64,000 bases of DNA. Source: Nanobdellota archaeon. GTDB lineage: Archaea; Nanobdellota; Nanobdellia; Pacearchaeales; GW2011-AR1. This document shows positions 1 to 64,000 of the stretch, one piece after another. Made by a program: the position numbers and the translations under genes. The notes beneath the pieces were generated by a model that searched no databases, had not been told where the DNA came from, and worked only from the letters and a program-made list of their open reading frames with translations. The stretch covers positions 2,521 to 66,520 of the forward strand of contig JBBSWO010000008.1 in NCBI GenBank assembly GCA_038046245.1, in the 5' to 3' direction. Numbering within the stretch: position 1 is the first letter of the stretch; every line of letters begins with the position of its first letter.

Positions 1-192
1 AGAGCTTGCTTCTTCTATTTTTCCCTTAAGCTTTGCAACTTTCTCAAGAAGTTTCTTCTTTTTAGCTTCCAGTGATTTTGCTTCTTCTGTTCCTTCCAAA
101 GATTCTTTCTCTGCTACTTTTACAATTTCTTTTTCAGGCAAGTCTTCACTAACTTGATTTTCTGCTGTTTCTTCCTTCTTCTTTTTAGGCAT
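1..192 (-). CDS. 5' part of a gene running off the window, probably 30S ribosomal protein S2 with a charged N-terminal extension
   Basis: ATG at 192 opens MPKKKKEETAENQVSEDLPEKE... with no stop to the window edge. Position after rpoK-eno matches the conserved archaeal rpoK-eno-rps2 order. No S2 core is visible, so the call rests on synteny. Confidence 0.5.
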   Translation of the reverse strand, partial: MPKKKKEETAENQVSEDLPEKEIVKVAEKESLEGTEEAKSLEAKKKKLLEKVAKLKGKIEEASS

Positions 193-236
193 AAGAATTC
201 TGATGAAAATTAGTTTAAAAAGGTTGCTGTGGGAAT

Positions 237-1394
237 TTATCTTAACTTTTTTTCTATTTCTATAAGGCGCTTAATCTTTATCTCTCTCACAAGGCTTGAA
301 ATTCCACATTTTAAGAAATCAGCTTGAAACCCAAAAGCCAAATCAGCCAATATGCTTTCTTCAGTCTCACCACTTCTGTGCGAGAAAACGGTTTTTATTC
401 CAGCCTCCTTCGCCATCTGACAAACTTTTTTCACTTCCAATAAAGAGCCGCATTGATTAGGCTTGACAATTATAGTGTTCACACTCTTTTCTTCAATCGC
501 TTTCTTTAGCCTCTTAGAATTTGTAACAATCAAATCATCTCCGACTATCAGACAATTTTTGACTTTTTTCAAAAGTTCTGCAAAGGACTTGAAATTTTCT
601 TCCTGGAAGGGGTCTTCAACATAAAATAAATTATAATTTTTTATCAAACTTTCAATGTAATAAATCTGTTCATCATCTTCTCTAGTTAGCATAGGATTTT
701 CATAATGATACTTTTTCCTTTTGTAAAAAGAAGAGGCTGCAACATCAGTACCGAATGGAACATTTAAGTCTTTGAATACATCAAAAACTTCCTTTTCATT
801 CAGGGAAGTGATCCATGCATTTTCGTCGTTTCTTTTTGATTCAAATTTTTCATCTTTCTTTTTTAAAATAGCCTCAACTTCATTCTGAATTTTTTTATTT
901 AACTCAGAAGCTTCTTTTACTGTTTTTGTATCTGGAATTAATAAGAATTCTTGAAAGTCTGGTTTTTTATCTTTTGTTTGCGAGTGTTTTCCACCGCCGA
1001 CGCAGTTCCCAACAAGTCTTGGAAATCTTTTCGCATTTGGATTTATCAATTGCCAAATTTCTTTTTTTTGTTCTTTTGCTAAAGCTTTTAAGACAGCGCT
1101 CTCCAATGCAAAAATAGTGTTGGCTCCTACATGTCCGTCTACTATATCTTCAATTCTTCTTAAGTCATCAAAACTTTCTATCTCTTCGTTTGAAAAATAT
1201 TCTGTAAAATTTTTTAAAGCTTTGATATCCTCCTCAAGACTTTTTTTGTAAGGTTTTGATTCATATTTTCCTGTGGATTTTCCAGTCGGAGAGCTCGCAG
1301 AAAAATTCCCGACGTTTGTAGATATTGTGACAAAAATTGTTTTCTCTTTTCTTGAATCAAAAATAGACTTAGCATTCACACTTTTTACTTTCAT
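237..1394 (-). CDS. eno: Enolase
   Basis: IFDSR, S-TG-STG, GANT, GGKH, FQEF, VEDPF, IVGDDL, KPNQ-G, SHRSGETE motifs. Confidence 0.95.
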   Translation of the reverse strand: MKVKSVNAKSIFDSRKEKTIFVTISTNVGNFSASSPTGKSTGKYESKPYKKSLEEDIKALKNFTEYFSNEEIESFDDLRRIEDIVDGHVGANTIFALESAVLKALAKEQKKEIWQLINPNAKRFPRLVGNCVGGGKHSQTKDKKPDFQEFLLIPDTKTVKEASELNKKIQNEVEAILKKKDEKFESKRNDENAWITSLNEKEVFDVFKDLNVPFGTDVAASSFYKRKKYHYENPMLTREDDEQIYYIESLIKNYNLFYVEDPFQEENFKSFAELLKKVKNCLIVGDDLIVTNSKRLKKAIEEKSVNTIIVKPNQCGSLLEVKKVCQMAKEAGIKTVFSHRSGETEESILADLAFGFQADFLKCGISSLVREIKIKRLIEIEKKLR

Positions 1395-1455
1395 AGGATG
1401 GAAAAATATCCAAACTTTATAATGTTTTTTGTTAAAGAAAAACTATGTTTGAAAA

Positions 1456-1839
1456 CTAGAATCCTTCGCCTTCATCATCTGCGCCAGCATCTTCTTGTTC
1501 GTCGTCCGGAGTGGCCAATTCCATTATTTCTCCTTCCTTGACTATCTCTTCCTCTTCCTTAGTTTCCATCTCTTCCATTTTTTCATCGCTGACCCTTGCT
1601 CCTTTTGATCTCTTCAAACTTTCATCTCTCTTCTGTGGGTAAGGTCTTTTAACGCTGATTGGTAGAATTCCAGAATCAAGCTCTATTTCAGCTATTTTCA
1701 AAGCGTCATACTTTATCTTTTCAAGATCTTCAGGTTTTATTTTTATCAACAAAGGAGCATTCATTGCCGTTTGCAGAGCCCTTGCACCAATAATCCTTGC
1801 TCTTTCATACCTTGTGAACTCTTGTTTTGGGTGCGTCAT
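1456..1839 (-). CDS. rpoK: DNA-directed RNA polymerase subunit K (Rpo6) with acidic C-terminal tail
   Basis: TRYERARIIGARALQ-AMNAP signature. Confidence 0.95.
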   Translation of the reverse strand: MTHPKQEFTRYERARIIGARALQTAMNAPLLIKIKPEDLEKIKYDALKIAEIELDSGILPISVKRPYPQKRDESLKRSKGARVSDEKMEEMETKEEEEIVKEGEIMELATPDDEQEDAGADDEGEGF

Positions 1840-1873
1840 GTTATGTGAAATTTTTCCCCATTCTTAAACCTTA

Positions 1874-2671
1874 TTATTTCAGATGCTTCTCAATCTGTTT
1901 GTAAACTGATTTCCAAACCTTATCATTTAGGTCAAGAACTTCTCCAAATTCTTTAATTGTTAGCGGGGAAAGTTCTCCTTTCTGCATTGAGTGAACTATT
2001 CCCTCGTGACTCCCTATTACAACTCTTGTTTCGCTTATGTCTTCTTCTTCTCTCGTTGGATCAACAATGAAGTTTTTTCCAACTTTATGGATAGTGAGCG
2101 AAAGAGGTATCTCTTTTCTTAATGGGACTGTTTTGCTTGTCCATTCTCCAAATAAGACTTTTTCCTCTTCCTCATCATACTTTGGAATCCTTGCATTTTT
2201 TAGGGCAATTATTGCTCCAATTCCGGCAGCATCTACAAGATTACCATCGTCGTTTATAGAATAAATATCAATCAGAACATTCCAGACTTTTTCTTTTTCT
2301 TTTATGCAGAGTTTTTCAAGCTCTATAACTTTACTCTCTCTTACCATCCTGTCAATAACTCTTCCAAGCTCTACTGCTGGGAATTTTGGAGGTCCACTTT
2401 CAAATCTTTCAGAGCTTAAAGGCAAAAGTTCTGAGGTGACCATTAAATTTCCTTTGTTAGGTGAATCAGGATAAGGTTTAGAAACATCCATCTTGACTCC
2501 GACTAAAACTTCAGTTTTTCCTATTTTGACTCTTACGCTTCCTTCGGCATTCTTTGAAACACCCAGTTCAACTCCAATATCTCTAAATTCGTCAAGTTTT
2601 CTTCCGTCAAATCTTTTCCCTTGATCAAGGTATTGTCTTATCCTTTCTGCTGTTAATTTTGATGTTTCCAT
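1874..2671 (-). CDS. rrp42: Exosome complex subunit Rrp42
   Basis: GKRFDGRKLDEFR, AEGS-RVKIGKT, PYPDSPNKG, DDGNLVDA; follows rrp41. Confidence 0.95.
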   Translation of the reverse strand: METSKLTAERIRQYLDQGKRFDGRKLDEFRDIGVELGVSKNAEGSVRVKIGKTEVLVGVKMDVSKPYPDSPNKGNLMVTSELLPLSSERFESGPPKFPAVELGRVIDRMVRESKVIELEKLCIKEKEKVWNVLIDIYSINDDGNLVDAAGIGAIIALKNARIPKYDEEEEKVLFGEWTSKTVPLRKEIPLSLTIHKVGKNFIVDPTREEEDISETRVVIGSHEGIVHSMQKGELSPLTIKEFGEVLDLNDKVWKSVYKQIEKHLK

Positions 2672-3390
2672 TATTTTTCTTCCCCCGTCTCTTTCAAGGC
2701 TTTCTTCTGGATTTCATAGATTTTTTTGGTTGCTTCTCTTGCCAAATCAACAGCTTCCTTCAGTTGCTCTTTCGAGATTTTTCCATCTAATTGAATATGT
2801 GTAATATCTCCGTGAGATGTCATTGTTATTGGAATATCAGTTGCACCCTCTCCTTCTTCCCAATCTTCTTCAGCTTTTGAAACATCGACAACAAGGCTTT
2901 TATCAAGTTTTCCTATCGAAACACTTGTGACCAAATCTCTCATCGGTATTCCAGCGTGAGCCAAAGCAAGTGCAGCTGCATTTATCCCTGCGCACCTTGT
3001 TGAAGCATTTGCCTGGATTATGTGGATATGGACATCTATTACCATATTAGAATAATTATCTATCATTAAAACTGGTTCCAAAGCCCATTCAGTTATCTTG
3101 CTTATCTCCATGCTTCTTCTGCTTGGGCCGGGCTTTATTCTTTCTGTTACAGAAAAACTTAACATGTTATAATTACATCTCAAAGTTCCTTTTGCTGGAT
3201 TCTGTGAATGTTGTGGATGCATTTTTCTTGGTCCGTAAACAGCAGCTATTGCTATTGTGTCTCCGAATGAGAACATCGCACTTCCATCTGCATTTGGTAT
3301 TATTCCGACCTTTGCTGTTATTGGTCTTGTCTCGTCAAACTCTCTTCCATCAGGCCTTTCTACTTCGCTTTTTGTTTTTTTTGTCGTCAT
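2671..3390 (-). CDS. rrp41: Exosome complex exonuclease Rrp41
   Basis: RPDGR, ADGSA, AVYGPR, GPSRRS-EISK RNase PH motifs. Confidence 0.95.
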   Translation of the reverse strand: MTTKKTKSEVERPDGREFDETRPITAKVGIIPNADGSAMFSFGDTIAIAAVYGPRKMHPQHSQNPAKGTLRCNYNMLSFSVTERIKPGPSRRSMEISKITEWALEPVLMIDNYSNMVIDVHIHIIQANASTRCAGINAAALALAHAGIPMRDLVTSVSIGKLDKSLVVDVSKAEEDWEEGEGATDIPITMTSHGDITHIQLDGKISKEQLKEAVDLAREATKKIYEIQKKALKETGEEK

Positions 3391-4055
3391 TTTTTCTTTT
3401 GTTTATCAAACCATGATTTTACTTCATCTGTCAATCCAGACACGAATGACTTTTCAGTTATGAAATCTATCGCTCTTTTGGCAAACAATTCATCTTCTAT
3501 TTTGTCTCCTTTTATCCAGACCAAACCATTTTGGCCGGCAGTTATTTCACAACCAGTTTCATCTTTTATAAGTTTTATCATGCTTCCTTCCCTACCAATT
3601 ATTCTTGGTATTTTGTTTGGATTGACTTTAACAATCATTCCTTCATCGATCCTTCCAAGCCCCCTCATGTTTATTGTTAAATCTATCCCTCTCTTGTTCA
3701 CAGCGAATATTTTTGCAACAACCATGTCACCAATGTCCATTACTTCTTCCAACGCATCTTTGTTCACGAATCTTGGAACTTCCATCAAACTTATAAAAGC
3801 TGTTTCAGCTGTTCCCATGTTAACAACCCATCCATTGAATGTTATATTTTCAACTTTTCCAATAACTGCATTTCCTCTTCTTGGTATGTATGTTCCCGAA
3901 AGTGGAATTACTTTTACAAGTTTGTTTGCCTCTTCAGCAAGGCCATATCTTATCGCGATTATTTCTTCTCCCCTCTTTTCAGTTCCTTCTCCAGGAAGAA
4001 AATCATGGCCTTTTGCAATTGTCTCTCCAGGAATTACGACTTTTCTGTCTGTCAT
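3387..4055 (-). CDS. rrp4: Exosome RNA-binding cap protein Rrp4 (S1+KH)
   Basis: VIPGE, VIPLSG-YIP, KIPRIIGREGSMI KH motif, GQNG-VWI. Confidence 0.95.
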   Translation of the reverse strand: MTDRKVVIPGETIAKGHDFLPGEGTEKRGEEIIAIRYGLAEEANKLVKVIPLSGTYIPRRGNAVIGKVENITFNGWVVNMGTAETAFISLMEVPRFVNKDALEEVMDIGDMVVAKIFAVNKRGIDLTINMRGLGRIDEGMIVKVNPNKIPRIIGREGSMIKLIKDETGCEITAGQNGLVWIKGDKIEDELFAKRAIDFITEKSFVSGLTDEVKSWFDKQKKK

Positions 4056-4342
4056 GCTGCCACCTCATCTAATTTAAATCTTGGAATATGTTCTGAGACA
4101 ATTTTTTTTAACAATGGAATTACTTCTCTAAAATGGCTTGAGTTAGGCCCGTCAATAACAAGAGGATTGAAGTTCCTTTCTTCGCTAGTATTTATATTAA
4201 CAGCAACTAACCCCTTGTAACTGAAGACATTTGAACTATTATATAAACAAACAGTCTGGAATTCCTCTCTGTTCACTAAAAAATCAGCCAATCTTTCAGG
4301 GCTTACTCCTTTTATTGAATAATACTTGGTAGCGTCTGTCAT
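4052..4342 (-). CDS. Hypothetical protein inserted in the exosome operon
   Basis: 96-aa ORF overlapping both neighbours (TAATG and ATGA coupling); no recognisable motif. Confidence 0.7.
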   Translation of the reverse strand: MTDATKYYSIKGVSPERLADFLVNREEFQTVCLYNSSNVFSYKGLVAVNINTSEERNFNPLVIDGPNSSHFREVIPLLKKIVSEHIPRFKLDEVAA

Positions 4343-5013
4343 TATTCTTTTATCTCCTCTGTCAATGCAGAGCCATGAGTTACAGCGTTTAATTTGTCAT
4401 AAAAATCAATTATTATTCCTGCAGGAACTTTCACAACAACTTCCAAACTTCCATCGTCTTTCCATTTCTCATTTTCTTTGTAAGGGTTTATAACACCATA
4501 AACTTTCCCCGTATAAATTGCAGGTATGTCTATTTTCACTTTCTTAGTAGAAATTTTCATCGGCAATATTGCGCTTATCTTGTCAATTATTTCATGTATC
4601 TGTGCTTCTACAGGAACATTTTTTATATTGACATGAGCTTGTTCTAATGCGGATTTTATTCTGTCTGGGGTGTGAGGTCTTCCTGTTTTTGGATCCATAG
4701 AATTTGTTGCCAAGAAATCAACAACCTGCTTTACTTTTTTGTCCTGTTCAGCATCTCTGTGTTCCTGGGTCACTAAAACCTCTCCTTCCTTGACTATTCT
4801 TTTTGCAATCTCATTACAATCTTCTGTTCCGAAGGCAGTTTTCAAATCAGAACTTGAAGCCGACTTTCCATTTTTTGCGTCGTAAAATATTCTGTCTCCC
4901 TGTGCTTCAACGTAAGAACTCTGGCCCTTCTTGAATTTAAGGGCTTCATCCAAATCAACCATAATCTCATAATTTTTTCCAAATCTCTTAATCCTTGCTA
5001 CAGTGTTAGTCAT
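4342..5013 (-). CDS. Ribosome maturation factor SBDS/Sdo1
   Basis: ARIKRFGKNYEIMVD, DPKTGRPHTPDRI; canonical position between psmA and rrp4. Confidence 0.93.
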   Translation of the reverse strand: MTNTVARIKRFGKNYEIMVDLDEALKFKKGQSSYVEAQGDRIFYDAKNGKSASSSDLKTAFGTEDCNEIAKRIVKEGEVLVTQEHRDAEQDKKVKQVVDFLATNSMDPKTGRPHTPDRIKSALEQAHVNIKNVPVEAQIHEIIDKISAILPMKISTKKVKIDIPAIYTGKVYGVINPYKENEKWKDDGSLEVVVKVPAGIIIDFYDKLNAVTHGSALTEEIKE

Positions 5014-5735
5014 TTTGCGAATTCATTAATAGCTTCAGCTTCGACTCTTTCTATCTTCACTTTGTCTTTGTTAATGTAAGCTAATTCAAATTTACTTATT
5101 TCAAATTTCTTTCCTCTCATCTCTTTGAATATGTCCAAGGCTAACTTTACACCTTTCTTTATAGTCAAATCCTGTTTGTATTTATCCCTTAGTTTTTCTT
5201 TTATCTTGCCTTCATCTTCGCCTATGGAGTTTGCATAATAATGGTAGTAGTTTCCTGTAACTTCACTTGTGAAAAGCTCTGGTTTTTTATCTTTTATTCC
5301 AGCAATCATTATTGAGACTCCAAAAGGTCTTGCTCCCCCATACTGTGTGAACTGTTGTTTTAGATTAGCAAGGTCTTTCACAACTAATTCCGGTTCTACA
5401 GGAGAATCATAAGTTACTCTGTTTTGTTGGGCCATTAGCTGTGCCCTTTCTATTAAGACTCTTGAATCGGAGACAATTCCTGCAGCACTTGCAATCATAT
5501 GAGAATCAATTTCGTGTATTTTTGTTGCAAATTTCGTGACTATCAAAGAATCCTCTATTCTTTTGTCAGCTATAATGAAAACTCCGTCTGAACAAGACAT
5601 TCCGATACTTGAGCTTCCGAGCCCGACAGTCTTCTGCGCATATTCCAGCTGAGGTATCTTACCATCAGGTGAGAACATTGTGGCTGTTCTGTCATAGCCC
5701 ATGGCCTGATTTTGTACATCTATAGGCATATCCAT
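5010..5735 (-). CDS. psmA: Proteasome subunit alpha
   Basis: GYDRTATMFSPDG, TQYGGARPFGVS. Confidence 0.95.
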   Translation of the reverse strand: MDMPIDVQNQAMGYDRTATMFSPDGKIPQLEYAQKTVGLGSSSIGMSCSDGVFIIADKRIEDSLIVTKFATKIHEIDSHMIASAAGIVSDSRVLIERAQLMAQQNRVTYDSPVEPELVVKDLANLKQQFTQYGGARPFGVSIMIAGIKDKKPELFTSEVTGNYYHYYANSIGEDEGKIKEKLRDKYKQDLTIKKGVKLALDIFKEMRGKKFEISKFELAYINKDKVKIERVEAEAINEFAK

Positions 5736-5834
5736 CTTAATTTTAGAGAATATAATAATCTTAAACTCTTGTCTTCTCTGTTAATGATAGAAAGATTATG
5801 GGTTTAAAAATCTTGCGAAGCGAGATTTAGGTCT

Positions 5835-6509
5835 TTACCCTTCAAATTTCGCAAAGCTCTTGCTTATCTTTTCGTTCCAGAAATCAGGCAATCCTGAGCT
5901 TAAAATACCCTCAAATTCATCATCAATGACATAAAAGTTTTTTATCCTGTCTTTTTGAGGGATTTTTTTGAACTCATTATCAGCTTTTTTAAAAAGGTCA
6001 GCTATGGATTTTCTCTCAAACCTGCTTTGAAGTAAAGAAGGCTCTTTGAATATAAGCGTGTCGGCAAGTCTCATAATATTCAGGTCAATCATCGCGGAAT
6101 TCTGGGTTATGATTATAAGAGAAAGATTCTTGTGTCTTGCAATTGTCATTATTTCACTAAGAACTTTATTTGATTCTTTCATAGAGTCTCTTGAAGAATA
6201 ACTGATTGCTGCTTCGTCGACTAAAAGTATTGAGTCATTTTTCACATCTTTTATGTCATCAGCTTTTTTTATGAATCCTGGAAACTTTCCTTCTCCAAGA
6301 TAATAAGCATGTCTTTTCCCAGCCAAAACATCAAGGAATTTGAATCCTAAGGCTGTTTTTCCGCTCCCTCTTTTTCCAGTTATTAAAATTATAAGGCTTG
6401 AACTTTTCAATCTTTTTTTGAAATCATCAAAATTTCCTGAAATCTTTTTAACTAAATTAAAATCAATCTCTTTCTCTTCTCTTTTTTTAAACAAATCTAA
6501 TATGCCCAT
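5835..6509 (-). CDS. P-loop ATPase, Zot/A32-like (FtsK-HerA superfamily-like)
   Basis: Walker A GKRGSGKT, Walker B LLVDEA, ARHKNLSLIIITQ motif. Confidence 0.7.
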   Translation of the reverse strand: MGILDLFKKREEKEIDFNLVKKISGNFDDFKKRLKSSSLIILITGKRGSGKTALGFKFLDVLAGKRHAYYLGEGKFPGFIKKADDIKDVKNDSILLVDEAAISYSSRDSMKESNKVLSEIMTIARHKNLSLIIITQNSAMIDLNIMRLADTLIFKEPSLLQSRFERKSIADLFKKADNEFKKIPQKDRIKNFYVIDDEFEGILSSGLPDFWNEKISKSFAKFEG

Positions 6510-6510
6510 T

Positions 6511-6786
6511 TTAACATCTTAACCCCTTCAAAGTTCCCGAGACTTTTTTTACTTCCATTTTTTCAGGCCACACCACAATCGCTGCCCTGATATGATTTAC
6601 GCTTTCTCTATTCACTGAGACAACTGCCCAACCTTCCCCATATTTTATTGTTGATAGTGAAGCTTTTGACATGCCAAGAACCCCAATAAAATCCTTGACA
6701 GCTTTCTCAATATTTTCTCTCAAATTTTTTCCTTCAACAAGAAGATACCTCTTGTTTTCTCTCATAGAAGGTTTAAGTGATTTCAT
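6511..6786 (-). CDS. RNase P protein component Pop5/Rpp14 (short)
   Basis: LKPSMRENKRYLL N-terminus and VSGTLK C-terminus. Confidence 0.85.
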   Translation of the reverse strand: MKSLKPSMRENKRYLLVEGKNLRENIEKAVKDFIGVLGMSKASLSTIKYGEGWAVVSVNRESVNHIRAAIVVWPEKMEVKKVSGTLKGLRC

Positions 6787-6883
6787 AAATTATATAAGAA
6801 AAAGCATTATAAAAAACTTGTTAAAATGCATTCGCAAGAATTTTTAAACTCAACCTCCTATCTAAATAAAAGAGAAATAGGAA

Positions 6884-8227
6884 ATGGAAATATTTACAGT
6901 CGGCGGTTATAATGAAGTTGGAAAAAATATGACTGCCGTAAAAATAGGGGAAGATTCGGTTATCTTTGATGGAGGTTTATACCTTCCAGCAATTGTAGAA
7001 CTTCAAGAACAAGAAGAACAGAAGTCAGCTTATTCTGAAAAAAGGCTAAGGAGTATTGGCGCAATTCCTGATGATTTGCTTCTGGACAAATTTGGAATTA
7101 GGAACACAGTCAGAGCAATAATGCCAAGCCATGCACACTTGGATCACATTGGAGCTCTTCCTTATCTTGCCTATAGATATAATGCGCCAATTGTTGGAAC
7201 TCCTTTCACAATTTCTGTTCTTAAAAAAATAATTGAAGATGAATCAATCAAAGTTCCAAACAAAATTAATGTTGTCCAGCCCAATTCTAAATTTATTGTC
7301 AGAGGAAAAAACAGAAACTACGAAGCAGAATTCATAAACATGACTCATTCAACCCCTCAAACAGCAGCGATAGCTTTGCATACTCCTGAAGGAGTAATTG
7401 TTTATGCAAATGATTTTAAATTGGACAACACTCCGGTTTTAGGCTTGCCCCCAAATTATGAGGCATTAAGAAGAATTGCAAAACAGGGAGTCAAAGCATT
7501 AATTGTCGATTCTCTTTATTCTGGAAGTGACTCAAAAACTCCAAGCGAAAAAGTTGCAAGGGCCTTGGTTGAGGAAGTAATGTTAACAATTGAAAATAGG
7601 AATTCTGCAGTTTTTGTTTCAACATTCTCTTCACACATAGCAAGGCTGAAAAGCATAGTTGAGTATGCTAAAAAATTAAACAGAAAAGTTTATTTTCTCG
7701 GGAGAAGTATGAAAAAGTATGTCGCGTCTTCAATAGAGGTGGGAATATGTCCCTTCAAAAATGATATTTACATTGGCTCTTACAAAAAGCAGGTTGCATC
7801 AATACTAAAAAAAGTTGAGAAAGACAGGACAGGTACTTTAGTTGTATGCACAGGACATCAGGGAGAGCCTGGAAGCATAATGGAAAGACTTTCAAGAGGG
7901 GACCTTCCATTTAATTTTAAGCAAAACGACAACATAATCTTTTCTTCCAAAACAATTCCTGCCCCTATAAACATTGCAAACAAGGAAAGAATGGACAAAA
8001 AGTTCAGGAAGATGGGAGCAAGAATATTTGATAATGTTCACGTCTCAGGCCACGGTGGCAGAGAAGACATAAGAGATCTTATATCCATATTAAATCCTGA
8101 ACATATAATTCCTTCACATGGCTCGACAGCACAAATAACTCCCGCACTAGAGTTGGCTGGAGAACTTGGATATAAACAAGGGAAAACCTGTCATCTAGTT
8201 CAGGATGGCGGAAGACTGAAACTATAA
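6884..8227 (+). CDS. rnj: Archaeal ribonuclease J (beta-CASP metallo-beta-lactamase)
   Basis: GGYNEVGKNMTA, SHAHLDHIG, THS, DFKLD, TGHQGEP, HVSGH, IPSHG. Confidence 0.93.
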   Translation: MEIFTVGGYNEVGKNMTAVKIGEDSVIFDGGLYLPAIVELQEQEEQKSAYSEKRLRSIGAIPDDLLLDKFGIRNTVRAIMPSHAHLDHIGALPYLAYRYNAPIVGTPFTISVLKKIIEDESIKVPNKINVVQPNSKFIVRGKNRNYEAEFINMTHSTPQTAAIALHTPEGVIVYANDFKLDNTPVLGLPPNYEALRRIAKQGVKALIVDSLYSGSDSKTPSEKVARALVEEVMLTIENRNSAVFVSTFSSHIARLKSIVEYAKKLNRKVYFLGRSMKKYVASSIEVGICPFKNDIYIGSYKKQVASILKKVEKDRTGTLVVCTGHQGEPGSIMERLSRGDLPFNFKQNDNIIFSSKTIPAPINIANKERMDKKFRKMGARIFDNVHVSGHGGREDIRDLISILNPEHIIPSHGSTAQITPALELAGELGYKQGKTCHLVQDGGRLKL

Positions 8228-8228
8228 T

Positions 8229-8873
8229 ATGAGGAAGTTATTCAATAAAATTCCAAAGCTTCCATTATCTGCTCTTATTTTTTATCTTATTCTTTTTATT
8301 CTTTGGAATGTTAATATTATCCCCGAGCCAAAAGGAATACTTTTATTTTTAGAAGGTCTTTATCATTCATTCGGTTTAATTGGGTTATTCATAGCTTCTT
8401 TTTTAGAAGGTATTGTCTATCTCGGATTGTATTTTCCCGGTTCTTTCATAATAGCACTGTCAGTTTTTCTTTCTGATGGAAAATTTTTCTCTTTGTTGTC
8501 TATCTCTCTGATTGTGGCATTTTCATTAACCTTAACGTCGATTATAAACTATCTTTTGGGAAAGCATGCAGTAAAATTCAAATCTGAAGAGTATAACAAA
8601 ATAGCATCAAAAGGTCTGTTTTTTTCTATATTGCATCCAAACATATTAGCATTTTACTTTTTTAATTCTGGAATAGAAAAACAAAATCCACTAAGAATAG
8701 CCCTGGTGCCAATTTTATTGATCCCCTATGGATTATTGTTCGCTTATGTTTTATTTATTTTTAAGGATCCATCGAGAAAAGCTATAGAAAATCCTTACAT
8801 AATGTTCTCACTTCTTTTCATATGGTTTTTTTTGGCATTCTTTTTTGAAAATAAAAGAAAATCTAAAATTTGA
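8229..8873 (+). CDS. DedA-like integral membrane protein
   Basis: F-ASFLEG-VYLGLYFPGS motif, INYLLGK, several hydrophobic segments. Confidence 0.65.
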   Translation: MRKLFNKIPKLPLSALIFYLILFILWNVNIIPEPKGILLFLEGLYHSFGLIGLFIASFLEGIVYLGLYFPGSFIIALSVFLSDGKFFSLLSISLIVAFSLTLTSIINYLLGKHAVKFKSEEYNKIASKGLFFSILHPNILAFYFFNSGIEKQNPLRIALVPILLIPYGLLFAYVLFIFKDPSRKAIENPYIMFSLLFIWFFLAFFFENKRKSKI

Positions 8874-8922
8874 GCTTTTCTTAAAACCCACATTTTTTAA
8901 ACATAATTATCTTTAATTTCTT

Positions 8923-9474
8923 ATGGCAAAAGAGGATATAATCGGCGGGATAAGAATAGCACTTTCAAAAGGTCAAAAACTTGAAGATGTTATGCAGTCT
9001 TTTTACAACGCCAGCTACAAAAAAGAAGACATAGAACAGGCAGTAAGCGAATTATTTTCTGAAACATCTCAGTCTCAACAGCAAACACAATTGCCTCTTC
9101 CCTTGCAAAAAATAAATTTTCCCCCTTCTCAACCAACTATTCCTCCAACTCCTCAAAAGATAATCTCACAAACACTTCCTCAACAACAAACGTATCAAAA
9201 ACCTATTAACACTTCACCTACTTTACAAACGCAGAAAGAACCAGACAGAGACACAAGGAGTTTGCCAACTCTTGAAGAAATCCAAAAAAGATATCAGCCT
9301 TTAACTCCTGCTGTTTCTATGCCGAAGCAAATTGTTTCCGATTACTCAAAAAAAAATAAAACCGACCCTGTGACTGTGATTCTCATAGTTGTTCTGGCCC
9401 TACTTTTGGGAGTTCTTTTCGCAATCTTTATTTTCAGGAAACAGATTGTCGAGTTTCTTAACAAACTTTTATAA
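8923..9474 (+). CDS. Tail-anchored membrane protein with small N-terminal helical domain and Pro/Gln/Thr-rich linker
   Basis: Low-complexity middle region and a single C-terminal TM helix (VILIVVLALLLGVLFAIFIF). Confidence 0.7.
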   Translation: MAKEDIIGGIRIALSKGQKLEDVMQSFYNASYKKEDIEQAVSELFSETSQSQQQTQLPLPLQKINFPPSQPTIPPTPQKIISQTLPQQQTYQKPINTSPTLQTQKEPDRDTRSLPTLEEIQKRYQPLTPAVSMPKQIVSDYSKKNKTDPVTVILIVVLALLLGVLFAIFIFRKQIVEFLNKLL

Positions 9475-9476
9475 AA

Positions 9477-10016
9477 ATGTCGGAAATTTACGGGCCTGCT
9501 GAAGATTCTTATTTGTTACAGGAGTGCATCAAGAAATTCCTGAAAAAAAGAAAAATAAATTCTGTTTTAGACATGGGTTCTGGATCGGGGATTCAGGCTA
9601 AAACTTTTATTGACCTTGGAATCGATCCAAGAAACATAACTTTGGCCGATATGAACAAAAAAGTGATTAAAAATTTAAAATCAAAATTTCCAAAATCAAA
9701 AATAGTCCAGTCAAATTTATTTGCAAAAATTAGAGGTGAATTTGGCCTAATTGTTTTCAATCCTCCTTATTTGCCTGAGGATAAATTTGACAAAAATCAA
9801 GATACTTCTGGCGGTAAAAAAGGAAATGAGATAATAATAAAATTTTTGATGCAAGCAAAAAAACATCTGGATAAAAATGGAAGGATTTTATTATTAATTA
9901 GCTCGTTTACTCCTAAAATAAATTTTTCTGATTTAAAGTATAAAAAAAAGATTTTTGCAACCAAAAGGTTATTTTTTGAAGAATTGAGTGTTCTGGAACT
10001 AGTACCTCTTGAGTAG
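9477..10016 (+). CDS. HemK2/PrmC-like SAM-dependent methyltransferase
   Basis: YGPAEDSYLL, VLDMGSGSG, FNPPYLP, GG-KG. Confidence 0.9.
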   Translation: MSEIYGPAEDSYLLQECIKKFLKKRKINSVLDMGSGSGIQAKTFIDLGIDPRNITLADMNKKVIKNLKSKFPKSKIVQSNLFAKIRGEFGLIVFNPPYLPEDKFDKNQDTSGGKKGNEIIIKFLMQAKKHLDKNGRILLLISSFTPKINFSDLKYKKKIFATKRLFFEELSVLELVPLE

Positions 10017-10025
10017 TTACACATA

Positions 10026-10040
10026 GAAAGGTTTAAAAAA
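10026..10040 (+). promoter_or_regulatory. Putative BRE/TATA promoter of the RpoN-like gene (probably leaderless)
   Basis: gaaaggTTTAAAAA with the TATA at 10032-10039, 22-29 nt before the ATG at 10061; same pattern as other promoters in the window. Confidence 0.5.
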
Positions 10041-10060
10041 CCGGAAATTTATGTTTTTGG

Positions 10061-10996
10061 ATGACCGATTTAAGTTTATCCATGAGTCCGAAATTGGCAC
10101 AGAGAATGAATTTACAGCAGATTATAGCTTTAAATCAATTTGTCTCTCTTCCTCCAACCGCAGTGGGACATGTTTTGGATGATATAGCGAGAGACCCGCA
10201 AAAATTCGAAGACATGTTTGTAGAGAGTAATGCCTCTGGAAAACCAGATGTTCAAGCTGTTTTTGGATCTTTGGTTACTTCTTCTCTTGGCTATTTGAAA
10301 AAAGGAAATTCTGGATTAATAATGGATCCTCCAAGCAAAGAAATAGCTGAAGCGGTTTCTAGTAAAACTATCGAAATCACTCCAGAGGTGACCTATGTTG
10401 GAAGAGAAAAAGACAAGCCTCTTATTATGTTTTCAAATTTTATCTCAGAGCAGCCAAGACTTTCTGTGCAGCAGATTAAAATCCCTGATCATTTTAAGAA
10501 CGCCAAGAAACTTTATGCTCACATTAGCAGTCAAAGAGAGTATGTTAATTCAAAATTAAGGGAATCTTATGTAGCCATAGGAGAACAGCAAAGAGAATTT
10601 CTCGCCAGAAGTGAACCAACAACTTTAAACGTTTTTTGTCAAAAAGATTTAGCCGATAAAGTTGGAGTTTCTACTTCACTTGTTTCAAGATTAATGAAGA
10701 ATAAGTCTGCTTTAGTTCAGCCCGCGAGCTCTAATTCTCCGTACGTTTTGGAAATTTCCCAGCTTATGCCGTCTAAAGAAGATTTGGGAAGGTTCTTAGT
10801 GGTTAGAGGAATAAACCAAATTTTAAGTGAAGAAGATCCTTCAAATCCTTTTTCTGACATGGAAATCAAGCAAAGATTGGGAATTAATTCAGCAAGAAGG
10901 ACAGTTTCAAAATACAGGTCAGAGGCAGGCATTCCTGAAGCTAGACTTAGAGTGAACTATTCTGGTGAACGTCAAATACCTTATTTCCTCAAGTAA
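10061..10996 (+). CDS. Sigma-54 (RpoN)-like protein: Region I plus DNA-binding domain, core-binding domain apparently absent
   Basis: RpoN box ARRTVSKYR (10892-10918) within EDPSNPFSD-EI...GIP; HTH DLADKVGVSTSLVSR; ITPEV..PRL and I-EQQ-EFL segments; Leu/Gln-rich Region I-like N-terminus; only 311 aa. Confidence 0.8.
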   Translation: MTDLSLSMSPKLAQRMNLQQIIALNQFVSLPPTAVGHVLDDIARDPQKFEDMFVESNASGKPDVQAVFGSLVTSSLGYLKKGNSGLIMDPPSKEIAEAVSSKTIEITPEVTYVGREKDKPLIMFSNFISEQPRLSVQQIKIPDHFKNAKKLYAHISSQREYVNSKLRESYVAIGEQQREFLARSEPTTLNVFCQKDLADKVGVSTSLVSRLMKNKSALVQPASSNSPYVLEISQLMPSKEDLGRFLVVRGINQILSEEDPSNPFSDMEIKQRLGINSARRTVSKYRSEAGIPEARLRVNYSGERQIPYFLK

Positions 10997-11095
10997 TTTT
11001 CTTATACTGGTTAAAATTCTTCTCCAAAAATTTATAAACATCGAAGGATTTTGTAAGTAAAATGGGTGATTATTCTAATTTGTCGGGGTTTTTAG

Positions 11096-12610
11096 ATGAG
11101 GTTTAATATTCTTATAGGTGGGAAAGCAGGGCAGGGAATAAACAAAACTTCTCAGATTGTTTCTCAGACTTTGACTAATCACGGATATTTTGTCTTTAAC
11201 TACCGAGATTATCCTTCAGTTATAAGAGGGGATCACAATTTTAATGTTCTTTCCATTTCAGATGAACCAATTGAAAGTCATGAGTCAATGCTTGATGGAA
11301 TTATTGCTATGGATGAAAACACAATAAGAGTCCATAAATCTGAATTGAAAAAAGACGGATTTATCATTAGTTATAAAGATTTTTTAAAATATGGGATAAA
11401 CCTAAATATTGCCCAGACTGGGGCCTTGATGAAGGTCCTTGGCATAGACAAAAAAATTCTCGTTGATGAAGTAGAAAAAACTTTGAACAACAAAGAGTCA
11501 ATAGACGCCCTTGAAGTTGGTTTTAGTTCTGAGAAACAAAAATATCATCTGAAGAATATTAAGAAAAAAATATCTGTTATGACTGGAAATGAGGCCGTCG
11601 CTCAAGGCGCAATAAAATCTAAAATAGATTTGTATTTTGCATATCCAATGACTCCCACAACAAACGCTTTGCATGAGTTAGCTTCAAGACAAGTAGAAAA
11701 TAATTATGTCGTTTTCCAGCCAGAAGGAGAGATTTCTGTTGCGAATATGGCTTTGGGAGCAAGTTTTGCAGGAGCAAAAGTTATGATAGGAAGTAGCGGT
11801 GGGGGTTATGATTTAATGACTGAAGCAATGAGTTTTCAAGGAATGTCTGAATTGCCATTAGTTGTTTATCTTGGCTCTAGAGGTGGTCCGTCAACGGGCC
11901 TACCTACATACACAATGCAAAATGATTTGGATTTAGCTTTAAGATCTGGCCATGGAGAATTTCCGAGGATTGTAATTGCTCCAGGAAATCCCGTAGACGC
12001 AATTGAAAAAACCAACGAAGCTTTTTATCTCTCTCAAAAATTTAATTGTCTGTCTATAATTCTTTCCGATAAACATCTTGCAGAATCAGAATTTTCTTCA
12101 GATGTTGCACCTAAAAAACCTCTGCAGATAACATTAAACAGAAAAATTCCTGGAAAAGATATTGTGAAAGCAAACAGTTATGAGCACGATGAAAACGGAA
12201 TTACTGTTGAAGATGCTGAAAATACAGTTAAGAACGCAGATAGTAGATTAAAAAAATATGAAGCTATGAAAAAAGAATGTAAAAAATTCGAAATGATAAA
12301 AATTCATGGAAACAAAAACAGTAAAAACCTTATTATTGGCTGGGGTTCAACAAGGGGGGCAATTCTTGATGCAATAAAAGGACTTGACTTTAAATTTTTG
12401 CAGGTCATATACATGAAACCCTTGTCGGATGAAATAAAAAAAGAAATCCAGAAAGCAAAAAAAGTTATTTTGATTGAACAAAATGTGACAGGTCAGCTTG
12501 GAAGATTGATAAGAGAAAAAACTGGAATAAAAATTGAAAAAAGAATTCTGAAATATGACGGCAGGCCGTTTTTTTCGGATGAATTAAGGAAGGAGTTGTT
12601 GAAAAAATGA
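11096..12610 (+). CDS. korA: 2-oxoacid:ferredoxin oxidoreductase alpha subunit (gamma-alpha fusion)
   Basis: GGKAGQG, YPS-IRG, GNEA, AYPMTP, Q-EGE, R-GPSTGLPT, GHGEFP. Confidence 0.92.
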   Translation: MRFNILIGGKAGQGINKTSQIVSQTLTNHGYFVFNYRDYPSVIRGDHNFNVLSISDEPIESHESMLDGIIAMDENTIRVHKSELKKDGFIISYKDFLKYGINLNIAQTGALMKVLGIDKKILVDEVEKTLNNKESIDALEVGFSSEKQKYHLKNIKKKISVMTGNEAVAQGAIKSKIDLYFAYPMTPTTNALHELASRQVENNYVVFQPEGEISVANMALGASFAGAKVMIGSSGGGYDLMTEAMSFQGMSELPLVVYLGSRGGPSTGLPTYTMQNDLDLALRSGHGEFPRIVIAPGNPVDAIEKTNEAFYLSQKFNCLSIILSDKHLAESEFSSDVAPKKPLQITLNRKIPGKDIVKANSYEHDENGITVEDAENTVKNADSRLKKYEAMKKECKKFEMIKIHGNKNSKNLIIGWGSTRGAILDAIKGLDFKFLQVIYMKPLSDEIKKEIQKAKKVILIEQNVTGQLGRLIREKTGIKIEKRILKYDGRPFFSDELRKELLKK

Positions 12611-13203
12611 AAGCAAGAGATGGGAAATTAATCTTAATTCTAGGAATATTAATCTCGATAATTTCTCTATTAACTGCATTTTTCGGATGGAAGCCGTGGT
12701 ATTTTGTTGGAACTTTTGGATTCTGGTTTTTCTTTGATTATTTTTCATCTAAAAAAAATAAAATCACGGCAATACAATTATTCATAAACAACAAAAAAAG
12801 TTTTACTAATCTGTACATGGCCATGCTTGCCTTAGGAATGTCAATAGAATATCTTGGAAAATTTGTATTTGGGTTTTGGCATTACCCTTACCAGTCATTA
12901 CTTTTTGAGATAATACTTATTTTGCTCTATCCATTTATATTATTTGCAACAAGGGAGATTTATGAAACTTCAAAATTAATTATTAAAAATAAAGTTTTAT
13001 CAGTTGTTCTTGCTATGATTATAGGTATTGTGTTAATGGAGATTCCAAATCTTTATTCTGGTTTATGGATTTACACAGTTCCTTTTGGATTTGATATTTT
13101 AGGTATAAATGTGATAGTGTTAATTGGTTGGGTTATTCTTATATTAGCTCCAGCCTATGTTTATGATAAATTTTTTAATAATAAAATTTTAAATATAAAA
13201 TGA
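12607..13203 (+). CDS. Multi-pass membrane protein between the OFOR subunits
   Basis: About 6 hydrophobic segments with repeated E-x-G/N...W-Y motifs (EYLG..FWHY, EIPN..LWIY); ATGA overlaps with both neighbours. Confidence 0.75.
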   Translation: MKARDGKLILILGILISIISLLTAFFGWKPWYFVGTFGFWFFFDYFSSKKNKITAIQLFINNKKSFTNLYMAMLALGMSIEYLGKFVFGFWHYPYQSLLFEIILILLYPFILFATREIYETSKLIIKNKVLSVVLAMIIGIVLMEIPNLYSGLWIYTVPFGFDILGINVIVLIGWVILILAPAYVYDKFFNNKILNIK

Positions 13204-14057
13204 AAAAAGACATATCAATGAAAGGTGTTCCATTCAGAACAAATACAAAAATTACTTGGTGTCCTGGTTGTCCAGACCACATGATCTTAGAATCTCTAAG
13301 AAGGGCATTTGTCTCTCTTGAAAAGCAAGGATTCAAAAAAGAAAACTTTGTCAATGTCTCAGGAATAGGATGTCATGGGAAAATATTTGATTATCTAAAC
13401 ACCTCAAGTTTTTACGGATTGCATGGAAGGCCAATACCTGCTGCAATAGGAATAAAATTCGGGAATCCAAATTTCAAAGTTGTTGTTTCTGCGGGAGATG
13501 GTGATACTTATTCAGAAGGAATGGAACATTTTATTCATGCTTGCAGATTTAACCCAGACATAACTTTGCTAGTCCATGATAATCAATCTTTTTCATTAAC
13601 AACTGGGCAACCTTCCCCAACAAGCCAGCTAACATTCAAGTCAAAATCTCAGCCTTTGGGGGTTGTTTCTTCTCCGATAAATCCCTTGATGATTGCGCTT
13701 TCAGCAGGAGCAAGTTTTGTTGCAAGGTGCAATGCAAGAGACTTGGATCACACTCAAGAAATAATTGAAAAAGCGATAAAGCACAAAGGATTTGCTTACG
13801 TAGAAATAATCCAAGATTGTATAATCTTCAATGTTGAAATTAACAACAGAGACTACATGATGTATAAAATTCCTGAAAAAGACAGAAGCTTGAAAGATGC
13901 AATGCAATTAGCACAAGAATATGATTACAATCTAGGAAAGGGAAAAATTCCTTTGGGAATCTTTTACAAAAAAGAAAAGAAAACTTTGGAAGAAAACTGG
14001 CCTCAACTTCAAGATCTCAAAAAGAAAGGAATTGGCTGGAGTGATTTGAAGAGATAA
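13200..14057 (+). CDS. korB: 2-oxoacid:ferredoxin oxidoreductase beta subunit
   Basis: TWCPGC, SGIGC, LHGR, GDGD TPP motif, LTTGQ-SPT. Confidence 0.93.
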   Translation: MKKDISMKGVPFRTNTKITWCPGCPDHMILESLRRAFVSLEKQGFKKENFVNVSGIGCHGKIFDYLNTSSFYGLHGRPIPAAIGIKFGNPNFKVVVSAGDGDTYSEGMEHFIHACRFNPDITLLVHDNQSFSLTTGQPSPTSQLTFKSKSQPLGVVSSPINPLMIALSAGASFVARCNARDLDHTQEIIEKAIKHKGFAYVEIIQDCIIFNVEINNRDYMMYKIPEKDRSLKDAMQLAQEYDYNLGKGKIPLGIFYKKEKKTLEENWPQLQDLKKKGIGWSDLKR

Positions 14058-14113
14058 AACCTGTTTTCTAATGCAATAATTTTTATAAACTAAGTGGTTT
14101 AATAATTGATACA

Positions 14114-14503
14114 ATGACTGGAAGAACTATCATAATTCATGGATCAGATGAAGTCCTGGCTATGTTTGGGAAACCTGGATTTTTTTACAAAGGTAGATGG
14201 GAAAAAGTTAAAATAACTCAAATCGGGACAGATAAGGATACTCCTTTAGAAGTTAGAAAATCTTTAGTTGGATTAGTAATACCCACAATATTCACTAAAG
14301 AAGGAATTGAAAAAGAGACGGGTGCAACTTTTCCAATCCCAGAAGGTTCAAGATTAGCTTATTCACAAGATGTAACAGACGTTCTAGAATCTAACGGAAG
14401 AATTGAAGAAGCTAGACAACTAAGAAGTGTCGCTCCAGAACCCTTAGATATGTATGTGATAGAAAAAGAAATTTATGAAGTCGTTGACTCAACAATCAGA
14501 TAA
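14114..14503 (+). CDS. Hypothetical protein
   Basis: 129-aa ORF preceded by a TATA-like tttataaa at about 14082. Confidence 0.7.
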   Translation: MTGRTIIIHGSDEVLAMFGKPGFFYKGRWEKVKITQIGTDKDTPLEVRKSLVGLVIPTIFTKEGIEKETGATFPIPEGSRLAYSQDVTDVLESNGRIEEARQLRSVAPEPLDMYVIEKEIYEVVDSTIR

Positions 14504-14516
14504 TTGTTTGCTTTAA

Positions 14517-14984
14517 TCACTTCATCTTCCCAATAATCTCTTTCTCAAAATCATTAATCCTAGGTTCATCTTCTTTTCGTGAAATCTGCATGTCTTGCAC
14601 TTCCAAAACAGAAAGGGGTTTTTTCTTTGCTAGCTGTTCCATCTCATAAAAAGCATCTTCAGCAGCTGCCCCAAAAGTGGCAAAAAATGCGACATTCTTG
14701 AATTTATTCTCAGAAAGATAGGCCTTTACGGGCGGAGTTATTCCGTCCCATATTGGTGTTCCCACAATAACTAAATCATAATTTTGAGGATTTTTTTTAG
14801 TTGGAGCTATTTCTGTTGGCGTTTTTAGTTCTTCATTAAAAGCACTTTTGGTCCATGTAAAGATGTCACTTCTGTCTCTCAAGTCTACAATTTCTTCACT
14901 GTCCGCTTTGAACAACTTTGCCAATTTTTCTCCTATAATTCTCGTATGTCCGTTCTTTGAATAAAAAGCAACCAAAGTTTTCAT
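14517..14984 (-). CDS. Flavodoxin-like protein (start reassigned to MKTLVAFYS)
   Basis: FYSKNGHTR FMN-binding loop, YDL-IVGTPIW, VAFFATFG; the longer ORF start overlaps mre11. Confidence 0.85.
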   Translation of the reverse strand: MKTLVAFYSKNGHTRIIGEKLAKLFKADSEEIVDLRDRSDIFTWTKSAFNEELKTPTEIAPTKKNPQNYDLVIVGTPIWDGITPPVKAYLSENKFKNVAFFATFGAAAEDAFYEMEQLAKKKPLSVLEVQDMQISRKEDEPRINDFEKEIIGKMK

Positions 14985-15082
14985 CTTACCTCTTTTTACA
15001 ATATTCATTGTATTACAATCAAATTTATATAATACAGCTCTCCTGCTATTATAAACTTTTTGAGGTATAAAATGGTGAAAAA

Positions 15083-16243
15083 ATGGTAAGATTTGCACAC
15101 ATAGCTGATGTACACCTAGGGGGTTGGAAACAGCCGCCAATGCAGGAACTTAATTTCAAGTCGTTTGTAATGGCTATTGATGCATGCATAAAAGAGAAGG
15201 TCGAATTTGTTGTGATAGCTGGGGACTTATTTGACACGGCTTTCCCAGGAATAGATGTCTTAAAAGACGCTTTTGGAGAGTTCAAGAAATTAAAGGATGC
15301 AAAAATCCCGTGTTTCATAATCGCAGGCTCACATGATTATTCTGTCTCAGGGAAAACATTCTTGGATGTCTTGGAAAAAGCAGGATTCTGCAAAAATGTC
15401 GGCATTTATGAAGAGACTCCAGAAAAAATAATTCTTAACCCTACAATTTACAAAGGAGTTGCTTTTTATGGATATCCTGGAAGAAAATCTGGGTTAGAAG
15501 TTGACGCTTTGCGAAAGGTTAAATTTAATGACACACCCGGAATGTTCAAAATATTTTTGCTGCATACAACTTTAGATAAGGCAAAGGGATTACTGCCCAT
15601 AGATGCAATTGAATCAGCTTCTTTGCCAAAAGCAGATTATTATGCTTTGGGACATCTGCACATAGATTATCAATATGAAAATTTTGTTTATCCTGGCCCA
15701 ATTTTCCCAAACAATTTTCAGGAGTTGGAAGATTTAAGGCACGGAAGTTTTTACATAGTTGACACAGAATCGACTCCAAATCTTAAAAAAGTAGAACTGA
15801 AAATAAAAGAAGTTCTTCCTGTCGAAATAGAAATAAAAAATGCAATCAGGGCAACAGAGAAGACAATTGCACATCTCAAGGAAAAAGAGGTTGAAGACAA
15901 AGTTGTGCTTTTAAGGTTTAAAGGTGAGATTGAAAGCGGTTCTAATTCAGACATAAAGTTTCAGGAAATTGAGGACTACCTTAAACAAAAAGGGGCTTAT
16001 TTTTTCTTGAAGAATACGCATGACCTAAAAAATAAAGATTTGGAATTAGACATTGAAATTACAAAAGGGGAAAATATTGAAGAAGAAGCAATAAACTCTT
16101 ATTCTGGTGAGAATCCTTCAGATTTCAACAAATTGATTCCAAATCTGGTAAACACTCTCTCAATTGAAAAACAAGAGGGTGAAACCGGTGAGGGGTTTAG
16201 CATAAGGATTCTAGAGGGAGCTAAAAAAATTTTTAATTTTTAA
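15083..16243 (+). CDS. mre11: DNA repair exonuclease Mre11
   Basis: AD-HLG, AGDLFD, GSHD, YYALGHLH, YPG; directly upstream of rad50. Confidence 0.93.
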   Translation: MVRFAHIADVHLGGWKQPPMQELNFKSFVMAIDACIKEKVEFVVIAGDLFDTAFPGIDVLKDAFGEFKKLKDAKIPCFIIAGSHDYSVSGKTFLDVLEKAGFCKNVGIYEETPEKIILNPTIYKGVAFYGYPGRKSGLEVDALRKVKFNDTPGMFKIFLLHTTLDKAKGLLPIDAIESASLPKADYYALGHLHIDYQYENFVYPGPIFPNNFQELEDLRHGSFYIVDTESTPNLKKVELKIKEVLPVEIEIKNAIRATEKTIAHLKEKEVEDKVVLLRFKGEIESGSNSDIKFQEIEDYLKQKGAYFFLKNTHDLKNKDLELDIEITKGENIEEEAINSYSGENPSDFNKLIPNLVNTLSIEKQEGETGEGFSIRILEGAKKIFNF

Positions 16244-16244
16244 G

Positions 16245-18290
16245 ATGAAGCTGAAAAAAATAACGCTCCAGAACATAAGGAGCTACGAGAAGGAATCGAT
16301 AGAATTTCCTAGTGGGTCAACTCTTTTGTCAGGGGACATTGGGAGCGGAAAAACTTCTGTGCTTTTGGGAATTGAATTCGCGCTATTTGGATTGCAGCCT
16401 GGACAAAAAGGCTCTTCTTTATTACGAAACGGACATGACACTGGTGGGGTTGTAATGGAATTTGCGGTTGATGACAGTGAAATAATTCTTGAGAGGTTTT
16501 TAAAAAGAGGAAAAGGCATAACTCAAGATTACTGTTCTATAACTATTGACGGTGAAAAGAGGGAAATTGCTGTGACAGAATTAAAAGACAAAGTCCTGGA
16601 ATTATTAAACTATCCCAAAGAATTTGCAAAAAGACAAAATCTGCTTTACAAGTTCACTGTTTATACACCGCAAGAAGAGATGAAGCAGATAATCATTCAG
16701 GATGCAGAGACTAGGGTAAACACTTTAAGGCATGTTTTTGGAATTGACAAGTATAAGAGGGTTCTTGAGAATCTTGCCATATTGACTTCAAAATTAAGGG
16801 AAGAAAAAAGAGTGAAACAGGCGCTTACCTCTAATGTTGAACAAGACAAGCTTGAAATTTTGGAAAAAGAGAATGAACTTGAATCTAAACATTATAACCT
16901 GACTTCTGTCGAAAGAGAATTTTTCTTGAAGGCTGAGGCCAGAAAAAGGATTCAGGAAGAAAGGGATTCTCTCCAAAAAAAAGTTGAGGAAAAAAAATTG
17001 TTTGAAAAAGAAATAGAAAAATCAAGACTTATGACGATTAATAAGAAAGATTTGATTTCTGGAAATCTGAGGGAGATACAGAAAATAAAAACCCAGATTT
17101 CCGAGCTTGATCATTTGAAATTTGAAGAAACAAAAATAAAAAGACTTGAAAATGATATTTCAATATTAAAAACAGAGAAAAAAAGTTTAGAAGAAAAAAA
17201 CATGGAGTTAACTTCAAAAATAAGCTCTCTGAATCTAAAAAACAAAGATTTTGAGACTTTGAAAGTGAAGCTTCAGCATCTTGAAATCTGTCCGACTTGT
17301 TTACAAGATGTAGAGCCCAGCTACAAGGCGAACGTCTTCAACAAATTAAATTCTGATATAGTCCAGAACAAGGACGAAATGGAAAAGTTGACCGGAGAAA
17401 AACTACCCTTAATAGAACAAATAAACAAGGCTGAGCAGGACATTTCCGCAAAAGAAAGAGAGGTCCAGGAATTAAGAATTCTCAAGGTAAAGGTTGAAAA
17501 CTTAAATGAGAGAAGAGTTAGACTGAAGGATCTTGAAAATCTAAACTTAATGTCTGAAAAAGATATTTTGTTGTTGGAAAGCCAGACTGAAAGGCTGAAG
17601 AGTTCCGTTTTTGAGCTGAACAGATTTGAGAATCTTGAGGATGAAAAAAGAAAAGAGTTGGAGATTGCTTTGAGGGAAGAAAGAATTGCTGAAATAAAAG
17701 TTGCTGAACTTAGAAAAGAAATAGAAGTTTTTTCTCACCAAATCTCAGAGCTAAGGTCGAAGATAGAAAAGACAGAAAAAATAAGGAAAGAACTTGACTA
17801 CATAACGGATGTTGAAAACTGGCTCTCTAAGAATTTTGCCTCTCTGATTTCGTTCGTTGAAAAAAATGTTATGGCCAAGCTTAAGGCCGAATTCTCCAAA
17901 TTTTTCTCCCAATGGTTCGCCATGCTTGTTGCAGAGACTTTCAACACGAGAATTAATGACGATTTCACACCAATAATAGAACAGCAGGATTATGAGATTG
18001 ATTATGCTTACCTTTCTGGCGGAGAAAGGACTGCTGTCGCTTTGGCATACAGGCTTGCATTGAATCAAGTTTTAAACTCTTTTTTGAGCAATATAAAGAC
18101 TCGGGACTTTGTCATTTTGGATGAGCCGACTGACGGATTTTCTGATCAACAATTGGACAAGATGCGAAGCGTTCTAGAACAGCTTAATGTCGCACAACTT
18201 ATAATAGTAAGCCACGAGCAGAAAATAGAAGGTTTCGTTGAGAATGTAATAAGGTTTAAAAAAGAGAATGGGATTTCTAAAATTGTATGA
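16245..18290 (+). CDS. rad50: Rad50 ATPase (short coiled coil)
   Basis: NIRSY, GDIGSGKTS, Q-loop PQEE, zinc hook CPTC-Q, LSGGE, ILDEPT, VSH. Confidence 0.93.
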   Translation: MKLKKITLQNIRSYEKESIEFPSGSTLLSGDIGSGKTSVLLGIEFALFGLQPGQKGSSLLRNGHDTGGVVMEFAVDDSEIILERFLKRGKGITQDYCSITIDGEKREIAVTELKDKVLELLNYPKEFAKRQNLLYKFTVYTPQEEMKQIIIQDAETRVNTLRHVFGIDKYKRVLENLAILTSKLREEKRVKQALTSNVEQDKLEILEKENELESKHYNLTSVEREFFLKAEARKRIQEERDSLQKKVEEKKLFEKEIEKSRLMTINKKDLISGNLREIQKIKTQISELDHLKFEETKIKRLENDISILKTEKKSLEEKNMELTSKISSLNLKNKDFETLKVKLQHLEICPTCLQDVEPSYKANVFNKLNSDIVQNKDEMEKLTGEKLPLIEQINKAEQDISAKEREVQELRILKVKVENLNERRVRLKDLENLNLMSEKDILLLESQTERLKSSVFELNRFENLEDEKRKELEIALREERIAEIKVAELRKEIEVFSHQISELRSKIEKTEKIRKELDYITDVENWLSKNFASLISFVEKNVMAKLKAEFSKFFSQWFAMLVAETFNTRINDDFTPIIEQQDYEIDYAYLSGGERTAVALAYRLALNQVLNSFLSNIKTRDFVILDEPTDGFSDQQLDKMRSVLEQLNVAQLIIVSHEQKIEGFVENVIRFKKENGISKIV

Positions 18291-18895
18291 CCAGAGTAAG
18301 TTTGGATGATATACTGCAATCTAACGGAAAATCTACTAGTGATAAATCTTCTTTGGAAAAAGGATTTTACAAGATTGCTGATTTTGGGTTAAAGACGTTT
18401 CAGGAAGATTCTAATCACAAGATTATAAGGGAAATTGGATTAACTCTTTTTTCTAGCTTTTATGGGGGAAGCGTTCTTCCACATGATCAAGAGCATATAG
18501 AAAACAAACTTGGTTTGAATCCTGGAACTTTAACAAAATATAGTGCAACTCGTGGCCAGATATTGTTTTTAGGTTTAGAATATGTCGGGGCATTCCATTT
18601 TTTAGAGCCTATAGTTAACCTAATTCCTTATATCAATGATTTGAACAATTCTATTGATGGAGTAGAAAATGCCTATCTAATAAATGCAGCAGTTTCAATA
18701 GGATGCAATATTTTTAGATATATACAATCAAAAAAAGGAAAAAGAATTCCTGCCATATCTTTATACACTTTGGGTATTTTGGGATTGCAACATGGAGTAA
18801 GAGGGGTAAAATGGACATACAAACAAGTTAAAGCCCCAATAAAAGAAAAACTCAGAGAAGTTAAAGAGGAAGCTGATTGGTTGTTAAGGCAGTGA
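18287..18895 (+). CDS. Hypothetical, probably membrane-associated protein
   Basis: 202-aa ORF with ATGA overlap to rad50; 2-3 moderately hydrophobic segments. Confidence 0.65.
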   Translation: MTRVSLDDILQSNGKSTSDKSSLEKGFYKIADFGLKTFQEDSNHKIIREIGLTLFSSFYGGSVLPHDQEHIENKLGLNPGTLTKYSATRGQILFLGLEYVGAFHFLEPIVNLIPYINDLNNSIDGVENAYLINAAVSIGCNIFRYIQSKKGKRIPAISLYTLGILGLQHGVRGVKWTYKQVKAPIKEKLREVKEEADWLLRQ

Positions 18896-18910
18896 GAAAA
18901 TTATTCTTTT

Positions 18911-19252
18911 CTAAGGCTCATAAGGAGCAGAATTCAGATCCTTTGCTTTTTCTATCGCTTGTTTAAGTCCGCTATGTGCAGGCATTACCCACCGCGCTTT
19001 AATTTTATTTTTATCATTTTTCTGCATCAATGCAAAGTATACAGCTTGAGAGTTTTTATTGTGCTCGACCAAAGATTCTGGAATAACCCAAATATAATTT
19101 CCTTTTTCACCATAAAATAAAGCTTCTTGCCCACCTCTAGCCTTAGCAGTTTCAAACTTAACATCTGGAAGACCCTGCCAAACTTGCCAGTAATTTGGGT
19201 AATTTATTTTCTTTAATTCATCTTCTGTTGGAGTGTATTTTAAGTAATCCAT
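18911..19252 (-). CDS. Hypothetical protein
   Basis: 113-aa ORF just downstream of the barrel-like gene on the same strand. Confidence 0.65.
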   Translation of the reverse strand: MDYLKYTPTEDELKKINYPNYWQVWQGLPDVKFETAKARGGQEALFYGEKGNYIWVIPESLVEHNKNSQAVYFALMQKNDKNKIKARWVMPAHSGLKQAIEKAKDLNSAPYEP

Positions 19253-19267
19253 TTTAAAAATAAAAAA

Positions 19268-20452
19268 TTAAAATTTAATGCTTGCTCCAGCATAAATTTC
19301 AGAACTTGTTTCTCCTGTTCTGAAGTCATGTTTTGCTTTGACATCTAAGTCAAAAGGAGTGCCAGGTATTGTTGTGTAAATATCTACAGCCCCTGTTGGA
19401 GTCCAGATTCTTTTTTCTTTGTCGTACTTAAAATCTGTTTTTATTCCAGCACCTAAGCTTGGAGTCCACCTATGCCAGTAGGTGCTGTTTACATCAACTT
19501 TTTTAGGAGTATTTTCCCAAGCCAAAGATATTGCGCTATGCCCAGTTTTTCCATCAATTTTGAACAAATCAGGAGCAATCCATCCCCATGCGCAGTTATC
19601 AGTCACTCCTCTGAAGTCTGGTTCTGTGAAATATTCTCCAGCGACATCAAAGAAACCTACCCCCATTCCAGTTCCAGCTGGAACAATAAGCATTTTTCCG
19701 CTTTGCTCTTTGTTTTTAAGATCAATATTTGTAAAGTGGTAAGCTCCCCATCCTTCACCATCTAATCCAACTATGTTAAACAGTTTATCGTTTGCTGTCT
19801 GCCCTCCAAAACTTACGTAACCTAAAATATCTTTACTGAGGGGCACACTAGCTCCAAAATAACCACTGAGATTATTGTGTTTTCCAAAGTCGGTTAAGCT
19901 TGCATTAAGAGTCATGTTTTCAAGGCTAAGTTTTCCTCCAATCATTCCTGCAGATAAACCATTGCTAACAATTCCTGCTCTTAAGAAGTTTTTACCTAAA
20001 CTATATCTGGCTATTCCAGTATGTGTTTTTTCTTTATCTGGTTCATTTGTATTGTAAGATGTTTCAAGCTCAAGTTTTCCGAATGTTTTACCTGTTTGTA
20101 AAGATGTTCTAAAAGCATTTAACTCGTCTTCATCTCTATCATCCTGAGCGATGAATCTGATTCCCAATGGACTATAAGTTGCATCGACTATTCCACTGAC
20201 CCCTTCTGAAAGAACAATTCCAGAATAAACTGAAACGTTTTTCTCTTGGGCTTTTTCTTGAGCCATTGTCCCTAAAGGTAGAGTTCCTAGTGTTAAGGCT
20301 GTGAGACCGTATACTAACGGTCTTCTTACCTTGCTCTTAATTTGCTCAACAAGAGTTGGATCAACTTCCTTTCTTAAAGCTGTAGGAAGGTACAATTCTT
20401 TACTTTTGCTGAATTCAAATCCTTCTCCTTGATGAGTTATTGTTTTTGTCAT
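19268..20452 (-). CDS. Secreted beta-barrel (outer-membrane-protein-like) protein
   Basis: Internal signal peptide RRPLVYGLTALTLGTLPLGTMA-QE; many alternating-polarity Gly/aromatic-rich strands; C-terminus EIYAGASIKF. Confidence 0.6.
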   Translation of the reverse strand: MTKTITHQGEGFEFSKSKELYLPTALRKEVDPTLVEQIKSKVRRPLVYGLTALTLGTLPLGTMAQEKAQEKNVSVYSGIVLSEGVSGIVDATYSPLGIRFIAQDDRDEDELNAFRTSLQTGKTFGKLELETSYNTNEPDKEKTHTGIARYSLGKNFLRAGIVSNGLSAGMIGGKLSLENMTLNASLTDFGKHNNLSGYFGASVPLSKDILGYVSFGGQTANDKLFNIVGLDGEGWGAYHFTNIDLKNKEQSGKMLIVPAGTGMGVGFFDVAGEYFTEPDFRGVTDNCAWGWIAPDLFKIDGKTGHSAISLAWENTPKKVDVNSTYWHRWTPSLGAGIKTDFKYDKEKRIWTPTGAVDIYTTIPGTPFDLDVKAKHDFRTGETSSEIYAGASIKF

Positions 20453-20566
20453 TGTAAAGGTGTAAAAAATATATATCTCTTAAACTTTATTATTAAACTT
20501 TATATATTAGTATAAATCTATATATATTTTAGAAAGGTTTATATAATAATTAATCTTACTACCGAT

Positions 20567-21460
20567 ATGAACAGAAAGCTTGTAAAACAAGGGACAGCAA
20601 CGTTGATGATTAGTCTGCCTTCTAAATGGCTTAAAGATCATTCTTTGGATAAGGGGGATAATATTGACTTGGAACAACTGGAAGATAATTTAGTTATCTC
20701 ACCAGCTAAGCTAGGCAGAAAAATGGAGACAGAAATCACGCTTAGAGATTTAAATGAGTCCTCTATAAGGACGCTCATAACAAACACTTACAGAAAAGGC
20801 TATGACAAGATAACTGTAAATTTTGACACTCAACACCAATTCCAAATTCTTGAAGATGTTATAAGAAAAAAGTTAATTGGTTTTGACATTACAAAAAAAG
20901 AAGCAAAAAAATGCTTTGTAGAAAACATAACAGAACCTTCTTTTGATCAGTTTGAAAACATACTGGGTAAAGTTTTCTTAAATATTTCTAGCTTATTTGA
21001 AATAACAAGAGCAAGATTGAATAATGATAAAACAGATGAAGATTTTGAGATTATAGAAGAAAAAATAATGCAATATGATAATTTTTGCAGGAGAGTTATT
21101 TCTAAAGGCCATTTGATAAAAGAAAGAAAAGAATTCTTTTGGTCTTTTTTACATTTAGTGGATCACGGCCAAAGAGAATTATATCATTTGAACAGGGCAA
21201 TGACGCGGCCTCCCAAAATATTAAATGAAACATTAAATGACGCTGAAAAAATGTTTGAGCTCGCTAAAAAGTCTTACCTGGAAAAAGATCTTAAATCGCT
21301 GTCTGAAATGCACGCTTTAGATAAGAAAGCTTTTTATGAAAGAGGATACAAAACACTTGAAAAATTAAAGGGTAAAGAAGTTATTCTTGGTTATCATCTA
21401 ATGGCTTGCCTAAGAAAGTTCTTCCAGACTAATTCGCCTTTGAGCGGTTTGTTACTTTAA
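20567..21460 (+). CDS. AbrB-domain / PhoU-family phosphate uptake regulator
   Basis: RKLVKQG-ATLMISLPSKW..L-KGD AbrB N-terminus, Y-KGYD-I, helical PhoU-like C-terminus. Confidence 0.8.
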   Translation: MNRKLVKQGTATLMISLPSKWLKDHSLDKGDNIDLEQLEDNLVISPAKLGRKMETEITLRDLNESSIRTLITNTYRKGYDKITVNFDTQHQFQILEDVIRKKLIGFDITKKEAKKCFVENITEPSFDQFENILGKVFLNISSLFEITRARLNNDKTDEDFEIIEEKIMQYDNFCRRVISKGHLIKERKEFFWSFLHLVDHGQRELYHLNRAMTRPPKILNETLNDAEKMFELAKKSYLEKDLKSLSEMHALDKKAFYERGYKTLEKLKGKEVILGYHLMACLRKFFQTNSPLSGLLL

Positions 21461-23833
21461 GTATTTGTTGGGAAGATTCCCTTTTTCCACTTGCTCTTTT
21501 ATTTTTGTATACTTAACAAAGGCAGCATAGTTTCCCATTTTTGAAGCTTCCCCTTCAATCTTAGCAATGATACTATCTCTTCTTGACCTCTCAGTCTTGA
21601 AAGCTTCCCATTTTTTTCTTGCCTTTTCTTTATCTGCAAAAAAATAAGGACTTCCAAAATTTGAGTTTGCCATTGCAGAATCACTTAGAGCTTTTTTATA
21701 TTCTTCATCTAGAGTATTCCCAAGTTTTCTTTCAATCTCCATTAACTTAACCCTAGTGCTATCTCCATCAATCGCTTCTCTATAGGCTATCAATGTATTT
21801 GACCAGGTTGAATCAGGATAAGCGTGTTCCCATGAGTAGGTGTCTGCCCATTCATGTTTTGGCTTAATGGGGAAAAAAGTATTTCCTAAAGGTCTGTTAT
21901 TTTCATCTTGATATTGAACTTGAAGTGTATATATTTTTGAAGTGTCTTCGCGTCTTGGAAAAGAATAACCTCCAACCCAAGTTGTGTCTAGTTCTGGAAT
22001 TGTAAAAACAGTCTTTATTCCATTTGGACAAAAATCATATTGCTTAGGTACTCCATCTTCGAGATCTTTTAAACTTACTCTGTTACTCATCCAATCTAGC
22101 TTAAGATATGAAATATCAACTTTCTGTTTAGGGTTTCCGACAACTAAAGGAATTCTTTTTCTGTCAATTATCTTTCCTTCATCATCATAATGAAAATTTT
22201 TTTCTCCAGAATCGTATGTTGAGTTTCCATCTACAATTGGCCATATTCTATTTTTTCCAGAATATGTTTCTACAACTAAAATATGGTTTCCTTCAGAAAT
22301 TCCTTTTGGAACTTCGATATCTGGCCAGTTGTAATATCCCCCATGCATATCATCATAAGCAACTGTTTCATCAAATGGACTTGGGTAAACTGTAAAATAA
22401 TCTCCTTCATATCCTTCAATATAAGCTTTACCCATCAATGTAGGTGCACCTAAGTTGCCTCTATCTCCTTTCTTGAAACTTTTTGACTGAGCATTAACAT
22501 AAATACTTAATTTATCTCCAGGTTTTACTTTTACATATGTTCTTTCTGGAAAACTGTTACCTAACCCATTAATTACTTGTGGCTTAACATCAATTATATT
22601 TGCATCAACTTCTGCAGGTTTTCCTCTGAACTCCCCATTTACATGTTGCTTTCCTTCCATCTCAGCTCTTATTTCTGCTTGAGTTGCTCTATCAGAAAGG
22701 TAACCTGCGTAAACTCCCAATGAACTAGCCCCCAAAAAAGTTGCAGCTATCACTGCATTAGAAATTCTTCTATGTTTGTCATAAAATGTACCTAATTCCT
22801 CTATCATAGTAGGTTTGCTTGCTTTTTCAAAATCACTTGCAAGATCATTAACTGAACTATACCTTTTTTTAGAATCTAAACTCAAACCTCTAGCGAATAG
22901 TTTTCTAAATCTTTTGAATGTTTTTGGTATTTTTGAAATTGCTGCTTCTAAACCTTTTTCATATTTTTTCAGATCAATTCTTCCATTTACATCTAAAAGA
23001 TTCTCTCCATTAGACATGTTTGTTGCTTCTCCACCATCTATATCAAACCTAAAAGGCATTTCTCCAGTTACTGCATAATACATATCAGTGACAAGAGCTC
23101 TTGCTTCAGATGATTCATCATAGTGTGAAATTTGTCCAGTAAAGCCTTGAACTTTTGAAGGGTCAACTAAATACCTTGAGCCAGAGGTTGGAAGAACGCC
23201 ATCTTTTAATTCATCAATCTTTGCAGCATTTGTCAAATCAATTAAACTGGCTCTTGTTCTTCCATTTTTCTTTATAAGAATATTTTTTGGGTTAGGATCT
23301 CTATGCAAAATTCTTTCGCTGTTTACAAGATATTTTTCTGCTTTAATAACATCTCCAAATGCTTCAACAAAATCCTGTTTTCCTAACGGGCCATTTTGCG
23401 AAACAATTTCTTTCAGTGTTTGCCCTGGGAAAAAATCTTCAACAGTAACAAATCCGCTATAACCCATTTCTTTTAACTCAGGACTAAAATAATAGTCTCT
23501 TATTGGGACAATGTTATTTCCCTCAGCATCCTTAATACTTGTAGCTACTTGAAGTTCTCTTTCTGTAGTATACCCTCTTGAGACGTGTCTTGTCGCGTGA
23601 GCTGTCTCAGGAGTTTTGTCAACTTTAATTACAACTTTTTTATTTCCCGGTCCCCACGAAGCAGTATAAATCCTTCTTGTTCCACCTTCTGTAAAAAAAT
23701 CTATGCCTGAATATTTGTTGTAACTTCCTTCACCATGGGGCAAAACGTCATTTAAGATTCTATAAATTGAATCAGTGTCTTTTGAGCCCACGGCTTCTCC
23801 GTCCAATCTGTCAGTTAGATCTATCATTTTCAT
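21452..23833 (-). CDS. Transmembrane Ser/Thr protein kinase-like protein with large extracytoplasmic domain
   Basis: EGGTRRIY, VVIK, RE helix C, LHRDPNPKNILI, LIDLT, TGEMPF; single TM (NAVIAATFLGASSLGVYAGYL); about 410-aa C-terminal domain. Confidence 0.8.
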   Translation of the reverse strand: MKMIDLTDRLDGEAVGSKDTDSIYRILNDVLPHGEGSYNKYSGIDFFTEGGTRRIYTASWGPGNKKVVIKVDKTPETAHATRHVSRGYTTERELQVATSIKDAEGNNIVPIRDYYFSPELKEMGYSGFVTVEDFFPGQTLKEIVSQNGPLGKQDFVEAFGDVIKAEKYLVNSERILHRDPNPKNILIKKNGRTRASLIDLTNAAKIDELKDGVLPTSGSRYLVDPSKVQGFTGQISHYDESSEARALVTDMYYAVTGEMPFRFDIDGGEATNMSNGENLLDVNGRIDLKKYEKGLEAAISKIPKTFKRFRKLFARGLSLDSKKRYSSVNDLASDFEKASKPTMIEELGTFYDKHRRISNAVIAATFLGASSLGVYAGYLSDRATQAEIRAEMEGKQHVNGEFRGKPAEVDANIIDVKPQVINGLGNSFPERTYVKVKPGDKLSIYVNAQSKSFKKGDRGNLGAPTLMGKAYIEGYEGDYFTVYPSPFDETVAYDDMHGGYYNWPDIEVPKGISEGNHILVVETYSGKNRIWPIVDGNSTYDSGEKNFHYDDEGKIIDRKRIPLVVGNPKQKVDISYLKLDWMSNRVSLKDLEDGVPKQYDFCPNGIKTVFTIPELDTTWVGGYSFPRREDTSKIYTLQVQYQDENNRPLGNTFFPIKPKHEWADTYSWEHAYPDSTWSNTLIAYREAIDGDSTRVKLMEIERKLGNTLDEEYKKALSDSAMANSNFGSPYFFADKEKARKKWEAFKTERSRRDSIIAKIEGEASKMGNYAAFVKYTKIKEQVEKGNLPNKYLK

Positions 23834-23978
23834 CCTCCAGAATATTTATTTTTAATTCTACAAGTGTTCCAGGCTTGAGACGGGACTCAATAATTCTCGG
23901 TATTACAATTATTGATTGAGAACCATGCTTCGCTATCTTTTTTGTTATTACAAATCCCTTTTTGTTTTTTTTATCCAT
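23811..23978 (-). CDS. Small AbrB/MazE/SpoVT-like DNA-binding protein (55 aa; absent from the ORF track)
   Basis: Manual translation: MDKKNKKGFVITKKIAKHGSQSIIVIPRIIESRLKPGTLVELKINILEDENDRSN*. The K-I-K-G-S-IVIP...LKPG-V-L pattern is a swapped-hairpin signature. Its 3' end overlaps the kinase start. Confidence 0.75.
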   Translation of the reverse strand: MDKKNKKGFVITKKIAKHGSQSIIVIPRIIESRLKPGTLVELKINILEDENDRSN

Positions 23979-24168
23979 TTTATATGTATAATTTATGTAT
24001 AAACTTGGAAAACAGTACTATTTAAATCTTCTTATTGTTACCTTTTTAAAGTTACTACATAACTAGCAATAGGAAAAGAACACTTAAAATCAATCCCTTC
24101 CGAAACCTTTAAATATCTCAAATCTTATCCATAAACATCCTCACAAGAGGTCTTCTAATAAAATTAAG

Positions 24169-24822
24169 ATGGATGACGAATTAAAGAGTTCATTATTAAA
24201 ATCAGGAACTAGCCTAGTAGCTATAGCATGCAGAGACGGAGTTGTGATGGCTTCTGATAGGCAAGTGACGCTAGGCCAAAGCATGGTTTCTAACAAAGAT
24301 TTTCAAAAGACAAATCAAATCAATGACTACTTGGTTGTTTCTTGGGCTGGATTAGTTTCCGGCGCGCAGCGTTTGTCAAAGCTTATTGCTGCCGAATTGA
24401 AACTTAAAGAATTAAGATCAAGAACAAGGCCAAACATAAAACAATCCGCAAATCTTGTTGCTTCACTATCATACTCAGGAATAAGACGGATGTCAATGGT
24501 TCCAGACATTGTTGATACTTTTGCTGGAGGATTTGATGAAGACGGCTCAGCCACAGTCTATCACATAGGAACAGATGGCTCTCTTGGTGAAGTAAACGAT
24601 TTTGACGCAAGTGGCTCGGGTAGGACATTCATAATCGGTTATTTGGAAAGAAACTACAAGAAAAACATCTCAGTAAAGGAAGGAGTAGAACTCGCAAAGG
24701 AATCACTTTTGTCTTCAACTCAAAGAGATGTTTATTCAGGTTATGGTATCGACATTTTTACAATCACAAAAGACGGTATTAAAAAAGCAGTAAGCCAAGA
24801 ATTGGTTACAGAACTCAAATAG
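24169..24822 (+). CDS. psmB: Proteasome subunit beta
   Basis: Propeptide ...KSG/TS, DGVVMASDRQ, ASGSG, RD-YSG. Confidence 0.93.
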   Translation: MDDELKSSLLKSGTSLVAIACRDGVVMASDRQVTLGQSMVSNKDFQKTNQINDYLVVSWAGLVSGAQRLSKLIAAELKLKELRSRTRPNIKQSANLVASLSYSGIRRMSMVPDIVDTFAGGFDEDGSATVYHIGTDGSLGEVNDFDASGSGRTFIIGYLERNYKKNISVKEGVELAKESLLSSTQRDVYSGYGIDIFTITKDGIKKAVSQELVTELK

Positions 24823-24841
24823 ATAATTTCTATTACATAAG

Positions 24842-26731
24842 ATGGACATTTTGAAGAAAATACAGGATAAGTTCTCTGGAGAAATCACGGAAGCTTCATT
24901 CGAAGGGGCAAACATTGTCCTTTACACAGACAATGAGAACTTTTTTAAGAATGGAGAAGGAAGGATAAAACAGGTAGTTGACGAAATAAAAAAAAGAGTT
25001 GAACTGAGAGCAGACGAAAAAATTCTTTTAAGTCAGGAAAAAACAGAGAAAAAAATCAAAGAGATAGTCCCGGTTGATGCAGAAGTCACAGAAATAATTT
25101 TTGATGTTCAAAGAAGCATCGTGATAATTGAGGCAAAGAAGCCAGGTTTAGTTATAGGAAAACAAGGGTCAATTCTTGAAGAAGTAAGACAAGCAACTCT
25201 ATGGACCCCCCAGATACAAAGATCTCCGGCAATAAAAAGCAAAATTACTGAAAGCATAAGAGAAGTTCTTTACGCTAACAACAATTATAGGAGGAGATTC
25301 TTGAATTCGATAGGGAAAAAAATTTACGCCGACTGGGATCCTTCAAAAAAAGAAGGATGGATAAGATTAGTTTTCTTGGGTGGAGCAAGGCAGGTTGGAA
25401 GAAGCTGTATATTGCTTCAAACACCAAATTCAAACATCATGCTTGATTGTGGTATAGACCCAGCAGTAGGGACGGGAAACCAGGACAAATTTCCCCAATT
25501 GGATGTTCCAGAATTCGACATGGCAAAACTCGATGCCGTTATAATAAGTCACGCCCACCTGGATCATATCGGTCTTTTACCTTATCTTTACAAAATGGGT
25601 TACAAAGGCCCGGTTTACATGACAACGCCTTCAAGAGATTTAGGAGCTTTACTCGCTTTGGATTTTATCGGGGTCGCTTACAAACAAGCAGAGAAACCTT
25701 TGTTCAGCTCTACTGACATAAAAGAAATGGTCAAACACAGTATATGCCTGAATTTCAATGAAGTAACTGATGTGACTCCAGATGTAAGATTGACTTTTTA
25801 CAACTCTGGACATGTTTTGGGAAGTGCAATGGTTCATCTAAATATCGGTAATGGCGCCCACAATCTTCTTTACACTGCAGATTACAAATATGTTAAAACA
25901 AGGCTTTTAGATCCTGCTGTGACAACTTTCCCAAGGTTAGAGTCGGTGATAACAGAGTCAACTTATGGGTCAAAAAATGATATTTTACCACCAAGAGCTG
26001 TGTCCGAAGATCAAATCATTGAAGCAATCAAAAAAACAATAGAAAGAGGAGGGAAAGTCTTGATTCCAGAGTTAGGCTTGGGAAGGGCTCAAGAATCAAT
26101 GTTAGTTATTGAAGATGCAATCAAATCAGGAAGGCTTCCAAACATCCCAGTTTACATAGATGGGATGATATGGGACATAAACGCAATACACACAGCTTAT
26201 CCAGATTTTTTAAGCACAAGAGTCAGGTCTCAAATTTTCCAGGATAAAAACCCGTTCTCTTCAGAGATATTTTCAAGGGTTGGCTCGCCACAAGAAAGAA
26301 AATTAGTTTTTGAAGGGGGTCCTTGCGTCGTTCTTGCAACTTCTGGAATGTTGATGGGAGGAGCTTCGGTTGAATACCTAAAAGAATTTGCATCCAACGA
26401 AAAAAACTCAATCCTTTTTGTTTGTTATCAGGGAGTTGGTTCTTTGGGAAGGCAAATTCAAGATGGCTTGAAATCAACAAGAATGAGTTCTGATGGAAGG
26501 GAAGAAACAGTCGCTATAAACTTGGAAGTTCACACAATTGCAGGATTCAGCGCTCACCCTGGAAGAAATGAAATCCTTTCTTTCTTCAACAACCTAAGGC
26601 CAAAGCCAAAAAGAATAATTGTCAATCATGGTGAAGTTTCAAAGTCTATGGATTTGGCATCTGCACTTTACAAGCTTAACAGAGTTGAGACAAACGTTCC
26701 AAGAATAATGGAAAGTATAAGGCTGAGATGA
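24842..26731 (+). CDS. aCPSF1 / FttA beta-CASP ribonuclease with KH domains
   Basis: FEGA-IVLYT, KPGLVIGK, LGG-RQVGRS, SHAHLDH, GH-LGSA, ESTYG, NHGE; conserved position after psmB. Confidence 0.95.
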   Translation: MDILKKIQDKFSGEITEASFEGANIVLYTDNENFFKNGEGRIKQVVDEIKKRVELRADEKILLSQEKTEKKIKEIVPVDAEVTEIIFDVQRSIVIIEAKKPGLVIGKQGSILEEVRQATLWTPQIQRSPAIKSKITESIREVLYANNNYRRRFLNSIGKKIYADWDPSKKEGWIRLVFLGGARQVGRSCILLQTPNSNIMLDCGIDPAVGTGNQDKFPQLDVPEFDMAKLDAVIISHAHLDHIGLLPYLYKMGYKGPVYMTTPSRDLGALLALDFIGVAYKQAEKPLFSSTDIKEMVKHSICLNFNEVTDVTPDVRLTFYNSGHVLGSAMVHLNIGNGAHNLLYTADYKYVKTRLLDPAVTTFPRLESVITESTYGSKNDILPPRAVSEDQIIEAIKKTIERGGKVLIPELGLGRAQESMLVIEDAIKSGRLPNIPVYIDGMIWDINAIHTAYPDFLSTRVRSQIFQDKNPFSSEIFSRVGSPQERKLVFEGGPCVVLATSGMLMGGASVEYLKEFASNEKNSILFVCYQGVGSLGRQIQDGLKSTRMSSDGREETVAINLEVHTIAGFSAHPGRNEILSFFNNLRPKPKRIIVNHGEVSKSMDLASALYKLNRVETNVPRIMESIRLR

Positions 26732-26777
26732 TTAAGATTTAAAAACTGATTTTACTTCGTATAAAAAAGGTGAAAAT

Positions 26778-27668
26778 ATGAAACACAATATCAAGATAAC
26801 ATTCTTTCTTTTATCAATGTTTATTGTAACACAGTTCATAGGAATTTTTGTCGTCAACCATTACATACAGGCTGGAAACAATCTGCCATACGGGATGTCT
26901 CCTCCTCAGGCCGAACAGGAGTCTGATTTTTTCACTTCTTTTCTGCCGTCAATAATTATAGCATTCATAATAGCCATAGTTGTCTTGTTTCTCCTAATAA
27001 AATTCAATGCTGAAGCGGTTCTGAAAGTTTGGTTTTTCGTTGTTGTGGCAATCGCTTTGGGGATAACATTTTCTTCCCTGCTTCCCAATTTTGCAAATAA
27101 AGAACTTTTCGTTTTAATTGTCGCATTGCCTCTGGCATTTTTCAAGATATTCCAAAGAAATTTCATTGTTCACAATGCTACTGAACTTTTGATATATCCT
27201 GGAATTGCTGCAGTATTTGTTCCTATGCTCAACATCTGGACAATAATCATTCTTTTGATACTAATTTCGTTCTATGACATGTGGGCCGTCTGGCATTCTG
27301 GCATTATGCAGAGAATGGCAAAGTATCAGATTAACAAGCTAAAGGTCTTCTCTGGATTTTTCTTGCCTTATGCCTCTAAACAAGTGAGGGAAAAAATAAG
27401 GAACATGAAGAAATCAGAATTGAAGACTAAAAAGATTAAAGTCAATTTGGCCATATTAGGCGGAGGAGATGTTATATTCCCAATAATCACTGCTGGAGTT
27501 GCATTAAAAACATTAGGGTTAGGGGCAGCATTGCTTGTTATCGCTGGAGCAACTTTAGGCTTGGCATATTTGTTCTTCTCGGCAGAGAAAAAGAAGTTTT
27601 ATCCAGCAATGCCTTTCATAACTATAGGGATATTTGTTGGCCTTATCATTTCTTATTTTCTGTTCTAG
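26778..27668 (+). CDS. Presenilin-family intramembrane aspartyl protease
   Basis: YD, LGGGD and PAMPF motifs in a multi-TM protein. Confidence 0.9.
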   Translation: MKHNIKITFFLLSMFIVTQFIGIFVVNHYIQAGNNLPYGMSPPQAEQESDFFTSFLPSIIIAFIIAIVVLFLLIKFNAEAVLKVWFFVVVAIALGITFSSLLPNFANKELFVLIVALPLAFFKIFQRNFIVHNATELLIYPGIAAVFVPMLNIWTIIILLILISFYDMWAVWHSGIMQRMAKYQINKLKVFSGFFLPYASKQVREKIRNMKKSELKTKKIKVNLAILGGGDVIFPIITAGVALKTLGLGAALLVIAGATLGLAYLFFSAEKKKFYPAMPFITIGIFVGLIISYFLF

Positions 27669-27741
27669 CTAGGTGCTTTGTCTTCACTTAACAAAAGTAA
27701 CAAAGAGTAAAGTTTATAAAGGATTTATTTGTCATCAAGCA

Positions 27742-28065
27742 ATGACAGAAAATGACTCTTTACCTAATCCAACAATAGGACTAAAAGTAATACTAGCAGG
27801 TGCTGATAAGTTTGATTATGCTCCTTATGTTCCTGGTGATATAGTGGCTGAGAAGGGTCAGCTAGCCTACGATTCAATATATAAACATATCAAAGAAACT
27901 CTTAAATCAAATCTTAAACAAGTTAGCTTTGTTTCATTAAACAATAAGTCTAGAACACTTGAATTAAAAGTAACCTCTCAGTTAGGAATGGATACTTCTA
28001 AATTAATGTCCGTATTAACACGGAACGGATACACTATAATCCCGCAAGGGGGGTGGAAAAAATAA
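27742..28065 (+). CDS. Hypothetical protein (start taken at MTENDS)
   Basis: ATG at 27742 about 25 nt after aaagtttataaa; ends 1 nt before trmB. Confidence 0.6.
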   Translation: MTENDSLPNPTIGLKVILAGADKFDYAPYVPGDIVAEKGQLAYDSIYKHIKETLKSNLKQVSFVSLNNKSRTLELKVTSQLGMDTSKLMSVLTRNGYTIIPQGGWKK

Positions 28066-28066
28066 A

Positions 28067-28849
28067 ATGCTCGTAAAACAAGATTTAATAAATAAAATAA
28101 AGGATTACTTTGACCTTAATATATATGAAACAAAGGTATGGTTAGCTTTGCTTGGAAAAGGAGTTGCGTCTGCAGGAGAAGTAGCTGAAATATCCGGGGT
28201 TCCAAGATCAAGAACTTATGATGTACTTGAAAGTTTAGAAAAGAAAGGGTTCTGCATAGTAAAACTAGGAAAGCCTGTAAAATATCTTGGAGTTAAACCT
28301 CACATCATACTCGAGAAATTAAAGAACAATGCAAGAAAGGATGCCGAAGAGAAAGTTGAAGTCCTTTCTAAGATAAGAGAGACAGAAGAGTTCACTCAAT
28401 TAGAATCTTTGTTCAAAGAAGGGATAAATCCTGCAAAGAGAGAGGATTTATCTGCTGCAATCAAGGGAAGATCAAACATAACAAACCATCTCAGAGAAAT
28501 AATCCAAAACGCAAAGAAAGAAGTCATTGTTTGCACAAATGTTGAGGAATTCAGGCTCAAGGCAAAACTTTTCAAGGAAACTTTTGACACTTTAAAAAAA
28601 GCGAATGTAAAAGTTTTGCTTGCTCTTTCGGGAGACAAGAATCTTGTCAAGAAATTAACGGATGATCTAGGAATAAAAGCAATTCCAGTAAGCATTGATG
28701 CAAAATTCTTCATAATTGACAGGGCGGAAATACTTTTCTATGTTTCAAAAAACCAAGACGAAGAGGATTTGGCAATCTGGCTTAACTCTGATTTTTTCAG
28801 CCAAGCTTTTGCATCTTTGTTTGAAAAAGCTTTGAAGGGAGAAAAATAA
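28067..28849 (+). CDS. TrmB-family transcriptional regulator
   Basis: LNIYETKVWLALL, SGVPRSRTYDVLESLEKKG, GKPVKY. Confidence 0.92.
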   Translation: MLVKQDLINKIKDYFDLNIYETKVWLALLGKGVASAGEVAEISGVPRSRTYDVLESLEKKGFCIVKLGKPVKYLGVKPHIILEKLKNNARKDAEEKVEVLSKIRETEEFTQLESLFKEGINPAKREDLSAAIKGRSNITNHLREIIQNAKKEVIVCTNVEEFRLKAKLFKETFDTLKKANVKVLLALSGDKNLVKKLTDDLGIKAIPVSIDAKFFIIDRAEILFYVSKNQDEEDLAIWLNSDFFSQAFASLFEKALKGEK

Positions 28850-28850
28850 A

Positions 28851-29198
28851 ATGGTGGAAAACACTCCGATTAGGCAAGATGTATATGATATGACTCTTTA
28901 TCACGATGACTTAAGCATGGTTAGCTTGGGAAGATCAAACACTCCCTTTGTTTATGACATGGTAGTAGGAGCTGCAAAACTTCATTCTCAAGAGAGCAAA
29001 ATTGTTGAGGTTAAAGATGTTCTTGGACCTTTAAGACCTTCAGATCCATCTACTGTCAGGATTATTCAAGATATTGATGGCTTAACTCAAGTTATATTAG
29101 ACGCCGGAAAAATGGGTACTTCTAGTACGTCTGTAAAACTAAATCTTCCAATAGAAAATATTTTAGATGGCTTAGCCTTAAACCTTTCAAGCTTCTAA
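28851..29198 (+). CDS. Hypothetical protein
   Basis: 115-aa ORF starting 1 nt after trmB. Confidence 0.6.
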   Translation: MVENTPIRQDVYDMTLYHDDLSMVSLGRSNTPFVYDMVVGAAKLHSQESKIVEVKDVLGPLRPSDPSTVRIIQDIDGLTQVILDAGKMGTSSTSVKLNLPIENILDGLALNLSSF

Positions 29199-30472
29199 GA
29201 AGTAATCTTTATCTCACTAACACCCATCTCATTCATAATTTTCCAATTCTTTTTTACCCAAGCTTCTAAGAAGTCTTTCAAACTATAATTTATTTTTTCC
29301 TTTGCAAAAATCCTGTTTTTTTTAATGAAAGTTTTTTTGTGCCTTGATTTAAAATTTTTAATATTTTCTTGGTCATTTACTTTTGGACCGTTTACAATAA
29401 ATTCTCCTTTACTTTTTGCTACGAAACAATAATCTGCTGATTTTTGTTTGCTGTAAACAAATTCTTTTTTGTTTACCTTGAAGAATTTTGAAATTTCACT
29501 GTCCAAAAACCTAAAGAATTTGAAAAGCTTGCTTCCAGCAATGTCTCCTTGCTGTCTGTCTGTGCTTACTTCAATAATAACAAAATTCTGTTTATTCTTT
29601 TTAGAAATTTTTCTTATTTTTTCAAAATCAATCTCCTTTATTTCAAAACTCTCTGTTTTTGGATTTTTTAAAAATTCTACACAAGCTTTCTTGAATTTGT
29701 CAAGTGTTTCAGAAGAAAGGCCTGCCAGAGCATTCCTTTGTTTGTAAGTTGGATCTATAAGTATTATCGGAGAATTAAGTTTTGCACTATTGACGTCCAT
29801 CATGACCAAATTCTTGTTTTTGTAGTGTTTTTCCATGTCAATTATTTCTCTTTCTTTTGACTTGGCAATTCCTCTCAAGAATTTTTCAAAATTTCCATAA
29901 TGATGAACTAACAACTCAATTGCATATCCTGAGAATCCATGAACATAAGACTCTGCCCCATAGCAATTATTTGCGTAACAAAAAGCCTTTGCAAGCCTTA
30001 TTTCATCCAGAATATTTTTGTTTTTCATCTTACTCCCAATATATTTTACATGCAGGAATGATAAATCAGTGATATTAACAGCTTCCTTCGGATTTTGTAT
30101 TTTTCTTACTGGAACTAACTCCGCATAAACATTTTTAGAAATCTTCTTCTTGAAATAGTCTCTTGAACCATGAACCAATTCCATGTTTTCATTTTTTAGT
30201 ATACTGCCCATTAGCAAAGGAATTTTTTCCTCACCGTATTTTTTATCAAATCTTAAAAAAATGTCAATGTCATACTTATCTTTTTTTATCATTGTTTTTT
30301 TTGCATAACTACCTCCAACAAAAATCTCGGCATCCAGCTTCAGTGATTTTATCCTTGATTTTAATCTTGTGAGAAAAATATCCAGAAGGTTGTCTAATTC
30401 TCCTATATCTTCTTTGTTTGGCTTAACTTTTTCAATAACTTCTTTCAGAACAGAATTAATTTTGTTGGACAT
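29195..30472 (-). CDS. cca: Class I CCA-adding enzyme
   Basis: GGSYAK-T, DIDIF, YGAE, GFSGY-IELL, IDPT...RN. Confidence 0.93.
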   Translation of the reverse strand: MSNKINSVLKEVIEKVKPNKEDIGELDNLLDIFLTRLKSRIKSLKLDAEIFVGGSYAKKTMIKKDKYDIDIFLRFDKKYGEEKIPLLMGSILKNENMELVHGSRDYFKKKISKNVYAELVPVRKIQNPKEAVNITDLSFLHVKYIGSKMKNKNILDEIRLAKAFCYANNCYGAESYVHGFSGYAIELLVHHYGNFEKFLRGIAKSKEREIIDMEKHYKNKNLVMMDVNSAKLNSPIILIDPTYKQRNALAGLSSETLDKFKKACVEFLKNPKTESFEIKEIDFEKIRKISKKNKQNFVIIEVSTDRQQGDIAGSKLFKFFRFLDSEISKFFKVNKKEFVYSKQKSADYCFVAKSKGEFIVNGPKVNDQENIKNFKSRHKKTFIKKNRIFAKEKINYSLKDFLEAWVKKNWKIMNEMGVSEIKITS

Positions 30473-30583
30473 AATATAAATAATAGAAAAACCTTAATAA
30501 ATTTATCATTTACTGGCTCGTAAAATTATACCTTGTCAGGATTGATGTAATTTTAATATAAAAACCAGAATTATCTAAACATT

Positions 30584-30994
30584 TTATATTTTATCCGGAT
30601 CTCTTATCTCCTTTATGTCTGCAACACTTTGCCTTAGCGTTGAAGCCAAGTCAATAATATATTTTCCTTCTTCAAGTTTGTATATTAATGGTGAATCTTT
30701 CTTGAACAACTTAACAAGATCAATCTCAAATTTGCCCTCTCCAGTAACTCTTACAGATTCCAAATCAAGTATGACCGGCATGTCTTCATCAGGAATCCCC
30801 ACAATCTCTCTTATGTCATTTTCAATCTTATTTTTTTGTTTTTCTGGGATTTCAATAGGATTATTCATTATTTTTTCATACTGGTCTTCCTTGACGTAGA
30901 AGAAGAAATGTCCTTTGCAGTCTCTGCATCCGTCTAGCAATTCCTTGCTTCCTAATGGGATAATCCTTGAACATTTAACACATTGGTGTGGCAT
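30584..30994 (-). CDS. oapC: OapC/ArvC zinc-ribbon protein (DUF2072)
   Basis: MPHQCVKC...LLDGC-DC, ESVRV-GEGKFEIDL, EEGKYII. Confidence 0.88.
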   Translation of the reverse strand: MPHQCVKCSRIIPLGSKELLDGCRDCKGHFFFYVKEDQYEKIMNNPIEIPEKQKNKIENDIREIVGIPDEDMPVILDLESVRVTGEGKFEIDLVKLFKKDSPLIYKLEEGKYIIDLASTLRQSVADIKEIRDPDKI

Positions 30995-31060
30995 ATCGTG
31001 TCGAAAATTTTTAACTTAATAAATTTAATGGTGATAATCTACACAAACAAGAAAATAATC

Positions 31061-31462
31061 TTACTTTTCAAGAAGTAGTTCAATCTTCTTAGGATTCTTT
31101 TTGATTTCTTTCACAATAGTTGCAGGCCCTATTATTGTCACAGCACCCATATCTCCGCCAGCGATTGCGTTTGCGAGGTTTTGCTTGGCTCTAGAGAAAA
31201 ATCCATTATTCCCATTTCCTCCAATAACTGCCAACTCAATCCCTTTAAAATTCTTAACATGATCAATCATGGCCATTGTATCTCCTATAAGCCTTGCTTC
31301 CTCTTCTGTTTTCAGCCTTCCTTGTAGGATTACTATATTATTGTTTAGGACAATTCCCAAAATTTTTTTAATTCTTTCAGTGCTATTTAAGCCCTTTATT
31401 TCCGTATAAGGGAGAAACTGGATTGTAAACCCCTTTATCTTCCCCAAGTTTTTCTTGACCAT
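31061..31462 (-). CDS. oapB: OapB/ArvB (DUF2073)
   Basis: S-ERIKKIL, EEARLI-TM, F-GIEL, TIIGPA. Confidence 0.85.
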   Translation of the reverse strand: MVKKNLGKIKGFTIQFLPYTEIKGLNSTERIKKILGIVLNNNIVILQGRLKTEEEARLIGDTMAMIDHVKNFKGIELAVIGGNGNNGFFSRAKQNLANAIAGGDMGAVTIIGPATIVKEIKKNPKKIELLLEK

Positions 31463-31501
31463 CTTTTATTATTTATATACTGTAATATATATTTTAAACC
31501 T

Positions 31502-32146
31502 TTACTTGACTTTTTTTGAAACCTTAAATATAGACTCGTAAAACTCCTCTAAGTTTTTTCCGAACTTGGCGCTTATTCCCACAACATCATATTCTGGGAA
31601 AGCAGACTCTATTTTTTTTATGTCTGCTTTTCTTAAGTCTACTTTATTGGCTACTATTAAGACAGGAATTTTTCTTGCTACAAGATTCCCTATGATTGTT
31701 ATATTCACTTGATTGTAAGGGTTTTCTGTTGCGTCCAGGACAATTACTACCATATCCATGTCATCAAGCCACTTTATGCTCTCAACCACTCCCTGTGTGG
31801 CCTCTTTGGCTCTTTTTTTGGCCTCCTGCTTTGGAACTCTATATTTTAGAAAATCCTCGTAATCTATTTTAGTGGCAATTCCGGGAGTATCTATGATCTT
31901 GAAAACAAGAGTGCTTCCTTTGTAACTTATCTCGACCTTCTCTTTGAACTGCACATTTCTTGTCTCGTGCGGTACTTTGCTTACACTTCCTAATTCTTCT
32001 CCAGTAAAGTCTTTACAGATCCTATTAACTAGACTCGTTTTTCCGGCATTTGGTGGCCCGTAAAATCCAAGTTTTATCTCTTTTTTATTCTTAAAGATGT
32101 TGCTAAAAATCTTCTTAAAGAAGTTTTGTAACATTTCCATAGCCAT
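31502..32146 (-). CDS. oapA: OapA Era-like GTP-binding protein
   Basis: GPPNAGKTSL-NRI, PHETR, DTPG, EATQGV, PYNQVN, ANKVD. Confidence 0.9.
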   Translation of the reverse strand: MAMEMLQNFFKKIFSNIFKNKKEIKLGFYGPPNAGKTSLVNRICKDFTGEELGSVSKVPHETRNVQFKEKVEISYKGSTLVFKIIDTPGIATKIDYEDFLKYRVPKQEAKKRAKEATQGVVESIKWLDDMDMVVIVLDATENPYNQVNITIIGNLVARKIPVLIVANKVDLRKADIKKIESAFPEYDVVGISAKFGKNLEEFYESIFKVSKKVK

Positions 32147-32186
32147 ATTATAAATTTGTTAAACTGGTTTATAAATATTTCAGTAC

Positions 32187-34832
32187 TCAAAACATAAATT
32201 TCATCTGATTAGAGTAGTCATTTCTAAAACCACGATATTCCTTCAATGTAATATTCTCTTTTGATTTTTTCCTGAATATTCTGAAGAAAGGCAATTCTAC
32301 CATTCCAGTCCTTTTCCCGGCGTATTTCCTAAACGCATAACTTATCTGTTCAGATGTCCATTTGGTTTTTTTCAAATTCTTTTCAATTTCACCATCTGCG
32401 ATTCCCTTTCTCTTTTCATTGTTTATGTATGTGACCAAGTTAAGAAGATTATTCCTGTTGCTGAACAAGTGTACTTCATATTTGTATTTGTACCAGTTGT
32501 ATAATATTGTGTATATTATCATCCAGCCAACAATCAATATTCCTAAAATTATGGCGTATAAGCTCAGGTTAAACTGGTCTAGCCTTGGTCTTATGTCGTG
32601 CTTTTTTACATTCATGCTGTCAAGTGTTGGTGAAATGAACGCTGGAAGTTGTGTGAAGTCCATGTTCTCCGTCGTTGAGAAAATAATTTTTTGATTTGCA
32701 GACAATGGAATGTATGTAAATCCCTCTTCCTGTTTCTGATTGTAATTACCTCCAAAATTAAGATTTTCCATGTCTTTGACAAATAGGTATCCATTTCCCT
32801 CTCCAGAATTTTGTATGTTCAATTCAAAGACACGAAGAGTTTTGTCTTGGCCGTCAATCCTGATAAGGAATTCGGCCATATTCATTTTTGAGACAATATT
32901 ATCCAGGTTCCAAGCAACAATAGCGTTGATGTAGTCGTTATACAAATCCTCATTATACGTTCCGGGCAAAGCCTGGTCAACAAGGTAAGGGTCAATTATT
33001 TTATCATCTGGGAGGAAAGACAGCCCTTGAAATTCAACACCGACACTCAATGACTCTGGAACTTTTATGTTATTTAGTCTTTCTATTATTGAAGTATAAT
33101 TTTCTCCGCTTTCAAAATCTGTTCTTATCGCCTTTAGTTCTGTTTCACTTGTATCAATGCTAAAAAGAGTATTAAGTCTATCCTTTGTTGCTTCGTCAAG
33201 AGCCCCAATTTGGAGTTTGATGTTGCTTATGTCGGAAAGTTTTTTGTTTATAGTTTTGTTTATCTCGTTGGAAGGATTTCCGACTATCACCGAAAAGTTT
33301 TTTGCAGAAGTCTTCTTACCTGAGTCAGTAACATTGATTGAAACAGTGTATGTGCCTTCCTGGTCATATGTTTGGCTAACCTTGTTTGTTGTCGTTTCTT
33401 TTATAGTTCCATCGCCAAAATTCCATCTGTATTTTGTTATATTGCTCGATGAGTTCATGTTCACTCTAAATTCAGTTGGAAATCCAGCAGGAGCAGTCAA
33501 TGGTATTAGGGAGCTTATCACAGGCATTTTTCCGACAGCTAATTTTTCAGATATTAATTGCTGATCATTAAGATAAAGTTTGAATGTAAAATTTCCAATA
33601 TCTGTTGCAGATAGAAATCCTGTCTCGTCGATGTAAAGTTTCTGGAAACCAGAACTTATTTTTGCAGGGGTTTCCTCGACGTCATAAAAATTCGCATTTC
33701 CGCTAACGATCCCAGAATCCTTCTCATAACTCAAATATAAATTCTTAAGTGCTATCTGCTGATTCTGATAGGCTGTGAATTTTATTGGCACAACACATCC
33801 TTTAGTGCAGTCCAAGTTTCCATATTTGCTGTTTATGTAATCTTCAGCAGCCTGGCTTAAAGTTTTTTCCTGATAAAATGTGTTGTTCACTGGGATGTTT
33901 CCGAAGTCAGCATATTTTTTGCTTTCCGCAAAAATTTGGTATGATGATACTTCCGTTTTTATTGGGAATCCGTAGAACCCGCATTTTGTGCCTGTTGAAG
34001 GATTTTCTAACACTTTATATTTTCCAGACGCACTGTTACTATTTGCAGATATGCAAACGTAGTATTCTTTTGGGCCAGAAATTGGGTAAGCAACATCGCA
34101 TGAGGCTTCTCCATTAGCCCCTGCTTTTGGAAGCTCACAGCTTGCGACCTTTAAATCTTCGTCATAAAGGCTCATGTTTATTTTTTTTGTTCCAGAAGTC
34201 TCTTCTCTTAGCCAAGCACCAAGTCTCAAACCTGGAGCATTGGTTAAATTTACTTTTTGGCAATAGGGAGTTGTAAGAATCTCTAATTCACCAGTTTGAC
34301 TGCTTGGACTGAAGCATCCATAAGTTTTTGTAGAAGAGCATGATTCATTTGAATATTTATTGTTCATTAAATTTATTCCGTTGCTTCCAAAAATTTCAAT
34401 TTTGGTCGGATTACTGCATGAAGAAACAGCGTCGCTGTTAATTTCAAACTTTATATCTTTTATGCTGAATATATCTCCTACAAATTTAAATCCAAAAACT
34501 TTTGTTTCTCCGGAATTGACTGTAAATGTTTTGGTAGCCTGATCATTGCTTGCACTATAATCTGGAGAGCAATCTTCCGTGCTGCAATTGTAATCATAAC
34601 CCGAATTTGAAGACTTGTTTAACAAAGATTTCAGGCTTATTGTTTTGTCATTTGAGTCTTTGAATACAGAACTTATCGGTTGATTGCTGAAACTTATGTT
34701 TGTCCATCCTTTAATCTCTTGGTTTGCACCATACTCCTTTTGCAAAGAGTATGAAAGATTACCTAGTTGAAAGCTTGCTGACACTAAACCAAAAGTCAGG
34801 AACAAAAACAAAGCTGCTACCACCCATTTCAT
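32187..34832 (-). CDS. Large surface protein with PKD domain and C-terminal TM anchor
   Basis: Signal peptide; PKD motif YRWNFGDG...TYDQEGTYTVSINVTD; C-terminal TM followed by a small cytoplasmic domain. Confidence 0.8.
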   Translation of the reverse strand: MKWVVAALFLFLTFGLVSASFQLGNLSYSLQKEYGANQEIKGWTNISFSNQPISSVFKDSNDKTISLKSLLNKSSNSGYDYNCSTEDCSPDYSASNDQATKTFTVNSGETKVFGFKFVGDIFSIKDIKFEINSDAVSSCSNPTKIEIFGSNGINLMNNKYSNESCSSTKTYGCFSPSSQTGELEILTTPYCQKVNLTNAPGLRLGAWLREETSGTKKINMSLYDEDLKVASCELPKAGANGEASCDVAYPISGPKEYYVCISANSNSASGKYKVLENPSTGTKCGFYGFPIKTEVSSYQIFAESKKYADFGNIPVNNTFYQEKTLSQAAEDYINSKYGNLDCTKGCVVPIKFTAYQNQQIALKNLYLSYEKDSGIVSGNANFYDVEETPAKISSGFQKLYIDETGFLSATDIGNFTFKLYLNDQQLISEKLAVGKMPVISSLIPLTAPAGFPTEFRVNMNSSSNITKYRWNFGDGTIKETTTNKVSQTYDQEGTYTVSINVTDSGKKTSAKNFSVIVGNPSNEINKTINKKLSDISNIKLQIGALDEATKDRLNTLFSIDTSETELKAIRTDFESGENYTSIIERLNNIKVPESLSVGVEFQGLSFLPDDKIIDPYLVDQALPGTYNEDLYNDYINAIVAWNLDNIVSKMNMAEFLIRIDGQDKTLRVFELNIQNSGEGNGYLFVKDMENLNFGGNYNQKQEEGFTYIPLSANQKIIFSTTENMDFTQLPAFISPTLDSMNVKKHDIRPRLDQFNLSLYAIILGILIVGWMIIYTILYNWYKYKYEVHLFSNRNNLLNLVTYINNEKRKGIADGEIEKNLKKTKWTSEQISYAFRKYAGKRTGMVELPFFRIFRKKSKENITLKEYRGFRNDYSNQMKFMF

Positions 34833-34870
34833 GCACAATCAAAGATATTTTTCTTTAAAAACTCTTTCTT

Positions 34871-36841
34871 TTAAACGAACACTATCTTCTTTTTCCTTAT
34901 CAAGAAGTAATAAGCCAATGCTATTGACACGCCAGCGATTACAAAAGAATAACCTTGGAAGAAAGGAAGTCTGAATTGAGAAGGGCATAAAACCAATTTT
35001 GAAAAAGGATTTCCTTCACATTGGCTTTGTTGAGTGGGGTTTATGCTTCCATGCCATGTTCCTGTCCATTGATAGTTTCTATATCCTAATGGATCAACAT
35101 CACATTCTTTTGTTATGCTTTCATTTCCTATAGAACACCATCCAGTTCCTGTTATGTTAACACATCTACTTGTGTCAAAGTGGCACGAGTTTGACTGAGT
35201 TGAAGAAAAACATCCAAGATTTCCCGACTGTAAATTAAAACTTGCGCAAGTCTTTCCGCCTAAGCTGTTTCCATCGCAAAGCTCAGCATCATTTTTTGTT
35301 CCATCACCACAAATTCCAGAACCACAATTACTGCATGAACTGGTGTCAAGTTTACAAGTAGCTAGATTACAACTAACAGTTCCAGTACAAGCGCCAGTTC
35401 CAAGATCAGAGCATGATGTTATTGTTATATCTGTTCCATCACACTCTTCTCCAGCTTCTATAATTCCATTACCACAAGTTCCACAAGTATTAGTGCTATA
35501 TGCAAATCCGCAAGTTGATGCTGAAGAATCCCAGACACAACCACATGAATTCCATGTTGATCCTGAAGAGCACGAGCTTATTCCACAAGTCAAATTATCT
35601 GGCTGGTCGCTCGTCCAAATGTTGTTACAATCACTCTGGCAAGAAGTTTGAGTTGTGTAGCCGCTGCAGCTTTCCACTGGTTGGCATGTTACACCGAAAG
35701 GTGTTGCTTGAACAGTTATATCCTTTGTCACAGTCGCGTTGTTTGAATAAGACCTTGATGTATTGACCTCGCATTTTAATGTTTTATTTCCAGCAGATCC
35801 TGTTGGACAGTCAAAAACCATATATGCTCCTATCCAAGGATAGTCTGCGTTTGTAGTGCAAGCAACCCAATTTGTTGCATTTCCTATATATGCCTTCACA
35901 CTATTCATTCCCCTGTCACTACCTCCCCAGGGATTCTCAACACTAGTATTACACCAAACTTGAAGTGGAGACGGAGAGTTTTCAAAAGGGCTTGTTGGAA
36001 AGGAATATACTTTATTAACATCAACTTTACAATTTACATCTCCCTTGCTTGATTTAATGCTTCCATTAGGATATCCATTAACCCAAACTTGAGTATCCCA
36101 ATCACTCTCACCATTGACATCATTATCAATTCCGTCATCACAAACTGATTCTGGGGGATAAGAAGGTGAAAAACAATTAGGGGCAGCTGCACAGCTTGGA
36201 TCAACACAATCGGGGTATCCATCACAATTATTATCAAATCCGTCATTACAATTTGTTTCAGGAGCTCCGCATCTATAATCTGGATTTATTGGGTTATTTG
36301 CAAGATCATCAAAACATCCGTTAAGATCACAGTCATTATCAACTCCATCTGAGCATCCGTTCGGAACCAAATTTTCAGCTTTCATTAAAGAATCTCCTTG
36401 TCTGTACCAAAGCCATTGTGTTCCTCCTGTTGAATTTGTGTTGAATGCACAGATCGTTCCAACACTACTTGTAATGTTTCCTCTACAATAGGCTCCATCA
36501 GCCCCATCAAGACCAAATGACGAGTCACTACATACGTTACTTTTATCACACGAATTTTGAGAATTACATGTTAAACTATAATCTGTTCCACAGAGAGGAG
36601 CACTTGGATCTCCATATCCAATTTGCCATCTATTTTCTGAATAGATCGAAACAGGATTTCCTAGAGAAGGGCAAATAGAACTGGTTGCAGGTATTTTACA
36701 CATTGCCGGATTAGAAGATCCGTCAGAAGGATTGTAGCTTGGATTAGTGCACACCACTACAGTTCCACTCACATTTTCACTTAATAAAATTACTCCAAGA
36801 AATATTACCAATAAAAATAAAATTCCAACACCCTTTTTCAT
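34871..36841 (-). CDS. Cys-rich membrane-anchored surface protein with acidic CxDGxDND and CGNG/CGDG repeats
   Basis: Signal peptide; CSDGVDNDCD, CNDGFDNNCDG, CDDGIDND; CGNGIIEAGEECDG, CGDG...ELCDG; C-terminal LPFF+TM+KKK. Confidence 0.8.
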   Translation of the reverse strand: MKKGVGILFLLVIFLGVILLSENVSGTVVVCTNPSYNPSDGSSNPAMCKIPATSSICPSLGNPVSIYSENRWQIGYGDPSAPLCGTDYSLTCNSQNSCDKSNVCSDSSFGLDGADGAYCRGNITSSVGTICAFNTNSTGGTQWLWYRQGDSLMKAENLVPNGCSDGVDNDCDLNGCFDDLANNPINPDYRCGAPETNCNDGFDNNCDGYPDCVDPSCAAAPNCFSPSYPPESVCDDGIDNDVNGESDWDTQVWVNGYPNGSIKSSKGDVNCKVDVNKVYSFPTSPFENSPSPLQVWCNTSVENPWGGSDRGMNSVKAYIGNATNWVACTTNADYPWIGAYMVFDCPTGSAGNKTLKCEVNTSRSYSNNATVTKDITVQATPFGVTCQPVESCSGYTTQTSCQSDCNNIWTSDQPDNLTCGISSCSSGSTWNSCGCVWDSSASTCGFAYSTNTCGTCGNGIIEAGEECDGTDITITSCSDLGTGACTGTVSCNLATCKLDTSSCSNCGSGICGDGTKNDAELCDGNSLGGKTCASFNLQSGNLGCFSSTQSNSCHFDTSRCVNITGTGWCSIGNESITKECDVDPLGYRNYQWTGTWHGSINPTQQSQCEGNPFSKLVLCPSQFRLPFFQGYSFVIAGVSIALAYYFLIRKKKIVFV

Positions 36842-36875
36842 GATATATACAACAAATTATTCCTTATAAATATTT

Positions 36876-38294
36876 TTATCCCTTAACAACGCCTAAAGGT
36901 TTGAGTCTTGCAACTTTTTTGCTTATTCCCAACTCGTCAACAACTCTTACGACTTCATCAATATCTTTGTAAACTTCCGGTGCTTCTTCTGCGAGAGATT
37001 TCCAGCTTCCCGCCTGAATCTCAATTCCCGCCTTGTTTAAATTTTCCTTGATTTTTTCACCTTTTAACTCTCTTATTGCAGAACTTCTGCTCTTTACCCT
37101 TCCTGCTCCATGAACAGTGCTCCCAAATGTTTCTTCTTCTGCTTTTTTTGTTCCGACTAAAACATACGACGCTGTCCCCATGCTTCCAGGAATCAAAACA
37201 GGTTGCCCGACTTTTCTATAATCTTGAGGGATTTCGTTCCTTCCTTTTCCAAAAGATCTCGTTGCACCTTTTCTATGTATGCAAACTAATTTTTTCTCTC
37301 CGTTGATAGAATGTTCTTCCATCTTCGCAATGTTGTGACATACATCATACAAAACATTTATCTCTGATTTTGGAAAAAACTCCCTAAAAACTTCTCTTAC
37401 CCAGTGGGTTATAAGTTGTTTGTTTGCAAATGCAAAATTTGCGGCAGCAGCCATTGCTGAAAGATAATCTTTGCCAAGCTTACTTTTTATTGGGGCATTT
37501 ATCAACTCTCTATCTGGCAAATCTTTGAATCCATATTCTTTTTCCATTAATTTAATATAATCAGATGCAACTTGATGTCCTAAACCCCTCGAGCCGCAAT
37601 GTATCATTATGACTATCTGGTCCTTTTTTAATCCAAAAACTTCTGCAACTTCTTTGTTATAAATGTCCTGGACATACTGAATTTCTAAAAAATGATTTCC
37701 TGCACCGATAGTTCCCAACTGGCCTATCCCTCGAGATTTTGCCCTGTCAGAAACTTTGCTTGCATCCGCACCTTTGATGAATCCTTCTTCCTCCATATGC
37801 AAATAATCTTCTTTTTTTCCATAACCTTTCTCAACAAGATATCTCGCTCCACCTTCCAAAACTTTTTTCAGCTCATCTTTTTTCATGTTAAACGGACTTC
37901 CTCTTCCAACTCCTGATGGAATTTTTTTGTACAAGGCATTAACAATTTCTTTTTGTTTTTTCATGAAATCTTGTTTTGTTAAATTAGTTTTTAGCAATCT
38001 GACTGAACAATTGATGTCATATCCAACACCTCCAGGACTTACAACTCCTTTGTCAATGTCAAAAGCGGCGACTCCCCCGATGCAAAATCCGTAGCCTTGG
38101 TGTGCATCACTCAAAGCTATAGATGCCTTCAAAATTCCAGGCAAACACGCCACGTTTTTGACTTGTTCTAAAGTTTTGTCATTTTTAATATCATTAAGAA
38201 TCTTCTCACTAGCATAAACTATTCCTGGAACTTTCATATTCCCTTCTCTTTCAAGCTCATATTTGTTTTCTGAAATTTTCTTAATATTTGTCAT
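36876..38294 (-). CDS. rtcB: tRNA-splicing ligase RtcB
   Basis: DAHQGYGF-IGGV, GYDINC, GNHFLE, H-GSRG, HN, HRKGAT, PGSMG, HGAGR, EEAP-YK. Confidence 0.96.
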   Translation of the reverse strand: MTNIKKISENKYELEREGNMKVPGIVYASEKILNDIKNDKTLEQVKNVACLPGILKASIALSDAHQGYGFCIGGVAAFDIDKGVVSPGGVGYDINCSVRLLKTNLTKQDFMKKQKEIVNALYKKIPSGVGRGSPFNMKKDELKKVLEGGARYLVEKGYGKKEDYLHMEEEGFIKGADASKVSDRAKSRGIGQLGTIGAGNHFLEIQYVQDIYNKEVAEVFGLKKDQIVIMIHCGSRGLGHQVASDYIKLMEKEYGFKDLPDRELINAPIKSKLGKDYLSAMAAAANFAFANKQLITHWVREVFREFFPKSEINVLYDVCHNIAKMEEHSINGEKKLVCIHRKGATRSFGKGRNEIPQDYRKVGQPVLIPGSMGTASYVLVGTKKAEEETFGSTVHGAGRVKSRSSAIRELKGEKIKENLNKAGIEIQAGSWKSLAEEAPEVYKDIDEVVRVVDELGISKKVARLKPLGVVKG

Positions 38295-38365
38295 AATATA
38301 CCCAGGAATAAATTCTTTTTAAAAAGTTTGGTTTTGGGAGAAACTAGTAATGTTAATAAAATTAT

Positions 38366-38665
38366 TTAATCATTGATAAATAAACTATGAAGGAGCGCAA
38401 AAAGAATTGTACATATTCCTGTTATAATGGTCAAATAAACCAAAACTGATTTGTCTTTATTTTTTCTCATGGCTCTTATTCCAGTGTACAAAGCAGTCAT
38501 TTCAATGAGGACTGCAATTGGCACGGTTATATCCCACCACCTGTCATCAAAATTAAGTATTTTAAGTATCAAAACAAACACTAAAGAAGCAGTAACGATT
38601 ATCAAGAAAAATATGTTCAATCTTACAGACCATTTACCTAATTTTGTTTCTGGTTTTAGCTTCAT
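38366..38665 (-). CDS. Small 3-TM membrane protein
   Basis: Three hydrophobic segments, P-TKLGKWS N-terminus. Confidence 0.65.
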   Translation of the reverse strand: MKLKPETKLGKWSVRLNIFFLIIVTASLVFVLILKILNFDDRWWDITVPIAVLIEMTALYTGIRAMRKNKDKSVLVYLTIITGICTILFALLHSLFIND

Positions 38666-38705
38666 GTTGTTTTAAGGATGCTTGATATTATAAATTTTGT
38701 CGACA

Positions 38706-38824
38706 CGCCCCCACGAGGAATTGAACCTCGAACACTTCCTTTTTGCACGGCTGCAGGATTCATAAAAACCCGCAGGTGGTTTTTATTCCGCAAGGAAGTA
38801 TTATATCCGTTTAACTATAGAGGC
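38706..38824 (-). tRNA. tRNA-Arg(GCG) with 47-nt intron at position 37/38 (intron 38741-38787)
   Basis: Acceptor GCCTCTA/TGGGGGC; anticodon stem CTTCC/GGAAG with loop TT-GCG-G|A; T arm CGAGG-TTCAATT-CCTCG; BHB with central helix TTGC/GCAA and bulges GG|A and AA|A; no encoded CCA; TATA ttataaa about 25 nt upstream. Confidence 0.9.
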
Positions 38825-38860
38825 CCGCAAATTCAAGCTCTAGAAATGTTATAAATCTTA

Positions 38861-39076
38861 TCAATCAATGTCGAAAATAAAAGATTCTCCTTCTCTGCCT
38901 TTGAAGTGAACTCTGTTTGGTGGGACAGTCATATATTTTGACATCATGTTGACAAACTCGTCCATTGACGAAGGGTCCTCTTTTTTTGAAGTCAAATAGA
39001 CAAGGTACCTGTTGCCTCCAAAACTCTCTATCTTCTGTTTTCCTGTCTCAAACTTTATTTTAACTATTATTTTCAT
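38861..39076 (-). CDS. DUF167/YggU-like small protein
   Basis: MKIIVKIK...YLVYLTS...MSKY-VP-V-F-G pattern, degenerate. Confidence 0.55.
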   Translation of the reverse strand: MKIIVKIKFETGKQKIESFGGNRYLVYLTSKKEDPSSMDEFVNMMSKYMTVPPNRVHFKGREGESFIFDID

Positions 39077-39172
39077 ATAGTTTCATATTTTCTGGGCTTT
39101 AATAATTTTAATGTTTTGTATTATACATTTTGATAAAATTTATAATCACTTGTCCTGTGTTTTATATAGAAA

Positions 39173-39847
39173 ATGGATAAAATTTCATGCATAGTTCCAG
39201 CATATAATGAAGAAAAGAGAATTGGGAATGTCTTGAAAATTCTGGAAAGCCATCCTTTAGTTGACGAATTAATTGTGATTAATGATGGATCTGTAGACAA
39301 TACTGAGAAAATTATAAGAAAGTTTAGTTGTAGGGTAATAAGTTTTAAGAAAAACAAAGGAAAGAGTTATGCTGTAGCAAAGGGGATAGCAATTGCAAAA
39401 AATAATATTATTATGTTGGTTGATTCCGATTTGGAAGGATTAAAAAAAAGAAATATTTCTGACTTAATTCTACCCGTAAAAAATGAAGAGGCAGACATAA
39501 CTATAAGCATAAGAAAAAACAGCATTATTATTTACCGACTCCTAGGTTTAGATTTTGTGTCTGGAGACAGGGTTTTTCGTAAAAACCTCATTAAGAATCT
39601 TGAAGAAATAAAAAAGCTTCCTGGATACGGTCTAGAATGTTTTTTAAATGAGATTATAATAAAAAAAAGACTGAGGCTTAATATAGTCAATTGGAAAAAT
39701 GTTGTGGCTCCAGGGAAACATGCAAAAATTGGATTTTTTAAAGGAATGTTAAAAGAAATACCTATGATTAAACAAATCATAAAAACAGTTGGGGCCTACA
39801 AGATGTTCAATCAGAGTTTTAAAATGCTAGCTTTGAAAGTTAATTAA
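39173..39847 (+). CDS. Glycosyltransferase family 2
   Basis: IVPAYNEE, INDGS-DNT, NKGKS-A, DSD. Confidence 0.9.
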   Translation: MDKISCIVPAYNEEKRIGNVLKILESHPLVDELIVINDGSVDNTEKIIRKFSCRVISFKKNKGKSYAVAKGIAIAKNNIIMLVDSDLEGLKKRNISDLILPVKNEEADITISIRKNSIIIYRLLGLDFVSGDRVFRKNLIKNLEEIKKLPGYGLECFLNEIIIKKRLRLNIVNWKNVVAPGKHAKIGFFKGMLKEIPMIKQIIKTVGAYKMFNQSFKMLALKVN

Positions 39848-40482
39848 ATCTTCTCAATTTTATTTGCAATTTTCTGAGAAATTAATCTCATTAAAAAATA
39901 GACTATAACGGCAAGTAATATTGCTCCTCCAATTATGTACTCAATATATTTTACATATTTGGATATTGAGTCAAAGGCCACTCCAGAGTAAAATCCTAAA
40001 AAGGTCATTAATACAGAATAAGCTAAACTAAGTAAAGCAGAATAAAAAACAAATTTTTTTAGAGGAATGTCTGAGGCTCCGGCGAGAATTATGCCGGGTA
40101 CTGGTAGTGTAGGCGTAAGTTTTATTGCAGCAATTGTTCTTCCAGGATTTTTTTCTAAATAATCTTTTATTTTTTTTATCCTTCCTTCTCTAAGCAGTTT
40201 GTGGACATATTTGTCAATAAAAACCTTTTTACCCATTCTTCCTATCCCAAAAACAACCAAATCTCCAATAATATTTCCTAAAAAAGACAAAATAAAAACG
40301 TAATAAATATTGAAAATATCAAGTGAGGCGGCGAATGCGGCCACGTAAGTAACTATGGGCCCTTCTACAATCATCAATATTAGCATTATGGAATATCCCG
40401 TAGTTTGGATAAATTGGAATAGGCTAACTGGATTGGTTGTTTTGACTATCGAAAGAGCGCCTAAAAAAACGTTCACGTCCAT
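39844..40482 (-). CDS. DedA/VTT-domain membrane protein
   Basis: IVEGP, GNIIGD-FG-GR, AGAS-IPLKKF. Confidence 0.85.
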   Translation of the reverse strand: MDVNVFLGALSIVKTTNPVSLFQFIQTTGYSIMLILMIVEGPIVTYVAAFAASLDIFNIYYVFILSFLGNIIGDLVVFGIGRMGKKVFIDKYVHKLLREGRIKKIKDYLEKNPGRTIAAIKLTPTLPVPGIILAGASDIPLKKFVFYSALLSLAYSVLMTFLGFYSGVAFDSISKYVKYIEYIIGGAILLAVIVYFLMRLISQKIANKIEKI

Positions 40483-40560
40483 TATAATACTAGAAAAAAT
40501 AAGTTAATAAATATTCGGAACAACCCCTTTACTATTTAAACCCCAAACCTCTGAAATTGT

Positions 40561-41385
40561 ATGCAAAAAAGCACACAACCAAAAAACAAAAGGCCCCAGG
40601 AAAGTCATAACCAACATAAAAAGAGCTTCCCAGAGATAACTCTCAAAATAATCTCGGAAGCAGATATTGTAATGGAAATTCTAGACGCAAGACTTTGGCA
40701 GGAAACACGAAATTTTGAATTGGAGAAAGAAGTGAAAAAACAAGGCAAAAAATTAATCTATGTTTTTAACAAATCAGACTTGGCAGATCGTAAAAAAATA
40801 TTGGAAGAAATGGGGGAACAGGTTCTTTATCCTCATGTTTTTATGTCATGTACAAATAGGAAGGGTTCTGGCGATTTAAGAGAAAGGATAAAAATAGAGG
40901 CAAAGGACATAAAAAAAGAAAGAATTTACGTTGGTGTAATTGGTTATCCAAATACTGGAAAATCTTCAGTGACAAATATTCTGAGGGGAAAATCTGTAGC
41001 AAGAGTCGCTTCTGAATCTGGGTTTACCAAAGGTGCGCAAAAAATAAAAATTGGAGACGGCATATACCTTATTGATACTCCTGGAGTCATTCCTTCTACT
41101 GAGGACGCAAAAATAAAAAACAAAGACATGTATAAACACCTTAAAATTAACGTCATAAGATGGGACAGGATAAAAGAACCAGAAATGATGGTTCATTATT
41201 TAATGCTTCAGTATCCCGGAGTTCTGGAAACTTTCTACGACATAAAAGCTGATGGAAATTCTGAGATTCTTATTGATGAATTGGGAACAAGAAAGAATTT
41301 TTTCCTTAAGGGAAAAGAGGTAGACGTAGACAGAACTTCAAGGGTGATTATCAGAGATTTTCAAGATGGGAGAATCAGGTTTTAA
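40561..41385 (+). CDS. Circularly permuted GTPase, RbgA/YlqF family
   Basis: LDAR, NKSDL (G4) before GYPNTGKSS (G1), G-TKG-Q, DTPG. Confidence 0.9.
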   Translation: MQKSTQPKNKRPQESHNQHKKSFPEITLKIISEADIVMEILDARLWQETRNFELEKEVKKQGKKLIYVFNKSDLADRKKILEEMGEQVLYPHVFMSCTNRKGSGDLRERIKIEAKDIKKERIYVGVIGYPNTGKSSVTNILRGKSVARVASESGFTKGAQKIKIGDGIYLIDTPGVIPSTEDAKIKNKDMYKHLKINVIRWDRIKEPEMMVHYLMLQYPGVLETFYDIKADGNSEILIDELGTRKNFFLKGKEVDVDRTSRVIIRDFQDGRIRF

Positions 41386-41792
41386 ACATCCAAAACAACT
41401 TGTACGATCCATTTCTTGCTGTTGTTTTTTACAAACATATCGTTATATGTTATCGCTTTAACAGTGTTTGTAAAACCATAATGCTTTGCGTCATCTCCAA
41501 CTAATTCAGCTTCCAGTTTAAACTTTTTTTTGTCAATTTTTATTTTTTTTATTTTAGAAGCTAAGAATCTTTTTGAGTCTAATAAAAATAAAAACTCTTC
41601 AAGAAAGTTATACAAAAGACTTTCATAATCTTGTCCCTTGACTTTTATTTTTATTCTTTTATTCTCTTTTACTCTCTTATCAAAAATTTCTGAAAGCATA
41701 GCTAAAGCTGAATTCGAAAAAGCTTCTTCGATATTTTTTCCAAACGCTTGGAATTTTATATCTGCAGTGTGTGGAATAAATTTGTATTTCAT
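41382..41792 (-). CDS. Archease
   Basis: HTADI, VKAITY, C-terminal VLDV. Confidence 0.93.
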   Translation of the reverse strand: MKYKFIPHTADIKFQAFGKNIEEAFSNSALAMLSEIFDKRVKENKRIKIKVKGQDYESLLYNFLEEFLFLLDSKRFLASKIKKIKIDKKKFKLEAELVGDDAKHYGFTNTVKAITYNDMFVKNNSKKWIVQVVLDV

Positions 41793-41804
41793 AATTTTAT
41801 CTCA

Positions 41805-42254
41805 TCATTTCTCCCAGCAAAAAATCTTCAATTGTCTTGGACTGTATAATGAAGATTCTGCAGATATAAAAGTTGATTTGGCGTAAATACTTTTATCAGA
41901 GGTTAATTGGCCTAAACACTCGTTATTAATCTCACATATTCTGGCTTGGCAATCAAGATAAGAAGGTTTTTGTAATTGTATTTTATTCTTAATGCCTGAA
42001 GGAATGTCACTCCAATTTACTGGAAGCGAAGATTGATTGAGAACATAGCTTCTAGAAACATCATCTATCTGTATGCTTTTCAGTATGCCACTCTCTGTTT
42101 CATAGATTTTTGTCGACGGATCTTCGTCCTGTATATACCTTTTGTTCAACACTACGAGCAAAACCCCTGTAATTAAAAGAATGGCCACAAAGGCTTCGAC
42201 TACCTGAATCCATCCTTTTTTATTTCCAGGCATGATCTTTAGTTTCGCTTTCAT
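41805..42254 (-). CDS. Pilin-like protein (class III signal peptide-like)
   Basis: NKKG/WIQVVEAFVAILLITGVLLVV. Confidence 0.7.
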   Translation of the reverse strand: MKAKLKIMPGNKKGWIQVVEAFVAILLITGVLLVVLNKRYIQDEDPSTKIYETESGILKSIQIDDVSRSYVLNQSSLPVNWSDIPSGIKNKIQLQKPSYLDCQARICEINNECLGQLTSDKSIYAKSTFISAESSLYSPRQLKIFCWEK

Positions 42255-42308
42255 TTGAATAATTTCCAGTAATTTCTAATGAATCGAAATACTTTATTTG
42301 CTTTCATA

Positions 42309-43007
42309 TTACCAAACCTTTATTCTTAATTTTCCGGACAATAGGCTTGCATTTTTGTCGACGTAAACTATTGGAATTTCCTCAGAATAAACCTCCCTTA
42401 AAGTGTCTATTACTCCAGAGCTTATTATCGTGCCATTGTTGTATTCAAAATCCATATTCCAGTCATTTCCCTGTGTCACAGTTATGTTATTCTTCAGATC
42501 TAAAAAATTTGTTATCCCATTGACTATCCTTGTCTCAAAAAATTGTTTTTCTTTTACGATTGATTTTATTGTATAATTAGAAACGCTTGTAAAAACACCA
42601 CATGAGAAAGAGTTGGTGTTAAATTTTTCTTCTGAAGAAAATATTTTAACAAAATTTTGCTGCCCATTCCAGTTCACATCCAGATAAGTGGGGTTAACAT
42701 TATTTCCAAACTCCAACGTATTGCCGTTTTTATCTTTCACGTAAAAATTTCCGTTGTTTAAACCAGAATCGTTTTTGTTGAAAAAAATACATGAGTTGGG
42801 ATTAATGCTGGAGTTACTTATAACCAATGTTGTCAAATTTGCGGACAGTTGCTCCTGGACTTTTAATTTTAGATAATCCAAAATAAGTTGCTTGTCTTTT
42901 TGATTTTTTACAGTTGGCTGCACTATAAAATAGATTGCAATCAAAAATAATATGAAGATGCTGAATGAGGCTATCATACCAACATGTGACCCATTTTTAT
43001 TTTTCAT
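42309..43007 (-). CDS. Pilin-like protein
   Basis: KNKNG/SHVGMIASFSIFILFL; C-terminal LRIKVW strand. Confidence 0.65.
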   Translation of the reverse strand: MKNKNGSHVGMIASFSIFILFLIAIYFIVQPTVKNQKDKQLILDYLKLKVQEQLSANLTTLVISNSSINPNSCIFFNKNDSGLNNGNFYVKDKNGNTLEFGNNVNPTYLDVNWNGQQNFVKIFSSEEKFNTNSFSCGVFTSVSNYTIKSIVKEKQFFETRIVNGITNFLDLKNNITVTQGNDWNMDFEYNNGTIISSGVIDTLREVYSEEIPIVYVDKNASLLSGKLRIKVW

Positions 43008-43009
43008 TT

Positions 43010-43861
43010 TTAGGCTGAGCCTCCAAAAACCAGTCCAGCCACCGTCGACATTAAGAATGATCCAACAACAAGTGCAAAAGAGTGTTTTATTCCTGCTTTA
43101 AACCCTCCTTCTGAAAGTTTTCCTATTGTTATTCCCGTGAAAAATCCCTGGATCAAAAGTAAGTATAAAAAAGAATTTGATATGTCCTGTGCTCCAACAG
43201 AAGGGGCCCCAAGCCCCGCAATTCCGGCACTTCCCAAATTTCTTACATCTGAGATTCCTGAAAGCAAAGGTAGTATCTTATATTGCATGACTAAAATAAT
43301 AATCATGAAAACTAAAAATATTATATAACCCTGAACTACCAGAGTTGATATGGTGGCCTTTCTTTCTTTTTTCAATTTGTCGGATATGTTTACAGCACCA
43401 GCAACATTTTCCAAAATCTCTCCAATATCTCCCCCAGCTCTCTCGGCCTGTCCGATTAAAGTTAGGACTCTTGATATCGCCTTGTTGCTTATGTCTTCTG
43501 AAAAAACTCTTAAGGCTTGACTCAAAGGAATTCCCATGGATATTTGATTAGCCAGTTTGTCAACATGCTGACTTAACACCCCAAAAGGTTTTCCTTTCAT
43601 GTTCACAATGCTTTTGCTTATGGGAGTTCCAGTCTTTACGCTTTCGACAAGATTTCTCGCAAATTCCAAAAACATTTCTTCCTTCTCATTTGAAACTCTT
43701 GATTCATTAATCACTGTCACAACGAAAGGAGTAAACCCTATCAATATTCCCATGCCAATGATGAAAAAAAACAGATTTCCGCCAGTATCAAAAATAAACG
43801 CGAGAGCACAGACTAATACTGCCGAAAACATTCCAATAAGGTGAAATTTTTTTATTTCCAT
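43010..43861 (-). CDS. Type II secretion system F / Tad-like membrane platform protein
   Basis: F-RNL-ESV-TG, MGIPL-AL, AERAGGDI-ILE, GKLSEG...GIKHS. Confidence 0.88.
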   Translation of the reverse strand: MEIKKFHLIGMFSAVLVCALAFIFDTGGNLFFFIIGMGILIGFTPFVVTVINESRVSNEKEEMFLEFARNLVESVKTGTPISKSIVNMKGKPFGVLSQHVDKLANQISMGIPLSQALRVFSEDISNKAISRVLTLIGQAERAGGDIGEILENVAGAVNISDKLKKERKATISTLVVQGYIIFLVFMIIILVMQYKILPLLSGISDVRNLGSAGIAGLGAPSVGAQDISNSFLYLLLIQGFFTGITIGKLSEGGFKAGIKHSFALVVGSFLMSTVAGLVFGGSA

Positions 43862-43868
43862 TAGGTAA

Positions 43869-45212
43869 TTATGTGGGAGATTGTTTTAATTGTAAAAATA
43901 TTAAAAATAATGCATTTATCGTAGAAACTCCTAAAATCATTATAAGTGTTATCATGGAAGTGCTTATAGGCACGCCAAGGCCGCTTATTCTCATCATTAT
44001 CAAGAGAAGCATCAATATCATAGGGGCTGCAATGACAAGACTTATGTAAATATCCATGAAAGTTTCGGCAGATTTTGTGCTCTTTTCCCGGTCAACCCTG
44101 TATTCAAACAAAAGGCTTTGCGCTCTTTTATCAAAAAATTCAGGCAAAATTCCTCCAGAGTTTATCGTTGTTGCCAATCCATTGAGCAATTCAGATAATT
44201 TTTGGCTCGGACTGTAGAATGCAACATTTCTCAAGGCTGTGACTAAGTCATAACCGTAAACATTTACCTGATTTATTATCTTTGTGAACTCTCTCTGCAA
44301 AAAAGGATATTCTCTTGTAGAGATAATTATGCTGAATATCTTACTCGGTTCAAGCATTGATTGCGAAATTGCAGACATATGGATAGTTGCAAAAGGTATC
44401 TCCTGATTTATTTTATTTTCTATGTAACTTTTTTCAGCTGATGGGTAGACATAGATTGAAAGGAACGTCAATAGCGGGGCGACAATTACAATCCAGAAAA
44501 TTTTTAAAAATCTTGAGAAAAAAGCTTCTTTAGCCATGGTAATTATTGGAAAATCTATCCCAATATTAAAGAAAACCAAAAACATGAAGACAAAAAATCC
44601 AATAATAGCTGCTATTAGCGTCGATAAAAACATGACAGATATATAGCTTGTAGGGACAAAATCCATATTGGCTCTCACCAAGTCCCTCTTAAGATTTATG
44701 AAAAGGGGTTTTTTGCTTAACTTTAATGATTGCTTCCAAAAAATCTTGTTTGCAAACGCAACATATTTGCTTGGTTTTTTGATTTTTTTCTGGAGTGTTT
44801 CTGTTCTTGTTTTTTTAAGCCTCTTTATGGTTTTTCTTTCCATATCGCTTATATCTACATCAACAATACTGTGCCGGGTTTTTTTTACCTTCTTGGCCAT
44901 CTCAACATATTCCGGAATGCTCGGTTTTCTAGTGGAGGCTTTCGTTATCGGAACCTTTTTGCTTTCTTCCGAGATTTTATTTGACACTCTTGGAAGTGTT
45001 TTTATTATTGTCATATCCTCCAAAGAGTTAGAAATTTCTTCAACAGTTTTCCTTAAGGCCCGTTTTAGTGCAGTCAGCTGCGAATTAACAAGATTTTTAT
45101 CATCTTCTTCAATACCTAGGTCAGCATAAAGGTAAGTCATCTCTTTTATTATTTTTGTCTCTTTTCTTACAAGGGCTTTTAGCTCGTTTAGATACTCTTC
45201 TGAATCTTTCAT
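43869..45212 (-). CDS. Type II secretion system F / Tad-like membrane platform protein with long basic N-terminus
   Basis: L-RA-M, EIPFA-HM-AI, YGYDL-TAL, SPS-L-ELL-G, SGG-L. Confidence 0.88.
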   Translation of the reverse strand: MKDSEEYLNELKALVRKETKIIKEMTYLYADLGIEEDDKNLVNSQLTALKRALRKTVEEISNSLEDMTIIKTLPRVSNKISEESKKVPITKASTRKPSIPEYVEMAKKVKKTRHSIVDVDISDMERKTIKRLKKTRTETLQKKIKKPSKYVAFANKIFWKQSLKLSKKPLFINLKRDLVRANMDFVPTSYISVMFLSTLIAAIIGFFVFMFLVFFNIGIDFPIITMAKEAFFSRFLKIFWIVIVAPLLTFLSIYVYPSAEKSYIENKINQEIPFATIHMSAISQSMLEPSKIFSIIISTREYPFLQREFTKIINQVNVYGYDLVTALRNVAFYSPSQKLSELLNGLATTINSGGILPEFFDKRAQSLLFEYRVDREKSTKSAETFMDIYISLVIAAPMILMLLLIMMRISGLGVPISTSMITLIMILGVSTINALFLIFLQLKQSPT

Positions 45213-45391
45213 TCTAATATGCTCTCTATTTTATTTTGCACTTCAAGAATAAACTTTTTCAATTTGTCGAACTCTCCAAAATTCTGGCTTTTGTAGGCAT
45301 ATTCTAGCCTAGAAATCGCTTTTTCAAGAGAACTACTCAACTGATTCAAAAATTCTATATCCTCTTTGTTTACCATTGTAATAACAGCCAA
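45209..45391 (-). CDS. Small hypothetical helical protein in the pilus operon
   Basis: Fills the gap between the ATPase and platform genes; ATGA overlap. Confidence 0.6.
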   Translation of the reverse strand: MAVITMVNKEDIEFLNQLSSSLEKAISRLEYAYKSQNFGEFDKLKKFILEVQNKIESILE

Positions 45392-45415
45392 TATTATTTA
45401 TTAAATCTTTCCAAG

Positions 45416-46981
45416 TCAGAAGTTGATGCCGAGTTTTAGAAGGATATCCTGGGGTTTTTTGGCATACTGTCTTATGATTTCTTTGACTTCATCAAAACCG
45501 GAGATATTTCTTTTGTACAGCTCGTATATGATTCTTACCCTTCTTCTGAATTCAAGGTCAATGTCTTCCATTCTCAGTCCATACCTCTTCGATATTTTTT
45601 CAAAAATCTTACTAGTTTTTTTGAAGTAAAACCTATCGTCTGCAGCATTCCATACATAAGGAGTATTTGTCAAGGCAATTCCATCTGGGGTTACGTTTAT
45701 TATTTCAACTATCTCCCTCAGTTTTCTTGTTTCTTGTTTTTTTACAATTGCGTGGGTCATGACACATACACAATCTAAAACATTCAACAAAGTCGGAGAA
45801 AGTTCTATTGGCGGAGTCTCAAGCCTTTTTATTACTGTGTCAACAGAATCTGCATGAATAGTGCTTATCGAAGAATGTCCAGAAGCCATTCCCTGGAACA
45901 GAACATATGTCTCTTTACCTCTTACTTCTCCAACTATCACATAATCTGGATTTTGTCTGAAAGAACTCTTTAACAAAACAAAAAGATCTATCTCATTGAA
46001 TTTTTCAGTCCCCGTTGCTCCTCTTGCAACACTTGGGAGCCAGTTTTCCTGAGGTAGATTCAACTCTCTTGTGTCTTCTATACTGACTATTCTTGCTTCG
46101 TGAGGGATGAAAAAAGCCGCAGCATTCAACAAAGTTGTTTTTCCTGAAGACGTCCCTCCAGTTATTAGAATATTCATCCTATACTCGACCAATAGCCACA
46201 AGTATGCAAGCATTTCAGGACTCAATGTGTTCATCTCAAGAAGTTTTGTTGGCGTCCATGGAGTCTTCGTGAATTTTCTAATTGTGAATGTTGGACCTTT
46301 GCTAGTTATATCCACAGTATAAGTCGCGTTGACTCTGCTTCCATCAGGCAAACTTCCGTCTAAAATAGGGTTCGCATAAGAAACATATTTTCCACATCTC
46401 TGTGCCAGCTTTTCTATAAAACTCGTGAGTCTGTCAGAATCGGTGAACATGATATTTGTCCTTATATTCCTGTAAATTCTATGAACGATGTATATGTGGT
46501 TGTTGAATCCATTGCACTCTATATCCTCTACAAAATAGTCTCTTAATAATGGATCTACTTCATTAAATCCCATAAAGTCTCTTACAAGATAATAATATAT
46601 TTTTTTGTAAGTCTCGTACGACATGGTTATTCCTAATTCAACCGCTATAAGCTTGAACCTTTTGTCAATATACTCAAGAAGTTTGTCTTTTTCCTTGTCT
46701 ACTATCTCATCGAAATTTATCAGATTTTTCATTGCATTTATTATTTGTTCCTTATAGAAAGATTCTTGGTCGTCAAGTACAGGCTCTTCAACTTCATAGA
46801 TTGTTTCGTATTTTTTTGGATCCCAATAGATATGGACATATGAAAAAGGCGCAACCAAACAGTATCTAATGTCCATCTTTGTCTTGTCACTTATTTTTTT
46901 TAAGACTGGAAGCTCCGGATTAAAATTAATCTCGACTCTTGGATAAGTTTCAATTCCCGGCACCTGTTGTTTTTTTTGCAT
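45416..46981 (-). CDS. Type IV pilus/archaellum assembly ATPase (TadA/FlaI/VirB11 family)
   Basis: EDIECNG, LPDGSRVNAT, TIRKF, GGTSSGKTT, SIEDTREL, RQNPDY-IVGEVRG-E, TIHA. Confidence 0.93.
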   Translation of the reverse strand: MQKKQQVPGIETYPRVEINFNPELPVLKKISDKTKMDIRYCLVAPFSYVHIYWDPKKYETIYEVEEPVLDDQESFYKEQIINAMKNLINFDEIVDKEKDKLLEYIDKRFKLIAVELGITMSYETYKKIYYYLVRDFMGFNEVDPLLRDYFVEDIECNGFNNHIYIVHRIYRNIRTNIMFTDSDRLTSFIEKLAQRCGKYVSYANPILDGSLPDGSRVNATYTVDITSKGPTFTIRKFTKTPWTPTKLLEMNTLSPEMLAYLWLLVEYRMNILITGGTSSGKTTLLNAAAFFIPHEARIVSIEDTRELNLPQENWLPSVARGATGTEKFNEIDLFVLLKSSFRQNPDYVIVGEVRGKETYVLFQGMASGHSSISTIHADSVDTVIKRLETPPIELSPTLLNVLDCVCVMTHAIVKKQETRKLREIVEIINVTPDGIALTNTPYVWNAADDRFYFKKTSKIFEKISKRYGLRMEDIDLEFRRRVRIIYELYKRNISGFDEVKEIIRQYAKKPQDILLKLGINF

Positions 46982-46993
46982 GGTTTTCCTCTT

Positions 46994-47542
46994 TTATACA
47001 ATTAAAAAGTCAATGTTTGTCATATTCCCTATTGTCCCTTTGTTCGAAATTGACAGCCTGTATGGGACGGGCGATTTTGGAATTATTTTTTCTTGTTTCA
47101 GCCCATTATATGTTATATTGTATATATTAGAATAGTTACTTATTAATCTTACCCTGCTTAGGCTGCCCTCTTTTTCAGTGATTGCAACAAGTTTGCCGAT
47201 GTTAACATAATTTCCCGGTTCAGTATATCCATATCTTCCAGTCAGCTCATAGACTATCTGGTCGTTTGTTGAATTGATATCAAGAGAACCTTTTTGTAGT
47301 CCTATTTCTATAACTCTCTGATTTCCCGGTCCGCCTTGGACTATGTTTAAAATTATACTGTCTATTGACTCAAGCATACTAACACTTTGTTCAACAGTTG
47401 ATTTATCCTGAATCTCTTCAATTTTTGGCCTTGCAAAACTTAAGAAAAGCCCTATGATTGACAATGCAATGAGCGTATAGATGACAGTTTCAACCCATAC
47501 TTGGGACTTCTTTCCCATCCTCTTTTTCATAATTTTAATCAC
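46994..47542 (-). CDS. Pilin-like protein
   Basis: KKS/QVWVETVIYTLIALSIIGL class III signal-like. Confidence 0.75.
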   Translation of the reverse strand: MIKIMKKRMGKKSQVWVETVIYTLIALSIIGLFLSFARPKIEEIQDKSTVEQSVSMLESIDSIILNIVQGGPGNQRVIEIGLQKGSLDINSTNDQIVYELTGRYGYTEPGNYVNIGKLVAITEKEGSLSRVRLISNYSNIYNITYNGLKQEKIIPKSPVPYRLSISNKGTIGNMTNIDFLIV

Positions 47543-47595
47543 CTTTTTAATTATAAAGAGAAGAAAATAACTTATTTAAATCTTTCAAAAAGTTC

Positions 47596-48099
47596 TCAGC
47601 AACTTCCGATATTTTGTATTGTGCTTGAAGCATCACACTGCTTCCCATTTATCTTAGGAGCAACCTGAACCCTATCAGGAAAACTTGTCGATGCAAATCC
47701 TGCCCCAGTATAGTCATATCTGTAAGCTACTCCGGAATTTTTTGTAGGAAGCACAACAACATTCGCTCCAGTATAATTTTGTAAGTATTGTACCGTCGAC
47801 GGTGTGTTCAAAATTTTAAAACTTTTTGTTTGGCCGCTTGAGGAGACTCCAAAAGTCGCTTCATCCACATCTGCATCCTTTATTTCCAAAGAAATGATCA
47901 ACTCATGGCTTGTAGCATTATAGCAAGTATATGTTTCATCCAACTTCACTTTGTCAAACGCATTAAAACAACTTTGGCTCTGATCCAGATTGTCTTTTGT
48001 TATTTTTGTAACGACACTCCAGACAATTCCCGCCAAAACCACAGTAAGAAGAACGATAAGTAAAGTTGCCACAACAGTTGAAAGTCCGAGCTTGTTCAT
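47596..48099 (-). CDS. Archaeal pilin (start reassigned to MNKLG)
   Basis: NKLG/LSTVVATLLIVLLTV class III signal; Cys pairs. Confidence 0.8.
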   Translation of the reverse strand: MNKLGLSTVVATLLIVLLTVVLAGIVWSVVTKITKDNLDQSQSCFNAFDKVKLDETYTCYNATSHELIISLEIKDADVDEATFGVSSSGQTKSFKILNTPSTVQYLQNYTGANVVVLPTKNSGVAYRYDYTGAGFASTSFPDRVQVAPKINGKQCDASSTIQNIGSC

Positions 48100-48100
48100 T

Positions 48101-48589
48101 TTAGGCAACAACAACCTCTTGACCGAATTGTTTTTCATCGCAAACGTGTGTTCTTTCTCCTTTATCAGATTCTCCAAGCAAGACTGGAACAACGACGAGA
48201 CTATCGGCTCCAGAAATTTCTGCACTCAAGTCTTGGGATATAAAACTTCCTCCCTGAAGAAGTCCAGAATCTTTCCATCCAGAACTAGGAATGTCATTTC
48301 TCAAATCATACGTCTGGAAACCACGATTTTTCCCGACTTTCAAAACAATTCCATAGATTGGTATATTCCCTTCGTTGACTATCAACAACTGATTGTTGAC
48401 ATATTCTGCCCTGAAGCTCACATCTCCACAAACCAGCTCGACGTTCTCTCCTAATTTCATTATTGTCTCTTTTCCAATCTGCCTGAACCATATGAACACA
48501 ATTAAAGCTATGACCACAGTCATCGCAACAAGCAAAACAGTCGCTATTACTGGAGAAACACCGAACCTCTTTTTATTCTTGTCTAGCAT
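48101..48589 (-). CDS. Archaeal pilin (DUF1628-type N-terminus)
   Basis: KKRFG/VSPVIATVLLVAMTV. Confidence 0.85.
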   Translation of the reverse strand: MLDKNKKRFGVSPVIATVLLVAMTVVIALIVFIWFRQIGKETIMKLGENVELVCGDVSFRAEYVNNQLLIVNEGNIPIYGIVLKVGKNRGFQTYDLRNDIPSSGWKDSGLLQGGSFISQDLSAEISGADSLVVVPVLLGESDKGERTHVCDEKQFGQEVVVA

Positions 48590-48621
48590 TGTTTTATTAA
48601 GACTTTTTTCTTTTTAAATTT

Positions 48622-49161
48622 TTATGAACACACTATTTTCTCTTTTATCTTGTATTGGTTACCGCAACTTGCAAATCTTGCCTTTCCTTTATAATCTTCA
48701 TATCTGGCAGGGCTTATTTCAACAAAATATACTCTTCCCACTCCAGCCAAATTATACTGGTGTGTAGTCTGAACCCCTGGCGGAAAACTGTTGTTATTGT
48801 CTTTGTTAAATATGATGCTTCCAAAATTCTTGAATCCATCTGCACTTTGTAAAATATTATTATAAAGATTTATCGTTGCTAAACTTTGATTTTGACTCGA
48901 ATCGTTAGAGGCATAGATATAATACCCTCCTAAATTAAATCTTCCATTGTTCAACAATGTCAAATTCAACGAGTTTCCTGCGCAGCTGTAGCTTTTAACG
49001 ATCAATGACGTTCCATCCTGGCATTCGAGCTGGTCTTGGGGCACATAGGATTTCATCCAATAATACAACACTCCTCCCATGATAACGGCCATGCTTATTA
49101 ACAAGACATATCCAATCATTACACTTACTCCTAGCTTGTTTTTTTTAATTTCTCGCAACAT
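48622..49161 (-). CDS. Archaeal pilin
   Basis: KNKLG/VSVMIGYVLLIS; L-NNGRFN motif. Confidence 0.8.
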   Translation of the reverse strand: MLREIKKNKLGVSVMIGYVLLISMAVIMGGVLYYWMKSYVPQDQLECQDGTSLIVKSYSCAGNSLNLTLLNNGRFNLGGYYIYASNDSSQNQSLATINLYNNILQSADGFKNFGSIIFNKDNNNSFPPGVQTTHQYNLAGVGRVYFVEISPARYEDYKGKARFASCGNQYKIKEKIVCS

Positions 49162-49651
49162 ATTTTTCACCATTTAAAGTTTGGGTCATGACAAAATAAA
49201 AATTTTCAGAGGGATATACCAAAAAATTGTAATCAATCCCATTTAAAGGCAATGTTAAATTGCCTCCCCCAGTTTGATAATTGCTTATTATCGAATAATT
49301 TACATTTTCCTGCATTTCCGTTGTGTTGTACCTAAAAACTTCTAGATTGTTTATAAAGGTAGTAACTGCTCCGACGGTGTAGTTTCCTGTTATGTATACT
49401 ATATCAATGTCCTTGCCGGCATAATCTGAGAAATTTTTTGTAAACTCTTTTATTTTTTTATCGTTGTTTGCAATGCTATAATCTACAACTTTTTGTCCTT
49501 CAATTTTCAGCTGGTCTGAGAGTTCGTAAACCCTTACCTGCTCTTTTTTTTTGGAGGAATTTGAAATGAGAAAAAATCCAATTATCAATGATATGATTAC
49601 TATTGCTGCAATAAGATAGAACTGGCCTCTTTTGTTCAACCTCTTTAACAT
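49145..49651 (-). CDS. Pilin-like protein
   Basis: NKRG/QFYLIAAIVII. Confidence 0.75.
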   Translation of the reverse strand: MLKRLNKRGQFYLIAAIVIISLIIGFFLISNSSKKKEQVRVYELSDQLKIEGQKVVDYSIANNDKKIKEFTKNFSDYAGKDIDIVYITGNYTVGAVTTFINNLEVFRYNTTEMQENVNYSIISNYQTGGGNLTLPLNGIDYNFLVYPSENFYFVMTQTLNGEKYVARN

Positions 49652-49690
49652 GAATTAGGGAGGGAAATTATGTATATAAAACTAATTAAT

Positions 49691-52600
49691 TTAGACAATA
49701 GTTGTTTTTTTAGTCGTAGTAGTTGTTTGTGGTGTTGCAGCTTGCATTGTTATCTTTGTGTTCTTATAACTTGCTCCTTCTTCAAGAGTAAATTTAAGTG
49801 AGGATGTATCAAATCCATTTGTTCCGGGACCGACTCTTAAATTTACTATTGTGCCATCTCCCCTAGGAATAACTGCAGAGCCATCTAATTTGTATATTCC
49901 AATTATATCTTTATTGAAAGTTACACTAAGCGAATTCAATCTTGATGTTGAAGCAACTCCCAACACTTTCATCTTGGTTACATCATAAGAAATTTTGAGT
50001 CTTACTCCTGAAAGATCAACTGGAGTATTGAGATTTATTGGAACTAATTTCTCTGTGTTTGTTCCAGTTGCTGATCCTAAAGAAACAAAAGCTGTTGAGG
50101 CAGAATATCCTGCATAGGTCTGCTGATAGTTGCAAGTTAAGGGAGTGAATGAAATGTAAAGATAATTAATCATTGCTGAAAGATCTGAAATATCAACATT
50201 TCCATCTGGGGATCCATCAACATTTCCAACAGACATTGGTGCCTTAAATGGTGTAAATGAAATATATAAGTAGTCTATCATTGCTGAAAGATCTGAAATA
50301 TCTACATTGCCATCACTGTCAACATCTCCACATAAGAATTTAATCTGAGTTTTACCGCAATCATAACATCCTGTATGTTTTGCATTAAATCCTATCATTG
50401 GAGAGGTAATTTTTGTATTTGATAAATATGGGATGTTTGTGTTTACTGCAAGAACCTGGGTGCCAAAATTGGAACCTTCATGAAGCACCATGTTGTAGCT
50501 GAAAATTGTGGTTAAAATATCTAATTTTCCATCTTTGTCAACATCTCCTAGTGCATCTCCTTGAAAAGGCATGTTAATATGCATACTACTTAATTCAGGG
50601 TAGTCAAAAATAGAGATTGATTGTTCAGGATCATTTGTTCTTAAATTTTTATAGGCTATTTTATTACTCCCTGGGCCTCTCATGAATAAGAAAGTGTTAT
50701 TCTCAGTTTCATATACTGGTTTTGATATTATTGTATTTCCTGCGCCTAAGGCTTGACTGGAAGTATAATTTCCTATCGAAAATCCATAAGTGTCATAAAA
50801 GAAACTTGTCAAAGTTCTTTTTGCGAACAATGCAACTTCTAATTCAGAATCATTGTCGAGTTGCATAGGAATAGGATAGCTACCTTCATCAGGACGCGGG
50901 ACTATTATTGGCCAGCCAGTTAATTCATTTCCCAAATAATCATAAACATGCATGTGTGCGTATGCTGGAGTTTCTTCAACAAAAATTATTTCACGATATC
51001 CATCTTTATTTAAATCTGCAAGTGTTATTCTAGTGAAACTAATAAAATTTGAGACAACGAGGATCGGAAATCCTTGTTTAATGTTTCCATTTCCATCCCA
51101 AGCAAATAACTGTAGTTGACTTTGATTAGATGGATTTTTTGCAAGCACAATAACTTCAGGCTTGCTGTCATTATCAATATCTCCTGTTGAGGGAGGTGTT
51201 TTTGTAATAATTGATTGCCAACCACCCTGCAATTCAGATCCATCATTTTTGTAGACAGAAATTGGCATAACCTCTCTATGGCTGTAAATTATTTCTTCTC
51301 GACCATCCTGATCAATATCTTCTAATACTGGATAGTTATAAATGCCAGAAATCATCTCCCATTCAAGATTTTTTGGCCAGCCATTAACAGGCAAACCATT
51401 CTTTTTAAAAACATACAACATAGATTCACTACCAAAACCAATTAAGCTTGTTGATGAATAAACAACGTCTAAAACTCCATCTCCATCAACATCTCCTATT
51501 GCAGGAGTTGTTCCACCAGCAGCTACAGTTTTTTGAGGCCATCCAGACAAGACATTTCCTTTATTATCCCAAACATATAATGAAGAGTCTGGACTTCCAG
51601 GGCTTCCAGCAATTATTTCATTTTTTCCGTCATTGTCAAGATCTGCATACACTGGAGAAAATGCCTGGTAAAGAGCGTCATTTGTCATTTTCTGTGGCCA
51701 ACCTTCTTTCCAATTGCTATTTCTTTTAAATATAACTCTCAAATCTTGAGTGTATCTTCCAATAACATCATAAACTGTTAACCTAATTGATATTACTGAT
51801 GTAGTAATTTGGTCAAGGTCAATAGAACCCAAAACACCATTTATTTTTTGAGTGTTAACAGATGTAATAGTTATCCAGCTAGAAGGATTAAGACCTATTC
51901 CATAGTCTAAAACATAATGGTCAAAATTATTGCTTTGTGCTGTTCCTTTTATAGCAACAACACCAGATAAAAAAAGAGAGCTTGAAGTTTCAAAACTTGC
52001 TGTTGGATAAGGAGTTGGAGAATTTACTGCGGAGTAAACATTTATTTCTCCTGCTCCTTGAATAAGAGGAGACAATCCAAATGATGTTGCAGTTCCTTTT
52101 AATGTATTTTTTATTTCTTGAGGCGTCCAGCTCGGATGAGCTTGTTTTATTAAAGCCACTGCTCCAGCAACATGTGGTGTAGCCATGCTTGTTCCTGAAA
52201 TTGAAACATGTTTGTCCTCTAAACAAACAGATCCAGGCAGCCAGCTATCATATCTTGCAGCACATATATTGACTCCTGGTGCAACAACATCAGGTTTTAC
52301 ATTTCCTGTTGGAGTTGGTCCGATTGAGCTGAAAGTTCCAATATTATCTTTACAATATTTGTCTGACAAAGAGAGTGTGCAATTCTCCCACCTGTAATTA
52401 GAACATGTTCCTAAAAATTTCCATTGAGTTTCATTTCCAGTAAAATTTTCTGTTATAAACACATTAAATTTATAATAAAAACTTTGTACGCAAGATCTTG
52501 AAGGATAACATTCTAATGTATCTTTTGTTGAGAATACAAGAGAAGTAAGATTATTGTTTTTCGGCAAACTTATCACTGCCCAACCGCCGAATTTTGTTCC

Positions 52601-53941
52601 CGATTTTGTGTCAACACATAAATTTTGATTGTTTTGATCAGATATTATATTATTTCCAGAAGGGCAACGTGAGGAATTTTTTAATCCAATTACAGCATAA
52701 GCAGGAGTGTTGTCAACAAGATTTAATGGATTTAAAACATACTCTGAATCGTTTAACATTCCAAAAGTAGATTCTGTGACAACTGGATCGTTTATGTTTG
52801 TTTCAATATCAGCACGTCCTACTAAATATGCTTCTGTGTAATATCTTGAATCTTTTGTTTTACAATCTGCTCCAACCCCAATAATATCTTTTGCATTGCC
52901 TGGGCTGCCAATAGTGAAGTAGCCATCAGGCCTTCCTGAATTTCCCACAGCAACAACAACATTAACTCCAGCTAAAACTGCATTATCTGATGCAACTGAC
53001 ATAGGATCAGAGGGATCACCCCAAGTGCCGAGGCTCATACTGATTATATCAATATGATCAGAAGTATCTCCATCTTGATTTGGATCCACAGAATGTTCTA
53101 TCGCTGCTATTACATTTGATAAAGGTCCTCCTCCATTTTTGTCTACAGCTTTATAAGCATAAATTGTAGCCTCTGGGGCAACACCATTCAAAATTCCTTT
53201 TCCTGCAGCTGTGGCTGCAACATGTGTTCCATGACCCATGTCATCCATAGGATCATTGTCATTATTATAAAAATCATAACCTCCAACAATTTTACAACCT
53301 GGCCCAAAACAGCCTCCAAGATCAGGTTGGGTATAATCTACTCCAGTGTCAATAATTCCAATTTTAATTCCCTTTCCAGTTAAATTTGTTCCATTAACTT
53401 GCATATTCCAGACTTTGTCAGCTTGTATTTGGGGAACAGAATCGTAAAGAAATATTTGTACTTCCTTATTAAAATAAACTTCTTTTACATTTGGTAAAGA
53501 TTTTATCTTTGAGATATCTTTTTCTGAAACTCCTGAAACTGCAAATCCGTTAAAAACATTTTGATATTTTGAATTAATTTTTATTTTAGGAGAAATTTGT
53601 TTTATTTGATCTTCGACAATTTTTTGCTTGTCAACAAGATTTTGTTTGTAACTCTTTGCACTTAAAGCTTTTGCATTAGAATTTGAAGATAGCTTTGCTG
53701 TATACTGTGAAACAGGATCATCTTTCAATTGAATTATATAACTATTAAGTTTTGGTTGTGCTTGTGTGGAAGTTGTCGTTGCTGTTTTTGCATTGGAAGT
53801 ATCTGCGCCTAAAATCTTCTTTACAGCATTTCCAGTAGAAAATTTTTGATCAATAAAACCCAATGCAAGAATTTCAAAAACCAAAATTAATGACAGTATA
53901 AGAATTAATGTTTTGTTAAACTTCAAACCCCTTTTCTTCAT
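49691..53941 (-). CDS. Secreted S8 subtilase with I9 prodomain, FG-GAP/GWP repeats, dockerin and cohesin-like domains
   Basis: Catalytic IIDTGVD, HGTHVA, SGTSMATPHVAG; repeated DLDNDG..EII / GWP; duplicated DGNVDISDLSAMI-YL; C-terminal VPINL..DLSGVRLKISYD; start moved to MKKRG. Confidence 0.88.
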   Translation of the reverse strand: MKKRGLKFNKTLILILSLILVFEILALGFIDQKFSTGNAVKKILGADTSNAKTATTTSTQAQPKLNSYIIQLKDDPVSQYTAKLSSNSNAKALSAKSYKQNLVDKQKIVEDQIKQISPKIKINSKYQNVFNGFAVSGVSEKDISKIKSLPNVKEVYFNKEVQIFLYDSVPQIQADKVWNMQVNGTNLTGKGIKIGIIDTGVDYTQPDLGGCFGPGCKIVGGYDFYNNDNDPMDDMGHGTHVAATAAGKGILNGVAPEATIYAYKAVDKNGGGPLSNVIAAIEHSVDPNQDGDTSDHIDIISMSLGTWGDPSDPMSVASDNAVLAGVNVVVAVGNSGRPDGYFTIGSPGNAKDIIGVGADCKTKDSRYYTEAYLVGRADIETNINDPVVTESTFGMLNDSEYVLNPLNLVDNTPAYAVIGLKNSSRCPSGNNIISDQNNQNLCVDTKSGTKFGGWAVISLPKNNNLTSLVFSTKDTLECYPSRSCVQSFYYKFNVFITENFTGNETQWKFLGTCSNYRWENCTLSLSDKYCKDNIGTFSSIGPTPTGNVKPDVVAPGVNICAARYDSWLPGSVCLEDKHVSISGTSMATPHVAGAVALIKQAHPSWTPQEIKNTLKGTATSFGLSPLIQGAGEINVYSAVNSPTPYPTASFETSSSLFLSGVVAIKGTAQSNNFDHYVLDYGIGLNPSSWITITSVNTQKINGVLGSIDLDQITTSVISIRLTVYDVIGRYTQDLRVIFKRNSNWKEGWPQKMTNDALYQAFSPVYADLDNDGKNEIIAGSPGSPDSSLYVWDNKGNVLSGWPQKTVAAGGTTPAIGDVDGDGVLDVVYSSTSLIGFGSESMLYVFKKNGLPVNGWPKNLEWEMISGIYNYPVLEDIDQDGREEIIYSHREVMPISVYKNDGSELQGGWQSIITKTPPSTGDIDNDSKPEVIVLAKNPSNQSQLQLFAWDGNGNIKQGFPILVVSNFISFTRITLADLNKDGYREIIFVEETPAYAHMHVYDYLGNELTGWPIIVPRPDEGSYPIPMQLDNDSELEVALFAKRTLTSFFYDTYGFSIGNYTSSQALGAGNTIISKPVYETENNTFLFMRGPGSNKIAYKNLRTNDPEQSISIFDYPELSSMHINMPFQGDALGDVDKDGKLDILTTIFSYNMVLHEGSNFGTQVLAVNTNIPYLSNTKITSPMIGFNAKHTGCYDCGKTQIKFLCGDVDSDGNVDISDLSAMIDYLYISFTPFKAPMSVGNVDGSPDGNVDISDLSAMINYLYISFTPLTCNYQQTYAGYSASTAFVSLGSATGTNTEKLVPINLNTPVDLSGVRLKISYDVTKMKVLGVASTSRLNSLSVTFNKDIIGIYKLDGSAVIPRGDGTIVNLRVGPGTNGFDTSSLKFTLEEGASYKNTKITMQAATPQTTTTTKKTTIV
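50169..50302. repeat. Two identical 26-bp direct repeats, 108 bp apart, encoding the dockerin duplication
   Basis: atcattgctgaaagatctgaaatatc at 50169-50194 and 50277-50302. Confidence 0.85.
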
Positions 53942-53975
53942 TGATAATAAAAACCAAATCACTATAAAAATATTT

Positions 53976-54233
53976 GTAGACTCAGAGGGTTGCTTCCGAA
54001 AAACCAAAAAGCTACCTTTATTCTTCCTCGGTTTTGCGACCTGCTAAGCACCTTGACAAATGTTTAGGGCTGCTCCGATCAAGGCCTGACCCGTTTCGCA
54101 TATGCAAGATCAAAACAGACAAAACGTCAACGTCCAAATAAAGACTTCTTGACATTTCAGTCACGCCCCTCCTTGCAGTCTGCCTAAAGCCCGTTTGCAA
54201 ATAGCGGAGGGCTAATCCGCTGACCTAGTCTAC
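53976..54233 (-). ncRNA. ffs: Signal recognition particle (7S) RNA, divergent
   Basis: GC-richer intergenic island; terminal helix GTAGACT/AGTCTAC; Alu-like hairpin AGCGGA-TTAGCCC-TCCGCT whose loop can pair with downstream GGGCT; helix-8 SRP54 motif GGGT-CAGG-CC..GG-AGCA-GCCC; TATA-like cttaaata about 24 nt upstream. Confidence 0.8.
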
Positions 54234-54281
54234 GAAATTACATAGAAAAAGGGTATTTAAGGGTTTTGAATTTAGAATGTC

Positions 54282-55001
54282 TTAATTAGGACGCAGTAAG
54301 AAATCTAACGATTCTGGTGTATTATATTCTTTAGGATCTTGTCCTTTGATGAATACTCTTGCACCATTATTCCCAACAACAATCATTTTGTCTCCTGCAA
54401 CTCTTAGCATTGCTCCTTCTCTCAGCGCAACTACTTTATCATCGTTAAAAGCATGATATTCTTTTATCCTTGTTTCTCTAGTTTCGCCCATATGCGTTGA
54501 GTTTGGATCAGAATCTAAATAATGTGGATTAATAACAAACGGAACTAAACCCAAAGCATCAAAACTTGAAGGAGAAGCGATGGGCATATCGTTTGTAGTC
54601 ATTATTGTTTTTCCAGCAACATTAGATCCAGCGCTGGTGCCGATATAGGGTATTCCTGTTTTTACCTTGTCTCTTATACTAGGCATTATTCCCATTTCAT
54701 AAATAGATTTTAACAAAACAAAAGTATTTCCTCCACCCACAAATATTGCTTCAGCGTTTTCCACGGCTTTTCTCGGACTGTTAAATTCATGTATTCCATT
54801 GAGGCCAAATTCCATTTTATGAAACCTTTGACGAGCAACATTTGTGTACTCCTCAAAATTTATTCCTCCAGGTCTTGCATATGGAATAAAGAGAGCATTC
54901 ATTCTCCCACTTAAAATATCACGTATTTGTCCTTCACAATGGTCTAAATATCCAGTTCCGTGTGTCTTAGAACTACTTATCAAAAGCAAGTCTCTTGTCA
55001 T
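54282..55001 (-). CDS. pepE: Dipeptidase E (peptidase S51)
   Basis: FIPYA, FVGGGNTF, G-SAGSNV, TTNDMP, INPHY, HMGETRETRI-E. Confidence 0.93.
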   Translation of the reverse strand: MTRDLLLISSSKTHGTGYLDHCEGQIRDILSGRMNALFIPYARPGGINFEEYTNVARQRFHKMEFGLNGIHEFNSPRKAVENAEAIFVGGGNTFVLLKSIYEMGIMPSIRDKVKTGIPYIGTSAGSNVAGKTIMTTNDMPIASPSSFDALGLVPFVINPHYLDSDPNSTHMGETRETRIKEYHAFNDDKVVALREGAMLRVAGDKMIVVGNNGARVFIKGQDPKEYNTPESLDFLLRPN

Positions 55002-55056
55002 GCGAAAGAGATTAAATTAACACTTATAAAGATTGTTATAATAAAATTGCTAGTTT

Positions 55057-55746
55057 TCACTTAAACTCAGCAATTTCAGTCTTTTTCTTTCTCTTTCCAA
55101 TTCCCCAAGCTAGAATTCCTATTCCCACAACGAGTACAACGAATACTATTATCCCGCCAGTCTTTGTTTTAACAAAGTCTCCGATTGCCGAGAAATAAAA
55201 GGTTATGCCATCTGATTGTGTAACGCTAGACTCGCATTCTTTTTCGGTTAATGGTTTTAGCTCCTCAGTCCCACAACCATTCCAATCAACACAATCTCTT
55301 GTTCCACATTGGTCTTTGGCGTTGCTCCACACAGAGCATACCCAATTTTCAGTGCAAACAGTTTGATTTTGATCGTTATTCGAATTAGAGAATACTTGAG
55401 GAGAGTTTATAGATGATCCACCACCGCCTCCTCCGCCCCCACCACCGCTAGATACACTAGGTGTGTCAGTTGTACCGCATGCTCTTGTTTGGTCGCATTG
55501 TGCAGGCTTTAAATCTTTAGTAGGACATGAAGGATTTGACTGGATGCAAACAAAAGTTTGTTGATTCCCCGCGCATTCACTCCAAAAACTGCTACTCCAA
55601 TCTTCACAGCTTCCCCCACCAACAACAATTTTACCACCATCATTGTCAAATTTTAAAGTTCCTTGATACTCCGCGGAAGAAACTAGACCAATTCCTGCAA
55701 AAACTAAGAAGAATACAAAAATTATTGGTAGTGCTTTTTTCATCAT
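55057..55746 (-). CDS. Small Cys-rich membrane-anchored surface protein with poly-Gly linker
   Basis: Signal peptide; WSEC and CTENWVCSVWS...RDCVD-NGCGT modules; SSGGGGGGGGGSS; C-terminal TM plus basic tail. Confidence 0.75.
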   Translation of the reverse strand: MMKKALPIIFVFFLVFAGIGLVSSAEYQGTLKFDNDGGKIVVGGGSCEDWSSSFWSECAGNQQTFVCIQSNPSCPTKDLKPAQCDQTRACGTTDTPSVSSGGGGGGGGGGSSINSPQVFSNSNNDQNQTVCTENWVCSVWSNAKDQCGTRDCVDWNGCGTEELKPLTEKECESSVTQSDGITFYFSAIGDFVKTKTGGIIVFVVLVVGIGILAWGIGKRKKKTEIAEFK

Positions 55747-55779
55747 TTTTATAAAAATAAAGATTATTTAAACATTTAT

Positions 55780-58700
55780 TTAGTTTGGTGCAGGTAATTC
55801 ACACATTAGAGAACTTTTTATCCAGTAGTTTAAATCCTGAACTCCCTCTCCAATTGCCTGTACTGCTTCGCTTGTTAAGTTCAAATGAAGATTGAATTGG
55901 GCACGTCCGTTTATATCTATGCACATGTCTTCAAGAGATAAATCTCCAGCGTCTGTTTTGAACCAGCATGCACCATTTACCCATTCTACATCAGGGCCTA
56001 CACAGGATCCTTCATCAGTTCCAATAATGTGTTTCATTCCAACAAATGTCCAGTCCATATCTTGAGGATCAGATGTTGTAGCATTAAGCATTGCAGGAGT
56101 CACAATGTTTCCAAGTTTATCCATCCAGAATTCTATTGTGTTTCCTCCTCTCATACATAAGTTGAAAGTAAAGTCACAGCTTCCTCCGTTTACTGGATCA
56201 ACAAGGCATGTTGAAGGGCTTATGTACTCAACATTCACGACTTCAGGTAAATGTTCATTCACTGAGGCACTGTTCTCATTTCCTAAGTTGTCTTTAGCGG
56301 TAATTATCAAAGTGTATTCTCCTGCTGGGAGATCTTTTTCCATTAATCCTTCATATGTGAATGTGTTTCCGTATTGTTGTTTCTTCAACTGAACTGTCTT
56401 TACAACTATACCACTGGAGTTCTTTAATTCAGCAACAACACTTGAATCATTTATTCCAGATTTTGCGTCGCTAATACTTACAACTATTGACTGCACACAC
56501 TTGTTGACGTCACTAGCTTCACTTTGTGTTGGGTTTCTCACTATTATTGTTGGAGGAACATCATCTACATTATCCCATTCAATCTGTGCTTCGTTCTGGT
56601 TTCCAAGAGCATCTTTACAATACCATTCTAAATTGTGAAGTGAGTCTTCTTTGAAGTTGAAAGTATATTTTCCTTCTTCAGTTGCAACGCAATAATATCC
56701 GTTTTCAGTTAATTGATTGTCTCCAGCATATTCTTGAGTTATGTATCCAGATGGTCCGTCTATAGGATGCCATGATACTCTGAAACATAATTGTTCATGA
56801 TCAACAGGATGAGGTTGAACATCATCACAGCTTAATGTTACAGGCGTTTGACTTGTAACAAACCAAGCTTGCCATTCACTTTCTTCTCCACACTTTCCAG
56901 TTTCATCATCACATTCAAACTTAGGTTCTCCAATCAATTTGTCTGTTTTAGGAGGTTCATTATCCACAAAAACACATTGTTTCTTTACGGCTTCTGTTTT
57001 TTCAACATTGTCAACAGCATAAAACTCAATCAAGTGACAAGAATCTTCAGGTATCTTAAAGTCAACCGAGTTTCCCTCATGGGATGTCCATTCTCCACTG
57101 CCTTCAAAATCACATTTTGCTACACATGCTTCATCAGATACATCTAAAGGAGTTACTCTATAATTAATTTCACTGACTCCTGAAGGGTGTGGTTCTTGAT
57201 CTATTGCAGCTAAATTTATATTTGTTGCAGAAGTAATCCAGTCATATACTTGATCTGTCACAAAAGGAGTTCCGTAAGTTTTTGTGGTAAGAGGCTTGGT
57301 TTTATCAACTATAAATGTCTCAAAATCTCTAACTTCATTTCCTAACGCATCCTTACATTCTATTAATAAATTATGTCTTGATTCTTCTGGGAAATGTATT
57401 ACAAAATTATCTCCTAGCCCCTCTTCTCCAAGAATAGATTCCCCATCATTAACAGTATAGCTCCATTTGCATTCAATGCCTCCAACAGGGTGTGGTTGTG
57501 AGTCAGTAACCTTAACATGAATTTCTGTAACACCATCTAGATAGCAAACATCATTACTATCAGGTTGAGGTGGGCATTGCCCATAGCTTGGTCCGACAAT
57601 TTCTTTTTCTATTGTAGGGGATTTAGAATCAACTACATCAATTTCAGATTGTGTTTCTTCAGTGTTTCCTAGTGCATCAGCACAATAATATTCTAACTGG
57701 TGACATGAATCTTGTGGGAAATAAATAGGTTCTTCGTAGCTAAACCATTCAGTCCATTCAGATTGATCCAAATTAGCACAGTTGTCATTAAATCTATACC
57801 TATAATGTAAGGAAACTTGGTCAATTGGGTGTGGACTTTGATCTGCACAACTCAATTCTATTGGCGTTCCTCCAGAAATGAAATAATCACATTGTAAATC
57901 TTGAGGTTCTGGAGGTAATCCCCCAAATCCACATTGGCCTTGAGGAATAGCGTATGCATTTATTATTCTATCATAAGCATCTTGACTCCATATTGCTCCA
58001 ACACCCTGACTTGCAAAAGTAAGGTCATCACATTCCATATCTTCAAGTCTTTCTGGGAAAGTTGCAAATAAATTTATGCTTGTAAAGTCTTTTGTTGCTT
58101 CATAAATTTGACTTCCGCCATTGTTTGCAAGATATAATTTTGAACCTCCAACAGCAATTCCTGAATTTCCATATCCTCCAAGATTTACTGGGAAACTTTC
58201 TATAAATGTGCCATCAGTTTTATAGTGTGATACCGGTGATGAAGCGTCTGGGCTTGTCCATATTGTGTCATCAGATCCATCGTATGCTAATCCGTCAAAA
58301 CAACCACCAGAAACAAACATATCTTGGCTTGATCCATCAGATAAGTCCACTAATATTACATTATTAAAATTAGAACATACCCAAAGCTTATTTCTGGTTG
58401 CATCCCATGCAGCTGCACCAAGACTAGTTTTTCCTGTGACACTAATCGTATTTACAAGACTTCCATCTGAAGGGCTTAGTAAATCAAGTTTGTTATTGTA
58501 ATAACAAGTCATAATAAGATTTGTTCCATCAAAAGCAAGACCTACGTTGATCCCACATTGTGATGGATTTGCTCCAGTGATTTGTCTTAAATTAGTACCT
58601 GGAGAAGGAACATTTATGTCATTAGGAACAAACTGCTCGTCATTTCCTCCATCGCTTGCTTCACATACTATTTTAGGATTCCCAACTTCCTTCGTAGTTA

Positions 58701-60120
58701 TAGGAGCTTTACTGTCAACAATGTCTAATTCATAATGATGTGTTTCTACATTATCGCATCCATCACTTGCCCAATATTCAATTAAGTGGCAGGAGTCTTG
58801 AGTTAAACTTAACTTTACTGCTTCACTTGGTTCACCTGTTCCAGAAGATTGAAGCGTCCATTCAGGAGCTTCAGATGTGCAATCTTGACTATACCATATA
58901 TTATAGTGTACAATAGGATTTCCAGAAATTTCGTGATCTGGTGTATCTGGATCAGTTGCATTAAGTGTTATTTCTGTTCCAGGCTTTACATAATAGCAAC
59001 CATCTGTTAGTGTTTTACCGTCTGCTGATTCGAAGTTGCATGTCTTAGAAACATCTCCAGCAAAACTAATTGTTTTCGTGGTTACAGGAGGTAAGGTATC
59101 TTTTATGAAAGAAATTAAAGGATTGGAAGGTAGGCCAAGTTTACCCCAGTTTTCTTGGGTGTCTTTTCCATGAAGTTCAACGTAGTGTGTTCCTTCACTT
59201 AATTGACTCAAATCAATTGTTGTTTGAACATCTTCACAATTTTCATCTCTATAACTTCCGTCAGTGGCAGCCATAACTATTCCTCCCCAATTTACTGGGC
59301 TGTGATCATCAATGAAATACTCAGCTAATTGTATGGCTGATTGTTTATCACAAACATTTGCAGTTAACAAAGGATTATTTCCACAGACAAGTAATTCACT
59401 AGGATTACATTGTTCGTTAAGTGCAATTCCTCTTTGTGTGTCTGTATTTTGTCCAGGCAGGCAAGTTGGATATTCTGGAGGTAAGCAGTCGACATTTATC
59501 TGAATGACTTTACAAGAAACTTCCCAGTTTCCTTCAGAATCTTGTCCTCTGACATAAACATTAATACTCCCATCAACAACATTCACTTCATCTTTCATAA
59601 CTGCTTCAATCAAAGAGTCATAATTTCCATCCGTTGCAGAAAGCGTTTTTCCTGTTCCAGGAGTTTCGCAGCCTGTCGTAAAATATTCAGAAGTTAATAT
59701 GAGAGAACATTGATCGGTTTCTGTTGCCTCAATTTTTATTTGGCAGGCATTGATAACCTTTGTCGCAACCAAATTGCTTGTTACGGGGGGAGTATTGTCT
59801 GGTAATTTGTTGGTAACGCAAGATTTGGTTTCTGTATTACAAACCCCAACAGTGCATGTATTGTCTCCAGATTGAGTGCAGTCAGTCGTAGAAGAAGTAG
59901 GTTGACATGATCCTTCAACACATATATTAGTGTTATGAATTAAATTATTTCCTTCACAAACATAATTTTCTAGCCCGCAATTTGGGTCATTGATACAAGC
60001 TGTAAGACAATCAGAGTCTGTAGAACAAGTCCAAGCAGTAACAGAGCCCACAGAATTAATAGTGACGGTCAAAACAGCTAGTGCAAACAAAAATACAATG
60101 AGCACCTTTTTTTCAACCAT
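55780..60120 (-). CDS. Large acidic Cys-rich secreted protein with tandem Ig-like repeats and an inserted beta-propeller-like region
   Basis: Signal peptide; repeats ending D-S-C/L-H-x-L/I-E-Y/F/W..D-LGN-E with PHP motifs; GLAFDG/GLAYDG/GIAVGG blades. Confidence 0.8.
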   Translation of the reverse strand: MVEKKVLIVFLFALAVLTVTINSVGSVTAWTCSTDSDCLTACINDPNCGLENYVCEGNNLIHNTNICVEGSCQPTSSTTDCTQSGDNTCTVGVCNTETKSCVTNKLPDNTPPVTSNLVATKVINACQIKIEATETDQCSLILTSEYFTTGCETPGTGKTLSATDGNYDSLIEAVMKDEVNVVDGSINVYVRGQDSEGNWEVSCKVIQINVDCLPPEYPTCLPGQNTDTQRGIALNEQCNPSELLVCGNNPLLTANVCDKQSAIQLAEYFIDDHSPVNWGGIVMAATDGSYRDENCEDVQTTIDLSQLSEGTHYVELHGKDTQENWGKLGLPSNPLISFIKDTLPPVTTKTISFAGDVSKTCNFESADGKTLTDGCYYVKPGTEITLNATDPDTPDHEISGNPIVHYNIWYSQDCTSEAPEWTLQSSGTGEPSEAVKLSLTQDSCHLIEYWASDGCDNVETHHYELDIVDSKAPITTKEVGNPKIVCEASDGGNDEQFVPNDINVPSPGTNLRQITGANPSQCGINVGLAFDGTNLIMTCYYNNKLDLLSPSDGSLVNTISVTGKTSLGAAAWDATRNKLWVCSNFNNVILVDLSDGSSQDMFVSGGCFDGLAYDGSDDTIWTSPDASSPVSHYKTDGTFIESFPVNLGGYGNSGIAVGGSKLYLANNGGSQIYEATKDFTSINLFATFPERLEDMECDDLTFASQGVGAIWSQDAYDRIINAYAIPQGQCGFGGLPPEPQDLQCDYFISGGTPIELSCADQSPHPIDQVSLHYRYRFNDNCANLDQSEWTEWFSYEEPIYFPQDSCHQLEYYCADALGNTEETQSEIDVVDSKSPTIEKEIVGPSYGQCPPQPDSNDVCYLDGVTEIHVKVTDSQPHPVGGIECKWSYTVNDGESILGEEGLGDNFVIHFPEESRHNLLIECKDALGNEVRDFETFIVDKTKPLTTKTYGTPFVTDQVYDWITSATNINLAAIDQEPHPSGVSEINYRVTPLDVSDEACVAKCDFEGSGEWTSHEGNSVDFKIPEDSCHLIEFYAVDNVEKTEAVKKQCVFVDNEPPKTDKLIGEPKFECDDETGKCGEESEWQAWFVTSQTPVTLSCDDVQPHPVDHEQLCFRVSWHPIDGPSGYITQEYAGDNQLTENGYYCVATEEGKYTFNFKEDSLHNLEWYCKDALGNQNEAQIEWDNVDDVPPTIIVRNPTQSEASDVNKCVQSIVVSISDAKSGINDSSVVAELKNSSGIVVKTVQLKKQQYGNTFTYEGLMEKDLPAGEYTLIITAKDNLGNENSASVNEHLPEVVNVEYISPSTCLVDPVNGGSCDFTFNLCMRGGNTIEFWMDKLGNIVTPAMLNATTSDPQDMDWTFVGMKHIIGTDEGSCVGPDVEWVNGACWFKTDAGDLSLEDMCIDINGRAQFNLHLNLTSEAVQAIGEGVQDLNYWIKSSLMCELPAPN

Positions 60121-60230
60121 TGATTTTCCAGAACTAAAGAGTATTTAAATATTTTTATCTTTTATAACATAATGAAAATTTTTGTCTCGAGTTTTTTATT
60201 ACTCTATCCTAGCAAAAGTTAATGAAAATT

Positions 60231-61010
60231 TCAATACCTTTTCCACAACACCAATTTTCCTTTGTCATCTCTTAAAAATAAGGTGTCTCCTGTTTTCGTC
60301 CAGACATAATCTTTGCCTTCCCAGTACAATATATTATTGGTGTCAGTTTTGTTTCCCACTTCAACAGCGACATCATTTTCCAACACAAAATTTGGAAAAG
60401 TGAAAACTTTTCTGCCCTCGTCCTTGATTTTCCATTCACTCATGTCACATTTGAATGAGCATTTATTAGAAAAAACAACTTTTTGTTCATCAACATTAAA
60501 TTCTTTTAGTTCTATGCAATTAGCGCAGACATCCTCAGATTTCTCGCACAAATTAATGCTTTTTGAGATGCATTCATTCCAAGCCTCCACAAAATCATTG
60601 TAATATTTGTCTTTTCCCTCGGGAAAATAAGGATTTGCAAATCCATTTTTAACAATTTCTAAATTTACATTTTCCCCATTAGCGAAAATATATCTAAGTT
60701 TTCTTCCATATAAATCAAGATTTTGTTTTCCGACTTCCATTTTTACAAATTGGCCCAGAGTCGTATTTTCTGTAAAATTCTTGGCCTGTGAGTAATATAA
60801 CTCGCCTTTTTCAGGGGTATTTATCCCAAGAAGCCTTACGTGAGAACCATTAACAACTATTGTATCTCCATCTATAACTCTCTCGGCAATTCCTACTTCA
60901 TAATTGGACAGCCAGTTTTTCAGCACTTTGTCAAGTATTGGATAATTTGCTCCAAACAGAAAAAGAATTAAGACTAAGAGCAGAAGTTTTTGTTTGTCTC
61001 TAGTTTTCAT
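60231..61010 (-). CDS. Membrane-anchored thermonuclease (SNase) with C-terminal lamin-tail-like domain
   Basis: RVIDGDT, VRLLGINTPE, DLYGR-LRY, N-N-EIV-NG-A; C-terminal W-IKD, VW-K-GD-FLRD-G-LV. Confidence 0.88.
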   Translation of the reverse strand: MKTRDKQKLLLLVLILFLFGANYPILDKVLKNWLSNYEVGIAERVIDGDTIVVNGSHVRLLGINTPEKGELYYSQAKNFTENTTLGQFVKMEVGKQNLDLYGRKLRYIFANGENVNLEIVKNGFANPYFPEGKDKYYNDFVEAWNECISKSINLCEKSEDVCANCIELKEFNVDEQKVVFSNKCSFKCDMSEWKIKDEGRKVFTFPNFVLENDVAVEVGNKTDTNNILYWEGKDYVWTKTGDTLFLRDDKGKLVLWKRY

Positions 61011-61100
61011 GCTTTGCTAAATAACCCTCAATATAAATTAATTCCTGTTTTGAATGATATTCTTTAGAAACATAATTATTATAAATCAATTTGTTTCTCT

Positions 61101-62093
61101 ATGTTAATGGGAGAATTTGTGCTTTTAGCCGACAAAAATTCTAAGGCTTGGGTTTTTGCAGAAAAAATAAAGAGTTATCTGAATTCTAATAAAGAAATAA
61201 ATGTCCCTTTGTACGAACTTGTTGTTACGAAATTCAGGAATGGTGAAATAGGTTTGCACATTAACGAAAATTTAAGAAAAAAAGAAGTTTATTTTATTCA
61301 TGACTCCAGCAAAGATCCTCAGCAATGGTGGGTTGAACTTTTATTGTTAAAAGATCTTCTTTTGAGCTCTTCAGCCGAAAAAGTCACTTTTGTCCTCCCT
61401 AATATCCTCTATAACAGGCAAGATAGGAAAGATAGACCCCATGTTCCTATTTCAGCAAGGGCGTTTGCTGAGTCTATATCTTTTGGTGTTGAAAGAATAA
61501 TAACTATGGACCTTCATGCTGATCAAATACAGGGATTTTATCCTTCCAATGTTCCTGTTGACAATCTGTACAGCTTTCCAGAAGTTGTAAGACATCTAAG
61601 GAAGAATCATCCAGACTATCTAAAAAATCTTGTTGTTGTTTCTCCAGATGCTGGCTCAGGCAAAAGAGCAAAGAAATTCATTAATGCATTAAATAAAGCA
61701 AATAATGAAGATTCTGAAAAACACCATTACGATTTTGCAATCATAGATAAGGAAAGGCAAAAGCCCGGAGAAGTTGCCCAAATGAATCTTGTTGGAGAAG
61801 TTTCTGGAAGGACAGCTCTTATTCCAGACGACATGATTGATACGGGAGGAACTTTATGTGCTGCCTCCCAAATACTGAGGTTAAAAGGGGCAAGAAATAT
61901 TATTTGTTACGGAACTCATGGGATTTTCACAAAGGGGACAACAGAACTTAAAGATCACTTTGATGTTGTGATAACATCAAATACCCATCCTCAAAATCTG
62001 GACGGAGTTGAAGTAATTGACATGTCGTCTATTTTTGCAGAGGCCATTTACCGAGCACAATTTGGTCTTTCAATTTCTAAGCTGTTTGAGTGA
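61101..62093 (+). CDS. prs: Ribose-phosphate pyrophosphokinase
   Basis: F-NGE, Y-RQDR, MDLHA-QIQGF, VSPDAG, DDMIDTGGT, THG. Confidence 0.95.
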   Translation: MLMGEFVLLADKNSKAWVFAEKIKSYLNSNKEINVPLYELVVTKFRNGEIGLHINENLRKKEVYFIHDSSKDPQQWWVELLLLKDLLLSSSAEKVTFVLPNILYNRQDRKDRPHVPISARAFAESISFGVERIITMDLHADQIQGFYPSNVPVDNLYSFPEVVRHLRKNHPDYLKNLVVVSPDAGSGKRAKKFINALNKANNEDSEKHHYDFAIIDKERQKPGEVAQMNLVGEVSGRTALIPDDMIDTGGTLCAASQILRLKGARNIICYGTHGIFTKGTTELKDHFDVVITSNTHPQNLDGVEVIDMSSIFAEAIYRAQFGLSISKLFE

Positions 62094-62148
62094 AAATTGA
62101 TAAGAAAAGGTTTATAAGTATTTTTAATGAGGTATTAATGTAAATGTC

Positions 62149-62232
62149 GCGGGAGTGCCAGAGCGGTCAAATGGGCTGGACTTAAGATCCAGTGGCTTAG
62201 TGCCTGCGCAGGTTCAAATCCTGTCTCCTGCA
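62149..62232 (+). tRNA. tRNA-Leu(TAA)
   Basis: GCGGGAG/CTCCTGC acceptor, CTGGA-CT-TAA-GA-TCCAG anticodon arm, long variable arm, GGTTCAAATCC; no encoded CCA. Confidence 0.95.
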
Positions 62233-62237
62233 TTAAA

Positions 62238-62420
62238 TCACTTTTTATGAATTTTTACTCCAAGCTCTTCAAGCCTTTTGAGATGAACTCTTATCAAAGA
62301 GTCAACAATGCCCACAATTCTTGCCAATTCATTTCTCTCGTTAACAAGTGTGTTTATGGCCCCTTTATGATATCCGATTTCTTCCTCTCTAGGCATGGCT
62401 GGAGTTTCTTGTTTTACCAT
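62238..62420 (-). CDS. Small hypothetical helical protein
   Basis: 60-aa ORF (EEIGYHKGAINTL-ERNEL) with TATA-like tttataaa about 25 nt upstream. Confidence 0.65.
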   Translation of the reverse strand: MVKQETPAMPREEEIGYHKGAINTLVNERNELARIVGIVDSLIRVHLKRLEELGVKIHKK

Positions 62421-62515
62421 GCAAGATTTAGCAATAATTTATTTATAAAGGTTTAGAGGAAAAACACTTCAGGCTTTAAGGGAAGGTTTAAAAGGCAAGC
62501 AAAAGGCCAATTATA

Positions 62516-62797
62516 ATGACAAACAGTACAAATAAACCATATTCTCCAAGAAGCGAAGTTATTGGTTTTATTGAAAGAGTCTTAAAAGGAATGGACAAAG
62601 AAGAATTAGTTAGACTTTTTACTAAATCAAGCAGGGGAATAGTCTCTTCTGTAGAAGAAGCAATTAATGCAGTTAAAGAAGGAACTTCATTTGGAAGGCA
62701 AATTTATGGGCTAGCGGAGCAAAAATATAATGCCCATCCAAGAAAAAGAGGCACAAGTCTTAATGAGCCATTTTCTAAGCATTACGAAAATGATTAG
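62516..62797 (+). CDS. Hypothetical protein
   Basis: 93-aa ORF preceded by gaaggTTTAAAA about 25 nt upstream. Confidence 0.6.
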   Translation: MTNSTNKPYSPRSEVIGFIERVLKGMDKEELVRLFTKSSRGIVSSVEEAINAVKEGTSFGRQIYGLAEQKYNAHPRKRGTSLNEPFSKHYEND

Positions 62798-62837
62798 TTT
62801 TCAAAATATTTATTAACAATATTTTATTCTTTAATTC

Positions 62838-63395
62838 ATGAGAAAAATTCTTTTTGTCGGAATGCCTGGCTCAGGAAAAGGAACGCAGGCTGATTTTCTT
62901 AAAAAACGGGGGTTTGCACATATTTCAACTGGAGATTTGATAAGAAAAGGATGGAAAAGAAAAGATCCATTAGTCATGCCTTACCGGGAAAGCATTGAAG
63001 CGGGAAATTTCCTTCCAGACAGTGCAGTATTCCCTTTAGTTGAAAAGGCCACAAAAAATACTGAGGGGTTTAAAGGATATATTCTCGACGGCGCAATAAG
63101 AAACTTGAATCAAGCAAAAATATTTGTTCAAAAAGGTTTTTTTGATGAAGTTTTTTTCTTTAAGCTGGATGAAAAAACGGCTATAAAAAGAATAGTGAAC
63201 CGGGCAAAAAAATCCAAAGAAAAAAGAAAAGATGACTCATCAGATGTGATAAAAAAAAGGTTTGATGTCTATTATTCTGAAACGCAGCCGATTTTAGATT
63301 TTCTGAAAACAAAAACAAAATACCATGAGATAGATGCCTCGCCTTCTCCAGAAAAAATTCACAGGGAAGTTTTGAAAGAGTTGGGAATTAAGTAA
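62838..63395 (+). CDS. adk: Adenylate kinase, bacterial-type short-LID NMP kinase
   Basis: GMPGSGKGTQA, HISTGDLIR, GYILDG-R, R-DD. Confidence 0.9.
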   Translation: MRKILFVGMPGSGKGTQADFLKKRGFAHISTGDLIRKGWKRKDPLVMPYRESIEAGNFLPDSAVFPLVEKATKNTEGFKGYILDGAIRNLNQAKIFVQKGFFDEVFFFKLDEKTAIKRIVNRAKKSKEKRKDDSSDVIKKRFDVYYSETQPILDFLKTKTKYHEIDASPSPEKIHREVLKELGIK

Positions 63396-63426
63396 GTTTT
63401 ATTAACTATTTTTCCATCATTACACC

Positions 63427-64000
63427 ATGAAAAAATTAGTGGTTGATGTTCTTGAAAAAGCTTTGAAAAATAAGGGCATAAAAATATCAAGAGAAGAAAT
63501 AGAAGAGAAAATCGGTGTTCCCCCATCACAGGATATGGGAGATTATTCTTTTCCATGCTTTTTTCTTGCGGAAAAACTAAAAGATAATCCTCATGAGATA
63601 GCGCTGGAGCTGCTTGAAAAAATAAAAACTCCAAAGGCAACAGATTTCGATGATATACAGGTTGCAGGCCCTTACATAAACTTTTTTATAGACAGAAAAA
63701 ATCTTGCAAGAAAAGTTGTCTGGGAAACAATAAGCCAGAAGAAAAAATACGGTGCTGAAAAAATTGGTGCAGGGAAAAAATTAATCGTTGAATTTTCCTC
63801 TCCCAACATTGCAAAGCCTTTTGGAATTGGTCATCTTAGAGGCACAATAATCGGAAATTCAATTGCAAACATAGCAGAGTTTCTTGGATATAAAGTTGTA
63901 AGAATTAATTACCTTGGTGACTGGGGCTCACAATTTGGAAAAGTTTTGTTTGGATATGAAAAATTCGGGAACGAAAAAAAGTTTATGAAAAACCCAATAG
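63427..64000 (+). CDS. argS: Arginine--tRNA ligase, 5' part (runs off window)
   Basis: Manual translation: GDYSFPCF, GPYINFF, VEFSSPNIAKPFGIGHLR-TIIG, INYLGDWGSQFG. Confidence 0.93.
   Translation, partial: MKKLVVDVLEKALKNKGIKISREEIEEKIGVPPSQDMGDYSFPCFFLAEKLKDNPHEIALELLEKIKTPKATDFDDIQVAGPYINFFIDRKNLARKVVWETISQKKKYGAEKIGAGKKLIVEFSSPNIAKPFGIGHLRGTIIGNSIANIAEFLGYKVVRINYLGDWGSQFGKVLFGYEKFGNEKKFMKNPI

Follow-up and report, generated by a model that had tools for sequence, protein, structure and literature searches.

A barrel candidate, regulator and kinase cassette alongside a sigma-54-like gene and a dockerin subtilase in a Pacearchaeales genome

Non-cellulosomal cohesin–dockerin assemblies occur in Archaeoglobus and in clostridia, and in Bacillus the regulator AbrB is phosphorylated by a PrkC-type kinase. 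To our knowledge, the hosts of the Pacearchaeales and Woesearchaeales are not known, and bacterial ones are so far a suggestion. Such hosts were proposed in a study that also covers the giant lytic-transglycosylase proteins (fam00969) of Pacearchaeota and Woesearchaeota; its main text, in the part available, mentions sigma-70 but not sigma-54, and the word 'porin' is absent (PMC8204110). Truncated sigma-54 proteins in Neisseria have, in the accessible part of that report, lost the HTH instead of the core-binding domain (CBD) that is missing here (PMC6755734). Literature searches at the level of titles and abstract openings, with subscription journals thinly covered, gave, among the papers listed, nothing relevant on β-barrels or outer membranes of DPANN archaea, on PhoU with AbrB and a pho box, or on DPANN cohesins and dockerins. 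With the same thin coverage of such journals, nothing was found on RpoN or sigma factors in DPANN or on sigma54 in Woesearchaeota.

The window, i.e. the whole stretch of 64,000 nucleotides analysed here, lies in a genome that is 88% complete (G000), and a genome of the same genus that is 98% complete (G001) served for comparison. It holds an ordinary backbone of Pacearchaeales type with several odd genes (Table 1). These are real and correctly assembled: contigs from a second study span positions 8500-12392 and 17858-24036 with zero letter differences, so the genes are not mis-assembled. The pilus (ATPase, two TadC-like genes, pilins), surface nuclease and PepE that the preliminary description placed in the archaeal backbone were all found, and eight to nine genes of the pilus locus are retained in G001 in unchanged order with identities of 67-96%. 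The GC3 of the genes (0.20-0.29, genome 0.305 ± 0.044) carries no signal of a common donor. Distant relatives escape single-protein searches such as those below, and the surveyed genomes are incomplete.

Table 1 Features of the window, with positions counted from its first letter
Feature	Position	Strand	Remarks
Candidate promoter (archaeal, BRE/TATA-like) ahead of the sigma-54-like gene	10026..10039	+	read from sequence by the archaeal BRE/TATA consensus
Sigma-54-like protein, 311 aa	10061..10996	+	Region I, short linker, PDV hairpin, ELH-HTH, RpoN box
Exported β-barrel candidate, 394 aa; cassette gene 1	19268..20452	-	signal-like N-terminus, C-terminal G-x-x-I-x-F
46-bp AT-rich element, candidate operator between divergent promoters	20482..20527	.	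conserved
AbrB/MazE-type DNA-binding domain with helical, weakly PhoU-like domain; cassette gene 2	20567..21460	+	PF04014 E 1.6e-6
Hanks-type kinase, one TM helix, ectodomain without family match; cassette gene 3	21452..23833	-	Pkinase E 6e-12
Two membrane-anchored surface proteins (PKD domain; Cys-rich repeats)	32187..36841	-	
Archaeal type IV pilus locus: ATPase, two TadC-like genes, pilins	41805..49651	-	backbone
Secreted subtilase: I9, S8, FG-GAP repeats, dockerin, weak cohesin-like tail	49691..54007	-	G001 orthologue
Dipeptidase PepE	54282..55001	-	NF003642 294 bits, cut-off 156
Large secreted Ig-like repeat protein	55780..60120	-	
Exported thermonuclease with lamin-tail domain (SNase-LTD)	60231..61010	-	PF00565 E 2e-13, PF00932 E 6e-9

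The barrel candidate, its regulator and its kinase

The barrel candidate, the AbrB/PhoU-like gene and the kinase (19268-23833) form a linked, recurring cassette, in which the barrel gene is divergent from the regulator and the kinase converges on it. The barrel and kinase genes had been described as singly inserted; both in fact travel with the regulator gene. Eight of nine full-length kinase relatives have the cassette next to them, spread over several sites in the chromosome, and the gene order of the cassette is kept though the sites differ and the barrel-like genes are interchangeable. It occurs in about 3% of the genomes of the order. All three genes are missing from G001, one genome retains a broken barrel with in-frame stops and neither regulator nor kinase (G217), another has the kinase without the barrel (G045), and in a third the kinase is split (G105). 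Trees of kinase and regulator agree only partially.

The barrel candidate has an export signal, judged by hydropathy and eye only, no TM helix and a C-terminal β-signal. Its AF2 model contains 19 successive strands at a mean pLDDT of 43.5 (31 from the single sequence). The top-ranked structural neighbours of the protein are nearly all barrels of outer-membrane type, those in the Atlas with TM scores of 0.49-0.56; Foldseek reached a best E of 1.3e-3 at a TM of about 0.23, and VIA gave Z of 8.2-8.4 at rmsd 4-11 with a non-barrel in the top row. In a crude strand count the candidate ranks 89th of 598. No sequence match was obtained in Pfam, NCBIfam or PDB, word-index homologue searches with it and with the sigma-54-like protein returned only the queries themselves, to which a profile added one more sequence, and a metagenome scan yielded one barrel locus. 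The 13 proteins that occupy the barrel slot are rich in glycine and aromatic residues and lack TM helices, and in strand alternation ten of them lie above the 95th percentile set by 294 proteins of the genome. A single barrel family across the cassettes was rejected: the group of the window's barrel cannot be aligned with the other occupants, and groups II and III alone align. A PDB search with an alignment of the slot occupants came back blank and has little weight, as this alignment mixes unrelated groups. The OMP-like barrel claimed earlier is probable, with a fold that is likely on models of low confidence.

The regulator, which is absent from the gene list of the preliminary description, is a single-copy gene in G000. 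PhoU (TIGR02135) was matched at E 0.003 in the homologue from G226 only and not in the window's own regulator, and none of the loci seen has a pst neighbour. The 46-bp element outscores every shuffle in seven of nine cassettes, the exceptions being those of G081 and G133, which lack it. A matrix trained without G000 scores the site at 44.3 bits, the next best in the genome at 2.8; the element is present once there, so that no wider regulon is apparent.

The kinase had been likened to PknB. Its kinase–TM–ectodomain topology bears this out, but PASTA repeats are missing, no Pfam family matches the C-terminal 422 aa at E ≤ 5, and NF033483 scores 41 bits against a cut-off of 450. The kinase relatives carry two unrelated types of ectodomain, neither with a family assignment; a guess by eye that the second type is a dead transglycosylase was not supported. 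We infer a circuit in which the kinase would sense an outside cue and phosphorylate the regulator, which would then bind the 46-bp element and switch on the barrel, a putative pore through which small solutes would pass, either on the cell surface or at a contact site.

The sigma-54-like protein and the subtilase

The earlier claim of an RpoN without CBD proved correct (Sigma54_DBD, E 3e-16; zero CBD match). Among 90 short sigma-54-like proteins all have the DNA-binding domain (DBD) and none the CBD (PF04963), against 11 of 11 full-length controls with it, counting the best five matches per protein; the median spacing from Region I to the PDV hairpin is 62 residues (219 in full-length proteins). 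Profile–profile comparison recovers the stretch from PDV hairpin through RpoN box at 99.9% and Region I at 87.9% (hhalign, E 3.2e-6), the latter being too diverged in the short proteins for PF00309 to appear among the matches listed. The predicted fold aligns with bacterial sigma-54 at TM 0.61 over 232 residues. The clade (tree support from FastTree) is present in about 2-3% of Nanoarchaeia genomes. Clusters with the DBD only, of 325-387 aa, exist in the Atlas for Elusimicrobiota and Chloroflexota, and loss of the CBD may hence not be restricted to archaea. A viral origin was rejected, the nine viral loci being full-length RpoN; two of five matches in a phage collection are annotated rpoN, and the one inspected is a full-length gene of 443 aa.

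No GAFTGA activator was detected in any of nine genomes with the sigma-54 DBD (PF00158 search; genomes 86-93% complete); ten genomes, nine of them carriers, gave only MCM-, CDC48- and RFC-like frames of 17-20 bits in which the motif is absent. Sites of the -24/-12 type are not in excess in G000, neither genome-wide (17, with 9-21 in five Markov controls) nor in 745 upstream regions (3 vs 4). No recurring neighbour emerged from 20 loci, and the kinase was rejected as a regular one (2 of 20). As read from its sequence, the protein would still recognise DNA with its main polymerase anchor lost, and would for that reason act as a blocker or decoy and not as a sigma factor. There is an even chance that it works on altered sites in its own cell; action in a bacterial partner is a tentative possibility, and a relic is improbable.

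The subtilase was identified as described before (S8, FG-GAP and a dockerin, PF00404, over the cut-off at E 2e-9 with duplicated Ca-binding loops), with its cohesin-like tail weak and under the cut-off (E 0.005-0.007). Its G001 orthologue is 74% identical and in the same place. The premise that cohesins are bacterial is wrong here: G000 encodes six cohesins over the cut-off and ten dockerin matches, the subtilase being one dockerin carrier, and the dockerin therefore needs no bacterial partner. The region at 193.5-206.7 kb of contig C3 encodes a TM-anchored protein with two cohesins, cohesin-plus-dockerin adaptors and dockerin-only cargo. The subtilase would clip onto these scaffolds of its own cell, if the predicted binding holds.

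Separate units and the host question

In a survey of the order (300 genomes), seven genomes have a sigma-54 DBD, and in these the kinase, dockerin-tail and barrel queries and the cassette went unmatched (each 0/7). The power of this comparison is low, with expected overlaps below 0.4; were the system obligate, however, most of the seven would show the overlap. Co-occurrence thus holds for barrel, regulator and kinase only, and G001 keeps subtilase and pilus while sigma-54-like gene, barrel, kinase and regulator are all missing. The odd genes are not one system, and the claim of a single toolkit is to be dropped. The best explanation, and probably the correct one, is a backbone with three accessory units (cassette, sigma-54 derivative, subtilase) gained and lost separately; the sigma-54-like gene is rather probably independent of the other two.

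BamA/Omp85 (PF01103) was not matched in G000 at E ≤ 1. Insertion of the barrel into the membrane of a contacted diderm bacterium is a real possibility, somewhat short of an even chance; the archaeon's own envelope is possible, if less readily believed, and a product that is not a membrane barrel is unlikely. A joint reading, in which some Pacearchaeales live on diderm bacteria and place the porin, ending in an assembly signal of bacterial kind, in the partner's outer membrane through the partner's BAM under a switch set by contact, with a polymerase-blind sigma-54 delivered separately by some Nanoarchaeia, is doubtful; the delivered protein would occupy the partner's -24/-12 promoters or tie up its activators. 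If true, it would mean cross-domain archaeal effectors acting inside bacteria.

Less probable still is a second outer lipid barrier of the archaeon's own, with the cassette as a nutrient-regulated porin system, likened to PhoE/OprP under phosphate control, whose barrels are inserted without BamA. The weak likeness of the regulator to PhoU is in keeping with this, as are several slot occupants ending in Phe plus a short tail instead of a strict BAM signal; the operon in G226 has up to three barrel-like genes and unrelated barrels refill the slot, the pattern to be expected if the pores serve uptake by the cell itself. The rarity of the cassette and its absence from G001, the unmatched Omp85, the solitary element and a crude motif scan without a PiT/NptA phosphate transporter (one ABC match resembles another family) speak against it. 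Very unlikely is that the genes are drifting passengers of repeated transfer and the barrel-like proteins soluble or surface β-proteins. Patchy presence, the stops in G217, the split kinase in G105 and the low-confidence models would fit, but the non-coding element retains 36-42 of its 46 bases in different genera and in two families, RpoN-box residues are preserved in 85-94% of 104 short proteins, whose overall identity is only about 25%, and gene order persists at different sites. Least probable is a scattered toolkit that would serve attachment to a diderm bacterial host and its manipulation. In its favour are the linkage of barrel and kinase, the lack of site excess, a protein of 2392 aa encoded outside the window that carries two lytic transglycosylase domains, and the lytic transglycosylase (SLT) in 10 of 15 dockerin-tail genomes (6.2 expected, kin not independent). 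Against it stand the 0/7 overlaps, an SLT (125 of 301 genomes) untracked by sigma-54-like gene (3/7) or cassette (3/8), the native cohesins, and a sigma-54-like protein without export signal for which no delivery route was found. The idea of bacterial partners behind it survives in part, for BamA and the sigma-54 activator were not found at home.

The barrel is informative whichever way it turns out: a bacterial partner would contain an archaeal pore, or an archaeon that lacks BamA would have a membrane barrel. Cassette and sigma-54 derivative offer handles on the host question that can be tested at the bench.

Comparison with known systems

With the porins (OprD/Occ, OmpG, maltoporin) and VDAC the barrel candidate has in common a signal peptide, about 19 amphipathic strands, a long internal loop and a C-terminal Phe; it differs in having no sequence-family match and an archaeal genome without detected Omp85, and its closure is putative. 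The kinase shares topology and HRD motif with PknB, PrkC and StkP, and its neighbouring gene encodes an AbrB-type regulator, which recalls the Bacillus pair; on the other hand, DLxxA replaces DFG and PASTA is missing. Compared with RpoN (TIGR02395; PDB 5UI5, 7QV9), the sigma-54-like protein has Region I, PDV hairpin, ELH-HTH and RpoN box, but lacks the core-binding domain and is about 160 residues shorter. The ELH arginine that is invariant in RpoN varies in the short proteins (K 32%, I 21%, V 15%), and the L/Q content of the N-terminus is 0.33, against 0.42 in full-length proteins and 0.13 in G000 proteins. In contrast to the Archaeoglobus and clostridial assemblies, glycoside hydrolase domains were not seen in the seven proteins of the G000 cluster; the anchored cohesin protein, the adaptors and the dockerin cargo are present likewise. 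Finally, G000 has one representative of the giant lytic-transglycosylase proteins of fam00969.

A recurring cassette with a probable barrel, a regulator and a kinase

The genes for the barrel candidate, an AbrB/PhoU-like regulator and a kinase lie next to each other in the window, with a 46-bp element between the divergent promoters of the first two. A kinase search at E ≤ 1e-10 gave matches in 12 of the 300 order genomes; nine of these were full-length kinase-TM proteins, two were short or at contig ends and one (G093) was left out. For eight of the nine (G081, G134, G133, G156, G226, G123, G070 and G071) the gene order equals that of the window: barrel-like gene(s), then a divergent AbrB/PhoU-like gene, then a convergent kinase gene, with a 134-aa frame interposed in G123. 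The exception, G045, has no barrel and its regulator is 4 kb off. Hence, contrary to the preliminary description, the barrel and kinase genes were not inserted singly. The site is common to the window, G081 and G134; the remaining cassettes adjoin serS, rps19e or other genes, and the carrier G071 belongs to another family. None of the three genes occurs in the same-genus genome G001, which keeps the pilus genes and the subtilase. Four other AbrB/PhoU copies (G045, G525, G217 and G202), a small control, have no barrel-like neighbour.

In six other cassettes 36–42 bases of the 46-bp element match the G156 seed (shuffle maxima 30–33); it was not found in G081, G133 or at the lone G217 barrel. With a matrix built without the genome under study (G000), the window site was the only one in G000. 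The gene layout suggests that the regulator would be a target of the kinase and would itself act on the element.

The 13 proteins examined from the barrel position (12 from cassettes, one from G217) form several groups without mutual alignment. All lack TM helices and contain 7–15% Gly and 9–12% aromatics; strand alternation exceeds the 95th percentile in ten, and eight have a terminal Phe. A 232–236 aa pair from the G226 and G123 operons resembles TorF/Gcw_chp porins by eye, with no Pfam match.

Relatives of the window's barrel are rare (2/300 order genomes). Its C-terminus is G-x-x-I-x-F; no other G000 protein, bar one doubtful frame, combines this end with a hydrophobic segment at the N-terminus and the lack of TM helices. 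AF2 (three sequences) gave 19 successive strands at pLDDT 43.5. Of the ten neighbours listed for the ESM Atlas model (TM 0.49–0.56), the ones whose aligned part bears a family name were an usher and a porin of VDAC type; OmpG and Porin_4 clusters are among its feature neighbours (0.87). Foldseek ranked Occ/OprD porins first (E 1.3e-3, TM 0.23), and VIA placed outer-membrane barrels at Z 8.2–8.4, a range it rates as common, beneath one unrelated top row at 9.5. On these low-confidence models, the product is probably a membrane barrel. The first 40 codons encode a long charged extension ahead of a signal-like stretch, kept in G217 and missing in G081. Since the G217 gene is broken by an in-frame stop, and regulator, kinase and element are absent, it is probably a decaying cassette.

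Features of the window and of related loci
Feature	Location	Remarks
P-loop ATPase	window 5835-6509	weak Zot/nSTAND3 matches; within exosome-proteasome operon
Sigma-54-like gene	window 10061-10996 (+)	311 aa
Orphan gene	window 18287-18895	behind rad50; G217 homologue at equivalent position, 30% identical
Barrel candidate	window 19268-20452 (-)	
46-bp element	window 20482-20527	
AbrB/PhoU-like regulator	window 20567-21460 (+)	
Kinase	window 21452-23833 (-)	
G226 barrel-like operon	L114:3804-6233	three genes
G123 barrel-like operon	L115:2719-4517	two genes
G217 barrel	L013:1498-2685, L028	stop also in separate metagenome contig
RpoN-box-only proteins, G138 and G146	L009:1495-1995, L010:1255-1674	139-166 aa; each downstream of related repeat-rich gene
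Cohesin-dockerin cluster	G000:C3:193503-206740 (L104)	seven genes, one strand; membrane-anchored (TM) two-cohesin protein, cohesin+dockerin adaptors (one with LamG lectin domain), dockerin-only cargo, MopE-like repeats
Secreted protein	G000:C11:12144-19322 (L105:145-7323)	2392 aa; two lytic transglycosylase domains

A sigma-54-like family without the core-binding domain

The sigma-54-like protein matches PF04552 (E 3e-16) and, by sequence, solved RpoN structures (E 6.5e-10). A profile from seven relatives was searched and the best 150 matches taken; 98 had 240–360 aa, and 90 were retained after removal of eight apparent full-length RpoN fragments or proteins missing the N-terminus. The DNA-binding domain (DBD) was found in 90/90 and the core-binding domain (CBD) in 0/90, among the best five matches listed per protein; the same search found AID, CBD and DBD in 11/11 full-length RpoN controls. 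In profile comparison the family aligns with sigma-54 from the PDV hairpin through the RpoN box (99.9%) and in Region I (87.9%), the two being separated by a median of 62 residues in the short family vs 219. The L/Q-rich N-terminus is kept (0.33 vs 0.42 in full-length RpoN and 0.13 in G000 proteins). According to the available text of PMC7057263, the CBD is the principal polymerase-binding domain and Region I packs on ELH too, so that retention of Region I may be structural; activators hold its first 11–13 residues, mostly L or Q (PMC11839083, in part). In a FastTree reconstruction (138 rows, 185 columns) the 105 non-canonical rows formed a single clade (support 0.998), with only the 33 best-scoring RpoN as outgroup and long branches. 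The ESM Atlas holds DBD-only clusters of 325–387 aa from Elusimicrobiota and Chloroflexota, possibly relatives or donors.

PF04552 occurs in 7/300 order genomes, two with short RpoN-domain-only frames, and the DBD in 9/400 genomes of the phylum, all of the same class (seven strong, one weak, one unpublished, G558, with no other result depending on it). Taxon labels, present on 4/30 clusters examined, were all Nanoarchaeota or Woesearchaeota; most family members are unlabelled. Six of eight named loci are labelled as archaea of Pacearchaeota/Woesearchaeota kind, one as 'Methanosarcinales' and one as 'Paceibacterota', the neighbours of the latter being 42–69% identical to G000 genes. No sigma-54 activator was found in the nine DBD carriers, no enrichment of -24/-12 sites in G000 and no regular neighbour common to 20 loci. 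A 2025 survey, in its available part, still describes archaea as without sigma factors (PMC12316311); sigma-70 in Woesearchaeota is already published (PMC8204110, in part).

Separate distributions and the question of the host

The window lies on contig C8 of G000 (705 kb, 88% complete), a genome that occurs in groundwater metagenomes. Genes for the exosome and proteasome, Mre11/Rad50, CCA enzyme, OapABC and a pilus locus of archaeal type mark its backbone as archaeal. Gene content, genome size and the Pacearchaeota or Woesearchaeota labels on named relatives of the sigma-54-like gene suggest Pacearchaeales. Contigs of a second study span window positions 8500–12392 and 17858–24036 with zero letter differences.

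The preliminary description had tentatively combined these genes into one system aimed at a diderm bacterial host. Its CBD-less sigma-54, pilus and dockerin subtilase stand; co-occurrence went against it, the sigma-54 DBD overlapping with kinase, dockerin and cassette in 0/7 each (300 order genomes; low power, kin not independent). Cassette and dockerin coincide in 2/8, the two nearest relatives. By profile, the sigma-54-like gene is absent from five genomes, comprising barrel or kinase carriers and G001, and the window's barrel group from four sigma-54-like genomes. One toolkit made of all listed genes is thus unlikely. As gene units, the putatively regulated, porin-like cassette and the CBD-less sigma-54 clade of nanoarchaea are real. 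Neither was found in the literature searched, in part as partial texts; Supplementary Table 3 of PMC8204110 may list them as hypotheticals.

That bacterial partners were implied holds insofar as no activator and, in G000, no Omp85 match was found at home. It fails for the cohesins: G000 has six of its own above cut-off, spread over four genes of one cluster, and ten dockerin matches. The dockerin-cohesin tail of the subtilase matched 15/300 genomes. SLT domains, present in 125/301 order genomes, track neither the sigma-54-like gene nor the cassette.

Giant transglycosylases are the published ground for proposing bacterial hosts of Pacearchaeota/Woesearchaeota lineages (PMC8204110), and peptidoglycan hydrolases figure prominently in Nanoarchaeota (PMC12352652); a 2026 paper still writes of 'potentially even bacterial hosts' (PMC13473441), each in the text available. 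By analogy with the one Nanobdellota known, from the accessible part of PMC11420986, to form a cytoplasmic bridge to its archaeal host, protein delivery into the host by such archaea is conceivable.
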